A stretch of DNA of 64,000 bases from Chiloscyllium plagiosum (lineage: Eukaryota). Both the position numbers and the translations under genes were made by a program. Where the stretch lies: positions 6,166,885 to 6,230,884 of the forward strand of contig NC_057757.1 of NCBI RefSeq assembly GCF_004010195.1, given 5' to 3'. Below, piece by piece: positions 1 through 64,000 of the stretch (positions within the stretch are counted from its first letter, which is position 1; the number at the start of each line of letters is the position of its first letter). Below the pieces are notes generated by a model. That model worked only from the letters and a program-made list of their open reading frames with translations, made no database searches and had not been told where the DNA came from.

Positions 1-175
1 CCCTCCTCTAGCTTATCTCTCCACGCTTCAGGCTCTCTGCCTTTATTCCTGATGAAGGGCTTTTGCCCGAAACGTCGATTTTACTGCTCCTCGGATGCTG
101 CCTGAATTGCTGTGCTCTTCCAGCACCACTGATCCAGAATCTGGTTTCCAGCATCTGCAGTCATTGTTTTTACCA
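1..175 (+). mobile_element. Penelope-like element terminal (pLTR) fragment with minimal hammerhead-like motif
   Basis: CTGATGA-A-GGGC-TTTT-GCCC-GAAA-CGTC at 49-76, followed by the gctcctcggatgctgcctga...ttccagcaccac...ccagcatctgcag tract that recurs more than 10 times in the window. Confidence 0.7.
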
Positions 176-794
176 GGTTGAGGGCAGTGCCAAGGTGGAG
201 GGTTGAATCTGGGATGAGTTTGGGGGTTAGGGGAGATTTGGAAGTTAGTGAAGTTGATGCAGTGTGGTTGAAGGGTCCCAAGGTTGAAGATGAGGTGTTC
301 TTCCTCTGGTCAGCGGGTGGCTTGGATTTGGCAGGGGAGGAGGCCCAGGATTTGCATGTCCTTTGAGGAGTTGAAGTGGTCAGCCACAGGGCGGTGGGGT
401 TGTTTGGTGCGTGTGTCCCAGAGATGTTCCCTGAAACTCTCATGTATTGGCGTCCTGTCTCCCCTTTACCTTAATAATATTTAATGACGTAAACCCCACT
501 GCTCTCTCAGAGACAATTCCAGGTATTCTGAGAGGAAGTTCATCCCCATCTCTATCTGGAATGGGAGCTGTGTGCCAACTAGGAAAGGTGACCAGCAGTT
601 CAGTCTTGACTTGAAATTTCAAATCCCTCCGTCACCTTGCTCTCGCGCTCTCTCCCTCCTACAGTCTCAAATCCGTCCCTGCCCTGCTCCAGATCTGGCA
701 TCTCAATCATTGGTAGCCTTGCCTTCAATTGCCTGGAGCCCAAGCACTGGAATTCCCTCCCTAAACCATTGTGACAACTCTTAAAAACACTAAA

Positions 795-1625
795 GAGTCA
801 TACAGCATGGTAAACCGACTCTTCGGTGCAACCAGTCTGTGCTGATCAGATATCGTAAATTAAATCTAGTCCCAATTGCCAGCATCTCCCATATCCCTCA
901 AAACCCTTCCTATTCACGTACCCGTCCAGATACCTTTTTAAATGTTGTACCAGCCTCCACCACTTCCTCTGGCAGCTCATTCCATACACGTACCACCCTC
1001 TGTGTGAAAAGGTTTCTCCTTATGTCTCTTGTAAATCTTTCCCCTTCTCACCTTAAACCTATGCCCTCTAGTTTTGGACTCCCCTGCCCTGGGGAAAAAG
1101 ACCTTGGCTAATCATCTTATCCAAGCTCTGCTTCCACCCCACCCAGTGTTTTTATAAACCTCTATAAGGTCACGGATGTAGGTTTGCTCGCTGGGCTGGA
1201 AATGAGCGAACCTACACCCAGAACCTCAACCTGAGCTGCAAATCTTCTCAAAAACTCTCTATAAGGTCATTCCTTAGCCTCTGACACTCCAGGGAAAATC
1301 GCCCCAGCCTATTTAGCCTCTTTCTATAGCTGAAACATTCCCAAACCCAGCAACATCCTTGTAAATCTTTTCTGAACCCTTTCAAGTTTAACAACATCTT
1401 TTGAATAGCAGAGATCAGAATTGAACACAGTATTCCAAAAGTGCCCAACTAATGTCCTGTACAACCACAACATGACATCCCAACTCCCATACTCAGTACA
1501 CTGACCAATAAAGGCAAACATACCAAATACCTTCCTCACTACCCTGACTACCTGTAACTCCACTTCAAGGAGCTATGAACCTGCACCCCAAGGTCTCTTT
1601 GTTCGGCAACACTCCCCCAGACCTT
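795..1625 (-). mobile_element. CR1/HER1-type LINE 3' fragments
   Basis: Minus-strand translation gives YSKDVVKLERVQKRFTRMLLGL and RLGRFSLECQRLRNDLIE (CR1 RT C-terminus), plus the family 3' tail. Confidence 0.8.
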
Positions 1626-1631
1626 ATCATG

Positions 1632-1985
1632 AAGCTGTGGTCTAATGGTAGTATTGCTACTGTTGATGACAGACCTAGATAATGTTCTGGAGATCCAGGT
1701 TCAACTCCCTGGATGATGGTGAAACCCGTGGCAGATGGTGAAATTTGAATTCGATTTTAAAAACTGTCTAATGCTGACCATGAAACCATTATCGATTGTC
1801 GGATAAACTTACCTGATCCACTAATGCCCTTCAGGGAAGGAAACTGCAGTCCTTACCTGGTCTGGCTTACATGTGACTCCAGACCCACAGTGATGTGGTT
1901 GCTGCTTAACTGCCCTCTGGGCAATTAGAGGTGGGCAATAAATGCTGCCTAGCCAGCGATGCCCTCGACCTATGAATGAATAAAT
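1632..1985 (+). mobile_element. tRNA-derived SINE-like repeat with aataaa-rich tail
   Basis: tggtctaatggtag...caggttcaactcc A/B-box-like head. The body and tail (ccttacctggtctgg...aataaatgctg...gaatgaataaa) recur at ~15990-16130 and ~23420-23480. Confidence 0.5.
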
Positions 1986-2664
1986 CAAACGTTGGGGTGC
2001 GCAAAGGGCAATAAACCAGGCTGTGAGCTAATCAACCTAAGAATACCATTTGGAAAAGGAACTGAAATTAAGGAGTCACATGGCAAGGCAGTACGTGTTT
2101 CCCATTCACAATTTTTTCTTTGTAATTCTATGCAAAAAAAAACTGCATAGCCTCTGCAATCTAAGCAGGCAGGAGGCTGTACCATCTTTAACCTCCAAGC
2201 GTGTTCCTTTCTTGGGTCCACTAATACTAGCTACAGAGCAGCTAGCATTGAAAAAGTTCACCCCTTCAAACAAATCCTGAAACAATGTTGACTGTTGAAT
2301 TCACCAAAACCACCCTTCAGGAGTGAAGCATGACCTCTGTGTCAGACCTGTAGCACAATTCAAATTCTGCAACTTATGACCTACTCTTCCATGCTGCATA
2401 TTCTCCAGAACCGTACTGTCCTTGAGCAGGGTTTGTTTGAGTCAATACCATGGTGTTAGATCTCAGGGTGTGTGCATAAGATAAAAATCATCTTTTTTTT
2501 TAAACCTGCAGGGAGCTTATTGCTGGTTATCAAATTGCCCACACTTGATTGTATCATTAATCATAGAATCCCTATAGCTGGCCATTAGGCCCATCAGGTC
2601 CACACTACCTCCAAAAATCATCCCACCCTGTATTTCCCATGGCTAATCCACCTAATCTGCACAT

Positions 2665-3358
2665 GGAGTCATAGAATCATAGCGATGTACAGCACAGAAA
2701 CCGACCCTTCGGTCCAACTCATCCCTGCCGACCAGTTATCCTAAATTAATCTAGTCCCATTTGCCAGCACCCGGCCCATATCCCTCTAAACGCTTCCTAT
2801 TCGTAGACCCATCCAAATGCCTTTTAAATGTTGTAATTGTACCAGCCTCCACCACTTCCTCTGGCAGCTGTGTGTGAAAAGGTTGCCCCTTAGGTACTTT
2901 TATAACTTTCCCCTCACTCTAACCCTATTGCCTCTAGTTCTGGACTTCCCCAATCCAGGAAAAGACCTTGTTCAATTACCCTATCCATGCTCCTCATGAT
3001 TTTATAAACCCTTATAAGGTCACCCCTCAGCCTCAAATCCTCCAGGGAAAATTGCTCCAACTTATTCAGCCTCTCCCTGTTTGCTTTTCCAAAATGCAGC
3101 ACCTCTCATGTGTCTAAATTAAACTCCATCTGCCACTCCTCAGCCCATTGGCCCATCTGATCAAGATCTTGTTGTAATCTGAGGTAACCTTCTTTGCTGA
3201 CCACTACACCTCCAATTTTGGTGTCATCTGCAAACTTACTAACCGTACCTCGTATGTTCACATCCAAACCATTCATATAAATAACACGAAGCAGTGGACC
3301 CAGTACTGATCCTTGTGGCACACCACTGGTCACAGGCCTCTAGTTTGAAAAGAAACCC
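2665..3358 (-). mobile_element. CR1 LINE RT fragment
   Basis: Minus-strand peptides TSGVPQGSVLGPLL, SKFADDTKIGG and WAEEWQMEFN. Confidence 0.85.
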
Positions 3359-3361
3359 TCC

Positions 3362-3505
3362 ACATCGTTGGACTATGGGAGGAAACCCACACAGACACAT
3401 GAAGAACATGCAAACTCCACACAGACAGTCGCCCAATGGTGGAATCGAACCCGGGTCCCTGGTGCTGTGAGGTAGCAGCGCTAACCACTGAGTCACCGTG
3501 CTGAC
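3362..3505 (-). mobile_element. HE1-type SINE (5' part)
   Basis: Reverse complement reads cacggtgactcagtggttagcgctgctacctcacagcaccagggacccgggttcgattcc. Confidence 0.85.
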
Positions 3506-4375
3506 CCAGGGAGTGTCAGTTTTTGTGCCTGGGCTCCTGGATTGGGACGACCTTTGACACTGAGAGTGAGCCTGAGTGAGTCACCAGTGAGCCCCATCTA
3601 CAGTTCAGGCCCACCAAATCTCACAGTTTGTCTCAGTTATTCGACAGTATTATTGCCTTTGAACTGATGGTTTATATTTGTATTTATATAGCATCCCCAA
3701 ACGACTGTGATGAAAAGGAAGGCAACTAGGGATGAAACCAAATTGCAAGAGCTCTAGCCAAGTTGAAATTTCCTATTACAGTCAGGCAGTTACTGGAACA
3801 GACATGCAGGTTAGGGTGGATTGGCCATGCTAAATTGTCCGTAGTGTCCGGGGATGCGCAGGCTGGGTGGATAAACCACTGGGAATGCAAGGTTACTGGG
3901 ACAGGGGAGTGGGCCTGGGTGGGATGCTCCTTGGAGATTTGGTGTGGACTCGACGGCCTGAATGGTCTGCTTCCACACTGTAGGAATTCTACAATTCCTT
4001 GTACTGGGGCAATGTTGCACAATTGGAGGCACTATCCTTCAGTTCAAGATATTAAACAGAGATCCCATCATCTGTGGCAAGGCAAATGGAATGTTGGCCT
4101 TTTATTGCAAGTGGTTCTGGGTACATGAGCGAGGATGTCATGCTATATTTGTAACACGCATTGACTGCATGCAGTTTTGGTCTCCTTACCAAAGAAAAGA
4201 TATACTCACCCTAGAGGCAGTGCAACAGTTTAGTTATTTGGTTTTTCATTTCTCCACCGCTGGAGGGAGCTTGGTCATGGAGGCAGTAGTGGCGATGGTG
4301 ACTGGCGCCTTTCGTTGGGAGTCGGCAGCAAGATGGCTGGTGAGCCTAGGTGGTAGTTGGCACAGGGATCTCCCA

Positions 4376-5258
4376 CCGTGGGAGAGGGATTGAGCCCAGT
4401 GGGAGGGAGGTATCAGGCCCATTGTGGGAGAGGGATTGAGCCCAGTGGGAGGGAGGTATCAAGCCCACTGTGGGAGAGGGATTGAGCCCAGTGGGAGGGA
4501 GGAATCAGGCCCACTGTGAGAGAGGGATTGAGCCCAGTGGGATGGAGGTATCAGGCCCATTGTGGGAGAGGGATTGAGTTCAGTGGGAGGGAGGTATCAG
4601 GCCCATTGTGGGAGAGGGAGTGAGCTCAGTGCAAGGGAGGTATCAGCCCCAATGTGGGAAAGGGATTGAGCCCAGTGGGAGGGAGGTATCAAGTCCACTG
4701 TGGGAGAGGGATTGAGCCCAGTGGGAGGGAGGAATCAGGCCCACTGTGGGAGAGGGAGTGAGCTCAGTGCAAGGGAGGTATCAGCCCCACTGTGGGAGAG
4801 GGATTGAGCTCAGTGCAAGGGAGGTATCAGCCCCACTGTGGGAGAGGGAGTGAGCTCAGTGCAAGGGAGGTATCAGCCCCAATGTGGGAGAGGGATTGAG
4901 CCCAGTGGGAGAGAGGTATCAGCCCCATTGTGGGAGAGGGATTGAGCCCAGTGGGAGAGAGGTATCAGGCCCCTTGTGGGAGAGGGATTGAGCCCAGTGG
5001 GAGGGAGGTATCAGGCCCACCATGGGAGAGGGATTGAGCCCAGTGGGAGGGAGGTTTCAGGTCCACCGTGGGAGAGGGATTGAGCCCAGTGGGAGGGAGG
5101 TATCAGGCCCAATGTGGGAGAGGGATTGAGCTCAGTGCGAGGGAGGTATCAGGCCCACTGTGGGAGAGGGATTGAGCTCAGTGGGAGGGGGGGGTTTCAG
5201 GCCCTCCGTGGGAGAGGGATTGAGCTCAGTGCGAGGGAGAGATCAAGCCCAGTGTGGG
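4376..5258. repeat. G-rich minisatellite, 46-bp unit, ~19 copies
   Basis: Unit gtgggagagggattgagcccagtgggagggaggtatcaggcccact; period measured from 4378 to 4424. Confidence 0.95.
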
Positions 5259-5749
5259 GAGCCCATACCTTTGTGGCTAAAACCTAGCATGGAGCCACTG
5301 CAGGCTCATATTAAAAAAAGGACTGTAATTTTGAACTTAACTCTCTTTCTTTATTTCCTACTTTATACTGAGATGAACTGTAATATTGTAGATTCATACA
5401 GTATGGAAACAGACCTTTTGGTCCCACCAGCCCATGCCGAACATAATTAAAACTAAACCAGTCCCACCTGCCAGCTCCTGGTCCCTATCCCTCCAAACCT
5501 ATCCTACCTATGTACTTATCCAAACGTCTTTTAAACATTGTAACTGCACCTGCACTTCCTCAGGCAGTTCATTCCACAGGCGAACCACCCTCTGTGTAAA
5601 AGAAATTGCCCCTCATATCTTTTTTAACTCTCTCCCTTCTCACTAAGATTTGTACCTTGTATCCAAGGTGGCAACAAGAATGATGACTCTGTACATTTGT
5701 ACTCCTGTACTTGAGTGCACATGACAATAAAGTCTACTTCTTAAAGCTC

Positions 5750-6190
5750 ACCAGTCTGATTCCTAGCTGGCAGGGCCGTCTTATATGGAAAACATGGGTC
5801 AACTGGGCCTGTTTTTCATAGAGTTTAGCAAAATGAGAGGGGATCTCACTGAGACATATCAAACTCTGACTGGAAAGTGCTAACTAGACTGAATGCAGGG
5901 AGGATATTTCCCCTTGTTGAGGTCAAGAGGTTATAAATTCAAGATACAGTGTAGGCCATCTAGGATTGAGATGAGGAGAAATTCCTTCGGTGGGGGTGGT
6001 GGTGAACCTAAAACAGAAGTAGGTAGAGGCCAGGTCACTGAATATGTTTGAGAAAAGAATAGATACTTAGAGACTGAAGGGATAAGAGGAGATTGCTGGG
6101 AGTATGGTCTTGAGATAGACGATAACACCAAATCATGTTGAATGGTGGAGCAGGCTCGATGGGCTGAATGGCCAACTCATGTTTGTATTC
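5750..6190 (+). mobile_element. Old CR1 LINE 3' fragment
   Basis: Degenerate gggcctgttttt...atgagaggggatctcactgagacatat, with the tail gaatggtggagcaggctcgatgggctgaatggcc. Confidence 0.65.
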
Positions 6191-6548
6191 TGATTCCTCA
6201 GGTGGACATTCCCTGATCATTATTTCAAAGCAAAGCATGGGATATTTTCCAACTTATTCTTGAGAGAGCAATATTGATCCCTTGGCCAACATCACAAAAG
6301 AAAATTCAAGGTCAGGTTGGGACTCAAGCACAGCATTGGGAGCTTGCTGTGTATGAATTGGCTGGCAGGTTTCTGAAGTGTCTACACTTGAAACTAGCTG
6401 CAAAGAGGGAAAACCTGGGGTTGTATCTGTATAAATAAACTCTCACCCAAGTGTTATGTATGGCTTATTGATTCAACTGGGAAAATCAAAGGTTCAAGAC
6501 CCAATCTGAAAGTATCAGTGGGTGTAGGAGATTCCATGGAACCAAATA

Positions 6549-6890
6549 CACAGGAACCTCGATTATCTAAATACCAATTATCTGAAAATCGGATTATCCA
6601 AAGGAGATCTCGAGACACAGTACATCAAAGATGGCGAGGGGGGATGGGAGACGCGGTGATGGACAGGGTTGAAGGAGGCGTGCGGGAGGACAGTGTTGGG
6701 GGAGGTTGGGGGGGTCAGTGTTGGACAGGGTTGGGGTGCAGGGTTGGTGGGTACCTAATCTGAACAGGGAGCAGACGTAATAGAAAAGTCCGAGCCCCAG
6801 AGGAGAGGCATTGAATCGATAAACCAAATAATCAATTACCTGAACGAAATAGTGCCCGCCCATCTCGTTCGGATAATCGAGGTTCCCCTG
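6549..6890. mobile_element. Tc1/pogo (Tigger-like) MITE
   Basis: TA-flanked imperfect terminal inverted repeats: cacaggaacctcgattatc (left) and gataatcgaggttcccctg (right). Confidence 0.7.
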
Positions 6891-6959
6891 TAAATAGTGA
6901 ACTTCTCCCACTCCCGCCCCCACCCCTCCCAACCCAGCCAACTACTTATTTCCTTGACT

Positions 6960-7218
6960 GAAAAAAAGTTTTGCGATTTACGCATGAAAGAAGTGAGACT
7001 AACATGGTCATTCTAACAGATGAGAGATTTAACAAACAATCAAGGTATTTTTCAATGTATAATTTCAGTTACATCACACTGTAAACTTTTGCTATAAATT
7101 CTGTGCCTTACAATCGTGTACTCCACAACCACCTGATGAAGGAGCAGCGCTCCGAAAGCTAGTGCTTCCAATTAAACCTATTGGACTATAACCTGGTGTT
7201 GGGGGACTTTTAACTTTT
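6960..7218 (+). mobile_element. PLE terminal fragment (second family) with hammerhead motif at 7130-7164
   Basis: cac-CTGATGA-A-GGAGC-agc-GCTCC-GAAA-GCTA-gtg. Confidence 0.65.
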
Positions 7219-7523
7219 CCCTTGACTGCCACTGCTTTGAAAAATGTTACCTGTGCTAATATGCCATGCTCCTCAGATGCTGCCTGACCTGCTGTGCTTT
7301 TCCAGCACCTCACTCTCAACACTAATATAGCCTGTCGCTATTTGTGGAGTCTTGCTGTGCACATTGTTGGCTTTCTGGATCAGTGGTGCTGGAAGAGCAC
7401 AGCAGTTCAGGCAGCATCCAACGAGCAGCGAAATCGACGTTTCGGGCAAAAGCCCTTCATCAGGAATAAAGGCAGTGAGTTTGAAGCGTGGAGAGATAAG
7501 CTAGAGGAGGGTGGGGGAGGAGA

Positions 7524-7960
7524 CGTAGGGATAACTGGTCGTGTCGTTTCGTGGCTAGTTGATGTTCGTGAATGCGGATTGTTAGCTGTCTTCCTGTTTG
7601 TCCTATATAGTATGATCCCTAGTAGCTACACATGCAGACGACAAACAACATGAATTTGACTGGGGCAACACTACCATTATAGGGCAAGCGAAACAAAGAA
7701 CAGCCAGGGAATTCCTAGAAGCATGGCACTCATCCACAAACTCCATGAACAAACACATAGACCTGGACCCAATATACCGGCCACTACAGCGGACAGCTGA
7801 AACTGACAACCGGAAGCGGCAGGGACAGGCCACTATAAATGCCGGAGGAAACACCACAGAAGCGCTTCACAGGAGGCTCCCAAGCACTGAGGATGTCACC
7901 TAGACAGGGGACAAAACGTTTGCAATAAAAACTTCCAGCTCAGCGAACAGAACCACAGCA
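7524..7960 (+). mobile_element. Penelope GIY-YIG endonuclease 3' fragment with inverted 5' segment
   Basis: Minus strand 7524-7610 encodes YIGQTGRQLTIRIHEHQLATKRHDQLSL. Plus strand from ~7616 encodes SLVATHADDKQHEFDWGNTTIIGQAKQRTAREFLEAWHS. Degenerate hammerhead at ~7883-7923. Confidence 0.8.
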
Positions 7961-8140
7961 ATGTGTGATATATGTGCATGTGAAATATACTTGTACGTGA
8001 AATGCATATGGATATATGCAATGTATGGGAAATATAATTGGACGTGCTGTGCGTGAAATGTGCATGAACGTATGTAACAGATGCGAAATGTACATGAAAT
8101 ACATGTGGATGTCTGTAATGTATGGGAAATATGTATCAAT
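7960..8140. repeat. Low-complexity ATGT/GAAAT-rich degenerate repeat
   Basis: Recurrent tgaaat, atgtgcat and atgta words. Confidence 0.5.
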
Positions 8141-8414
8141 TTCACTGAACACATTGCTAAGAGAGCAGTGAGCTTTCGCCCATTGAGAGGAGGCTGGCAA
8201 AACACTGCATTAACACTGAAACTCAATTGATTCGCGTAACAAAAGGGGAGGCGGGGGTCACAATGTGGAATCTGACACACATTCCAACAACACCCACCCC
8301 CCACGGTGTGTAGATCACCCATCCCACCCCCGCCCCCCCCCCAACCCCAAGAGTTAGAACCTCCCTGCCTGCCCCCAGTTTTCCTACCCTCCTGGCTCAG
8401 TGCCACTCTCCCTC

Positions 8415-8588
8415 ATGGTCATTCCCTTGCCACCATGCCAATGGTTCCAGAAGGAGAGGTCCTGGATTCCTGCGGAGAAGTGCGCCTACATTGTCGCCGG
8501 CAGACAATGCGTCACTGCTGAGCTGCTCATCTTCTGCCTCTTTGGCTCTGCTGTGCTGGCTGTACTGGTGTTCAACACCTTCACCCTG
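8415..8588 (+). CDS. Candidate first coding exon of a SPEM1-family-like single-pass membrane protein
   Basis: ATG at 8415; 58 aa ending ...RQCVTAELLIFCLFGSAVLAVLVFNTFTL; hydrophobic helix; phase-0 donor CTG|gtaaat at 8589; non-repetitive sequence. Confidence 0.5.
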
Positions 8589-8774
8589 GTAAATGGGAGC
8601 TCGCCTCAGGGATTTGAGGGAGGGATTAGATTGTCCCAGATTCAACAGCCAGGGGGGTTTTAGACATATCCAGCTCTTTGCCTGCGCAGGATTCAGATCC
8701 AAGCTTGTCCCAGAACTTTCCTAATCCAAACAAATTTTAATTTTTTTTGTTTGTACAGACACGTTTATGTAAAC

Positions 8775-9470
8775 GTATGGAATTCAGAGTCAAGGAATTC
8801 CCATCTACAAAGTCCCAGAATTTTACTGGGATTGAGGTCTAAGCAAATGCCAGAATTTTAACGAGATACCCATCTAGATAAATTTCAGAAGGTTAATGGG
8901 ATTGTGGGGTCTTTAAAAATCCCAGAATTTTAATGGGATTTCCCATTTAAACAGATCCCAGAATTTTAATGAGATCTCCATCTACATAAATTCCAGAATT
9001 TTAGTTGGACTGGGCCTTTAAAAAAATCCTGGATTAATGGGATTTTCACCAACATAAACTCCGAACTTTTAGTGGAACTTCCACCTAAACAACTCCCAGA
9101 ATTTTAATAGGATTGAGGTCTAAACAAATTCCAGATGTTTAATGAGCTCTCCATCTACACAAAACCCAGAATTTTGGTGGGATTTCCCACTTAAACAAAT
9201 CCCAGAATTTTAATGAGCTCTCCAGCTACACAAATCCCAGAATTTTAGTGGGTTTTTAAAATCCCAGAATTTAATGGGATTCCCATCTCAACAAATCCCA
9301 GAATTTGAATGGGATTCTCATTCGCACAAACCCCAAAATTTTAGTGGAATTTCCATCTAAACAAATCCCAGATTTTTTATGGGATTCCTGTCTAAACAAA
9401 TTCAGAGCCAAGGTAATTCCAGAATTTCCATGCGATTTAGAATCAAGAATCCCAGAATGGAATCTGGGAA
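8775..9470. repeat. Degenerate AT-rich minisatellite (~37-38 bp unit) with internal dyad symmetry
   Basis: Recurrent aaacaaatcccagaattttaatgggattcccatct. Confidence 0.85.
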
Positions 9471-9871
9471 TGGTTCCAGAACAGGAGTGTCTGTGCTGTC
9501 ACTCCACAAGAACAACTCAGCATCCTTCCCTCCACTCCCATTCCCACTCCCACCTGATATCTCTCCAAGTCCTGCAAATGTTTTCCCTTCGGATAATCAG
9601 AGCCACAAATGGTGCAGTCCCCATAAGGGCTGAAGGGGCCAGATAAAAGGCAATAGCTGTGTAGATGCTGGAGAAAGAGTTTCTTAGACCAGTTTGATAA
9701 TGAGCCTATAGGAAGAGTTGTTGGTAAAACAAAGGGATGGGAGAGAGGGACAGCAGAGGACAGACAAACCAATCAATCTTCAAAGCGGGGGGGGGAGGGG
9801 CCGTGAGGAAATTCATTAAGAAACATGTCACAAGTATTTGTGTACTTTTGTTCATCGGAAGACAGAAGAAA

Positions 9872-9949
9872 GTTGTCAGTTCCTTTAACCAGGCTGGAGG
9901 AAGGTTGTCAGTTCCTTTAACCAGGCTGAAGGAAGGTTGTCAGTTCCTT
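9872..9949. repeat. 32-bp tandem repeat, ~2.5 copies
   Basis: Unit gttgtcagttcctttaaccaggctggaggaag. Confidence 0.85.
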
Positions 9950-11094
9950 GCCGTCTCCACAACCACCATGCACCCAAATCTAACTCTGCCCCTATCTCCA
10001 AACTCTCCTGTCCATTAAACACTGACCTAACAATGTTAGGTGACCTTATCGAATTTTATACAAAATGACATTTACAGATAGGGTTATGTTTTCCCTAGGA
10101 TGGGGGATTTCAAGAATAGGGTGCACATTCTTAAGGCAGAGGTGGGGACTGCAGATGCTGGAGATTATCTAAGGAATGACATCCTGGCATTGCAGTCTAG
10201 ACTAGAGCAGTGCTGGAAAAGCACAGCAGGTCAGGCAGCATCCAAGGAGCAGGAAAAATCGACGTTTCGGGCAAAAGCAGGTGAGAGGAAAGAGATTTTT
10301 AAAAAGACATTACAGGCAATTTTTTTTACAGAGTGACTCGTGTGGAAATAACTTTCTGAGGAAGTGGTGGATGTGGGCACAATTACAATGTTTTAAAAGA
10401 CATTCGGATAAGTACATGAATGGGAAAGGTTGAGAGGGATATAGGCCAGAAGCAGGCAGGTTTAGTTTGAGATTATGTTTGGCATGGACTAGATGGACCG
10501 AAGGGTCTTCTCCGTACTGTATGACTCTATGACTCTCCGATCCAGCCTTTACTCCTGCCTTGAAGACAGCATTCCAAATACCAACAGCCAGTAAAGTGAA
10601 GAGAGGTGTCCTTTTTATTGCAAACACATTTCCAACTTTGGACAAGCATCAGTCACCTCAGAATCATTGAAAGACACATTCAGGAGGAGGCCATTCAGCC
10701 ACTGTGCTTGAACTAGCTGCTTTCTGAATTTATCCAGTTATCTAACTGTTCTCTTTGCTTAGCCCTGGAATTTCTTTTCCCCATGAGCATTTTTCCAATT
10801 CCCAATTTGAAAGTTACCGTAGAATCTTCTTCCACCACCCTTTTCATGCAGCAGGTCATGACAACTTGCAATGTTGTAAAGAGTTTCATTATATTTCTCC
10901 TGGACTTCAAAGACTTTTGCACATCTAGGGACAGATGAGGTGGACAAAACAGATGCTTACATCTGTTCCTGGAGCTTGGATTTTCTCAGATTAGGCCATC
11001 AGTCTGGTGAGCACTGCTCCGCATCAAATGCAGCTGACCAGGAATCTCTCCTGATGTTGGTACTATGGGCTGACCAGAGCCCAATCCTGATGAA

Positions 11095-12360
11095 CTTTAT
11101 CCCAAGGTCTTAAAAGAAGTGACTAGTGAGTTGGTGGATGCATCGATTTTGATTTCCCAAAACTCCCCAGATTCAAGGAAGGTCTTATTAGGGGGATTGG
11201 ATGTGACCATCATTCACCTGTAGTGAATTTAGCTTCTCTATTCAACAACGAAGACAGAAAGCAAGAAACCATAGGCCAGTTAGCTTAACATCTATTGTGG
11301 AGAAAACGTTAGAAACTACTTTTATAGACTTTTTAGCAGGTCACTTGGTTAAATTAAAGGAAAATTAAAGAAATTTCACTTTTGTTTGTCGTTTATATAA
11401 ATGATTTAGATGAGAATATAGAAGGGTTAGTAAGTTTGCAGATGACACCAAGTTTGGTGGTGAACAGTGAAGAAGGTTACCTAAGATTACAAAAAGGACT
11501 TGATCAATTGGGTCAATGGGCTGAAGAGAGGCAGGTGGGTTTTAATCTGGGTAAATGTGAGGTATTCCAATTTGGTAAAACAAACAAGGGCAGGTCATAT
11601 ACAATTAAAAGTAGGGCCTTGGGTTGATTGTCATGTCTATTTTATAGTAAGAAGACAATAAAATATAATGAAAAGCTTTCATTTGTTGCCACGATACGAT
11701 ACCATTTTGAATAATTTAAGAATAAGGAGCGAAAAAGATATAGTTTAAACAGAGTCCATCAGTTTGCCTTCATTGCTTAGACCTTTGAGTATAGGAGTTG
11801 GGATATCACGTTAAGGTTGTACAGGATGTTGGTGAGGGCTGTTCTGGAGTACTGTGTCTAGTCTGGCTGCCCTGTTATAGGAAGGATATTATCAAGCTGC
11901 TGAGGGTTCAGAAGAGATTTACCAAGATGTTGGAAGATTTGAGTTATAAGGAGAGGCTGGATAGGCTGGGACTTTTTCTCACTGTAGGAGGTTACATTTA
12001 TAAAATTATGATGGGTATAGATAAGCTGAATGGCAAGTGTCTTTTCCATAGGGTTGGGGATTTCAAAACTAGGGGGCATATTTTTAAGTAAAAGGAGGAA
12101 GATTCAAAAGAGACATGGGGCAATTTCTTTTCCATGAGAGTGGTTAGTGTGTGAATGAACTTCCAGAGGAACTGGTGGGTGTGGATACAGTTACAATACT
12201 TAAAAGACATTTGGATAAGTACATGAATACAAAATGTTTGGAGGGGTATGTGCCAAGTGCAGACAGGTGGGCCAGTTTAGTTTGGGAACGTGGTCCATGT
12301 GGACTAGTTGGACTGAAGTCTCTGTTTCCATGCTGTCTGACTCTATGACTCTAATTGGCA
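11095..12360 (+). mobile_element. Nested/fragmented CR1 LINE pieces
   Basis: Peptides FVVYINDLDE, GQWAEERQVGFNLGKC and YRKDIIKLLRVQKRFTKML; 3' tail tctgtttccatgctgtctgactctatgactc. Confidence 0.8.
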
Positions 12361-12854
12361 GAGTCAATATGGTTTTGCGAAAGGGAATTTGTGTTAAATT
12401 GATCTGTTAGTGTTCTTTAATGAAGGAATCCTTCAATGTGCTGTAGATAAAGGGGAACCATTGGATGTACTATACTTAAATTTCCAGAAGACTTCTGCCA
12501 TATCATAGAGTCATAGAGATATACAGGATGGAAACAGATCCTTCAGTTCAACTCATCCATGCTGACCAGATATTCCAACCTAATCTAGTCCCATTTGCCA
12601 GCACTTGGCCCATATCCCTCTAAATCCTTCCTATTCATGTATCCATCCAGAGTTTCGAGGGATATGAGCCAAATGCTGGCAAATGGGACCAGGTTAATTT
12701 TGGATCTCTGGTCGGCATTGACTAGTTGGAGCGAAGGGTCTGTTTTCATGCTATGACTCTGAATGTTTCTAATTTAAGTAAATGGGCTCAGATCTAGCAA
12801 ATGGAGTATTATTGTGTGGGAAATTGGAAATTGTCCACTTTGGCAGGAAGAATT

Positions 12855-13162
12855 ATTAGATTAGATTCCCTATGGTATGGAAACAGGCCCTTCGGCCCAA
12901 CAAGTCCACACCGACCCTCCGAAGACCATTCTCCTACATTTACCCCTGACTAATGCACCTAACACTACAGGCAATTTAGCATGGCCAATTCATCTAATCT
13001 GCACATCTTTGGACTGTGGGAGGAAACCGGAGCACCTGGAGGAAACCCACACAGACATGAGAAGATGTGCAAACTCCACACAGATAGTCGCCCGAGACAG
13101 GAATTGAACTCAGGTCCCTGCCGCTGTGAGGCAGCAGTGCTAACCACTGAGCTACCGTGCTG
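12855..13162 (-). mobile_element. HE1-type SINE
   Basis: tRNA-like head near 13160, central core, and (attag)n tail on the reverse strand. Confidence 0.85.
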
Positions 13163-13184
13163 CTCAAATGAAAAAAAAAGCAGA

Positions 13185-14195
13185 TAGAGTCATAGCACGG
13201 AAACAGACCCTTTGGTCCAACTCGTCCATGCTGACCAAATATCCCAATCCAATCTAGTCCCACTTGCCAGCACCCAGTCCATATCCCTCTAAACTCATAT
13301 TCATATACCCATTCAGATGCCTTTTAAATGTTGCAATTGTACCAGCCTCCACCACTTCCTCTGGCTGCTCATTCCATACACATACAACCCTCTGTGTGAA
13401 CAAATTGCCCCTCAAGTCTCTTTTCTATCTTTCCCCTCTCACCCTAAACCTATGCCCGTTAGTTGTGGACTCCCCCACCCCAGGGAAGAGACTTTGTCTA
13501 TTTATCCTATCATGATTTTATAAACCTCTAGAAGGTCACCCCTCAGTAATGAAAGATTGCAGAGGGTTCTAGGTGTCCTGCCCAGAAGGAGCCAGAAAGG
13601 ACTAATATGCAGATACAGCAAGTAATGCGGAAAGCTAATTGGGAACTGAACACAAAAGCGGGGAGGTTACACTTCAGTTATATAGGGCATTGGTGAGCAC
13701 TGTATTGGTCTCCTTATTTAAGGAAGGATGCAAGTATGTTGGAGGCAGTTCGAGGGTCCATTAGACTCATACCTGGAATGGGCAGGTTGGACAGGCTGGG
13801 CTTATATCCACTAGAATTTCGGAAAGTATAGAGCGACTTGACTGAAACATGTAAGATCCTGAGAGGTCCTGATTGGGTGGATGTGGAGAGGATGGATCTT
13901 CTTGTGGGAGAATCTAGAACTGGGAGTAACTGTTTAAAAAGAAAGGGGTCACCCATTTAAAATGGAAAGGAGGCGATTTCTTTTCTTATAGTCGGCCATA
14001 AGTCTTTGGAACTCTCTGCCTCAAAAGCAGAGCCTGTGAATGTTTTGAAGGCTGAAGGAGGTAGATTCTTGCTAAGCAATGGGGCAAAAGATTTTCAGGA
14101 GATGGAGGAATGCAGATTTGAGGTTAGAATCAGATCAGGCAGCATCTTATTGAATGGCACAGCAGGTTTGAGGGGCTGAATGGCCTACTCCTGCT
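13185..14195. mobile_element. CR1 fragments in both orientations
   Basis: Reverse CR1 tail at 13185-13545; forward CR1 RT end and 3' UTR at ~13550-14195. Confidence 0.7.
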
Positions 14196-14677
14196 CATAC
14201 ATTCACTCTTACCATATGCCAAAGGCACATGTTGGAAGGATGTTCAGACTGAACCTCAGCCTGTTTGACCATGTTATGAACACTTCTGAAAGGGACTTGG
14301 TCCCATAGCCTCTGGATCAGAGGCAAGAACACTGTCCATTGCCTCACATTAGCTCTGGTCCTTTTGCCAATAACTTAAATCTGTGTCCCTCTGTTTACGA
14401 GCCTCCTTAGCAGTGGAGTTTCTCCCACTTTCATTTCCTCCATCAAAGACCTTCAGAATTTTGAGCATCTTCATTAATAGCCCTTTATCCATCTCTGACT
14501 CAGGGAGAGCAAGTCTGACTTTCAACCTCTCCAATTGGCTGGCATCCCTCATCCTTGGCATCATTCTGTACAAATCCATTCAGCACTCTCTTCCAAGGCT
14601 TTCTCATCCCTCTCGATAGTGTGATGCCAAGACCTGAGCACAACATTCCAGTTCAGATGATCCAGTACTTTACAAAG

Positions 14678-14998
14678 AATCATAGAATCCCTACAGCCAT
14701 TCGGCCCATCAAATCCACACCAACCCTCCAAAGAGCATCATACCCAGACCCACCCTATCCCTGTGACCCTACATTTCCCCATTGATCCTAGCCTGCACAT
14801 CCCTGGACACCATGGGCAGCCTAGCATGGCCAATCCACCCTAACCTGCACATCTTTGGACTGTGGGAGGAAATCGGAGTAAACCCACACAGACACGGGGA
14901 GAACATGCAAACTCCAACACAGCCAGTAGTCTGAGGTCAGAATCGAATCTGGATCCCTGGCACTGTGAGGCAGCAGCGCTAACTACTCGGTCCCTGTG
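14678..14998 (-). mobile_element. HE1-type SINE
   Basis: Matches the other HE1 copies in reverse orientation. Confidence 0.8.
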
Positions 14999-16799
14999 CA
15001 TTTCTATGCCATGACTCTATTGTTAGAGTCAGGAATCCTGAACATCTTTTCTTAAGCAATCTTTTCTCCTGTTGTGTTGCCTACTAAGAGTTGTGTAGCT
15101 CTGCCCCCACCCCTTTCCGTTCTCAAACATGCTATCATCATCCCTTTTAATCAATGCTGCTGCTTCTGATTCTTCAAAGTGCATCACTTCACCCTTCATG
15201 TGTGTGGAGTTCATGTATGTAAATTCATGGAGTGTCCATAATAAATAAAATTGCAAGAAATAGGAGCATGAATAGGCCATTCGACCCCTCAGGACTGTTC
15301 TGCCATTCATTATGATCATGACTGATCTCACTGTGGTCTTAACTCCACTTTCCTGCACTGCCCTCAGCAACCATCAACTCCTGTGACAATCAAAACCTCA
15401 TTGAAACGGCTTCTGCTGCTCTCTCGGGGAGAGAGTTTCAAAAACTCATGATGCTCTGAGAGAAGAAGTTCCTCCTCATCTCCTCAGAGAGACCCCTGAC
15501 TTTGAAAGTGTGCTCCTGGTTCTCAGTTCCCTCACAAGAGGAAACTTCTCAACATGCACTTTGTTGGGCGTCCTCAAGAGTCTTATGTCTTTCAATTTGA
15601 TCACCTCTTATTCAAAACTCCAATACGATCACCTCTTATTCAAAACTCCAATACTTATAGGTCTAACCAGCTTGACCTTTCTTTAGAAAGACAAGTCCTT
15701 TGTCCTGGGAATCAGGACAGATTGGAGGATCTTCATCAGCTGATATTTTATCCTGAGTTATTTCCATCTTAGTATTTTTTGCCAGTTGGGGTTTGCCATT
15801 TCCTTCCACTTCAAGAGGCATATCCCGAGACCATTTCACCTGGATGGGGAATTCAAATCCCACCATTGTTGATTGATGGGAAAAACCCATCAGACCGGCT
15901 CATGCCTTTTAGGGAAGGAAACGTCGATTCTCCTGCTCCTTGGATGCTGCCTGACCTGCTGCGCTTTTCCAGCAACACATTTTCAGTAGGGAAGGAAACT
16001 GCCATCCTTACCTGGTCTGGCCGACATGTGGCTCCAGACCCACAGCAATGTGGTTGACTCTTAACTGCCTTCTGGGAAATACATGTTGGCCTAGCCAGTG
16101 ATGACTTCATCCTGTGAATAAATAAAGTAAAATGCTTGAATGACCCTGGTTCAATTCTCCCTCGAGCTAGTCTTTCTTTGGACTCTATGATTGGACTTGG
16201 CTTCCTGTGTATGCCCTGCAGGTAAATGGTTTTGCCATGATTGAGTGTTTTTTTTAGTTCATTGTAACAGCACTGCAAACAGTGATGCTTATAATTGTTC
16301 AAACAAACTTAGTTTCCCTGATATAAGCACAAAAAGTGCTGGAGAAAAACAGCAGGTCTAACAGCATCTATGAAAGCAGAAACCGCTAACATTTCCGATT
16401 CACTATGACTCTTTCTGAGAATACGAAGGACTCTTCAAAATGCTTCGTGTTCTGAGAAAAAGTCATACCAGACTCGAAACATCAACTCTGTTTTTCTCTC
16501 TCTGCAGATGCTGCCAGACCTGCTGAGTTTCTCCAGCATTCGTTTCAGATTTGCGCAGAACTCTGCTTTTATTGGTTCGTCTGATGCTAACTTCCATTTT
16601 ATTGTTCACACAGTTTATTTTGAAAGTGAAGACTTTGATTGGCAGCTGTGGTAAGCTTCTGATACAACATGCTTGCAAGTATATCCAGTGATGAAAAAGA
16701 TAGTTTTATTGGAGGACAACCTTCTCACAAGCATGCGCTGTTAATTCGATCGTTAATTTATCCAAAACTCAAAAAAGTCAGTGTGTCTTGCTCTCTAAG

Positions 16800-16856
16800 C
16801 TGCTGCAAGGGCAAAGGTCAGTGTGCGTGGGCATTTGGAAAACTTTGAACCCAACC
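16800..16856 (+). CDS. Candidate 57-bp exon 2 of the SPEM-like gene (LLQGQRSVCVGIWKTLNPT)
   Basis: Acceptor tcttgctctctaag and donor ACC|gtgagt; open in phase 0; non-repetitive flanks. Confidence 0.3.
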
Positions 16857-17063
16857 GTGAGTGACTCAGGGGGTAGTGCTCCTACCTCCGGATCAGATGA
16901 GAATTGGTGGTGCTGAGCGAATGCAGAGGAGCCACCAATCAGGAGAGAGACATTAAACCACCAGCTGTGGCTGGGCATTAAAGATTCCTTGGTGCCAATT
17001 AGAAGGAAAGCAGGGAGCGAGAACCCCACTGGAATACAATTGGAAAGTGCTGCAGGACCCTCA

Positions 17064-17372
17064 GCACAGTGGCTCAGTGGTCAGCCCTGCTGCCTCACAG
17101 CACCAGAGACCTGGGTTATATTCCACTCTCAGGCAACTTCTGTGTAGAGTTTACACATTCTCCCCATGTCTGTGTGGATTTCCTCCTGCAGTACACGCAT
17201 ATGCAGGTTAGGTGGATTGGCCATGCTAAGTTGCCCATGGCGTCCAGGGATCTGTAGGTGAGATGGTTTAGCCATGAGCAGTGTGGGCTGTGGCTCTGGG
17301 TGGGCTGCCCTTCGGAGGGTCTGTGTGTACTCAATGGGCTGAATGGCCTGCTTCCACACTGTAGGGATTCTA
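17064..17372 (+). mobile_element. HE1-type SINE
   Basis: Begins gcacagtggctcagtgg and ends ttccacactgtagggattct. Confidence 0.85.
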
Positions 17373-17449
17373 AGTTGGGCAGGATCTTTCCCAAGCACTT
17401 CCTGTTCTTATTTCAGATCTCCAGCAACAACAGCGTTTTGCTTTGAGTT

Positions 17450-17655
17450 ATCTCTGGTGTCCTGTGGCCAATATTGATCCCTCGGCAAACATCACAAAAA
17501 CAGATTATGTGGTCATTATTACATTGCTGTTTGCAGGAGCTTGCTGTGTGTAAATGAGCTGCTGTGCTTCGTATAACATTACTCTGTTGGCTGAGGAAGC
17601 ACGTTAGGGCATCCTGGGCTAATGGAAGGTGATATTTAAATACAAGTCTTGCTTT
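17450..17655 (+). mobile_element. Ancient Deu-domain-like SINE fragment (SacSINE1/AmnSINE-like)
   Basis: acattgctgtttgcaggagcttgctgtgtgtaaatgagctgc; similar degenerate copies at ~6260-6390 and on the minus strand at ~38060-38200. Confidence 0.5.
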
Positions 17656-18591
17656 TTGTTCTTTCTGACCTCCTTAAACAATGCAATTTAAGGATTGAGA
17701 AAGAAAGACAGAAAGAAGGGAAATTTCACGTCAAAAGAGAGAGAGAGAGAGAGAGAGATAAAGAGAGGGAAAGAAAGACTGGATGGAGAGACAGTGAAAA
17801 AATCCACATAGAAACAGTAAGAAAGTTTTTTAGATGTTTTAAATCTTTAAGATTGGAGTTGGTGGAATGACCCTGTACAGTTTAAATGTTCACTTTCCAG
17901 ATCAGGAGGGGTTTGTTGTATTTTGCATTTGCAGTTATCACTGTTACAAGGCCTGACTTCCTGCAAGGACTTTAGAGGGCTATTAATATGCAAATCCAAC
18001 AAAACTTTGGACAGCAGAATGGGATCCTTCATATCCACCGGAGAGAGTAATTACGGCCTTTGTTAATCTCATCTGACAGCCGTATCTATCTAGATTTTAC
18101 AAGAATGCGAGAAGATCTCATTAAAACTTAAGATTCAAGGGGGCTCGGCAGGATAAATGCTGAGAGGGTGTTGCAGGACTCTAGACATTGGGGGTGTGGG
18201 GAGGGGGCATAGTTTCAACATGGGGGATCTCCCTTTTAGGAGGGAGATAAAGAGGATTATTTTTCTTTCAGAGGTCTTTAGTGTTTGGCATTCTCTCACA
18301 CCAGAGAGCAGCGGATATATATTAAAGTTTGCATTAGACAGGTTTCTGATTGAAGAGGGAGTCAGCAGTTGTAGTCGGAAAGGTGGAGCTGGGACCATAA
18401 TCAGATTAGCCATACTCTTGCTAGATGGCAGAGCAGGCTTGAGGGGCAGAATAGCCTGGCCCTTGCATTCTTGAGAACACATCTTCAGTTTTGCACTGGA
18501 CAGTCTACCTGAGCTACTTGAGCTTGGAGTGGTAATTAAACCTGCAAACTCCTGACTCAAGGGGCTATTAGCCCCAGCTGACCCCTCACCA

Positions 18592-19998
18592 GGGTGGGAC
18601 GGTGGCTCAGTGATGGGTACTGCTGCCTCACAATGCCAGGGACCCGGGTTCAATTCCAACCTTGGGCGACTGTGCAGAGTTTGCACATTCTCCCTGTCTG
18701 CATGGGTTTCCTCTAGGTGCTCCGGATTCCTCCCACAGTCCAAAGATGTGCAGGTTAGGGTGGATTGGCCATGCTAAATTGCTCATAGTGTGCAGGTTTG
18801 TTGGATTGACCATGCTAAATTGCTCATAGTGTGCAGGTTAGATGGATTGACCATGCTAAATTATCCATATTGCCCAGGTATGTGCATGTTAGGGTGGACT
18901 GGCCATGCTAAATGCTAAACCTCTACAAAGGTTTATCTTAGCCTGCTGGACCAACTTTCCTCATTCCTGAAGAAGGGCTAATGCCCGAAACGTCGATTCT
19001 CCTGTTCCCTAGATGCTGCCTGACCTGCTGCGCTTTTCCAGCAACACATTTCCATCTCTGATCTCCAGCATCTGCAGACCTCACTTTCTCCTCAAAGATT
19101 TCAACCTACTGCGAATCCTTTTACAAGGATGCCTTCCTTGAAGAAGCTCTCTTCCTCCCTCTACAAAGATTGCTGGACAAACTTTCCCCATTCCTGAAGA
19201 AGGGCTTATGCCCGAAACGTCGATTCTCCTGTTCCCTGGATGCTGCCTGACCTGCTGCGCTTTTCCAGCAACACATTTNNNNNNNNNNNNNNNNNNNNNN
19301 NNNNNNNNNNNNNNNNNNNNNNNNNNNNNNNNNNNNNNNNNNNNNNNNNNNNNNNNNNNNNNNNNNNNNNNNNNNNNNNNNNNNNNNNNNNNNNNNNNNN
19401 NNNNNNNNNNNNNNNNNNNNNNNNNNNNNNNNNNNNNNNNNNNNNNNNNNNNATGGGCTAATGCCCGAAACGTCGATTCTCCTGTTGCCTAGATGCTGCC
19501 TGACCTGCTGCGCTTTTCCAGCAACACATTTCCATCTCTGATCTCCAGCATCTGCAGACCTCACTTTCTCCTCAAAGATTTCAACCTACTGCGAATCCTC
19601 TTACAAGGATGCCTTCCTTGAAGAAGCTCTCTTTCTCCCTCTACAAAGGTTTATCTTAGCCTGCTGGACCAACTTTCCTCATTCCTGAAGAAGGGCTAAT
19701 GCCCGAAACGTCGATTCTCCTGTTCCCTAGATGCTGCCTGACCTGCTGCGCTTTTCCAGCAACACATTTCCATCTCTGGCCATGCTAAATTGCCCATGGT
19801 GTCCAGGGATGTGCAGGTTAGGGTGGATTGACCATGCTAAATTGCCCATAGTGTCCAGGGATGTGCAGGTTGTGTGGGTTAGCCATGGGATGTGCAGTTA
19901 CAGGGAGAGGGTTGGATCTGGGTGGTATGGTCTTCGGAGGGTTGGTATGGACTCTATGGATCGAATGGCCTGCTTCCACACTTAGGGATTCTATGATT
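18592..19998 (+). mobile_element. HE1 SINE interrupted by a tandem array of PLE termini
   Basis: SINE head at 18592-18913 and SINE tail at 19776-19998, with a ~238-bp unit repeated in between. Confidence 0.8.
18921..19775 (+). repeat. Tandem ~238-bp PLE-terminal units, each with a hammerhead-like core (contains N gap)
   Basis: ctctacaaag at 18921, 19159 and 19639. cctgaagaagggctaatgcccgaaacgtcg (or a 1-nt variant) in each unit; the copy after the gap is truncated. Confidence 0.85.
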
Positions 19999-20614
19999 CA
20001 GTCACAACCACAAATGAGAAACATGTCCTGATGACTCATTAGCTCACAGCAACCAGTAGATGAACCACACAATCAAGAAACTGTTGAAGATTGGCAACAA
20101 TCCCAGCTTTAGATCATTGTTCAGTGTCCAGCCAATTTTCCACACCTTGTAGGTCAACCTCAGCCTCAGTTTGAGATTGCCACAGTGGCCTTGCCCTCAA
20201 CCCCTCACTTCCTTTTATTTGTAACCTCAAGATCACTGCACACTTCCAACTCACCCCCCGAATCATCTTCTGTTCCCACCATTGGTGGCCGTGACCTCAG
20301 TTGTCTGAGCTCTATGTTCTGGAATCCTTTCCCCTAAACCTCTCATCCTCTCTCTCTGTCCTTTAAGACAATCCTTAAAACTTATAACCTTTGGTCACCA
20401 GTCCCTTTGTTCTTCTTATGTGACTCAGTGTCAGATGTCATTTGGATAATACTTTTTTGAGACACTTTATTAGGTTAATGGGGAAGTGATGGTGCAGTCA
20501 TATTTTTGCTAGAGGTCCCAGATTCAAATCCCACAGGGTTAAAAGTTTAATATAATTAAAAGAAAATCTGCAGATGAAAAGTGACTGTGAAATCATTGTT
20601 ATAAGCTATTGTTT

Positions 20615-20960
20615 GGGGTGACATGGTGGCTCAGTGGTTAGCACTGCTGTCTCACAGTGTAAGGGACTGGGTTAGAGTCCACCCTTGGGCATCTGTCTGT
20701 GCGGAGTTTGCACATTCTCCCCGTGTCTGCGTGGGTTTCCTCTGGTTTCCTCCCACAGTCCAAAGATGTGCAGATTAGGGTGGATTGACCATGCTAAATT
20801 GCCCATTGTGTCCAAGGCTGTGAGGCGAGGTGGATTAGCCATGGGAAATATGGGGTTACAGGGATAGGGTAGGAGGGTATGGGCGAGCTGCTGTTCTGAG
20901 GGTTAGCATGGACTCAATGAGCTGAATGGCTTGCTTCCAAACTGTAGGGTTTCTACAATA
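20615..20960 (+). mobile_element. HE1-type SINE
   Basis: Head ggtggctcagtggttagcactgctgtctcacag plus core and tail. Confidence 0.85.
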
Positions 20961-21352
20961 GGATTCTCTGAAATGCCCTTCAGAGAAGGAAATCTGGTCT
21001 AGGGTATGTGTGACTTGAGACCCACAAGAAGACATGGTAAATCTTAACTGGTAATTAAGATGGGTTGATAAGTGATTGAGACATTGCAACTGTTTTTTTT
21101 TTAAATAAAGGTGCCTTATTGTTATTTTGCAACTCTCTGAGTCAAATAGTTTATGAATGCCTAAAACTGGGCTTGGACTTAATGGGCCGAATGGACGCCA
21201 TCTAAGCCATAATGGATACCTGAGCTCATGCACAAAGAGCAGAAGTCTTTGATGATGTGAAACATCAGTATGAGGCCTTAGTCATCAGATAAGTCATAAT
21301 TGCAAATACAAATGATTTTGATAAAAATTCCAATATTTGTTTTGATTCTTAG

Positions 21353-21409
21353 GCACGGAGACAAGAGATGCAGTTACCCAAGTCTCGGCAACCAGACTTT
21401 GTTCTTCAT
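21353..21409 (+). CDS. Candidate 57-bp internal exon (ARRQEMQLPKSRQPDFVLH in phase 0)
   Basis: Strong acceptor atttgttttgattcttag and donor CAT|gtgagt; open frame. Confidence 0.35.
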
Positions 21410-21807
21410 GTGAGTTGAAACTAATTCTCTAGTGTCATCCAAGTGACACAGTGCACTGGCATCACGGGTGATTGGCTAAATAGTCCCTCCAAGTCATCAA
21501 ACACTTCCCAACTGGGACCGCTTTGGTTAGTCTGAGTGAGCTGTGCCCTGTGGGCCCCATTCTCAGCCTCTGCAGAGTTTGAATAGGGTGACCTCCAGCA
21601 GCCAATGGGGTAAAGTTGTCTAAAGTCAGATTGGCAGGATAAAGGGATGGTGTTTAAAAGGATATATACTTGGAAAGGAAAGGTCATATGATATGGGGGA
21701 ACAGAAGGGGACTGGGAATAATCAGATAGCTTTCAAAGCGCTGGGACCAGCACATGATGGGCCAAGTGACCTCTGCCAGTACCTTACATTGCATTTTTAC
21801 AAATGGT

Positions 21808-22165
21808 GGGAGGCACGGTGGCTCAGTGGTTAGCACTGCTGCCTCACAGTGTCAGAGAGCCAGGTTCAATTCCACTTTTGGGTGACTGTCTGTGTGAAGT
21901 TAACACATTCTCCCCGTATCTGCATGAGTTTCCTCTGGGTGCTCCGATTTCCTCCCACAGTCCAAAGATGTGCAGGTTAGATACATTGGCCATGCTAAAT
22001 TGCCCATATGGTCCAGGATGTGTAGGTTAGGTGGATTGACCATGGGAAATGTAGGGTTATGGAGATAAGATTGGGTGATGAGTCTGGGTGGGATGCTCTT
22101 CAGAAGTCAGCGTGGACTCGATGGGCCGAATGGCCAGCTTCCACGCTGTAGGGAATTCTATGATT
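21808..22165 (+). mobile_element. HE1-type SINE
   Basis: Full head, core and tail. Confidence 0.85.
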
Positions 22166-22509
22166 CACAATGAGGACAAGGAGGAGGTAACCATTTGCAT
22201 ACAGTGTTAAAGACAGCAGATTCTGGCCTCTTAAGTGGAGATGTTGAAGCTCCTCCATGGCCTTCCAGTGTAGGGCTTGGGACCACAGAAGGCCCTCCAA
22301 TGGAGTAAACCCACTGACGTGCTTCAGAAAGGTTTGAGGGGACTGGACACTGCGTCTAGTCAAAAAGGCAAGCAAGCAAGCAGGGGTGGGGATGATCTCA
22401 GTCAGAGGGGCTTTAAACTGATGTTCCCGACAAGCTGCAGGGCTGGGCAGTGCTCTGGAATGAGTACCTTCAAGATGAGCACTTCTCCGACTGGACACCT
22501 TTCTTAAAG

Positions 22510-22553
22510 GTACCACGCAGTGCAGCAAACAGGCCACGGAAAACAAAGACAAG
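22510..22553 (+). CDS. Candidate 44-bp exon (VPRSAANRPRKTKT, phase 0 to 2)
   Basis: Modest acceptor cctttcttaaag and donor AAG|gtaaag; phase is compatible with the acceptor at 28088. Confidence 0.2.
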
Positions 22554-24002
22554 GTAAAGGGAAGATGGCTGAAGGCATGGCTGACAATGACGGAGTGTAG
22601 GGACGGAGAAAATAGGGGTCCCGTAGGAATAAAGAATTCAAGGAAAGGTGCAGAACAGAGTGCTGGAGGAGGTTAGGGCTCTAATCTGGTAACCACCAAG
22701 ATGGCTGCCTTATAGACCTCTTTGCAGCTCCACACTCATATTACAATCCTTCACCCTTTTCCCCACAGTTTCCTATCTAACATCCTGGGACCAATTTAGT
22801 CCAAGCTATTATAGAGTCATCGAACTGTACAGCACAGACTTGTCCATGCCAATCAGGAATCTTAAATTAATCTAGTTCCATTTGCCAGCACCTGGCCCAT
22901 ATCCCTCCAAACCCTTCCTATTCATATACTCAACCAGATGCCTTTTACATGGTGCAATTGTACCAGCCTCCACCACTTCCTCTGGCAGCTCATTCCATAC
23001 ACGCACCACCCTCTGTGTGAAAAAGTTGCCCATTAGATCCTTTTGAAATCCTTCCCTCTCACCTTAAACTTATGTCCTCTAGTTTTGGACCCCCCACCCC
23101 ACCAGGAAAAAGACCTTGGCTATTCATCCTATCCATGCCTATTAACCCACTCACCTTATCCATCCACCCTATTAAGCTCACGCTGCAATCCCTATAGCCT
23201 ATCAAACACCTCTCCTGACCCTGTCCTCTCGACCTTTGGAACTCTGCTCAAACCTGTCCTTCCGCCTCTTCCCTCAGGATTGCGTGGCTGCGCTGAACTC
23301 CACTGCAAGGTTCTTGACTGGTGTGACTCTGCTCTGCTACTCATTCGCCTCAAGATTTAAGGTAACCTTTTCCCACCCCGTCCTGCAAGTGGTTCATGAA
23401 GGTAGCTCGCTATCACTTTCTCCAGGGCAATTAGAGACAGGACGATAAATGCTGGCCCACCCAGCAACGTCCATGTCCCATTAACAAATACCATACAAAA
23501 AGTGTCCGATTTCCCATCAATGCAAGGCTGCTTCCTCACTTTCTGGGGTCTCACAGTAATGTCCAATTGCCTGTGGATTGTGTCGGGATTCATTGGAACA
23601 GTGCACGCAAATCAAACTCCATCATTCCTGCAGGTATTACAAATTTGATCAAGCCACTGATGTGACCAATTTTACCAACTTCACGTTAAAAGAATACAGG
23701 TTTCTTTTTTCTATTAACAAGATAAACAACCTTTTTTTTAACCAATGGCACAATAAAAGACAAAAATGACGAAAAACTATGGAGGATGGAGATCTGAAAC
23801 AAAGAGTATCCCCAGGAAAAAAAATGGACAAGTTGAAACACTAACCGATAAATGAATCTCTACCCCTTTCTTAAAAATCCCTTACATATACAGTCACACA
23901 AAACAAGATGTGCAAGCATTGTAGCTGGGGAAGATTTTGTTAAAACGTCAGATGGACAGTCCTGGCACCAGTCTGGATCACAGATGGTGATGAGTTGTTG
24001 TC

Positions 24003-24728
24003 AAGATTAGAGAGGTGCTGGAAAAGCACAGCAGGTCAGGCGGCATCCGAGGAGCAGGAACATTGACGTTTCGGGCAAAAGCCCTTCATCAGGAAATCAA
24101 CAAAGGCCTTACCTTCATCCCCCTCCGTCTATGCATCAACCATTTCAATACGCGTTGTGATGTCAAACACTTCTTTTGCCGCCTCCGAGCTTACATTTTT
24201 CATCAAGACTCCCGCCCACCTTCCGAGGACCCCTTCACCCGCCTCCAACACGCTGCATCCATCTGGACACCCCGCTCTCAACCTCTTTATTTCCAACTGC
24301 CGCCGAGACATTAACCATCTCAACCTGTCTACCCCCCTCCCCCAACTCCAACAATGCGCAGCCCTCCACTCCAACCCCAACCTCACCATCAAACCAGGAT
24401 GGGGGGGGGGGGGGGGGGGGGGTGCAGTGGTAGTTTGGCGCACTGACCTCTACACCACTGAAGCCAGATGCCAACTCGAAGACACCTCCTCCTACCACCC
24501 CCTCGACCACGACCTCAACCCCCCAACACCAAACCATCATCTCCCAGACCATACACAACCTCAACCTCATCACCTCAGGGGATCTCCCACCCACAGCTTC
24601 CAACCTCATAATTCGGGAATCCCGCACCACCCGGTTTATAAACCTCAGGTGCTGCCTGACCTGCTGTGCTTTTCCAGCACTACACTCTCGACTCTAATCT
24701 CCAGCATCTGCAGTACCCACTTCTGCCC
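24003..24728 (+). mobile_element. Penelope-like RT N-terminal fragment flanked by inverted PLE termini
   Basis: KGLTFIP...FFCRLR and LHSNPNLTIKP..GGAVVVWRTDLY (PLE IKPADKGG-type motif, disrupted by a poly-G run); terminal repeats at 24003-24095 (-) and 24650-24728 (+). Confidence 0.75.
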
Positions 24729-25139
24729 ATCAATGAGTTGTTTTCTAGTGATTATCCGTTGACTCCTTCCAATTCTTTGCTAATGATGTGAGGTGGTGAA
24801 TGCACTGCTTTTCAGTCTTTCATTCACTGGGTTTGGATCTGCCCTTCCAGTACCTCTGAGGGGGCTCTTTTCCCTTTTTCTTCCAGGTGGGGCTTTGCAG
24901 AGAGAGGAGCAGGAAAATCGATGTTTTGGGCCTGAAACATCGATCTTCCTGCTCCTCGGATGCTGCCTGACCGGCTGTGCTTTCCCAGCACCATACTCTC
25001 AAAATTGTAAATACAACTTATTTCTGTAACCTGCTTCTAAAACTGCAAACATATTACACAGTTTCCTTGGTTTAAAGCAGTATCTTCCCATTTTTAATCT
25101 ACCATCCGCCATGGACGGGTTGGACCAAAGGGACCAAGA

Positions 25140-26420
25140 GTGTGGAAATAGACAAGTCCCCTGGGCCAGATGGGATCTATCCTAGGATCCTCAGGGATGC
25201 AAGGGAAGAGATTGCTGAGCCTTTGGCATTGATCTTCAAATCATCATTGTCTACAGGAATAGTGCCTGAGGACTGGAGGATACCAAATGTGGCTCCCTTG
25301 TTCAAAAAGGATCGTAGAGGCAATCCTGGTAATTACAGACCAGTGAGTCTCACTTCAGTTGTTGGCAAAGTGTTGGAAAAGGTTATAAGAGATAGGATTT
25401 ATAACCATCTAGAAAAGAATAATCTGATCAGGGACAGTCAGCACGGTTTTGTGAAGGGTAGGTTGTGCCTAAGGAATCTTATTGAGTTTTTTGACAAAGT
25501 GACCAAACAGATATATGAGAGTAAACCGGTTGATGTGGTGTATATGAATTTCAGCAAGGCGTTCGATAAGGTTCCCCACAGTAGGCTATTATACAAAATG
25601 TAGAGGAATGGGATTGTGGGAGATATAGCAGTTTGGATCAGTAATTGGCTTGCTGAAAGAAAACAGAGGGTTGTAGTTGATGGAACATGTTCATCTTGGT
25701 GTCCAGTTACTGGCGGCGTACTGCAAGGGTGGGAGTTGGGTCCACTGCTCTTCGTCATTTTTATAAATGACCTGGATGAGGGCTTAGAAGGGTGGGTTAG
25801 TAAATTTGCGGACAACACTAAGGTCGGTGGAGTTGTGGATAGTGACGAAGGATGTAGTAGGTTNNNNNNNNNNNNNNNNNNNNNNNNNNNNNNNNNNNNN
25901 NNNNNNNNNNNNNNNNNNNNNNNNNNNNNNNNNNNNNNNNNNNNNNNNNNNNNNNNNNNNNNNNNNNNNNNNNNNNNNNNNNNNNNNNNNNNNNNNNNNN
26001 NNNNNNNNNNNNNNNNNNNNNNNNNNNNNNNNNNNNNNNNNNNNNNNNNNNNNNNNNNNNNNNNNNNNNNNNNNNNNNNNNNNNNNNNNNNNNNNNNNNN
26101 NNNNNNNNNNNNNNNNNNNNNNNNNNNNNNNNNNNNNAAAGTGAGGGGAGATAGGTAGAAGACAGATGTCAGAGGTAGTTTCTTTACTCAGAGAATAGTA
26201 AGGGTATAGAATGCTTTGCCTGCAACGGTAGTAGATTCGCCAAGTTTAAGTGCATTTAAGTCATCATTGGACAGGCAAATGGACGTCCATGGAATAGTGG
26301 GATGGGCTTCAGATTAGTATGACAGGGCGGCGCAACATCGAGGGCCGAAGGGCCTGTATTGCGCTGTAATGTTCTATGTTCTATGTCTGTTTCCATGCTG
26401 TACATCTCTATGACTCTATG
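25140..26420 (+). mobile_element. CR1 LINE ORF2 (RT) fragment with 3' end; contains N gap
   Basis: Peptides KSPGPDGIYPRIL, NYRPVSLTSVVGKVLE, FSKAFDKVPH and [11 protein letters not shown]; in-frame stop at 25601-25603. Confidence 0.9.
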
Positions 26421-26584
26421 ACAATAGATACTGGCACAAAGGGCTCACAATCACCTTTATATTTCACCCCCACCTCCTCTAAGCCATTCTCCATCCTGAC
26501 TTGTAGAAGTATCACCATTCCTTCAGTGTCACTGGGTCAAAATCCTAGAACCCCCTCCCTAACGGCACTGTGTGGGTGTCCCCT

Positions 26585-27925
26585 TTTTTAAATTTATTCA
26601 TTTGTGGGGTGTGGGTGTCGCTGACTGGGCCAGCATTTATTGCACGTCCCTATTTGCCCCTTGAGAAGATGGTTGGTGAGCTGCCTTCTTGAATCACTGC
26701 AGTCCACCTGCTGTAGGTTGACCCACAACGTCATTAGTAAGTGAATTCCAGGATTTTGATCCAGTGACAGTGAAGGAGCTGTGATTTTTTTTTTCCAAGT
26801 CAGGATGGTGAGTGACTTTGAGGGGAACTTGAAGGTGGTGGTGTTCCCATGTAGCTACTGCCCTTGTCCTTCAAGATGGAAATGGTAATGGGTTTGGAAG
26901 GTGCTATCTGAGGATCTTTGGTGAATTTCTGCCGTACATCTTGTAGATGGTACATACTGCTGCTACTGAGCGTCGGTGCATCACCAGCGTGCACGTGGCA
27001 TGTCATTTTCCAATACAACCCTGGAATGGCCCATCACTCATCCAGTAAGGAGCTTGAAGTCAACCTAATGTCATTGGAAAAGTGGTTTGGTAGGCCACCT
27101 TGAATCCTGTCAGCCTGGCAGTCTCTGTGGCTCCGCAAGGCAAGCTAAGGTCTCAGATTCCCATTCCATCACCTTACTGGTGAGCTTGGCAAAGCCAGCC
27201 CAGCCTTTGGCACTCCTTGTCCCCAGAGGCAAAACACAGCACCACCGTTTGAGGACGTAGCGCCAATCAAGCAGCCTGCTTTGAGCAGCACGATGGCTCA
27301 GTGGTTAGCACTGCTGCCTCACAGCGTCAGGGACCTGGGTTCAATTCCAGCCTAGGGAGACTGTGTGGAATGTGCGTATTCTCCCAGTGTCTGCGTGGGT
27401 TTCCTCCGGGTGCTCTGGTTTCCTCCCACAATCCAAAGATATGCAGTGAATTGGCCATGCTAAATTGCCCATAGTGTTCAGGAATGTGTAGGTTAGGTCA
27501 ATTAGACAGAGGTTAATGTAGAGTAATGGGGAATGGGTTTGGATGGGATCCTCTTTGGAGGGTTGGTGTGGACTTGGCCTGAAGGGCCTGTTTCCACACT
27601 TTAGGGGTTCTATTCTTCTATCCTCTTTGTCCTGGATGGTGTCAAGCTTCTTGAGCTGCACCCATCCAGACAGGTCGGGAGTATCCCATCACAATCCTAA
27701 CTTGTGCCCTGTAGATGGTGGAGTCAGGAGGTGAGTTACTTGCTGCAGGATTCCCAGCCTCAGACCTGCTCTTGTAGCCACTGTGTTTCTGTGGTGAGCC
27801 TAGTTGAGTTTCTGGTCAATGATAACCTCCAGGATATTGACAGTGTCGGATTCAGTGATGGTAACACCATTGATGGTAATACCATTGATGGTCATTGCCT
27901 GACATTTGTGTGGTACAAACTTCCA
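26585..27925 (-). mobile_element. LINE (L2/CR1-group) 3' fragment, interrupted by an exon-derived duplication and an HE1 SINE (27285-27612, +)
   Basis: Colinear with the similar element at ~61320-62120. Confidence 0.6.
26979..27247 (+). pseudogene. Diverged partial copy of coding sequence 28572-28843
   Basis: Direct alignment, e.g. ggcccatcactcatcc, ggcaagctaag and ggtgagcttggcaaagccagcccagcct are shared; CAA>TAA change and indels in the copy. Confidence 0.9.
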
Positions 27926-28181
27926 TCACACGCCCTCCACCACACAGAGCTCACTTCCACCTTCTCAGCTGGTAAATTAGGACCAGGCAACAAAATGTTG
28001 GCCTAACCATCCATAATCCCAAATACATTTAAAAATAAATTTAGATTTTCAGCGATAACTTTAACACTATCTTTGCTTAATTCTCAGGTGCCAATGTGAA
28101 AACAGCAGTCCCATGGTCAGATGTATTCTGCTCCAATGTAGATAAGCTCAAACAGAAGAACGTGCCCTCTATAAATTAGTA

Positions 28182-29708
28182 ATGCAAGGTTCAGCAGATG
28201 AACCCCGCCCTGCCAATCCACATTTAGGCAGTTGCTTTCTGAAGCACCAACAGGCAAATTCTAACGAGTTCAGGAGTCACAGCGGAGAGGCCGGCCCCCT
28301 CCAGCTCTCCGAGGAGAGACACCAAATGCCCGCTCTCGAGTTGGATCAAGGCCTTGGATTGGCTGCGACCCCGTGCACGGACAGACCTCGAGACAGCACC
28401 GACTCCAGAGTGGCCAAACTCAGGACTCCCCGGATTGCTAAGTCCTGCCCCGGTTCGGGATTGGTCTGCAACTCTGAGGGCTGCCAGAACCCGGCCGTGC
28501 TTCCGTGCACGAGAACTCCTGAACCCTGCCTTCGACACAGAGAACCAGGGGTTCACCATCACCACCACCACCATCACCATCGCGCGCGTAGTGTGTCATT
28601 TTCCGATGCGACCCTGGAGTGGCCCATCACTCATCCGGTGAGGAGCCTGAAGTCAACCCAATGTCAGTGGAAAAGTGGTTCGGTAGGCCACCCTGAATTC
28701 TGTCAGCCTGGCAGCCCCTGTGGCTCAGCGAGGCAAGCTAAGATCTCAGATTCCCATTCCATCTCCTTACCGGTGAGCTTGGCAAAGCCAGCCCAGCCTC
28801 TCGGCAACCCTGGTCCCCAGAGGCAAAACAAAGCACCGCAGTGTCGCTTTAGCTCCGATCCTGTCCGATGTTCTAATGCCTCACACTCTCATTCTAGCTC
28901 TTGCCCAGTAATGCGTGCGGTCACATCTCATTCTTACTACCCTATTCCTAGCCCGGTACGACACACAGACACCTCCCAGTCTAGCCCTGCTCCAATGAGG
29001 CACACTGAAACGCCTCCAGTCCCCTTTAGCTCCACTGCGGTTAGACACACTGAGCCAACTCACTCTCGTTTGACCCCACATACCGTCCGATGTTCCAACA
29101 CGTCGCACTCTCACTCCAGCCCTGGCCCGTTGAGGCATGAGCAAACACCTCAGCCTCATCTCATTCCTCCTTCGGTCCAGTGTACTAACAAATCCCACTG
29201 TCACTCTAAATCTGGTAGCCCGAAGCACACGGAGCTGTGTCGGTCCCATCTGAGCCCCGATTCTGTCCGATGTGCAAACACATCCCATTCACACTCCATG
29301 CCCACCCTGATAAAGCACTCAGAAACTCCTCCCATCCCCTCCAGCTCTTGCCTGAAACGGCAAAGCGAGCCCCCCTGGTGCCAATTTCCCCGGGATCCTT
29401 CACGGTGCGTGAATGCCTCGCGTCTTCACTCTGGCTTCTGTCCGACAAAGCATGTCGAACCGCCTCGGTCTACCTCGATCTCGGGTCCAGTGAGGCACAC
29501 TGCCATCTCTCACTCTCAACCCATCTCAGCCTCGGCAAGGTGTGCAAACACATCGCACTCTCACTCAGCACCGGCTCCGACAAAGAAAATGCCAGTGCAC
29601 CAATCTAACTTCAGTCAGGACGAGTCCAAGCAAGCACAAAGACCTCAGACTGCCTTCAGCCTGATCCCAATAGGAGCTACCAGAAGTGGTGACGGTCAGG
29701 TACGCTAA
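28182..29708 (+). CDS. 508-codon His/Ser/Pro/Cys-rich ORF with poly-His and 15-aa tandem repeats; probable large exon (acceptor at 28088, possible donor after 29699) of the SPEM-like gene
   Basis: 1.5-kb stop-free frame in non-TE DNA; H9 at 28554-28580; degenerate 45-bp repeats that keep frame; CAG|gtacgc at 29699/29700. Confidence 0.65.
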   Translation: MQGSADEPRPANPHLGSCFLKHQQANSNEFRSHSGEAGPLQLSEERHQMPALELDQGLGLAATPCTDRPRDSTDSRVAKLRTPRIAKSCPGSGLVCNSEGCQNPAVLPCTRTPEPCLRHREPGVHHHHHHHHHRARSVSFSDATLEWPITHPVRSLKSTQCQWKSGSVGHPEFCQPGSPCGSARQAKISDSHSISLPVSLAKPAQPLGNPGPQRQNKAPQCRFSSDPVRCSNASHSHSSSCPVMRAVTSHSYYPIPSPVRHTDTSQSSPAPMRHTETPPVPFSSTAVRHTEPTHSRLTPHTVRCSNTSHSHSSPGPLRHEQTPQPHLIPPSVQCTNKSHCHSKSGSPKHTELCRSHLSPDSVRCANTSHSHSMPTLIKHSETPPIPSSSCLKRQSEPPWCQFPRDPSRCVNASRLHSGFCPTKHVEPPRSTSISGPVRHTAISHSQPISASARCANTSHSHSAPAPTKKMPVHQSNFSQDESKQAQRPQTAFSLIPIGATRSGDGQVR

Positions 29709-30152
29709 CAGAATCCGTCGCCTGGTGCTGACCTCTTTGGTAAGCCTGACTTCAAATCTCGCAAAGATGACAAACTGGTCCAGTCTCACACTTGTTGTAT
29801 TATCTGACCTGCAACCTGAACTCAACTTGTCGCGCCATTGTCTCAATCCACTTTTATTAGTGACCTTCTAAATCCAGGCTGTGGTCAACCTGAGATTCGG
29901 AGGTCAGAGAGAACAGACAAGTAGAGAGGTGACCCTGCTGATCTTCAATTGCTTCACTGGCTTTGCAAACCATTTCTCAACACCGGAGTTTTCATTACCT
30001 TCTCAGTCTATTGCCTGTCAAAAGAAAATTGGACATGCTCTACCTCTTTAAAACCCCATGGGGCACACTTGATCGGTTATTTTACCATATCTCAAAATGT
30101 AGTCACACTAATAAAGGCAGAGTGGAAAACGTTACCTTTCTTGTCTTCACAT

Positions 30153-30745
30153 TGTTATGGACCAGACCAAACTTCCTCAAACTATTCAGCAGTTAGTCTA
30201 GATCCTTACTTTTTTTTATTTTAAAGGTGAATGTAAGGTGTTGCACTCCAGATGCAAAAGAGAACACTTTATTCATCCACTGTAGTTAACAGAAAAAATA
30301 AGGAATTAGAACTCTCTGGGAAAACTTAACAGAATAATAGATATAGTAACTATTATTAATTAACTGTTCCAATTTAACAACACCCCATAAACATACCCTT
30401 GGCAAAAGGCAAATTTAGTAAAAAAAAAGATTGCCTCCATGCAGTTCTCCAATCCAGGGGGAAAGAACATCAAAAGACAATTCTGAGAGAAAGACAGAAT
30501 TCCAGCTTTCACTTCTTCAAGACCCCAACAGTAACTGCTGAAAGCTAAACCTAACACCCCTGGTTCTGTGGGAGCTTGTCAACACCCATTCAGGCTGCTT
30601 CTATTGTTCCAACTTTTAAAAAACACCCAAGGCCTCACAAGCTGTTTACTGGCTTTGCAACTAAATAGCTCAGCACCTCTATCTTAAAACCTCTCTAAAA
30701 TAAAACAGGACAAAACAATCTATTAAAGCCACAGTATTGTCGCTA
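30153..30745. mobile_element. Possible solo LTR
   Basis: Begins TGTTATGG; ~590-bp AT-rich block; right end degenerate and TSD not clean. Confidence 0.3.
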
Positions 30746-31320
30746 TATCAACTATAACTTACCACATGTGACATAATATGAAGTAATTAAATTAGAAAAA
30801 TGCTGAAGAAACTCAGCAGGCCTGGCAGTTTCTGTGCAGAGAGAAACAAAGTTAATGTTCTCCAGAAGAGCCATATTGAAATGACCACAGTTTATTCCCT
30901 CTCTAACAGACCCCAGCTCTCACAAATCCCTTAATCCACTTTTACAGTATTCACCAAGGGGCCACATTGTGGGAAAGTTTGGGAAGCACTGGTGAAAGGT
31001 CATAATTTAATCCTGTGAATTACTCTTCAGATAATGAATTGCAAAATACTGATTAAACAATAACTGCAGTCCAGCTGAATCATAATTTTAAAATACTCTA
31101 CCTTTCCTCCCTGCTTCAAGATGACTGTTGGTATTGCAAAACCAATACAAAACCTTTACAAAATTATTCCCACTCCTAAGTATTGTGCCACCGCCTGATT
31201 TACTATGCTCCACCAATTCTGATTGTGAATAAGAACTGAATCTGTGGAGAGAGAAAAACAGCGTTAACATGAACTTTTGTCAGAACTGAAAGCTGGGAAT
31301 CATATGAATACCTTGTTATA

Positions 31321-31531
31321 CAGTCGGTTCAGCTGTAGTTCCATTCTCATGCAATCCCGTGTTATAAGAAAATCGTGTAATTGCAGCACCATTTAAACTA
31401 ATGCGGCCGGAATCGCATTATAAACAATACACACTTTAAAGATTCACACTTTAGAAACAGTGTCCCCAATTCATCAATCGCATTATAGAGCATTTGTATT
31501 AACGAAATGCAAGTAATAGCAGAACAAAGTG
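31321..31531. mobile_element. Tigger-like MITE
   Basis: TA-flanked imperfect TIRs cagtcggttcagctgta and taatagcagaacaaagtg. Confidence 0.5.
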
Positions 31532-32229
31532 TAGTTCGAACTGAATTGGAAGAGGCTTGGTTTAACGTCGCGTAGAATCCCTACAATGCAGATAGAGACC
31601 ATGCAGATAGAGACCATTTGGCCCTTTGAGTCTGCACTGACCCTCTAAAGAGCATCTCTCCCAAACCATCTTATCCGTTTCTCATCCTCTCTCATTGCTA
31701 CACTGGAGTGTCAGCTCAGATAGGCAAAAGTGAGGACTGCAGATGCTGAAAATCAGAGTTTAGATTAGAGTGGTGCTGGAAAAGCACAGCAGGTCAGGCA
31801 GCATCCGAGGAGCAGGAAACGTCAGCTCAGATATAGTGTGAGCAATAAATCCAAATATCTCTTTCTTTCCCCTATTTCTTCAAATATTTCCCCTTCAAGT
31901 GTTTATCCCCTTTGGAAAGATTGAGTGAATCTGCTTCCACTGTCTTTTCAGGTAGTATATGCCTGATCATAACTCACAACATAAAAACAATTCTCTTCTT
32001 TTCCCCCTCTGGCTCTTTTGCCAACTGTCTTAAACCTGTATCCCCTCTGGTTACTGATCTGCATCTCTCAAAATCTACATAAAAAGCAGCAATCAATGGA
32101 GACCTGAAATTAAAAGGAAATCAGTCAGAAACTGGAAGTAAGACAGGTTAGGTTGTTAATAAGTTGTGGTCTGATGAAGCCTGAATCTTAAGCATTTTAT
32201 ACACAAATATTTGTGGTACTAATGCAGGC

Positions 32230-32830
32230 ATTGGAACGCTTGTTTTCATTGATCAGTGCATTGAGTCTAGGAGTTGGGATGTCATGTTGCGGTTGTACAG
32301 TACATTAGTTCAGCCACTTCTGGAATATTTTTTGGTCTCCCTGCTGTATGAAAGATGTTGTTAAACTTGAAAGGATGCAGAAAAGATTTACAAGGATGTT
32401 GCCAAGGTTGGAAGGTTTGACCTATAGGGAGAGGCTGAATAGGCAAGGGCTTTTTTTCCCTAGAGTATTAGAGGTTGAGGGGTGACCTGATAGAGGTTTA
32501 TAAAATCATGAGGGGCATGGATAGGGTTAATAGCCAAGGGTATTTTTTTCCCAGGGTAGGGAGTCCAAAACTAGAGGGCATAGGTTTAAGGAGAGAGGTA
32601 CCTGAGGGGCAACTTTTTAACACAGAGGGTGGAGCTGCCAGAGGATGTGGTGGAGATTGGTACAATTACAACATTTAAAAGGCATCTGGATGGGAACATG
32701 AATAGGAATGGTTTAGAGGGTTATTGGCCAAATATTAGAAAGTGGAGCTAGATTAATTTAGGATATCTGGTCAGCGCAGATGAGTTGGACTGAAGGGTCT
32801 GTTTCCTTGCTGTACAGCTCGAGGACTCTA
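32230..32830 (+). mobile_element. CR1 LINE 3' fragment
   Basis: RGDLIEVYKIMRGMDRVN plus family 3' tail. Confidence 0.85.
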
Positions 32831-33634
32831 AATGATGAGCAGGAGTGGGTCAAAAAACTCCTTGAGTCTGTTCCACCAATCTATTAGATCACGGCTGATC
32901 TGATTACTCCTGCCTATCCTGATAATCTTTCATCCTGTTAGAAGCCATCTAACTCTTAAAAATATTCGCAGTTTGAGGAAGAGAGTTCCAAAGACACAGG
33001 TCACTTTGTGAGACAAAAAGATTCACCCCATCCCTGTCTTAAATGGGAAACTCCTGATTTGTAAACAGTAATCTCTTGTTCCAGATTCTCCCACAAGAGG
33101 GAACATCTTCTCTACATCCATCCTGTCAAGCCCCCTCAGGATCTTAAGTAATCCAGTCAAGTCACTGCTGAGTCTTTTAAATGTCTACAGTCTGCTCATC
33201 CGTTCTTCATAATCTAGTAAAGGAAGTGCAGAAAGCTATTCGGCTCATTGAGTCTGTTCCACCATTCAATGAGATCATGGCTGATCTCTAATCTTCCTCC
33301 ATATACCCGTCTTGTTCCTATTTCCATTTTTTGGTTAATAAACACGTGTCAACCTCAATCATAAAACTAACAATTGATTAATTGCCAACTGTGAAAGAGA
33401 GTTCCATACCTCCACAACATTTTGTGTGCAGAAGTGTTTCCTGAAGGGTGTGGCTCAAATGTTTAGACTTTGTCACCTAGTGCAAGGTTTCCTGGCCAAC
33501 AGAAATACTTTATCTCCTCTGTATGTTCCTCGAACTTCTTGAAAACTAATCAAGTTGTTCCTTAATCTTACAACACAACCTTGAACCTAGTTTATTCTCC
33601 ATTTAATTTATTCCAGATTAGCAAATAATCATAT

Positions 33635-34268
33635 CCCTCAACCTCACCTTCTCATCATATGCCAAAATCTAACCTTTGCTTCCATCCCTCAATTCCAGGA
33701 GTCTTCAATCCCATCTTCTTCCCACCCCTCAATCCTATCTTCTCCAATTCCCTCAATCCCACTTCTTCCCCATCCTTCATTCCTACCCTCTTCCCCATAC
33801 CTCAATCTCACATCCTCCTCATTCCTCAGTCCCACCTTCTCGCCATCTCTCAATCCCACCTTCTCACCTATCCCTCGATCCCACCTTTTCTCCTGTCCCT
33901 CAATCCCAATTTCTCCACATCCCACAATCTTCCTTTCTTCCCTATCCCTTGATACCATCTTCTCCTCCCTATCCCTTGATACCATCTTCTCCTCCCTATG
34001 CCTGTCTTACATTCTTCCTATTCTTCAATGCCTCCTACTCCTCCGTCCCTTCACAGATCCCTCAAACTCATTTTCCCACTTCCTTCACCCCGCTTTATGC
34101 CTCTATCTCACCTTTTACCCCTAGCTCCCAATCCCACTTCCTCCACTTATCCCTTAATCCCACTTTCTGCCCCATCATTCAATCCTGCCTTCTCCCCATC
34201 CCTCAATCCCACTTATTCCTCCTTTTTCCTCAAATCCTTTTTATGCCCCATCCCTCAATCCCACCTAC
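33635..34268. repeat. Degenerate pyrimidine-rich tandem repeat (~24-bp cccatccctcaatcccaccttctc)
   Basis: Recurrent ccctcaatccca; G nearly absent from the + strand. Confidence 0.8.
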
Positions 34269-34504
34269 CCACCAGGGATGGGGGGGGAAGTTAGGAACTT
34301 GGAAGAGTGCAATTGATTGAATTGATCCTTCAAAAGGGCGGGCACGGGCATCATGGGCCGAATGATCTCCTCCTGCTCTACAATTTTCCGAGATTTAATT
34401 TCTTGACAGCATTTCCATTCGAGGCGAATTCTCCTGACACAGACACCTGAACAGGTTAATGAGAGGTCAGGGCGGATGAGACAACATTCCCCACAAGGGA
34501 CATC

Positions 34505-35300
34505 AGGGCGCGATCTGCGCACGCTCAATCCCGGACGCAACGGCAAGGCGTGCTATACGCATGCTCTATTCCGGCAGCACCGACGGTACTAGAACAGCGC
34601 ATGCTCTTTCCCGGATGAGGGGGAGCCATGGCAAGCACGTTATACGCATACTCTCTGCCGGGAGTGACGGCAGAGTCAGAAATACGCATGCTCCATGCAG
34701 GTGGAACGGCAAAGCCAGTTATACGCATGTTCTATGCCAGCAGCGACGGCAGGACTGACACTGCGTGCTCTAGTTCGCGAGTAGAGCACGTTATTCGCAT
34801 AGTCTATATCGGGAGGGACGGCAGAGCCAGATATCCGCATACTCTGTACCGGGCGCGACGGCAGAGCCAATCATGCGCATGCTCCCTGCCGGGGGAAACG
34901 CGGAGCCAGTCATGCGCATGCTCCATGCCGGGGGGAAAACGGCGGTGCCAGTCATGCGCATGCTCTATGCCGGGAGGAAACGGCGGTGCCAGTCTTGCGC
35001 AGGCTCTATGCCGGGGGGAACGGCGGAGCCAGTCATCCGCATGCTCTATGCCGGCAGAACTGACGCTGCGTGCTCGAGCTCGCGAGCGGAGCGCACGTTG
35101 CACGCATGCTCTATGCCGGCATCACGCCCGCGGGCGGGTGGCGCCGGTCCAGCGCGTGCGCACAGCGGGGAAGCAGGTTGGGTGGTGTCCATGGCGGTTT
35201 GGAACCTGTGGAATATTAAACCGTCGGGCCCAGGGCAGGGAGGAGCTGGTGACTCAGTCCGGAAACACCGGCTTGGAGCTGACTCAGGGGGCGGGCTGAA
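34505..35300 (+). promoter_or_regulatory. CpG-island promoter and probable non-coding first exon of the MB21D2/TMEM102-family gene
   Basis: CpG-dense region; ~38-bp repeats containing (T/A)CGCATGC; TGACTCA at 35250 and 35280; CCGGAA at 35259; GC box at ~35288; candidate donor CAG|gttggg at 35176/35177. Confidence 0.6.
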
Positions 35301-35899
35301 GTGTTAAAGGGCTCATAAATGTGCGAGGAGACGGGCTGTGAAGGGATGGAAGCAGGTGTGTGTGTGTGTACCTCTATGGGAATGTGGGCCTGTCCTTCTT
35401 CCTCCTTCGCTGGGGCTTATTTTCTCCTAATTGCCTCTCTCAGGGTCACGACATTTTGCTGTGGTGACTTGGCCCTAATGCCCAATCTCCCGGGAGTTGA
35501 GCTGAGTTGGGACTGGGGCAGGCACTTCGACTTTGGAAGGCATCACTTTCGAGCATGATAGTTCTGCTGCCTATCTCTGATGTCCTGATGAAGGGTCCTG
35601 CCTGAAATCTCGACTCTCCTGCTCCTCGGATGCTGCCTGAGCTGCTGTGCTTTCTCCAGCGCCACACTTTATTGACTCTTGACTGTCCAGCATACTGATG
35701 GATACTGATTAAGGATGATCATATTGAATGGTGGTGCAGGCTCGAAGGGCAGAATGGCCTGCTCCTGCACCTATTGTCTATTATCTGCAGTCCTCCCTAT
35801 CTCCTAATCTATACACACTTCACATCCCCTCCCCCTGACCCCACAAAAGACTAGAGATGCTTGATGAGTGATTGGGAAGAGGACACTCTGTGGCATTGG

Positions 35900-36560
35900 A
35901 CTGTGGTTCCAGTGATGAGCTTAACCAATGAGGATAGATCGAACAAGTTGGGACTGTTCTCCGTGGAGAGAAGAAGGCTGAGCGGGAGATCTGATAGATG
36001 TTTTCAAAATCGCGAGTGAGCTGGATCGAATAGACAGAGAGAATTTGTTCCTGTATGTAAAAAGAGCAAGAATGAGAAGGCATAGATTTAAACTGATCGG
36101 TAAAAGAAGTGAGGGTGAAATGAGATTTGAAAGGGACCTAAGGGGCAATCTTTTCGCGCAGAGGGTGGTGCGTGTATGGAATGAGCTGCCAGAGGAAGTG
36201 GTGGACACTGGTACAATTACAACATTTAGAAGGAATCTGGATGGGCACATGAATAGGAAGGGTTTGGAGGCATATGGGACTAGATTATTTTAGGATATCT
36301 AGGCATGGATGAGTTGGGTTGAAGGTTCTGTTTCCATGCTGAATATCTCTATAGACTCTGAGGCAAAGCTTTTTCACTCAGCAAGTAGTTAGGGTCTGGA
36401 ACACACTGCTTGGAAACATGGTGGAGACAGGTTCAATTCAGGCATTTGAGGGGGCATTGAATAATTATTTGGATACAAATAATGTTTAGGGCTTTGGGAG
36501 ATTGGCACTAAGTGATGCTGTTGATGTAAGCAAACTGGGTCGAATGTTATAGCGCAGGAG
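35900..36560 (+). mobile_element. CR1 3' fragments (nested)
   Basis: RDLRGNLFAQRVVRVWNELPEEVV plus 3' tails. Confidence 0.75.
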
Positions 36561-37489
36561 GCCATTTCTGTGATTCAGCTAACCATCACCCCAACTCCTA
36601 CCCTCCTCCCCCTCCCCAATGCCAAATTGGCATTAAGAATTGCCTAAACTCAATACAGTTTGGAGAATTTATAACCTGTACTGGGTTGTCTATCCACGTG
36701 AGGCCAGTGCCAGCTCTGGCTCCTCTCTTGCATCACAGTGAGCCAGAAGACGGTAGTGGTTTTGAGCCCTGCTCCCTGATATGTGAATGCAAGAGGAGTG
36801 TGCTGTGCTGTCAGAGTTGTTGATTTGGATGAAGTATTAAATCAAGTTTGTCCCTCACCCTCCTCCTTTTAAGCTCCCCCTCTCCCCCCACATTCACCCC
36901 ATCCTTGCTCCCCCTTACCTTCTCCATTTGTTCTAACAGGTCAGTGTAAAAGATCCCATGACACTAGTTTCAAAGAGAGCAAGGGAGTTGTAGAATCCCA
37001 AAGGAAGTAGGCCATTTTGCCCATCGAGTCTGTACTGACCTATCACTTCCAAGCCCACCCCATCACTGAATTTCCCATGGTTAATCCACCCAGCCTACAT
37101 GTTCCTGAACACTATGGGGCAATTGTGTATGGCCAATCCATCCTAACCTGTGCACATTATATCTGGCAAAGTTTACTGTAATTTTCTCTCCAATTATTGT
37201 AGTTCCTTTTCATTGGATCACATGCACGTAAATATACTTATTCAGTCGAATGGTCACACTGAATAGCAACAGTTGATTCAATTTCTCCTCAAATGTTGGA
37301 GTACCTCAGGTTAGGAGAGTTCCAAAACTAGAGGGTTAAAGGTGAGAGAGGGAAGATTTATAAGGGACCTGAGGGGAACAGTTTCACGCAGAGGGTGGTG
37401 TGTGTATGGGATGAGCTGCCACAGGAAGTGGTGGATGCTGGTACAATTACAGCATTTAGAAGGCTGGGTACATGACTAGGAAGAGTTGA

Positions 37490-37990
37490 GATTAGATTCC
37501 CTACAGTGTGGAAACAAGTCCTCACCAACCCTCCGAAGAGTAACCCACCCAGTCCCATTTCCCTCTAATGCACCTAACACAATGGGCAATTTAGCCTGGT
37601 CAATTCACCTGACCTACACAACTTTGGACTGTGCTCTGGTTTCCACACTGTAGGGAATCTAATCTAAACTCTTCCTATTCATGTACCCAGCCTTCTAAAT
37701 GCTGTAATTGTACCAGCATCCACCATTTCCTCTGGCAGCTCATCCCATACACCCACCACCCTCTGCGTGAAGATTTGTGCTGCTGTGGGTTCAAAGTTTC
37801 TCTCCAAGTATATATTACTATAATTCACACCTTGCATTATTCCACCAATGCAGTGTTAGACACACCCTCTAATCCACGCAGACACGGGGTGGGGAGGGAA
37901 TGTGCAAACTCTACACAGACGGTAGCCCGAGGCTGGAATCGAAGCTGGGACCCTGGTGCTGTGTGACAGCAGTGCTAACCACTGAGCCGG
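37490..37990 (-). mobile_element. HE1 SINE interrupted by templated inverted insertions
   Basis: SINE tail at 37490-37633 and head at 37874-37990; the intervening DNA is reverse-complement copies of neighbouring sequence. Confidence 0.8.
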
Positions 37991-40012
37991 CCCTGTTTCC
38001 ATGCTGTACATCTCTATGATTCCATGAGCTTTGGAATGTGGGAGAAAACTGGGTATCCCTGATGTCCTGGCCAATATTGTAAAAGAGAGGTTTTCACATG
38101 ACTACTGATCACTGGGACCTTTGCAAACATCAGCTTGTGTTCTTTCTATCCCACAACAGCTACCATGCTTCAAAGGTGAATGGCTGTAAACGTTTGGCAG
38201 TCGTGACAGATTTTTTTTTTTTAAAAATGCATTGTTTTTGTGGAGTCAGTCTGGATTTGAATGTTTTTTTCAAAGGAAAGGTGTTAATAAGCTGTCAGGT
38301 TGCCTCAATTTCCTTGTGCGTGCACTTGTTTCTCTGTTTTTTTTCCTGAAAGTTCTGCAGAAATTTGATGGGGGATTTTTTTTAAAAAAGGGAAATCTTG
38401 TGCAGCTGTCTTATTGGTTATGTGGTTTCTCTCCATCCCAGGATTCCCAAGTCGGAGGCTAAGATTATCTTGTACTTTTTTTTTACTAATTGTGATTCAT
38501 GGGTTAGAAGAAGGTGTGTCTAACGCTGCATTGGTGGAATAATGCAAGGTGTGAACTATAGTAATATATACTTGGAGAGAAACTTTGAACCCACAAAGCT
38601 TCTTTCCGCACAAATGCCTCTGAGCCAGAAGATTGTGGGTTTAAATTCCAACTGCGGCGGGTAGTTTAGAGTGACACGTCAGAAACAAAGATTGAGGAAT
38701 TACCATTCGAGGCAGCATATTTCTGGTGAGACATTAGTCAGACATGGGGTTCCCTCACCTCATGTCTGAGTCCAGACTAATTGGCGATTGAGCTGAAACT
38801 AATCATCGTCTAAATCATGATTGTATCGTGTGATTACGAGGGCTTATTCACAATCTCTTGTCTGAATCTTGTCTAGATAATTTTAAATGAAGTCTACCCA
38901 TGGTTTGAACTTGTTTGCTGTATTGAAAAAAAATGAACTGCCAGATGATTTGAAATAGGGGTGAACATGTTAATTCTTGCAGGGGATTCTGTTTGGCTGG
39001 TTGCATGCATTTTACCCATGGGAGGGGATAGCAGGGGACCTGAGGTTTTGCTTCCTAACTGTGCTGGAAAACGTTTGAGAGGAGTTGGATGGGAGAAAAG
39101 GTGCAAAAATGTGAATTTAAAGCAACACTATTTAGTGTTCTTTGTATGTGTAGTAGTTTTGATGGGGGTCACCAGCTGTAACATAGAGATGATTGCTATC
39201 TGTATATTACATGGACACCCACACACCTTTCAGGAAGTAGCAGGAAGTGAGGTGGGGGTTGGTGGAAAAGAGGAAAAAAACTGGATGAATCAGTCCGTCA
39301 ACTTGTGCTTTTATTGTTCCCACCTCACATCTCTGACCAGGACGGCATTTATTGCCAATCCCCTCCCTGCTGGTTACTTAGCAACACTGTTCACGACCTG
39401 GAAGCAGATTACTGCCTGCTTTTTTTTGAGAGAGAGATACTGTCTGAAGCCCAGAGGAAGAAAAGGTAGGGAATAAATAAATGGTGTGTGCGCAGGGCTG
39501 CTTTCTGGAAAGACTTGGGAGGGAAGCCAGACTGCAGGAAGGTTCCTTCATCTGTCTTGAGTTTGCAAATGTTTGAATTCTGCTTTTTATCCACCACCGT
39601 TTCCTTGACAGAACTGCTCAGCCCTTCCACTCCCCCACCTCAAGACTCAGGAATGCCAGACCTTTAGCTGGGAACCAGTTGTGTAACAGGTACAAGGATT
39701 GGGTGGTCTGAAATAACTTTTGTTTACCTGGGTTGAGACATTCCATGACATTTCAAAGCCAACAAACTATTTTGTGTGGACTAGCCACTAATGCTGTGTC
39801 CACAAATGTGGGAGCTATCTCCACTCAGCAAGCTCCCACAAAGCTTTAACTAGATAGTGTCTGTTTCTGTGCTGTATGACTCTTCGGTCAACCTCATTTA
39901 TGCCAAACAAGTTTCCCAAACTAAACTACTCCCAATTGCCTGTGTTTGACCCATATCCCTCGAAAACCTTCCTATTCATGTACCTGTCCCAATGTCTTTT
40001 AAATGTTTCACA

Positions 40013-40349
40013 TTTAGATTAGATTAGATTAGATTACTTACAGTGTGGAAACAGGCCCTTCGGCCCAACAAGTCCACACCGACCCGCCGAAGCGTAACCC
40101 ACCCAGACCCATTCTCCTACATTTACCCCTTCACCTAACACTACAGGCAATTTAGCATGGCCAATTCACCTAACCCCTGCACATTTTTTTTTGGATTGTG
40201 GGAGGAAACCGGAGCACCCGGAGGAAACCCACGCAGACACGAGGAGAATGTGCAAACTCCACACAGAGAGTCGCCTGAGGCGGGAATTGAACCCGGGTCT
40301 CTGGCGCTGTGAAGCAGCAGTGCTAACCACTGTGCTACCGTGCCGCCCA
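40013..40349 (-). mobile_element. Young full-length HE1 SINE inserted in a CR1 tail
   Basis: Near-consensus copy with (ttaga)n tail; the flanking CR1 sequence resumes with taaatgtt on both sides. Confidence 0.9.
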
Positions 40350-41440
40350 TAAATGTTGTAATAGTACCCACCACCACCACCACTTCCTTTGGCAGCTTGT
40401 TCCAAAAAGGTGCCCCTCAGGTTTCTTTTTAAATCTCTCTCCCTCCAGTTCCCATCCTGGGGAAAAGACTTTGACTATTCGCCCTATCCATTCCCCTCAC
40501 GATGTTCTAAACCTCTATAAGGCCACCTTCAGCCTCCGATGGTCCAAGGAGAAAAGCCTCAGCCTCTCCCTATATTTCTAACCCTCCAACCTCAGCAATC
40601 TGAACCCTTTCATGTTTAACAACATCTTTCCTGTAGCAGCGAGACCAGAATTGAACACTGTATTCCAAAAGTGGCCTAACCAATGTCGCATTCAGCTGCA
40701 ATGTGACCTCCTGACTCCTATACTAAACAGAACGTGGTCAGCATCGACCAGTTGGACCAAAGGGTGTGTTTCCATGCTTTATGACTCTGATTGAGCAGTA
40801 CACTGAGTACAATGAAGGCAAGCACGCCAAACACCACCATTACTACCCTGTCTACCTGTGATTCCACTTTGGAGGAACTGTGCACCTACGCCCCTAGGTC
40901 TCCTTGTTTGGTGGCAACACACCCCAGGGTACTGATTTGCCCACCCAAAATGCAACACCTCACATTTATGTAAATTAAATTCTGTCTGCCACTCCTCAGC
41001 CCGTTGGCCCATCTGATCAACCCCTGTTGTTCTCTAGGATAACCTTCTTCACTGTCCACTACACCACCTATTTTGGTGTTATCTGCAAACTTACCAACTA
41101 TGCCTCTTATATTCATATCCAAATCATTTATATAAATGACAAAAAGTAGTGGACCCAGCATGATTCTTATGGCACACTCCTGGTCACAGGCCTCCAGTCT
41201 GAAAAGCAGCTATCCATTACCATCATCTGTCTCCTACCTTCAAGCTAATTTTGCATCCAGTTGGCTAGCTCTCCATGTATTCCATATGATCTAACCTTGC
41301 TTATCAGTCTACAGTGCAGAACCTTGTCGAACGCCTTGCTCAAGTCAGGAAAGGCAGCATCTACTGCTCTGCCTATGTCAATCTTTTAGTCACTTCAAAA
41401 CTCTCAACCAATTTAGACATGGTTTCCCACACACAAAGAT
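40350..41440 (-). mobile_element. CR1 LINE RT fragment
   Basis: Peptides [14 protein letters not shown] and GKFADNTKIGG. Confidence 0.85.
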
Positions 41441-42878
41441 AATGAGCAATTAAACTGTTTTAGTGGTGTTGGTTGACACAATTCAGGGAGAGTTCCAATT
41501 CCCAACCTTTTGGAAATAGCAGTGGATGTATAGTATCAGAGGACAAACAGAAATTTGAGATGCAGAAGGATTTTTTGATATTGTTACGCGTGAGAGGAGA
41601 AAAGGAGTTTCAACTTGAGAAGAGATGGGAGGAGTCTTCAGGAGACCCTACTAATTGGGGGTGGGTGACGATTAAAATCAACTAAAGCTGGCAACTTATC
41701 ATCGTTGAGTCTCTCTCCCCAGCCTCACTTCACTCAAACTTACTCTGCAGACTCCAATGATTGGTTTTCCTCTCTCCTCTTCCTCCCCCCTTTCCCTCCC
41801 ACCTTCTCTCCCTGTATTTTATTTCATCCTTCTGCAAACTGTATTAGAAATACTTGACAAAAAGCATTGCTCAGTGGGACACGGCATAGATGGTCAATTA
41901 AGGAACATTACCTTGAAACAAGGGGCAGTTGGTCACCTAGATGTTAACTGCATTTTTCTCCCATTGAAGATGGTACTGGTCCTGCTGAGTTTTTCCAGCA
42001 CTTGCCATGTCCTTATTCCAGATCTCCAGCATCTTGCTTCCGTACTCGATTGAATCATTCTATTTTTCAGTCGACTCCTACCAGTGGCCATGCAGCACTT
42101 CTCCAGTGCTGAGCACAAGTGTCAGCTGAGGTGGTACGTTTACAGGGGCCCTGCTGTGGACCCTGTAGCAGGGAGACCACAATCGAATGCAATTTTCTAA
42201 AAGTGGCCTGAAAAATCTCATGTGCATGACCTCCCATCTCCTATACAAAACAGAACACGGTCGACGTGACTGGTTGGACCAAAGGGTCTGTTTCCATGCT
42301 GTATGACTCTATGACTACTCAATGCACTGACTAATGAAGGCAAGTGTACTTCAATCATACCTCAAGGCCCATCAAAGGTGCACTTGTGTGAATACTTGGT
42401 GAGGATGGAATGAATAATGTTTGTTGTCTGTTCTTTTCACTCATTCAAAGGGAGGCTGCCACTACTTGTCCTCAGGGCCCCTTCATGCACAAAGGCTGCA
42501 GGAGCAGAGGTAAGAGAAGCAAAGTACTGTGGATGCTGGAAATCTGAAACCAACGCTAAAAATGCAGGAGAAACTCAGCAGGTCCGGCACTTTCTGTGGA
42601 GAGAGAAAAACAACATTATTACCTTGAGTCTGGTATGATCCCATCAGTGCGGCTCATTTCAGAGACACAAATTTGATGTTTGTATCTCATTTTGGTTTTG
42701 GTTTCGAGAGGCCAGGATAGGAATAGGCCAACCCGTTGTTCCCTTCCCCAGTCTGCAGACTGTTGCACTGGCTTATTGTTGACAGGAACTCCTGTAACCA
42801 GGGTGATTGCATAGGATTTTCAGAGCTCGGATCACTAACTTCTCCTCTACTTTTTCCTGTTTTTCCCTCTTACCACAG

Positions 42879-43206
42879 ATCGCGTGATGAAAAGCCTTGA
42901 TTTTCCCCGCCTGCGTCGTCCAGGCTGACCGATTACCTCCTTCACTCATCTGTCAGTCTAACAGTCTGTCTCCCAGAACCTTGAGATACTAGCAACTGAA
43001 CCCCCCCCCCCCCTCCCTCAGAATTGTGCCTGGCGCCTCCTGCTGCCTGTCATCGTTGCTGGGCTCCTGAGATGATGGCGCGACTTTGAAAGAGGCGCGT
43101 TTCCTCAGCACCCCACTCTTGGCTCTGAAGGGCCACGGTAAAATAGTTCCCCGTCTGCGATCCTCGCCATTGCTCTTGGGACCACTGTGCGGGTCAGTTC
43201 CTCGGC
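42879..43206 (+). other. 5' UTR part of the first coding exon
   Basis: Long polypyrimidine acceptor tttttcctgtttttccctcttaccacag ending at 42878. Confidence 0.6.
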
Positions 43207-43426
43207 ATGGCGACTTTGGCGTCGTTGTCCGGCAAGGATGCCGCACTAGGTGCTAAACCGCCAGCCTTTGCCAAACCCCTGAACGACTTGGACTTCCACT
43301 CAGGAGCTCGCATCGAGGAGATAACGAAGCTGATCCAAGAATTCGGCAAGTATGAGATGAGGGACTTCGACGATCGGCGGGCCTTGGAGGTTCACACTGC
43401 CAAAGACTTCGTTTTCTCTATGCTGG
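43207..43426 (+). CDS. Coding exon 1 of Mab-21-domain protein (MB21D2/TMEM102 family)
   Basis: MATL...LDFHSGARIEEITKLIQEF...RALEVHTAKDFVFSML matches the MB21D2 N-terminus; phase-1 donor G|gtgagt. Confidence 0.92.
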
Positions 43427-43659
43427 GTGAGTGCTCACGGCACACTGAGACAGACACCATCAGTTATAAGGAGATTTCACGATGTGAAGTCATGCCCTGT
43501 AGAGAATGGTTACTTGCACACAGCAACCATTGTTTCAAGCTCTGACAAAAAAGCAGTGTCCTCACCACCAGATCACCTGTTTTCAATGTTAGTTGAGTGA
43601 CGAATGTTGTCCAGGACACTGGGATAGCTCCCTGGCTTTTTCCAAAAATAGCAACATGT

Positions 43660-44375
43660 GATTTTGGAATACTGTGTGCAATTCTGCTCTCCCTGCTATA
43701 GGAAAGGGGTTTTTAAACTTAGAAAGGGTGCAGAAAAGGTACTGCTGGGATTGGAGTGTTTGAGCTATAGGGAGAGGCTGATTAGGCTGGGGCTGTTTTC
43801 CCTGAAGTGTTGGAGGCTGAGGGGTGACTTCACAGAAGTTTATAAAATCATGAGGGGTATGGATCGGGTGAATAGACCAGGTCTCTTCCCCAGGGTAGGG
43901 GAGTCCAAATCTGAAGGGCATAGGCTGAAGGTGAGAGGGGAAAGATTTAAAAGGGACCTGAGTGTTTGAGCTATAGGGAGAGGCTGATTAGGCTGGGGCT
44001 GTTTTCCCTGAAGTGTTGGAGGCTGAGGGGTGACTTCACAGAAGTTTATAAAATCATGAGGGGCATGGATCGGGTGAATAGACCAGGTCTCTTCCCCAGG
44101 GTAGGGGAGTCCAAATCTAGAGGGCGTAGGCTGAAGGTGAGCGGGGAAAGATTTAAAAGGGACCTGAGGGGCAACTTTTTCACACAGACACTGGTGCGTG
44201 TATGGGATGAGCTGCCAGAGGAGGTGTTGGAGGCTGGTACAATGACAACATTGGGTTTAGAGGGATATGAGCCAAATGCTGGCAAATGGGTCTAGATTTA
44301 TTTAGAATATCTAGTCAGCACAGGCGGGTTGGACTGAAGGGTCTGCTTCCGTGCTGTACATTTCTATGACTATGA
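43660..44375 (+). mobile_element. CR1 3' fragment with internal 206-bp tandem duplication
   Basis: LEYCVQFCSPCYRK and YKIMRGMDRVN; 43754-43959 repeated from 43960. Confidence 0.9.
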
Positions 44376-46310
44376 TTTGTTCCTATTATCTGTGGGCAGA
44401 TGGGGGGCCCTGGTGTTTAATGTTGCCACTGTGAGCTGGTGTCCTCTAGATACCCCAGTGCTGTCTTCCACAATTGTTCTGCTTCTGATTTTGACACTGG
44501 TGCAAACTACTATTGCTGTCAAATATCTAGCGCCGTGCACTTCAATACCTTTTGAATTTGCGACAAAACACTTTGTCAGGTTGTCGACCTGTGCTGTATT
44601 CCTGACTTCCTCTGAGTACCAGCACTGAGCATGTCAGCCTAGCTTTCTGAGCTTTGGTCTCAGAAAGTGGGGCTTGAACACCCGATCTTTTGACTAAGAT
44701 GGGAATGCATTAATGTGAGACTGTATGTAGAGCACAATAAGGTTTATAAGGTAGAGGTGGGTAGATTATCTTTTGAGGAAGGGAGTCAAAAGTCTTTGGG
44801 GGACATTGGGAATGTGGAAGTGAGATAGTCATCAGCTTAGCCCTGATTCTGTTGAATGTCAGAGCGGATTTGAGGGGCTGAGTGGCCTGCTCCTCCTAAT
44901 TCATATGGGGGTCTTCCTCCGAGTTGTACATTCCAATTGCAACATGGAAGCAGAGCATTGGACCCAATCAGTTGATATTTATCCCCCCCATATGGGCATA
45001 ATCCTCATTCCATACAAAGTTAGGTCCTTGCTTTAGAAAGCTCAGTAAGTATATGGCTTAAAGCTGGATTTAACATGGCAATATCTGAACTACAGACCTT
45101 TCTTATAAGGTTGCAAAGGTCGGTCGTTTTACTTTGTAGATTAAGATGGTTACACTTTGCTGTTTACATTTGGCAGTATATTATAACTAGTATGCTGAAA
45201 TGGTTGACTATGTAATTCTTTTCTTATTTTGCACTTTTTTTAAAAAGCGATTCTTCATGGCTTACAATTTTCCATAATTTGAATCACTGTAGCCATTTAG
45301 CATCTGCCCTCCTGGATTCTCAACAGTCCAACGATTGATATATGTACTTATCATAGCCCTTTCCTCCGCACACTACATGCTCTCATCCCAGTTTCCTGCG
45401 GCCTCTGAATAGGAGGAGGTCATTCAGCCCCACGAGACAGTCCAATCATTCAGTCAGATCGTGGCCAATATGCAGAGGTTCAGCCTGTCTGTTGTGGTCT
45501 TCCTTCATTCTTGTCTGAACAAAGATCCAGCCAACTCCATTTTGAAATGTTCAATTTTGTCGCCTCACTCTGGGCCTCAAGGATAAGACCATCAGAAACT
45601 TCTGCCTCTGTCTCTTCCCCCTTCCCTACCTCTACCTCTCTCTCCCTCCCTCCCCCACTCTGTCTCTCTTTTAAAAGACTTCTGGATGGGCATATGAATA
45701 GAAAGGGGTTAGAGGGATATGGGCTAAATGCTGGCAAATGGGACGAGATTAATTTAGGATACCTGGTTGGCAGGGACAAGTTAGACCGAAGGGTCTGTTT
45801 CCATGCTGTATATTTCTATGACTCTTAAGTAAGCACGGAATAGGCCATTCTGCTCCTTGAGCTTGCTCCATCTTTCAGCAGCATCTTGGCTGATCCGATA
45901 TTCCTCACATCCACTTTCCTGCATTCTACCCATAAGCCTCGATTTCCCCCTACCCAACCTCAAAAGACATTCGGAGCTGTATATTGCAGTTTCCCATTGC
46001 CCTTTGAGATGACATGCTGCCTGATGTTACTGTCCAAACAGCTTGGATCTAATTTTCAGCTGGTCTTGCCTTAAACAGGTCCAACCTCCTCACTCTTTCC
46101 TCCAGGTTCCTGAGAGGAGATGTGTCGGAAGTGAGTTGGCTGGATAGAGTAATAGTGAGAATCTGTTCCTGCTCGTTGCCCATCGGGTGCTTTTTAAATC
46201 TTTCTCCTCTCTCCTTAAATCTATGCCCTCTAGTTTTGTACTCCCCCAACCAAGGACAAAGAGCTTGGCTATTCACCCTATCCATGCTCCTCATGATTTT
46301 ATATCTTCTG

Positions 46311-46632
46311 TGGGCGGCACGGTGGCTCAGTGGTTAGCACTGCTGCCTCACAGCGCCAGGGACCCGGGTTCAATTCCAGCCTCGGGCGACTGTCTGTGTG
46401 GAGTTTGTACATTCTCCCCACATCTGCGTGGGTTTCCTCCGGGTGCTCCAATTTCCTCCGACCGTCCAGAGATGTGCAGGTCGGGTGAATTGGCCGCGCT
46501 AAATTGCCTCTAATGTTCAGGCATGTGGAGGCTAGGTGCATTTGTAGGGGAATGGGATACACTTTAGAGGGTTGGTGTGGACTTATTAGGACAAATGGCC
46601 TGTTTCTACACTATAGGGATTCTATGATTCTA
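46311..46632 (+). mobile_element. HE1 SINE inserted in a reverse-strand CR1 fragment
   Basis: Head gggcggcacggtggctcagtggttagcactgctgcctcacagcgccagggacccgggttc. Confidence 0.9.
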
Positions 46633-47964
46633 CGAAGGTCAACCCTAAGCCACTAATGCTCCAGGGAAAATGGCGCCAGCCTGTTCAATCTTTCCCTATC
46701 GCTCCAACCCTGGCAACATCCTTATAAATCTTCTCTGCACCCTCTCAAGTTTGACAACATCCTTCCTATAGGAGGGTGATCAGAATTATATGCAGTACAA
46801 GATCAACAGGGCACAGATTTAAAGTGATTTGTAGAAGGTGATGTGATCTGAGGATGTTTTCACATAGCAGGCAAATAGGATCTGGATGCATTTCTTGGAG
46901 AGGCCATGGAGGCAGGCTCCATTGAAGTATTTGAGAGAGCATTTGGCANNNNNNNNNNNNNNNNNNNNNNNNNNNNNNNNNNNNNNNNNNNNNNNNNNNN
47001 NNNNNNNNNNNNNNNNNNNNNNNNNNNNNNNNNNNNNNNNNNNNNNNNNNNNNNNNNNNNNNNNNNNNNNNNNNNNNNNNNNNNNNNNNNNNNNNNNNNN
47101 NNNNNNNNNNNNNNNNNNNNNNNNNNNNNNNNNNNNNNNNNNNNNNNNNNNNNNNNNNNNNNNNNNNNNNNNNNNNNNNNNNNNNNNNNNNNNNNNNNNN
47201 NNNNNNNNNNNNNNNNNNNNNNNNNNNNNNNNNNNNNNNNNNNNNNNNNNNNNNNNNNNNNNNNNNNNNNNNNNNNNNNNNNNNNNNNNNNNNNNNNNNN
47301 NNNNNNNNNNNNNNNNNNNNNNNNNNNNNNNNNNNNNNNNNNNNNNNNNNNNNNNNNNNNNNNNNNNNNNNNNNNNNNNNNNNNNNNNNNNNNNNNNNNN
47401 NNNNNNNNNNNNNNNNNNNNNNNNNNNNNNNNNNNNNNNNNNNNNNNNAGCAATACAGTCAGATCATATGGTGCTTAGACAGAGCGAGGCACAAAGCAAG
47501 ATCAACATTATTTGAAATTAGAGAGGTCCATTCAGCAGTCTGATAACAGCAGGGGAGAAGCTGTTCCTGAACCCATTGGTGCTTCTGTATCTTCTGCCTG
47601 TTGAGAGGGATTAGAAGAGAGCATTACCGGGATATCCATTGTCACTTGCCCCAGCAGCTAGTTATAAATTACTGTGCTGTTTGTGGCGGGGGTGGGTTGG
47701 TTATGTTTTGACTGACCTATAGGGAAAGTGAGGACTGCAGATGTTGGAGATCAGAATCAAAGAGTGTGGTGCTGGAAAAGCACAGCAGGTCAGGCAGCAT
47801 CCAAGGAGCAGGAGAATCGATGTTTCAGGCGTCCTGACCGGCTGTGCTTTTCCAGCACCACACTCTTCGACATTGTCATTAAGGGATAAGGCGTAGCACA
47901 GGGAGAGCCTGAAAGCAGCAGGGTCTCTATATAAGCCTGAACACGCTCCTCTCTGCTTCCACAG

Positions 47965-49238
47965 GCCTCGTTCAGAAGCTGGACCACAAGTTACCCATCT
48001 CCAACGAGTACCTGCTGCTGTCCGGGGGTGTGCGGGAAGGGGTGATCGACATGAACCCCGATGAGCTGGGCGATTACGCCAGGGGCATGGACTACGACGT
48101 CGACTTCACGCTGCTTGTTCCGGCACTGAAGCTGCACGACCGCAACCAGCCGGTGACGCTGGACATGCGGCACTCGGCGCCCTGCCACTCATGGCTCAGC
48201 CTGCGGCTCTTCGACGAGAGGACCATGGAGAAGTGGAAGGACTGCTGCACGGAGACGGAGCCCAGCCCGGCAGGCGGCGGAGGTGGCAGCTACTACTTCT
48301 CGCCCACCAAGGTGGCAGACTGGTTCTTCCGCTCAGTGCGTGCCGTCATCGAGGAGGTCCGCCGGCATCCGCAGCGTGGGGTCCCAGGCGTGGCAGCGGT
48401 GGAGAAGAACGGCACGGTGGTCACCGTCATCCTGAACGTGGGCCGCAGCCGCATGCTGTACGACATCGTGCCGGTGGTGTCTTTCAAGGGCTGGCCAGCC
48501 GTCGCCCAGAACTGGCTGATGGAGAACCACTTCTGGGACGGCAAGATCACCGAGGAGGAGGTGATCAGCGGCTTCTACCTGGTGCCGGCTTGCTCCAGCA
48601 CCGGCAAACCAGAGAACGAGTGGCGCCTGGCCTTCTCGCGGAGCGAGGTGCAGCTGAAGAAGTGCATTTCCACGCCACTGATCCAGGCCTACCAGGCGTA
48701 CAAGGCCATGATCATCAAGCTGCTGTCCCGGCCTCGGGCCGTCAGTCCCTACCACCTGAGGAGCCTGATGCTATGGGCCTGCGACCGCCTGCCCTCCAAC
48801 TTCCTCGGGCAGGAGGACAACATGGCGCACTTCCTCCTGGGCCTCCTCGATGACCTGGCCCACTGCCTGGTCAACAAGTCGTGCCCCAACTACTTCCTGC
48901 CGCAGTGCAACATGTTTGAGCAGCTGTCCGACAGCACGGTGCTGCTGCTGGCCTGCCGCCTGTCGTCAGTGCGCTCGGACCCGGCCGAGCACCTGCGCAG
49001 CGCCATCGAGCACGCCAAGGCAGCCAGCCGGCTCGCACAGGAGCTGCAGCAAACCCTGCCGGGCCTGGCCTCCTCCCAGTCGGACGGCCTCCTCTCCAGT
49101 GCGGGCAGGCAGGATGACAACCTGGCCCGCAAGCTCCAGCAGCTGGTGACGGAGAACCAGGGCAAGTCCATCTCTGTCTTCCTCAACCCGGATGACGTCA
49201 GCAAGCCGCACTTTCGGATCGACGATAAGTTTTTCTGA
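47965..49238 (+). CDS. Coding exon 2 (terminal) of MB21D2/TMEM102-family Mab-21 protein; 497 aa in total
   Basis: Acceptor ctcctctctgcttccacag, phase 1. GLVQKLDHKLPISNEYLLLSGGVREG...WLMENHFWDGKITEEEVISGFYLVPAC...HFRIDDKFF* closely matches MB21D2; 220+1274 nt = 498 codons including stop. Confidence 0.95.
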
Positions 49239-50648
49239 AGGGGCGTGCCCGCGACGCCGTCCCGGACAATGTGACAGTCTTCCCTCCCCGCCTGCCTTCC
49301 GGGCTCCCACACCCTGCATCGTGGGCTACTGGTAGTCGCGATCTCCCCTTGCATTGTGGGATACTGGAGGTCACACTTTGCAACGGGCCTCCCTGAGAAG
49401 AGAGACGTGTTGCTGAAGCTTTCTTCAGGACAAATGCAAGGTTATCAAGTTTCCAATAATCATAGTGACCTAAACCACAGTGCCAATTGGTTGGCAATCT
49501 GTCTGTGGCTACAGCATGCCATGGTATGGTAAAAAAAAACTACAAGCACCTCGAGCTTCTGGGTAATTGTTTTTGTTTAGAAAGCAAGGTTTTAGCAGCT
49601 TTCTTTCTGTTTGCATCCACTGAAACTCTGTCACCTTCAGTAAGTGCAAATGAGCCACAGCAACGCCTCAGTCAATCAGAGTCAACATGCTAACCAGTCA
49701 GGGTCGTCTTCACCTGTAGTGTAAGTTGCTGTGATGGTTTGCGTTTTGGCATTCTTGTGTTTTGTCCTGATGAGTGCAAGACAGAAAAAACGTGGGACAA
49801 CGCATCTCTCTTCTCAGCAATTTCAGGTTCTGTACTACAAGTGAAATGATTGCAATGGATGTTTAATAATAGTTCTTGAGATTACAGGTGGGCCAGTACT
49901 TGGTTTTTTTTTAACTTTATTTGAGAGAGGACAGGTCTGAAATGGTATAGCTTGGAGCAGTTTATAAGAGTATGCAGCCAATTAATAGTTGCCTATTCTT
50001 TCTCTGACTAAACCGGCTTAGAATCCTAAGGTTACGTGTCACATTTGCACCCTCTGTGTTTGAATGTCCTGCATGGGATTGATCGGACCAGGTCTCAATG
50101 TCCAATGTAAGGAGTACAATTCTCGATCCACTCTGTCTTTGCGGATTCTCGGTTTTCCCGGAAAGGGAATGTTTAGTGCAGTGAAAACGCCAGGCTGAGC
50201 TGGCACTGGGTGCAGGCCTCCGCCCTCTGATGAGGCCTAACAGTGTTGCTGTATCGGAGTGCATTTAAATTGCGTTGTCCTTATTCCATTATCAAGGTGA
50301 CAGCCCTGGAAGCAGTCCTTTCACAGCTGCTGAGTTTGTGGTCAGATTGAACTGTATCCTGAATGGATTTGGGATGTGTGGCTGGGACAGTTTGTCCAGA
50401 TAAGTCAGTTTCATTATCAAAGTCTCAACCCTTTGATACTTTCGGTTCACGTTCCAGTTTCATGGAAATATTTATTATTTGTTTTGAAAGCAGTTTGATT
50501 TTCAACAGGAGCAGCTCCAGGTCTGGATACTGAAGCCTCTCGGGTGGGCATCTGTGTATTGAGACTGCCTGGTGGCTTTGTTAGTCATTTTTAGATCAGT
50601 TCTGATTTCTGCTGGAAGTGTTTTTCTATTTAAGATGTGTGTGACTCG

Positions 50649-50651
<3 letters not shown>

Positions 50652-50687
<36 letters not shown>
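50652..50687. repeat. (TC)n microsatellite
   Basis: Perfect tc run. Confidence 0.95.
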
Positions 50688-50693
<6 letters not shown>

Positions 50694-52367
50694 TGTCCGT
50701 TCCCCCCGCTCGTTCTCCATCACTGTTCCCTCCCGGCCTTCTCTTTCTGTCTATTTTTCTGCCTCCCTGTCTCTGTCTCTTCACCCTCCTTTTTCTGTCT
50801 ACCTCTGTCTGCCTTTTTGCCTATCTGTGCCACCCTCCCTCTGACTGAGCTGAGCAGAATCACATCAGGCTCTCAATCGCTCTGCCAGGCTCATGCCAGC
50901 CACTGGGATTGCTGCAATTAACCTCAGTGCCTTCTGGGCCTTTTGGGCAAACATTAACCACGAGGGACTGTTGGAATTGTGGTGGGATGGGATCGGCATT
51001 GCCCAAACACACCTTGACAGGGAAATCTGCAACGTTTACTTCTGCTGGTATCCTGTGTGACCTGATCCTCTGTTCATTTGATTCTAGTACAGTCAGCCTC
51101 AGTATTTTCTGGTTAATGAGTGCTGGGGACAGAGGGGGGGGGGGTGCACAGTGGTAAGAATGTGTTGATCAGGACATCTGGAAGGAACTGAGTATACGTG
51201 AGGCCATCTCTCTCACCTGCTGCAGATCACCTCCCCTTCAGTTATGGCTGGGGGTTGGGGTCCATGGTCAGTCTGACCCTAGGTGCAGCCTGGGCCACGA
51301 CCCAGTCTTGGCATGGGGTGCCCACAGAACCTCGCAAGTCTCCATTCTGCCTCCCAGAGCTGTTCACCTGCATGAGTCGACCAAAGGTCAGCTCTGATCA
51401 GGGTGGGATGTTTACTGCTCGTGACTCAGAAGGTTGTGTGTTCAACCAGATGGGGCGTTTTTGCGTTTGCATTTAAGGTGTGAATGTAGTCAGAGTCTTA
51501 CTGGAAAGGACAAGTGAAGGGGATGTGCAAGCTAGCCCTCGCTGAGCTCTCCCTGTGCTAGAAAGGGTTGTTGAGAAGGTGGGAGTGTGTATCAGTTGCC
51601 CCTTAAGGGTGGCCTCTGGTCATCAATGGCTGGTGGTCTTTCACCACACAAGTCCATTAGGGGGTGAGCTTAGAAGTCACTGATACAGGTAGTAATGTTG
51701 GCCAGAGGAGAGGGAGTTGGGTCAGTCTGTTTGGATGGTGTCACAGTGTAACATGTGCTAGGTCCTCTGGCATCCTTGTGTGTCATGTTTGTTCAGTTGG
51801 GCATCAAGAATGTATCAAGTGAGTCTCCCACCTCCATGCTCTCTCCTACTTGCTCCCATAGTCAGATTGGTGCTTCTTTGAACTTGTGTGGGGACACTAA
51901 TGTCGAGGGTTGGGGGAGTGTAGGTGACCACAGGGGTTAGAGTAAGGCAGACATTCAGTGAATCGGACAATTTTGAATGCTCAGTTTGGTCACTTCACCT
52001 CTACCTCACCAAACGTGGCGACAGGGAGCGGATGCATGCCTCACACTGGCTGCCACCCCCCTCCCTCCCCCACCCCCGGCAGAGGGAGGCAGCAACAATC
52101 ATCTGGTCATTTTCAGGAAAACAAATGTTGGATGCCTCCCGCTACCATCAGGCCGCTGGAGTCGTGATTGTCAGTGGCAGCAGAGATGGGAAGGTAAAGA
52201 GTGAATCCTGCTCTCTCTGGGTGTCACATCCCATGGGACATCCAGGCCCTCTCCCATGCACTCTGAGTGTATCAGCCTGCTCCATCACAGGAAGCTCCAA
52301 CCCCAACTCCCTCCTCAGCAGAAACCCACAGTTCCTCCCTGTATTGGACATACCGAGTTTGAGAGGA

Positions 52368-52680
52368 TGGGGCTGCACAGTGGCTTAGTGGTTAGCGTTG
52401 TTGCCTCACAGGGCCAGGGACCCGGGTTTGATTGCAGCCTCGGGTGATGTTTGCGCACACTCCCTGTGTCTGTGTGGGTTTCCTCTGGTTTCCACCCCTC
52501 GGTCCAAAGATGTGCAGGATTGGCCATGCTAAATTGCACCATAGTTTCCAGGGATGCGCAGCTTATAGATGGGTTAGCCATGAGAAAAGCAGGGTTACAA
52601 AGATTGGGTGAGCTGCTCTTCAGAGAGTCGGTGTGGACTCAATGGGCCAAATGGCCTGCTTCTGTACTGTCTGGATTCTG
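52368..52680 (+). mobile_element. Degenerate HE1 SINE
   Basis: Head gcacagtggcttagtggttagc plus core and tail. Confidence 0.75.
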
Positions 52681-53354
52681 AGGCTCCCTGGCTGTACCTG
52701 AGCGGGTGATCCACAGAGGTCAGAGTGCAAACTGGGCGATGGTAATCAGCAACCAACTGACCCATCCCCCTGCCGTGCGAACTCTGCTACAGATTTAGAT
52801 GCAATCTGCTACATGTTCAGTTTAGATGGTGCTGTACACCCTGGTGTTGAAGGCTGCTCCTACTTTGTGGGGCAAAGCAGTGTCACTGGAATCTGATATT
52901 CTGGAGGGGTTTAAAAAGTAACAGCCAGTATCCAGTAACACTGGTAGTTATGTGAGACTGCCGTAAATTAATGACCATAAATATGCTGGAACCATTGCAG
53001 GTTAAAATTAGTAAAGCTTCACTTCCTGACAGTTGGGTTTTCAACTGGCGCTGGTCGAGTCAAACTGATGTGCCGCTACCTCCGGGTGCAGATTGCAAAA
53101 GGCAACTTTCTTTCTTTCCTGAGCTGTCATGGTTGGCACTGAGCTATTGCTTCCTCATTCACGTGCGCTCAATCTCGGCTGTGGCACCCAGCATTTCCTG
53201 GACCTTCCGACACTTGTGTCGGATTTGTAGCATTGCAAGTGAAGAACAGGGTTCTGTCTTGCAACAGGAGACACGCAGAGAGCGGTTGCGGTTTGTATCG
53301 TCCTTGGGGGAGCATAGCAGGCAGTGTTGACTGGAGAGTGGACTCATCTTGGAG

Positions 53355-53676
53355 ATTAGATTAGATTCCCTACAGTGTGGAAACAGGCCCTTCGGCCCAA
53401 ACAGTCAACATCAACCCTCTGAAGAGTATCCCACCCCAGATCTATTTCTCTCTGACTAAAGTACCTAACACTATGGGCAATTTAGCATGGCAAGTCCACC
53501 CTAACCTGCACATCTTTGGACTGTGTGAGGAAACCGGAGCACCCGGAGGAAACCCACGCAGACACGGGGAGAATGTGCAAACTCCACACAGACAGTCGCC
53601 CCGAGGTGGGAATTGAACCCGGGTCCCTGGCGCCGTGAGGCAGCTGTGCTGACCACTGAGCCACCGCGCCGCCCCC
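53355..53676 (-). mobile_element. HE1 SINE
   Basis: Full reverse-strand copy with (attag)n tail. Confidence 0.9.
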
Positions 53677-54934
53677 AGACGTGCGAGTCATTTGGCCAAA
53701 GTGCAATCTTTTCACCTGGACAGACAACATATCCTATTTCAAAGCAGCGTCTAATGTAATTTATACCGTTTGACTGTCAGAAAGTGCCTGCAGCCCAACC
53801 GTGACTGTATTTGTGCACGTCATGAATGTTGAGACTGTTGGATTCAAAGCTGCACCCTTCAACACTATCCCTGTGGGGCTGCAATGAAACCGAGCCCTCT
53901 GGTGGTTGGTATATTTGTGCCTCCACTTTATCAAGGTCTCCATTCAGGCAGCAGCGTTTGTCCATACCTGCACAAATCAGGCTGAAGCCTCTGATCTAAA
54001 TGGTGCGGAATTCAGTAGCTGAGGAAATGAAGGAGCTCTGTCATACATTTTTATTCAGGCATTGTATCCAAATGCTTTTCTGCTGCAGTAGTGGAGTTCC
54101 GCAGCTAGGAGTCACTGCGTGCAGCAATTTGGGAGCTGCCAGCAAGACGTGTGTTTTTCATTTTCCCCTCTGCTCAGGCTGACAGCTGTTAATCACCCCC
54201 CCAAAAAAATGAAAGCTGCTTTCAAAGACAGGATTTCCCAAGTGTACGCAACAGTAAACTCATGTAGAAAGATGCAGACAAAGCACGCGTGAGCCCTGCG
54301 AAGCAGCTCCTCCCTGAGTGAGGGATGTGCACTTCTCTGCAAATGCCCCTTTCTTCCCCCCCCCCCCCCTCCCCTGCCAGCCTGCGACGCAATTCTTCGA
54401 ATGTGTAGTCGGGCGCCTGAATTCTCCCCTCCCTCCTGCATATTCCACTTGGAGAATATGGTTTTAACAGCCTGGCCTTATATAATAAACCAAAAAAAAA
54501 TTGGCCATGTCAGAGAGTTGAAACAAATAAAAACAGAAATTACTGGAGAATCTCATCACTCTTCTGTCCACCAATCAGCCAACCATTAGGCCGAACCAAC
54601 TTGTGCCAATCCAGATGGTTCCTGGTGTGGGTGGCACAGGTGGCTACAGTTGGAAAGCTTTTAAGCTCCCTACAACTTGCCCTAACTTGAATTGTTCACT
54701 GTGCTGGTTGGGCTGCTTGAAGTTTAGGAAGTGTTTTTTTTATTTAGAAAGCTGTAGCCTCAGCGGTGAATGAATTCCCAAATCGGGAATGCCAGGCTCT
54801 GTCCAGGGTATCAGAAACAAGAACAGGAATTTCTGGAGAAACTCAGCAGATCTGGCAGCATCACGACTGTTCAGAAGAAGCTTCAGTGGACTCTCAACTT
54901 TAGCTGTGCTTACTCTCTCCATAGATGCCAGGTT

Positions 54935-56172
54935 CAGTACTGGGTCTGCTGCTTTTAATCATTTGTGTAAATGGTTTGGATGTGAACATAGGAGGTATGG
55001 TTAGTAAGTTTGCAGACGACACCAAAATTGGACAGTGAAGAAGGTTACCTCAGATTACAACAGGATCTTGATCAGATGGGCCGAGGATTGGTTGGTGGAG
55101 TCTAATTTAGATAAGCATGAGGTGTTGCATCTTGATAAGGCAAATCATGGCAGGACTTACACAGTTAATGGTAGGATCTGAACAAAGGGACCTTTGTTCA
55201 AAGGTTCATAGTTCCTTGAAAGTGGAGTTGCAATTAGACAGGGTGGTGAAGGCAGCATTTGACACATTTGCCTTTGTTGGTCAGTGCATTGAGTTTCAGA
55301 GTACGGAGGTTAAGTGGTGGCTATAAACAACATTGGTTAGGCCAATTCTAGAATATCGCAATCAGTTCTGGTCTCCCTGCGATAGGAAAGATGTTAATCT
55401 TAAACGGGTTCGGAAAAGATTTACAAGGCTGTTGCTAGGATTGGAAGTTCTGAGCTATAGGGAGAGATTGATTACACATTGGGCCTGTTTTCCCTTGAGT
55501 GTAGGAGGCTGAGGGGTGACCTTGCAGAGATTTGTAAAATCATGAGGGGGATGGATAGGGTGAATAGCCAAAGTCTTTTTCCCAGGGGAGGGGAGACCAA
55601 AAGGGCACAGAATCATCGATATGTGCAGCACGGAAACAGACAATTTGGTCCAAATCGTTTATGCTGGCCATATCCGAAATTAATCTAGTCCCATTTGCCA
55701 GCCCATATACCTCTAAACACTTCATATACCCATCCAGGTGCCTTTTAAAAAACTTCCTCTGGCAACTCATTCCATACACGCACCTCAAACCTCTGAGGGT
55801 GACCCTATAGAGGTTTATAAAGTCATGAGGGGCATGGATAGGGTAAATAGATAAGGTCTTTTTCCAGGGGTGGGGTAGTCCAGAACTAGAGGGCATAGGT
55901 TTAGGATGAGAGGGTAAAGAGTTAAAAGGAACCTGAAGGACAACTTTTTCACACTGAAGGTGGTGCGTGTATGGAATGAGCTGCCAGAGGAAGTGGTGGA
56001 GGCTGGTACAATTACAGCATTTAAAAGGCATCTCGATGGGTATATGAATAGAAAGAGTTTAGAGGGATGTGGGCCAAGTGCTGGCAAACTGGACTAGATC
56101 AGCTCAGGATATTTGGTCGGCATGGACGAGTTGAACTGAAGGCTCTGTTTCTGTGCTGTGTGACTCTATGAC
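54935..56172 (+). mobile_element. CR1 RT/3' fragments with internal rearrangement
   Basis: KFADDTKI and RGDLAEICKIMRGMDRVN; inverted tail piece at ~55610-55785. Confidence 0.8.
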
Positions 56173-56902
56173 CTGTTCAGTTTCTCCAGCAATTTCTGTT
56201 TTTGTTTCAGGTTTCTAGCATTTGCTGTCCTTTGCTCTCTTTTTTGTATATATTGTTCTGCCAGGGATTCCCCCCCCGCCCCGCAACTTCTAACAGTAAT
56301 TTTGTCATGACCTCCTGGCCTTTATCTGTTTCATGAAAACACTAAATGGCCTCTTGGCTACTTGCTTGGCCACGAGGGCGAGGGTCCCTGTGAGGGTGCA
56401 GCGGTTCCTCTCCATTCCCAAATACCTCTGGGTCTCGTGCCATCTGTCAGCTGTGCCCTCAAGTCTTCAGAATTTCCAGCATCGCCAACCTCACTCCCGG
56501 CAGTCAAGTGGCATCAACATTGTTGACAATTTAAAACACTACTCTGTGCGAGAGTCAAACCTGTCCCCACGGGCACTGGCAAACCTTTTGGGTGTAGCCT
56601 CCATTGGACAGTTTTCCTTTCCTTCTGAAAAGCAAAATCCAAGATTGGAGTACGCTTTCTCAATCGTGGTGAGCTGTTTCGTGGAAAACTATGCCACTTG
56701 TACATCAAGGAACATGTACTCAGGGAAGGAGGGAAGTAGAAGGCTAGCAAATATATCATTTTCAGAAAAACTCTGATGAATGTCTACACAGTTAAATTAA
56801 TCAATATCGGTGTACATTTCATGCTATTTGTATATTTTAATGACATACCAAAGTCTCCTCTGCTGCTGTTGATGCTTAGAATGTGTTGTCTGTTTCATAG
56901 CA

Positions 56903-56908
56903 AATAAA
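56903..56908 (+). terminator. Candidate polyadenylation signal AATAAA
   Basis: Upstream TGTA elements in an AT-rich tract; downstream GT/T-rich ttgttgtttcttc. Confidence 0.35.
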
Positions 56909-58729
56909 CATGCAGTAAGTACTCATTGTTGTTTCTTCATTTACTTTGCTTCTGTGCACATTGGAAGGGAACAGAAGTTCACACACTGGATTATGTTCGA
57001 ACTCATTCATTGTTGATCTGCAACCTAACACAGTTTATTCACCATTGCCTGTCTTCGGTTCCACTGAAATGGCACATCCACCTCCAATACAACAAGTGAT
57101 CTAGTAGCAGTAACTGCTGTGGGAGAGAGTTCCAAACGTCTCTCTTGAAAACCTCCGTGACATCGCTCCTGTAAATTCCAGAGAATTAAAACGTCGTTTG
57201 TGTAATTGTAATTTGAGTCCAAGAATCATTCTAGTGCATTGATACTGCACTCCCTCAAAGGCCAATAAATTCTTCCTAAGGTCTGCCATCTGGAACTGCA
57301 CTCAAGATACTGCAGGGTTTCCTGTATATAAAATGCAATAACAATGGTAATCCTCTCATGATTTATACACTTCTGCAGTGCAATCCTCTGGATATAAAGA
57401 CCAGTGCTCTATTAGCTGTTGTGATTATTTTCTGTACTTGTTCATCATGCTTTTTTCCCCTCAAAAATATACTTTTACAAATTTTGTGATAAAGTATATC
57501 ACAAAGTGTTTCCATTTGAAAATTACAGAAAACATGACAAACTTCAAGTGTCCATACTCCAAAGAAGACTCCTATCAGTAAATGGCTTCTTTCTCTCGCT
57601 CCACCCACTCATGCCAGACATGATGAGTTTCTCCAGAATTTCTTGTTTTTAAGCCACAAAGCCTGTTCCACTCTTGTCTGCCTCAGTGAATTGTTATTGT
57701 TTCAATACGTGCGATACGCATTGCACGTCGGGCATTCAGTCTGAGGTAAAACAGCTCAAGTTGAAATTTACAGAAGGTGCAATTGCAATAAACTTTACTC
57801 CCTGTACCACGTCCCACTCTGAGGTGCTTCAAGATGACTTCAATGCTCTTAACGTTCACAATGCACAACCCTGGTCAAGCTTGAGGGGTTCTACAGACAT
57901 TAAAGAACTTTAGACAGTGACCTTTCTGCGTTACTCCTCTGCGGTAACTGCCCTAAACAACAGTGGGTCTCTTAGTGGGTAGTCCTAGGCTTGGGACTGT
58001 GCCAGTCTGTAGTGCTCAGTCAAGGACATGTCATTGCTCTGTACTTGTTTGTGATGTTTTAATCATATGTCAAACTCCCAAGTACCATGGACTCTCACTG
58101 TTTTCACCGTTATGAAAGTATCCTTTATGTCTAAGCAAGCCAACCTCTTTTCTCGCATTAGCTGCCACAGTTTTGGCCAGTTCATCCTTGTACTGTTACG
58201 CTTCTACATTAAAGGGATTGGATAAATACTATTTGCATTTTGTCAGTCCCTTGGGCAATTGGAACCGAAGCACCTTTGGCTAAATAGTTTTTTTTTAAAA
58301 CGGTTGGGTAGACATTCTGCATTAGCGAAGCTCCCGAGTGATAAATGTTGGCCACAATCATCTCTATAAATAGGATCTCCTAATCTTAAGCGGCGGTCAA
58401 GAGATGCAAAGCAGCCCTTCAGAAAGAGGTTGTATTAAGTCTCCTGCAAGTCAGCACTGGCTGAGGGGGCATAGTCCTATCTCACAGCCAGAAGGTTGAG
58501 TCTGAGTCCCACATGAGGAATCTGAGCCCAATATTCCAGGCTGACAATCTAAGGGAGTACTGCATTACCATCTTTATGTTGAGAGGTTGAAACTGCAGCT
58601 TTGTCTCCCCACTCCCAATCTCACAAGTAAAGGATACAGAGCAGTATATTTTGAAAATGAGCAGGAGCATTCTCCCCAGTTGCCTGGTCAACTTGTATTC
58701 CTCATCCCCAACACCTTAACCTCAAATGT

Positions 58730-61290
58730 TACAGCGCAGTACAGGCCCTTCAGCCCTCAATGTTACACCAGCCTGTGAAAATAATCTGATGCCCATCTAA
58801 CCTGCATCACTCCATGATATCCATATATATATGTCCAATGACCATTTAAAAGCCCTTAACGTCGGCAAGTCTACTCATGTTGCAGGCAGGCCATTCCACA
58901 CCCTTATTACTCTGAGTAAAGCAACTACTCCTAATACCTGTCCTAAATCTATGTCCCCTTGTGTTAGTCTTCACCATCTGAGGAGAAAGGTTCTCACTGT
59001 CCACCCTATCTAATTGCAACATTTAAGAGGCATTTGGATGGGTATATGAATAGGAAGGGTTTGGAGGGATATGGGCCGNNNNNNNNNNNNNNNNNNNNNN
59101 NNNNNCGAAGGGTCTGTTTCCATGCTGTACATCTCTATAACTTTGATTATCTTATACGTCTCAATTAAGTCACCTCTCAAACTCCTTCTCTCCAATGAAA
59201 ACAGCCTCAGCTCCCTCAGCCTTTCCTCGTAAGGCCTTCGCTCCATCCAGGCAATCCTAGTAAATTTCCTCTGAACCCTTTCCAAAGCTTCCACATCTTT
59301 CCTATAATGCGGTGACCAGAACTGCACACAATACTCCAGGTGCAGCCTTCCCAGTGTCATGTACAGCTGAAGCGTGACCTCATGGTTCCGAAACCCAATC
59401 CCCCTACCCCATAAACGCCAACACACCATATGCCTTCTGAACAACCCTATCAACCTGGCTGGCAACTTTCAGGGATTTATGCACCTGGACACAAATCTCT
59501 GTTCATCTACACTATCAAGAATTTTACCATTAGCCGAGTTCTCTGCATTCCCGTTACTTCTTCTGAAGTGAATCACCTCACACTTTTCCCATATTAAACT
59601 CCATTTGCCACTTCTCAGCCCAGCTCTATGTCCCTATGTAACCTAAAACATCCTTCGGCACTATCCACAATTCTGTCTACCATGGTGTCATCTGCAAATT
59701 TACTAACCCATCCTTCCATGCCCATATCCGGATCATTAATAAAAAATGACAAACAGTGGTGCCCCAAAACAGATCCTTGCGGCACACTACTGGTAACTGA
59801 ATTCCAGGATGAATATTTCCCATCAACCACCACCCTCTGTCTTCTTTCAGCTAGCCAACTTCTGATCCAAACCGCTAAATCACCTTCAATTCTGAAACTC
59901 TGTATTTTGTGCAATAGCCTACCGTGTGGAACCTTATCAAACGCCTTACTGAAGGTCATATACACCACATCAACCACTTTACCTTCACCCACCTGTTTTA
60001 TCACTTTGTCTAAAGAACTCAAAGGTTAGTGAGGCACGACCTACCCTTCACAAAACCATGTTGGTTATCCCTAATCAAATTATTCCTTTCCAGATGATTA
60101 TAAATCCTGTCTCTTATAACCTTTTCCAACACCTTACCTACAATCGAAGTAAGGCTCACTGGCCTATAATTGCCAGGGTTGTCCTGACTCTCCTTAAACA
60201 AGGGAACAACACTTGCAGTCCTCCAGTCTTCTGGCATTACTCCTGTTGACAATGATGCCATCAAAAAAAATCAAAGCCAAAGGCCCTGCAATCTCCTCCT
60301 TGGCTTCCCAGAGAATCAGAGGATAGACAATAGGCAATAGACACAGGAGTAGGCCATTTGGCCCTTCGAGTCAGCACCACCATTCATTATGATCATGGCT
60401 GATCATCCACAATCAGTATCCTGTTCCTGCCTTATCCCCATAACCCTTGATTCCACTATCTTTAAGAGCTCTAGCCATCGCTTTCTTGAAAGTATCCAGA
60501 GACTTGGCCTCCACTGCCTTCTGGGGCAGAGCATTCCATATAACCACCCCTCTCTGGGTGAAGAGGTTTCTCCTCAACGCTGTTCTAAATGGCCTTCCCC
60601 TTATTTTTAAACTGTCCTCTGGTTCTGGAGTCACCCATCAGTGGAAACATGCTTCCTGCCTCCAAAGTGTCCAATCCTTTAATAATCTTATACATCTCAA
60701 TCAGATCCCCTCTCATCCTTCTAAACTCAAGTGTATACAAGCCCAATTGCTCCAAACTTTCAACATATGATAGTCCCTCCATTCCGGGAATTGACCTCGT
60801 GAAACTATGCTGCGCTCCCTCATTAGCCAGAATGTCCTTCCTCAAATATGGAGACCAAAACTACACACAATACTCCAGGTGCGGTCTCACCAGGGTCTGT
60901 ACAGCTGCAGTAGGACCTCTTTGCTCCTATACTCAATTCCTCTTATTATGAAGGCCAGCATGCCATTAGCTTTACTTCACTGCCTGCTGTACCTCCCTGC
61001 ATGCTTGCTTACATTGACTGATGTACAAGAGCACCTAGATCTCATTGTACTTCCCCTTTACCTAACTTGACTCCATTTAGATAGTAGGATAAAGCCCATC
61101 CAGCCCAGGCATCTTATTTATTTTCAGATCTTCCAAAATTGCTAAAACCTTCTCTTTGTCAACCTCAACCCCATATCTTGTAGCCTGTATCTCCATATTC
61201 TCAATAACATTGCCTTTTCCAATGTGAATACTGATGAAAAGTATTCATTAAGTGCTTCCCATGTCCTCAAATTCCACACACAACTTACCA
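58730..61290 (-). mobile_element. CR1 LINE ORF2 fragment with a nested second CR1 (60326-61085)
   Basis: Peptides NYRPVSLTSIVGKVLE, FSKAFDKVPH, VPQGSVLG and KFADDT; the nested element is flanked by AGGATA at 60320-60325 and 61086-61091. Confidence 0.9.
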
Positions 61291-61319
61291 CTACTATCTT
61301 TGAAGTGAATGAAGTTTTT

Positions 61320-62120
61320 TTTCTGTTGATGGGACATGGGCATCTCTGCCTAGGCCACTGTTTATTCCTCCATCCTCAATTGTCTTTGCAAAGTACGGTG
61401 GTGAGTTGCCTTCTTGAATTGCTGCAGTCCACATGGCGTAGGTAGACCCACAGTGCAGTTAGGGAGGAATTTCCAGGATTTTGCCCCAGTGACTAAAGGA
61501 ACAACAATACATTTCCAAGTTGGAGGGGAACTCGCAAGGGCTGGTGCTCTCATTGTATCTCCTGCCCTTGTCCTTCTAGATGATAAGGATTGAGAGTTTG
61601 GGTAAGTTGCTGCAGTGCACCTTACACACTGCATCAATGGCTGGGGAGTGAAAGGTGGATGTGGTGCCTATCAAGCGGGTTGTGTTGTCCTGGATGGTGA
61701 TGAACTTCTTGAGTGTTGCTGGTCCTGCACTTCTCCAGGCAAGTGGGGAGTATTCCATCACACTCCTGACTTGTGCCTTGTAGATGATGGGCAGGCTTGG
61801 GGAGACCGGAGGGGACTTATTCAGTTATAACCACTGATTTGGTTCTGCTGTTCACAATGTCAAATAGCACGTCCTGGCTGATACTATCTAGTCCTATTAG
61901 GATCCTCAAAAGCTGATCAGTTTTTGTCACTTATCAGCCCAAGCCTGAATGTAGTCCAGATTTTGCTGTGTTTGAACATAAACTGCTTCCATTTCTGAAG
62001 TGTCATGAATGGTGTTGAATATTGTGCAACCAGAAGCGAACATGCCCACCTCTGACTTTATGCTGGAGGGACAGTCATTGATGAAGCTTCTGAAGATTGC
62101 TGGGCCTGGGACACTTTCCT
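61320..62120 (-). mobile_element. LINE (L2/CR1-group) 3' fragment
   Basis: MEYSPLAWRSAGPATLKKFITIQD (RT C-terminus); colinear with 26585-27925. Confidence 0.6.
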
Positions 62121-62127
62121 AAGGACC

Positions 62128-62250
62128 TTGGGCTCTTGTGGTGCAGTGGTAGTATCCCTACGTCTGAGTCAGGGGGTCCAGATTCAAGTCCCACCTACTC
62201 CAGAGGTGTCTAGTAGCATCGTTGAACAAATTGGGTAGAATGTATCTACC
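62128..62250 (+). mobile_element. Short tRNA-derived SINE
   Basis: A box tggtgcagtggtag and B-box-like gattcaagtccc. Confidence 0.5.
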
Positions 62251-63520
62251 TCCAAGGAACTCCCGTGGTAAGAGTTCTACAGCTTCTAGAATCTGAGGTT
62301 TAAAAATCACCTACTGCCAATGATAATCTCACCATCTAATCTATCATTTTGAGTGTTAATTTAAAATTCTCTTGCTCATTGGTTCTGGGTCCATCCAGGA
62401 AAGGCATGAGAAAACATGCAGTTAACTTTCACGTGTTTATGTTAAATGTCGGACTTGCCCAAAAATACTTGATTCATGAAACTTGTAAATGTACATTCAA
62501 AGCATTTTACAGGAAATGCAATACAATTCAACTTCTCTCCATTCAGTATCTTGGGTGCATTGAAGAGAATTTGCAGTATTCAGTGCAGACTGATGCTCAG
62601 ACCAGTGGTACTTAGAGTCATAGAGATGTACAGCATAGAAACAAACCCTTCAGTCCAACTCATCCCTGCCGATCAGATATCCTAAATTAATCTATTTCCA
62701 TTTACCAGCATTTGGTTCATATCCCTCTGAACCCTTCATTTTCGTGTACCCATCCAAATGCCTTTTAAGTGTTGTAATTGTACCTTTTACCACTGGGACT
62801 CCTTTTCAAGGCCAGAGAATTGATCCGACCCCTCAGTGAGAACTTTCACACTCGGTCAAAGTTCACAATGGCCGTTGTTACCTCAGACCCTGAAATATCG
62901 GGTCACGACCTCACTGGGGGTCCTGAAGCCAACTTTGGGAAGCCCTGGCTCAAACTGTGGAGGTTGCTGGCGAGCGCCAATGACTTTGTCAACAGCGTAG
63001 TCACTTGGGTAATGTGTAAGGCACTGGATCAAACTGGGAGAGGGGGCGTCCTGCCGTAAAAGGGGTCCGGGTTCGAGATTTTTGGTTGCAAACTCTTGAG
63101 GCTGCAATGCGCTATGGGCAGCTCCGAATGAGTGCTCAGCTCCGAGACCACTTTAACTACTTTTTCCCAAACTGTGAGTGGGAACTAAATGACTCAACCT
63201 TAGGGCCTGGATCCTGCAGCACCAACAATAGTAATCCTCGCATGTTTTTGAAAAGTGATCACTCCTCTCACAAGGCTTTGTGTTTCTCTCGCTGTGTTCT
63301 TCGAGATGTACTCCCCCAGCTACCTACTCTTTCAGTTCTGTCCCACCCTCTCCCCCGTCCTGACAATTCTCATTGACGGATCATGCTTGAAATCAAGTCC
63401 TGGGAAAGACTTCGGAGCCCCTGGATTGGATCGAGAAGACGTATGATTGGTTTAAATGTATCCAGAGACACTATGCAAATCACACCTATTGTTTGGGGCT
63501 AGTAGGTTTGAAGGGATGGT

Positions 63521-63737
63521 TGAAACTTTATTGCTGGAACAGCACAGCAGGTCAGGCAGCATTCAGGGAACAGGAGATTCGACGTTTCGGGCACAGGCCC
63601 TTCTTCAGGTTCCTGAAGAAGGGCCTGTGTCCGAAACGTCGAATCTCCTGTTCCCTGGATGCTGCCTGACCTGCTGTGCTGTTCCAGCAATAAAGTTTCA
63701 ACTTTGATCTCCAGCATCTGCAGACCTCACTTTCTCC
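63521..63737. mobile_element. Fold-back (inverted) PLE-terminus insertion with 13-bp TSD
   Basis: Palindrome at 63519-63702; TTGAAGGGATGGT at 63508-63520 and 63738-63750. Confidence 0.85.
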
Positions 63738-64000
63738 TTGAAGGGATGGTATAAGTCTTATCAACATTAACTCTTTGGTGTCACTGTGGACAAATATATT
63801 AACTCACTGAGTTGGGTAGTAATGAGTTTAAATGGTAAATGGAGATGCAAAGTTTTACTGCAGGTTGAAGTCATACCCAGCACGTAGGAATGTGGTTGTG
63901 GTTGTTGGAGGTCAGTCATCTCCGCTCCAGGACATCTCTGCAGGAGATCTTCAGGTAGAAATTTTCCTTACTATCCTATTCAGAGACGTTAAACACCCCT

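Follow-up and report, generated by a model that had tools for sequence, protein, structure and literature searches.

The 64,000-nucleotide stretch of Chiloscyllium plagiosum DNA analysed here (the window) carries an intact single-exon ORF of 508 aa (28182..29708, forward strand) which, as judged from its sequence, is a real gene. It is located between TMEM256 and what appears to be a TMEM102-lineage gene, on the scaffold that bears NLGN2, and a likely coding exon for a predicted transmembrane (TM) helix is found in the same interval (8415..8588, forward strand). The slot between TMEM256 and TMEM102 is also that of the mammalian SPEM1, SPEM2 (C17orf74) and SPEM3 genes. We tentatively favour, at slightly below even chances, the reading that the locus is a fast-evolving, single-copy descendant of the SPEM ancestral gene which in carpet sharks probably encodes two separate proteins. 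Taken from position and layout, the chance that the gene in SPEM position is a SPEM homologue is about even, and the locus is not assigned here to the SPEM family.

The 508-aa product starts at its own Met and has no TM helix (best Kyte-Doolittle 19-mer value 0.29). It has a pI of about 9.4, abundant Ser, Pro, His and Arg residues and a His run, and is predicted to be disordered. Units of a 15-residue His/Ser/Pro/Cys repeat with six Cys-x-Asn cores extend from residue 229 to about residue 467, and a conserved RVxF-type motif lies at residues 136-140. Orthologues that are 69-97% identical are annotated in three other carpet sharks: XP_072447390.1 of Chiloscyllium punctatum (97%), XP_048380303.1 (LOC125448801) of Stegostoma tigrinum (72%) and XP_048475924.1 of Rhincodon typus, named 'extensin-like' (75%; all three values from alignment A1). 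These RefSeq proteins, already predicted and uncharacterised, are direct orthologues with a common start and end; none of them includes a TM exon and their names give no link to SPEM. The start Met is common to all four database proteins. The ORF is intact in four sharks, with 333 of the 508 residues invariant and 21 of the 23 Cys residues kept, and in neutral simulations at 26% divergence it was open in only 3 of 2,000 cases. Searches of protein databases revealed no relatives beyond the four carpet-shark proteins, other shark orders included. Of 24 sequencing-run entries listed, 12 contain part of 28088-29760, none of them registered as RNA, which says nothing on expression or splicing. A metagenome scan gave 95 pattern matches, none of them confirmed, and the ESM Atlas yielded no usable feature matches, its structure matches all having a TM-score by query below 0.3 for a model with a pLDDT of 0.31.

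The surroundings of the locus were established on both sides. Upstream, TMEM256 is complete with four exons, and about 14 kb separate its end from the TM exon; only two DUF423 matches over the cut-off occur in the genome, both in TMEM256, and no 500-N joins lie between TMEM256 and the long ORF. Downstream, the earlier note had placed a TMEM102/MB21D2-type gene in the same orientation, and a Mab-21-family gene (43207..49238; coding exons about 43207-43426 and 47965-49238; Pfam Mab-21) was indeed found on the same strand. It scored 730 bits against human MB21D2, while the copy on scaffold C13, which lies with NLGN1 and a downstream FGF and is the true MB21D2, scored 873 bits. An MB21D2/FGF12-type locus, which would have spoken against a SPEM locus, was rejected by these bit scores and by the presence of NLGN2 on the scaffold studied here; such a locus is found on C13. 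The downstream gene is thus the MB21D2 paralogue, and because it sits on the NLGN2 scaffold we infer its TMEM102 lineage, and hence the name, from the paralogon.

The same scaffold carries NLGN2 (best PDB match neuroligin-2), a scramblase and an exon of an intracellular-type FGF. NLGN2 had been expected upstream and FGF11 downstream, neither of which was found: the NLGN2 exons lie about 3 Mb downstream, and the only FGF exon of the scaffold is on the other strand, some 240 kb in the upstream direction. The order in human is TMEM256, NLGN2, SPEM1, SPEM2, SPEM3, TMEM102, FGF11, as given in the excerpted text of PMC11939864. The TMEM256 and TMEM102-lineage pair is thus in place, with the strand as for TMEM102, whereas NLGN2 and FGF do not follow the human order. 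The positional argument is nevertheless stronger than had been claimed, the two immediate neighbours being the flanking genes of human SPEM1-3. The region has undergone rearrangement: NLGN2 is missing from the interval, a zonadhesin-like gene stands upstream of TMEM256, and P5-ATPase, PPP1R35 and MEPCE-like genes lie on the downstream side. The neighbours correspond in part to human 17p13 genes and in part to 7q22 and 3q29-paralogue genes. In a region rearranged to this extent, another gene could have moved in.

The hydrophobic exon described earlier was recovered as stated: 8415-8588 encodes 58 aa from ATG 8415, with a hydrophobic 27-mer at its end and a phase-0 GT donor adjoining it. The Kyte-Doolittle 19-mer maximum, 2.51, falls on residues 35-53, which form the predicted TM helix. 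The exon is single-copy in a genome-wide search and its codon score was positive with two training sets. In 490 kb of unmasked DNA with 1,260 strong donors, only one other such combination of TM helix and donor occurs, which corresponds, with thresholds set post hoc, to a chance expectation of about 0.04 in the 17.6 kb unmasked interval. The context of ATG 8415 is weak, and the segment may instead be an internal exon with an acceptor at 8379 or 8401. An out-of-frame ATG at 8435, which opens a 28-aa ORF within the exon (8429..8521, forward strand), has a perfect GCCACCATG context, a 9-mer that occurs 10 times in 869 kb on both strands. As far as sequence can tell, it could reduce translation of the TM frame or be a sign of a frame change. 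Two GC boxes are found near the TM exon; no CRE, RFX or MYB consensus was detected near its start or near that of the long ORF. A phmmer search of the 58-aa product against 1.84 billion representatives, of low power with so short and hydrophobic a query, gave four matches, all of them Kelch-type or tandem-repeat noise, and no homologue was found among longer database proteins, those of sharks included.

Other origins of the exon were considered and rejected. It does not belong, as a last exon, to the zonadhesin-like gene upstream, whose EGF and TM exons are present at C48:6,119,768 and 6,122,370 and from which it is separated by TMEM256, nor is it a piece of TMEM256, which is complete with a stop near C48:6,161,330. 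No repeat origin was found for any of the proposed exons by a DNA search that passes over very common words.

The TM exon had been joined to the long ORF in a five-exon chain, and AG/GT borders are present at all five exons. None of the five has a copy within 464 kb around the window, and the three that were searched genome-wide are all single-copy. Splice sites were ranked with a rough matrix as percentiles among the sites of the window. On this scale, the speculative 57-nt exon 16800..16856 (phase 0-0, single-copy) has an acceptor in the top 9.7% and a donor in the top 9.2%; the best of the proposed middle exons, 21353..21409 (57 nt), ranks in the top 2.1% and 0.6%, and the speculative 22510..22553 (44 nt) in the top 12.8% and 1.0%, respectively. 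A further speculative candidate of 43 nt absent from the earlier note, 23278..23320, which would shift the phase to 1, has the top combined score of all candidates downstream of the TM exon and upstream of the last one (all on the forward strand). At least six middle-exon candidates can be drawn from the sequence of the interval, which contains two N gaps.

The strongest local acceptor (top 0.5%) is at 28088 and probably opens the 5' part of the last exon (28088..28181, forward strand), which contains stops in all three frames. The frames close at 28097, 28177 and 28143, ahead of the long-ORF ATG at 28182. At TAG TAATG (28177-28184), the following ATG adjoins and overlaps the two stops that come last in one of the frames. 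The five-exon chain agrees in phase with the long ORF, but an in-frame TAA (28143-28145) ends it at 129 aa, and the fused protein proposed from it was rejected. With six candidate exons, none of the 64 combinations reaches the long ORF through 28088; only weak alternative acceptors are left to bring the TM helix and the long tail onto one polypeptide. The proposal of a single protein with an N-terminal TM helix and a disordered tail is therefore unsupported, since the stops close the chain and the annotation of the orthologues from three other sharks shows no TM helix.

Similarity to SPEM at the sequence level was not detected. The Spem1 profile (PF15670), the first check suggested for the earlier proposal, matched neither the 58-aa exon product, its 32-aa TM part, the long ORF nor the halves of the latter at E values up to 10, in a search whose HMMER filters drop most matches above about 0.1. 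A genome-wide Spem1 search gave one match, with an E value of 4.4, on another scaffold and none at the locus. Protein searches with the long ORF gave only carpet-shark matches and no SPEM1/2/3. The likeness of the 27-mer to SPEM1 came to 6 of 27 identical residues in a hand count against the SPEM1 string of the earlier note, a number within the reach of chance for two hydrophobic helices. A short motif of mammalian SPEM tails is absent from the interval, and no literature linking SPEM to sharks was found among the matches listed. In a published search, no SPEM2 orthologue was found in fly, zebrafish or chicken.

The likeness is one of layout. The excerpted texts of PMC10904452 and PMC13711846 describe SPEM1-3 as mammalian and as essential for shaping sperm in the mouse; SPEM2 has three exons and a 57-kDa product (PMC10904452), and SPEM3 has one N-terminal TM helix at residues 26-48 (PMC13711846). 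Both loci have a single TM helix near the start and, as far as the shark exons can be predicted, small early exons followed by a long final one that lacks known domains, and the product of the shark last exon, about 500 aa, is close in size to SPEM2. In contrast to SPEM, the shark locus gives no profile or sequence match, has stops that part the TM helix from the long tail, probably has more than three exons, and is a single locus not adjacent to NLGN2 instead of three tandem genes. The 15-residue Cys/His repeat does not occur in the SPEM descriptions of these excerpts. A model for a small membrane protein next to a repeat scaffold, by analogy only, is TEX50, a testis-enriched TM protein and SPEM3 partner at the sperm posterior ring, which acts together with a long SPEM scaffold (PMC13711846, as excerpted).

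Under the preferred reading, that of a SPEM descendant, the TM exon would be spliced through some of the small exons to 28088. The product would be a membrane protein with a length between roughly 60 and 180 aa; the chain of the earlier note gives 129 aa. The 508-aa protein would be translated from ATG 28182 of the same mRNA by re-initiation or leaky scanning, or alternatively from a transcript without the TM exon. By analogy with mouse SPEM1-3, both proteins would function in elongating spermatids. The smaller one would perhaps serve as an anchor in the membrane, and the 508-aa one, which is basic, disordered and has the Cys/His repeat, as a scaffold, possibly cross-linked by disulfides or zinc and possibly binding PP1 through the conserved RVxF-type motif. 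The more specific version, in which the SPEM genes date to the jawed-vertebrate ancestor and the carpet-shark gene was split into a two-protein mRNA with an anchor uORF and a 508-aa scaffold read from the stop-overlapping ATG, is unlikely. Stop-start arrangements like TAG TAATG are known mainly from viruses.

A rather doubtful rival is that one or two unrelated but real lineage-restricted genes were moved between TMEM256 and TMEM102 by small-chromosome rearrangements, the SPEM likeness being generic to any TM helix with a low-complexity tail. Every SPEM sequence test was negative, the neighbours are a mixture of human 17p13 and other regions, and the 15-residue repeat is not among the SPEM features described in the excerpted sources, all of which agree with such an origin. 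However, the locus is bracketed by both human SPEM flanks, agrees in strand with the TMEM102-lineage gene and has its rare TM-plus-donor exon at the very place expected from the SPEM layout, all of which argue against this rival, and fast-evolving proteins evade such searches, which missed even other shark orders.

It is quite unlikely that the locus has a single TM-anchored product of about 540-620 aa with the canonical SPEM layout, an amended form of the earlier proposal, for which splicing would use a weak acceptor past the stop (for example 28180 with a phase-1 exon like 23278-23320) or TAA 28143 would have to be an assembly error or rare allele. Open frames do arise through 28180 in 24 of 64 exon combinations and through 28254 in 8 of 64, the chain and the long ORF are in the same phase, and a single substitution would suffice to open the chain. 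Nevertheless, these weaker acceptors rank in the top 15-56% as against 0.5% for 28088, an open upstream frame would provide an earlier in-frame ATG at 28113, the Met start is shared by the annotated proteins of three other species, which have no TM exon, and the searches, in which a fused protein of 286-910 aa from some closely related species should have surfaced, gave none. Least probable, in our estimate, is that the 508-aa ORF alone is a gene; 8415-8588, like the small exons, would then be non-coding DNA of a 5' UTR or of an intergenic region, its hydrophobic frame being due to chance. Consistent with this, the exon occurs in no database protein, its weak ATG is followed by a stronger out-of-frame one, and looser thresholds left two matches among 650 donors unexplained as sense-strand coding exons; the low chance expectation (about 0.04) and the positive codon score with both training sets speak against it. 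Annotation pipelines often leave upstream ORFs uncalled.

A SPEM counterpart in sharks, a lineage with internal fertilisation, would, if true, place the origin of the family in the ancestor of jawed vertebrates and reveal which of the TM exon, the position and the disordered tail form the conserved core. A conserved two-ORF split would be unusual in a vertebrate gene. The analysis also gives an unnamed shark protein a candidate identity and draws attention to a probable small membrane ORF missing from the annotation.

At 26979..27243 on the forward strand, part of the long exon recurs as a decayed copy (266-nt alignment, 88% identical). This copy contains one stop and one 1-nt deletion, and its CpG count has fallen from 11 to 3. 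Before the deletion there are 14 amino-acid changes, and at nine of these the other sharks match the intact copy only.

The gene downstream of the locus (43207-49238, + strand) encodes Mab-21 domains according to profile matches. Human MB21D2 matched it with 730 bits, in comparison with 873 bits for a second copy on C13, another scaffold of the same genome. C13 also carries NLGN1 and an FGF exon approximately 375 kb downstream of its MB21D2 copy on the same strand, and C48, the scaffold carrying the window, carries NLGN2. The window gene is therefore a paralogue of MB21D2 and, we infer, belongs to the TMEM102 lineage, as the earlier note had proposed. Its protein is still 72% identical to the C13 copy, so the database names of the two may swap. 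Upstream of the window, a complete four-exon TMEM256 gene (DUF423; approximately C48:6,151,556-6,161,330) lies 14 kb before the candidate transmembrane (TM) exon, with no 500-N join from TMEM256 to the long ORF. The human order is PLSCR3, TMEM256, NLGN2, SPEM1, SPEM2, SPEM3, TMEM102 and FGF11 (excerpt of PMC11939864). On C48, a scramblase gene (5.60 Mb), an FGF exon (5.93 Mb, minus strand), a zonadhesin-like gene and TMEM256 precede the locus, which is followed by the TMEM102-lineage gene, a P5-ATPase gene, PPP1R35 and a MEPCE-like Bin3 gene. Contrary to the expectation of the earlier note, NLGN2 was not found directly upstream, its exons being at 9.16 and 9.43 Mb, nor was FGF11 found downstream, the FGF exon of C48 being the one at 5.93 Mb. 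The two NLGN2 exons (C48:9,164,917 and 9,428,900, minus strand) lie in reversed order, which is impossible for one minus-strand gene and is a sign of mis-ordered pieces in C48. As the FGF exon is also enclosed by two 500-N joins, the long-range order on C48 is unreliable. By its two direct flanks, the locus lies in the SPEM slot (the TMEM256-TMEM102 interval holding SPEM1-3 in human), within a rearranged region.

The long ORF (28182-29708, +) encodes 508 aa and shares 97% identity with a protein of Chiloscyllium punctatum. The ORF query and a four-sequence profile each returned the same two clusters (5,689 and 2,796 candidates, 271-910 aa), whose four members are the window protein and RefSeq entries from C. 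punctatum, Stegostoma tigrinum and Rhincodon typus. All four share the start Met and lack a TM segment; 333 of the 508 residues and 21 of the 23 cysteines are invariant. Under neutral mutation to 26% divergence, the frame stayed open in only 3 of 2,000 runs. These data identify the long ORF as a genuine gene. A partial copy of the long exon (26979-27243, +; 266-nt alignment), situated 1.6 kb upstream in the intron and flanked by repeats, has gained a stop and a 1-nt deletion and lost most of its CpGs; the gene itself is intact, and this decayed duplicate is its natural neutral control. Ser, Pro and His make up 16%, 12% and 8.5% of the protein, which is basic and contains a run of 15-residue units with six Cys-x-Asn cores. 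Its Atlas model (pLDDT 0.31) is consistent with disorder. Its one RVxF-type motif, a motif which docks PP1, is kept in all four species.

Translation of the TM exon (8415-8588, +) confirmed a 58-aa product whose C-terminal part is the hydrophobic stretch described previously (hydropathy peak 2.51, residues 35-53), followed by a phase-0 GT. By a rough generic matrix this donor is among the top 1.8% of GT sites in the window, and the exon is single-copy in the 3.56-Gb genome. Both strands of a 964-kb region surrounding the locus were scanned (490,418 unmasked bases, 1,260 strong donors), with thresholds set after the TM exon had been seen. An open frame of 40 codons carrying a TM-grade segment and leading into a strong donor occurred at two sites only, the TM exon and an exon within the downstream P5-ATPase gene. 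A Markov null gave three such sites in 1.5 Mb, corresponding to an expectation of about 0.04 over the 17,568 unmasked bases from TMEM256 to the long ORF. At looser thresholds, 4 of 650 donors passed in a 464-kb region, two of them unexplained by sense-strand coding exons. These sequence features suggest that the exon is probably a real coding exon. A perfect GCCACCATG at ATG 8435 (8429-8521, +), in a different frame from the TM segment, starts a 28-aa ORF which a one-base shift would connect to the TM stretch.

The exon chain of the earlier note (8415-8588, 16800-16856, 21353-21409, 22510-22553, 28088 onward) stood in that all boundaries are AG/GT and the phases sum to the long-ORF frame, but TAA 28143-28145 limits the product to 129 aa. 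Within its region, acceptor 28088 scores highest (top 0.5%, rough matrix); all three frames from it are closed before ATG 28182, and none of the 64 exon sets assembled from six candidate middle exons passes through it into the long ORF. The candidate middle exon 23278-23320 outscores every middle exon of the chain, and the interval contains two N gaps. The in-frame stops thus contradict the single TM-plus-tail protein as proposed. One TM-anchored SPEM-type protein could be built with open frames of 542-620 aa, but only via acceptors weaker than 28088, e.g. 28180 (top 19.5%) or 28254 (top 14.9%), and we consider it improbable.

The Pfam Spem1 profile matched neither the TM exon, the long ORF nor parts of either, contrary to what the SPEM proposal implied, and its genome-wide search did not pick out the locus. 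The TM exon gave nothing against longer proteins (17 candidates), four matches among 1.84 billion representatives, all of them repeat-protein artefacts, and no Atlas neighbour. Six of 27 positions of the shark 27-mer are identical, by hand count, to what we take to be the human SPEM1 N-terminal string, and this is a lead only; what we take to be a SPEM-tail motif is absent from the interval. The lack of sequence kinship in the profile, protein and Atlas searches would suit an unrelated gene in the SPEM slot, which is nevertheless rather unlikely, both direct flanks being those of the slot. Since the TM exon occurs in no shark protein, either it has gone unannotated, which would be expected of an upstream ORF, or it is non-coding; the latter is the least probable reading given the low chance expectation for such a site. 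The gene that occupies the SPEM slot in the shark is real, albeit unnamed, and so, probably, is its unannotated TM exon. Homology to SPEM, in one protein or two, is about evenly balanced; we tentatively prefer a SPEM homologue read as two proteins, with room for error in the details. As neither a profile match nor a single polypeptide was obtained, we do not file the locus as a SPEM member.

In the preferred two-protein reading, one transcription unit would extend from the TM exon through the long exon and yield a small single-pass protein and a soluble repeat protein from ATG 28182. An upstream frame in phase 1 would run to TAG 28177, a stop that lies two bases ahead of this ATG, and a second stop overlaps the ATG; such a layout would suit re-initiation. 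In the phase of the chain described previously, the frame would terminate 36 bases earlier. The mouse SPEMs suggest, by analogy, that the two proteins would act in elongating spermatids, where they would anchor and build a scaffold; if this holds, the locus would work like a SPEM. SPEM1-3 are described as testis-enriched and devoid of known domains, SPEM2 as a three-exon, 57-kDa protein with no orthologue found in fly, zebrafish or chicken (excerpt of PMC10904452). The SPEM3 TM comprises residues 26-48, and SPEM3 with TEX50 builds the sperm posterior ring (excerpt of PMC13711846). No link between SPEM and sharks appeared among the titles matched in a literature search.

The zonadhesin-like gene directly upstream of TMEM256 (C48:5,993,589-6,122,460, L009-L022), with VWD and TIL domains by Pfam and MAM-like, EGF-like and TM exons by eye, is a second sperm-associated gene type beside the locus. 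Immediately past the TMEM102-lineage gene, the P5-type ATPase gene (ATP13A-like; C48:6,250,950-6,298,848, L029-L033) could be a paralogue retained here and missing from human 17p13; in human, MB21D2 has ATP13A4/5 nearby. Ahead of the Mab-21 gene, a stretch resembling a CpG island contains a GC-rich tandem array (34818-35054; 5.9 copies of 40-nt units), possibly the promoter of that gene.
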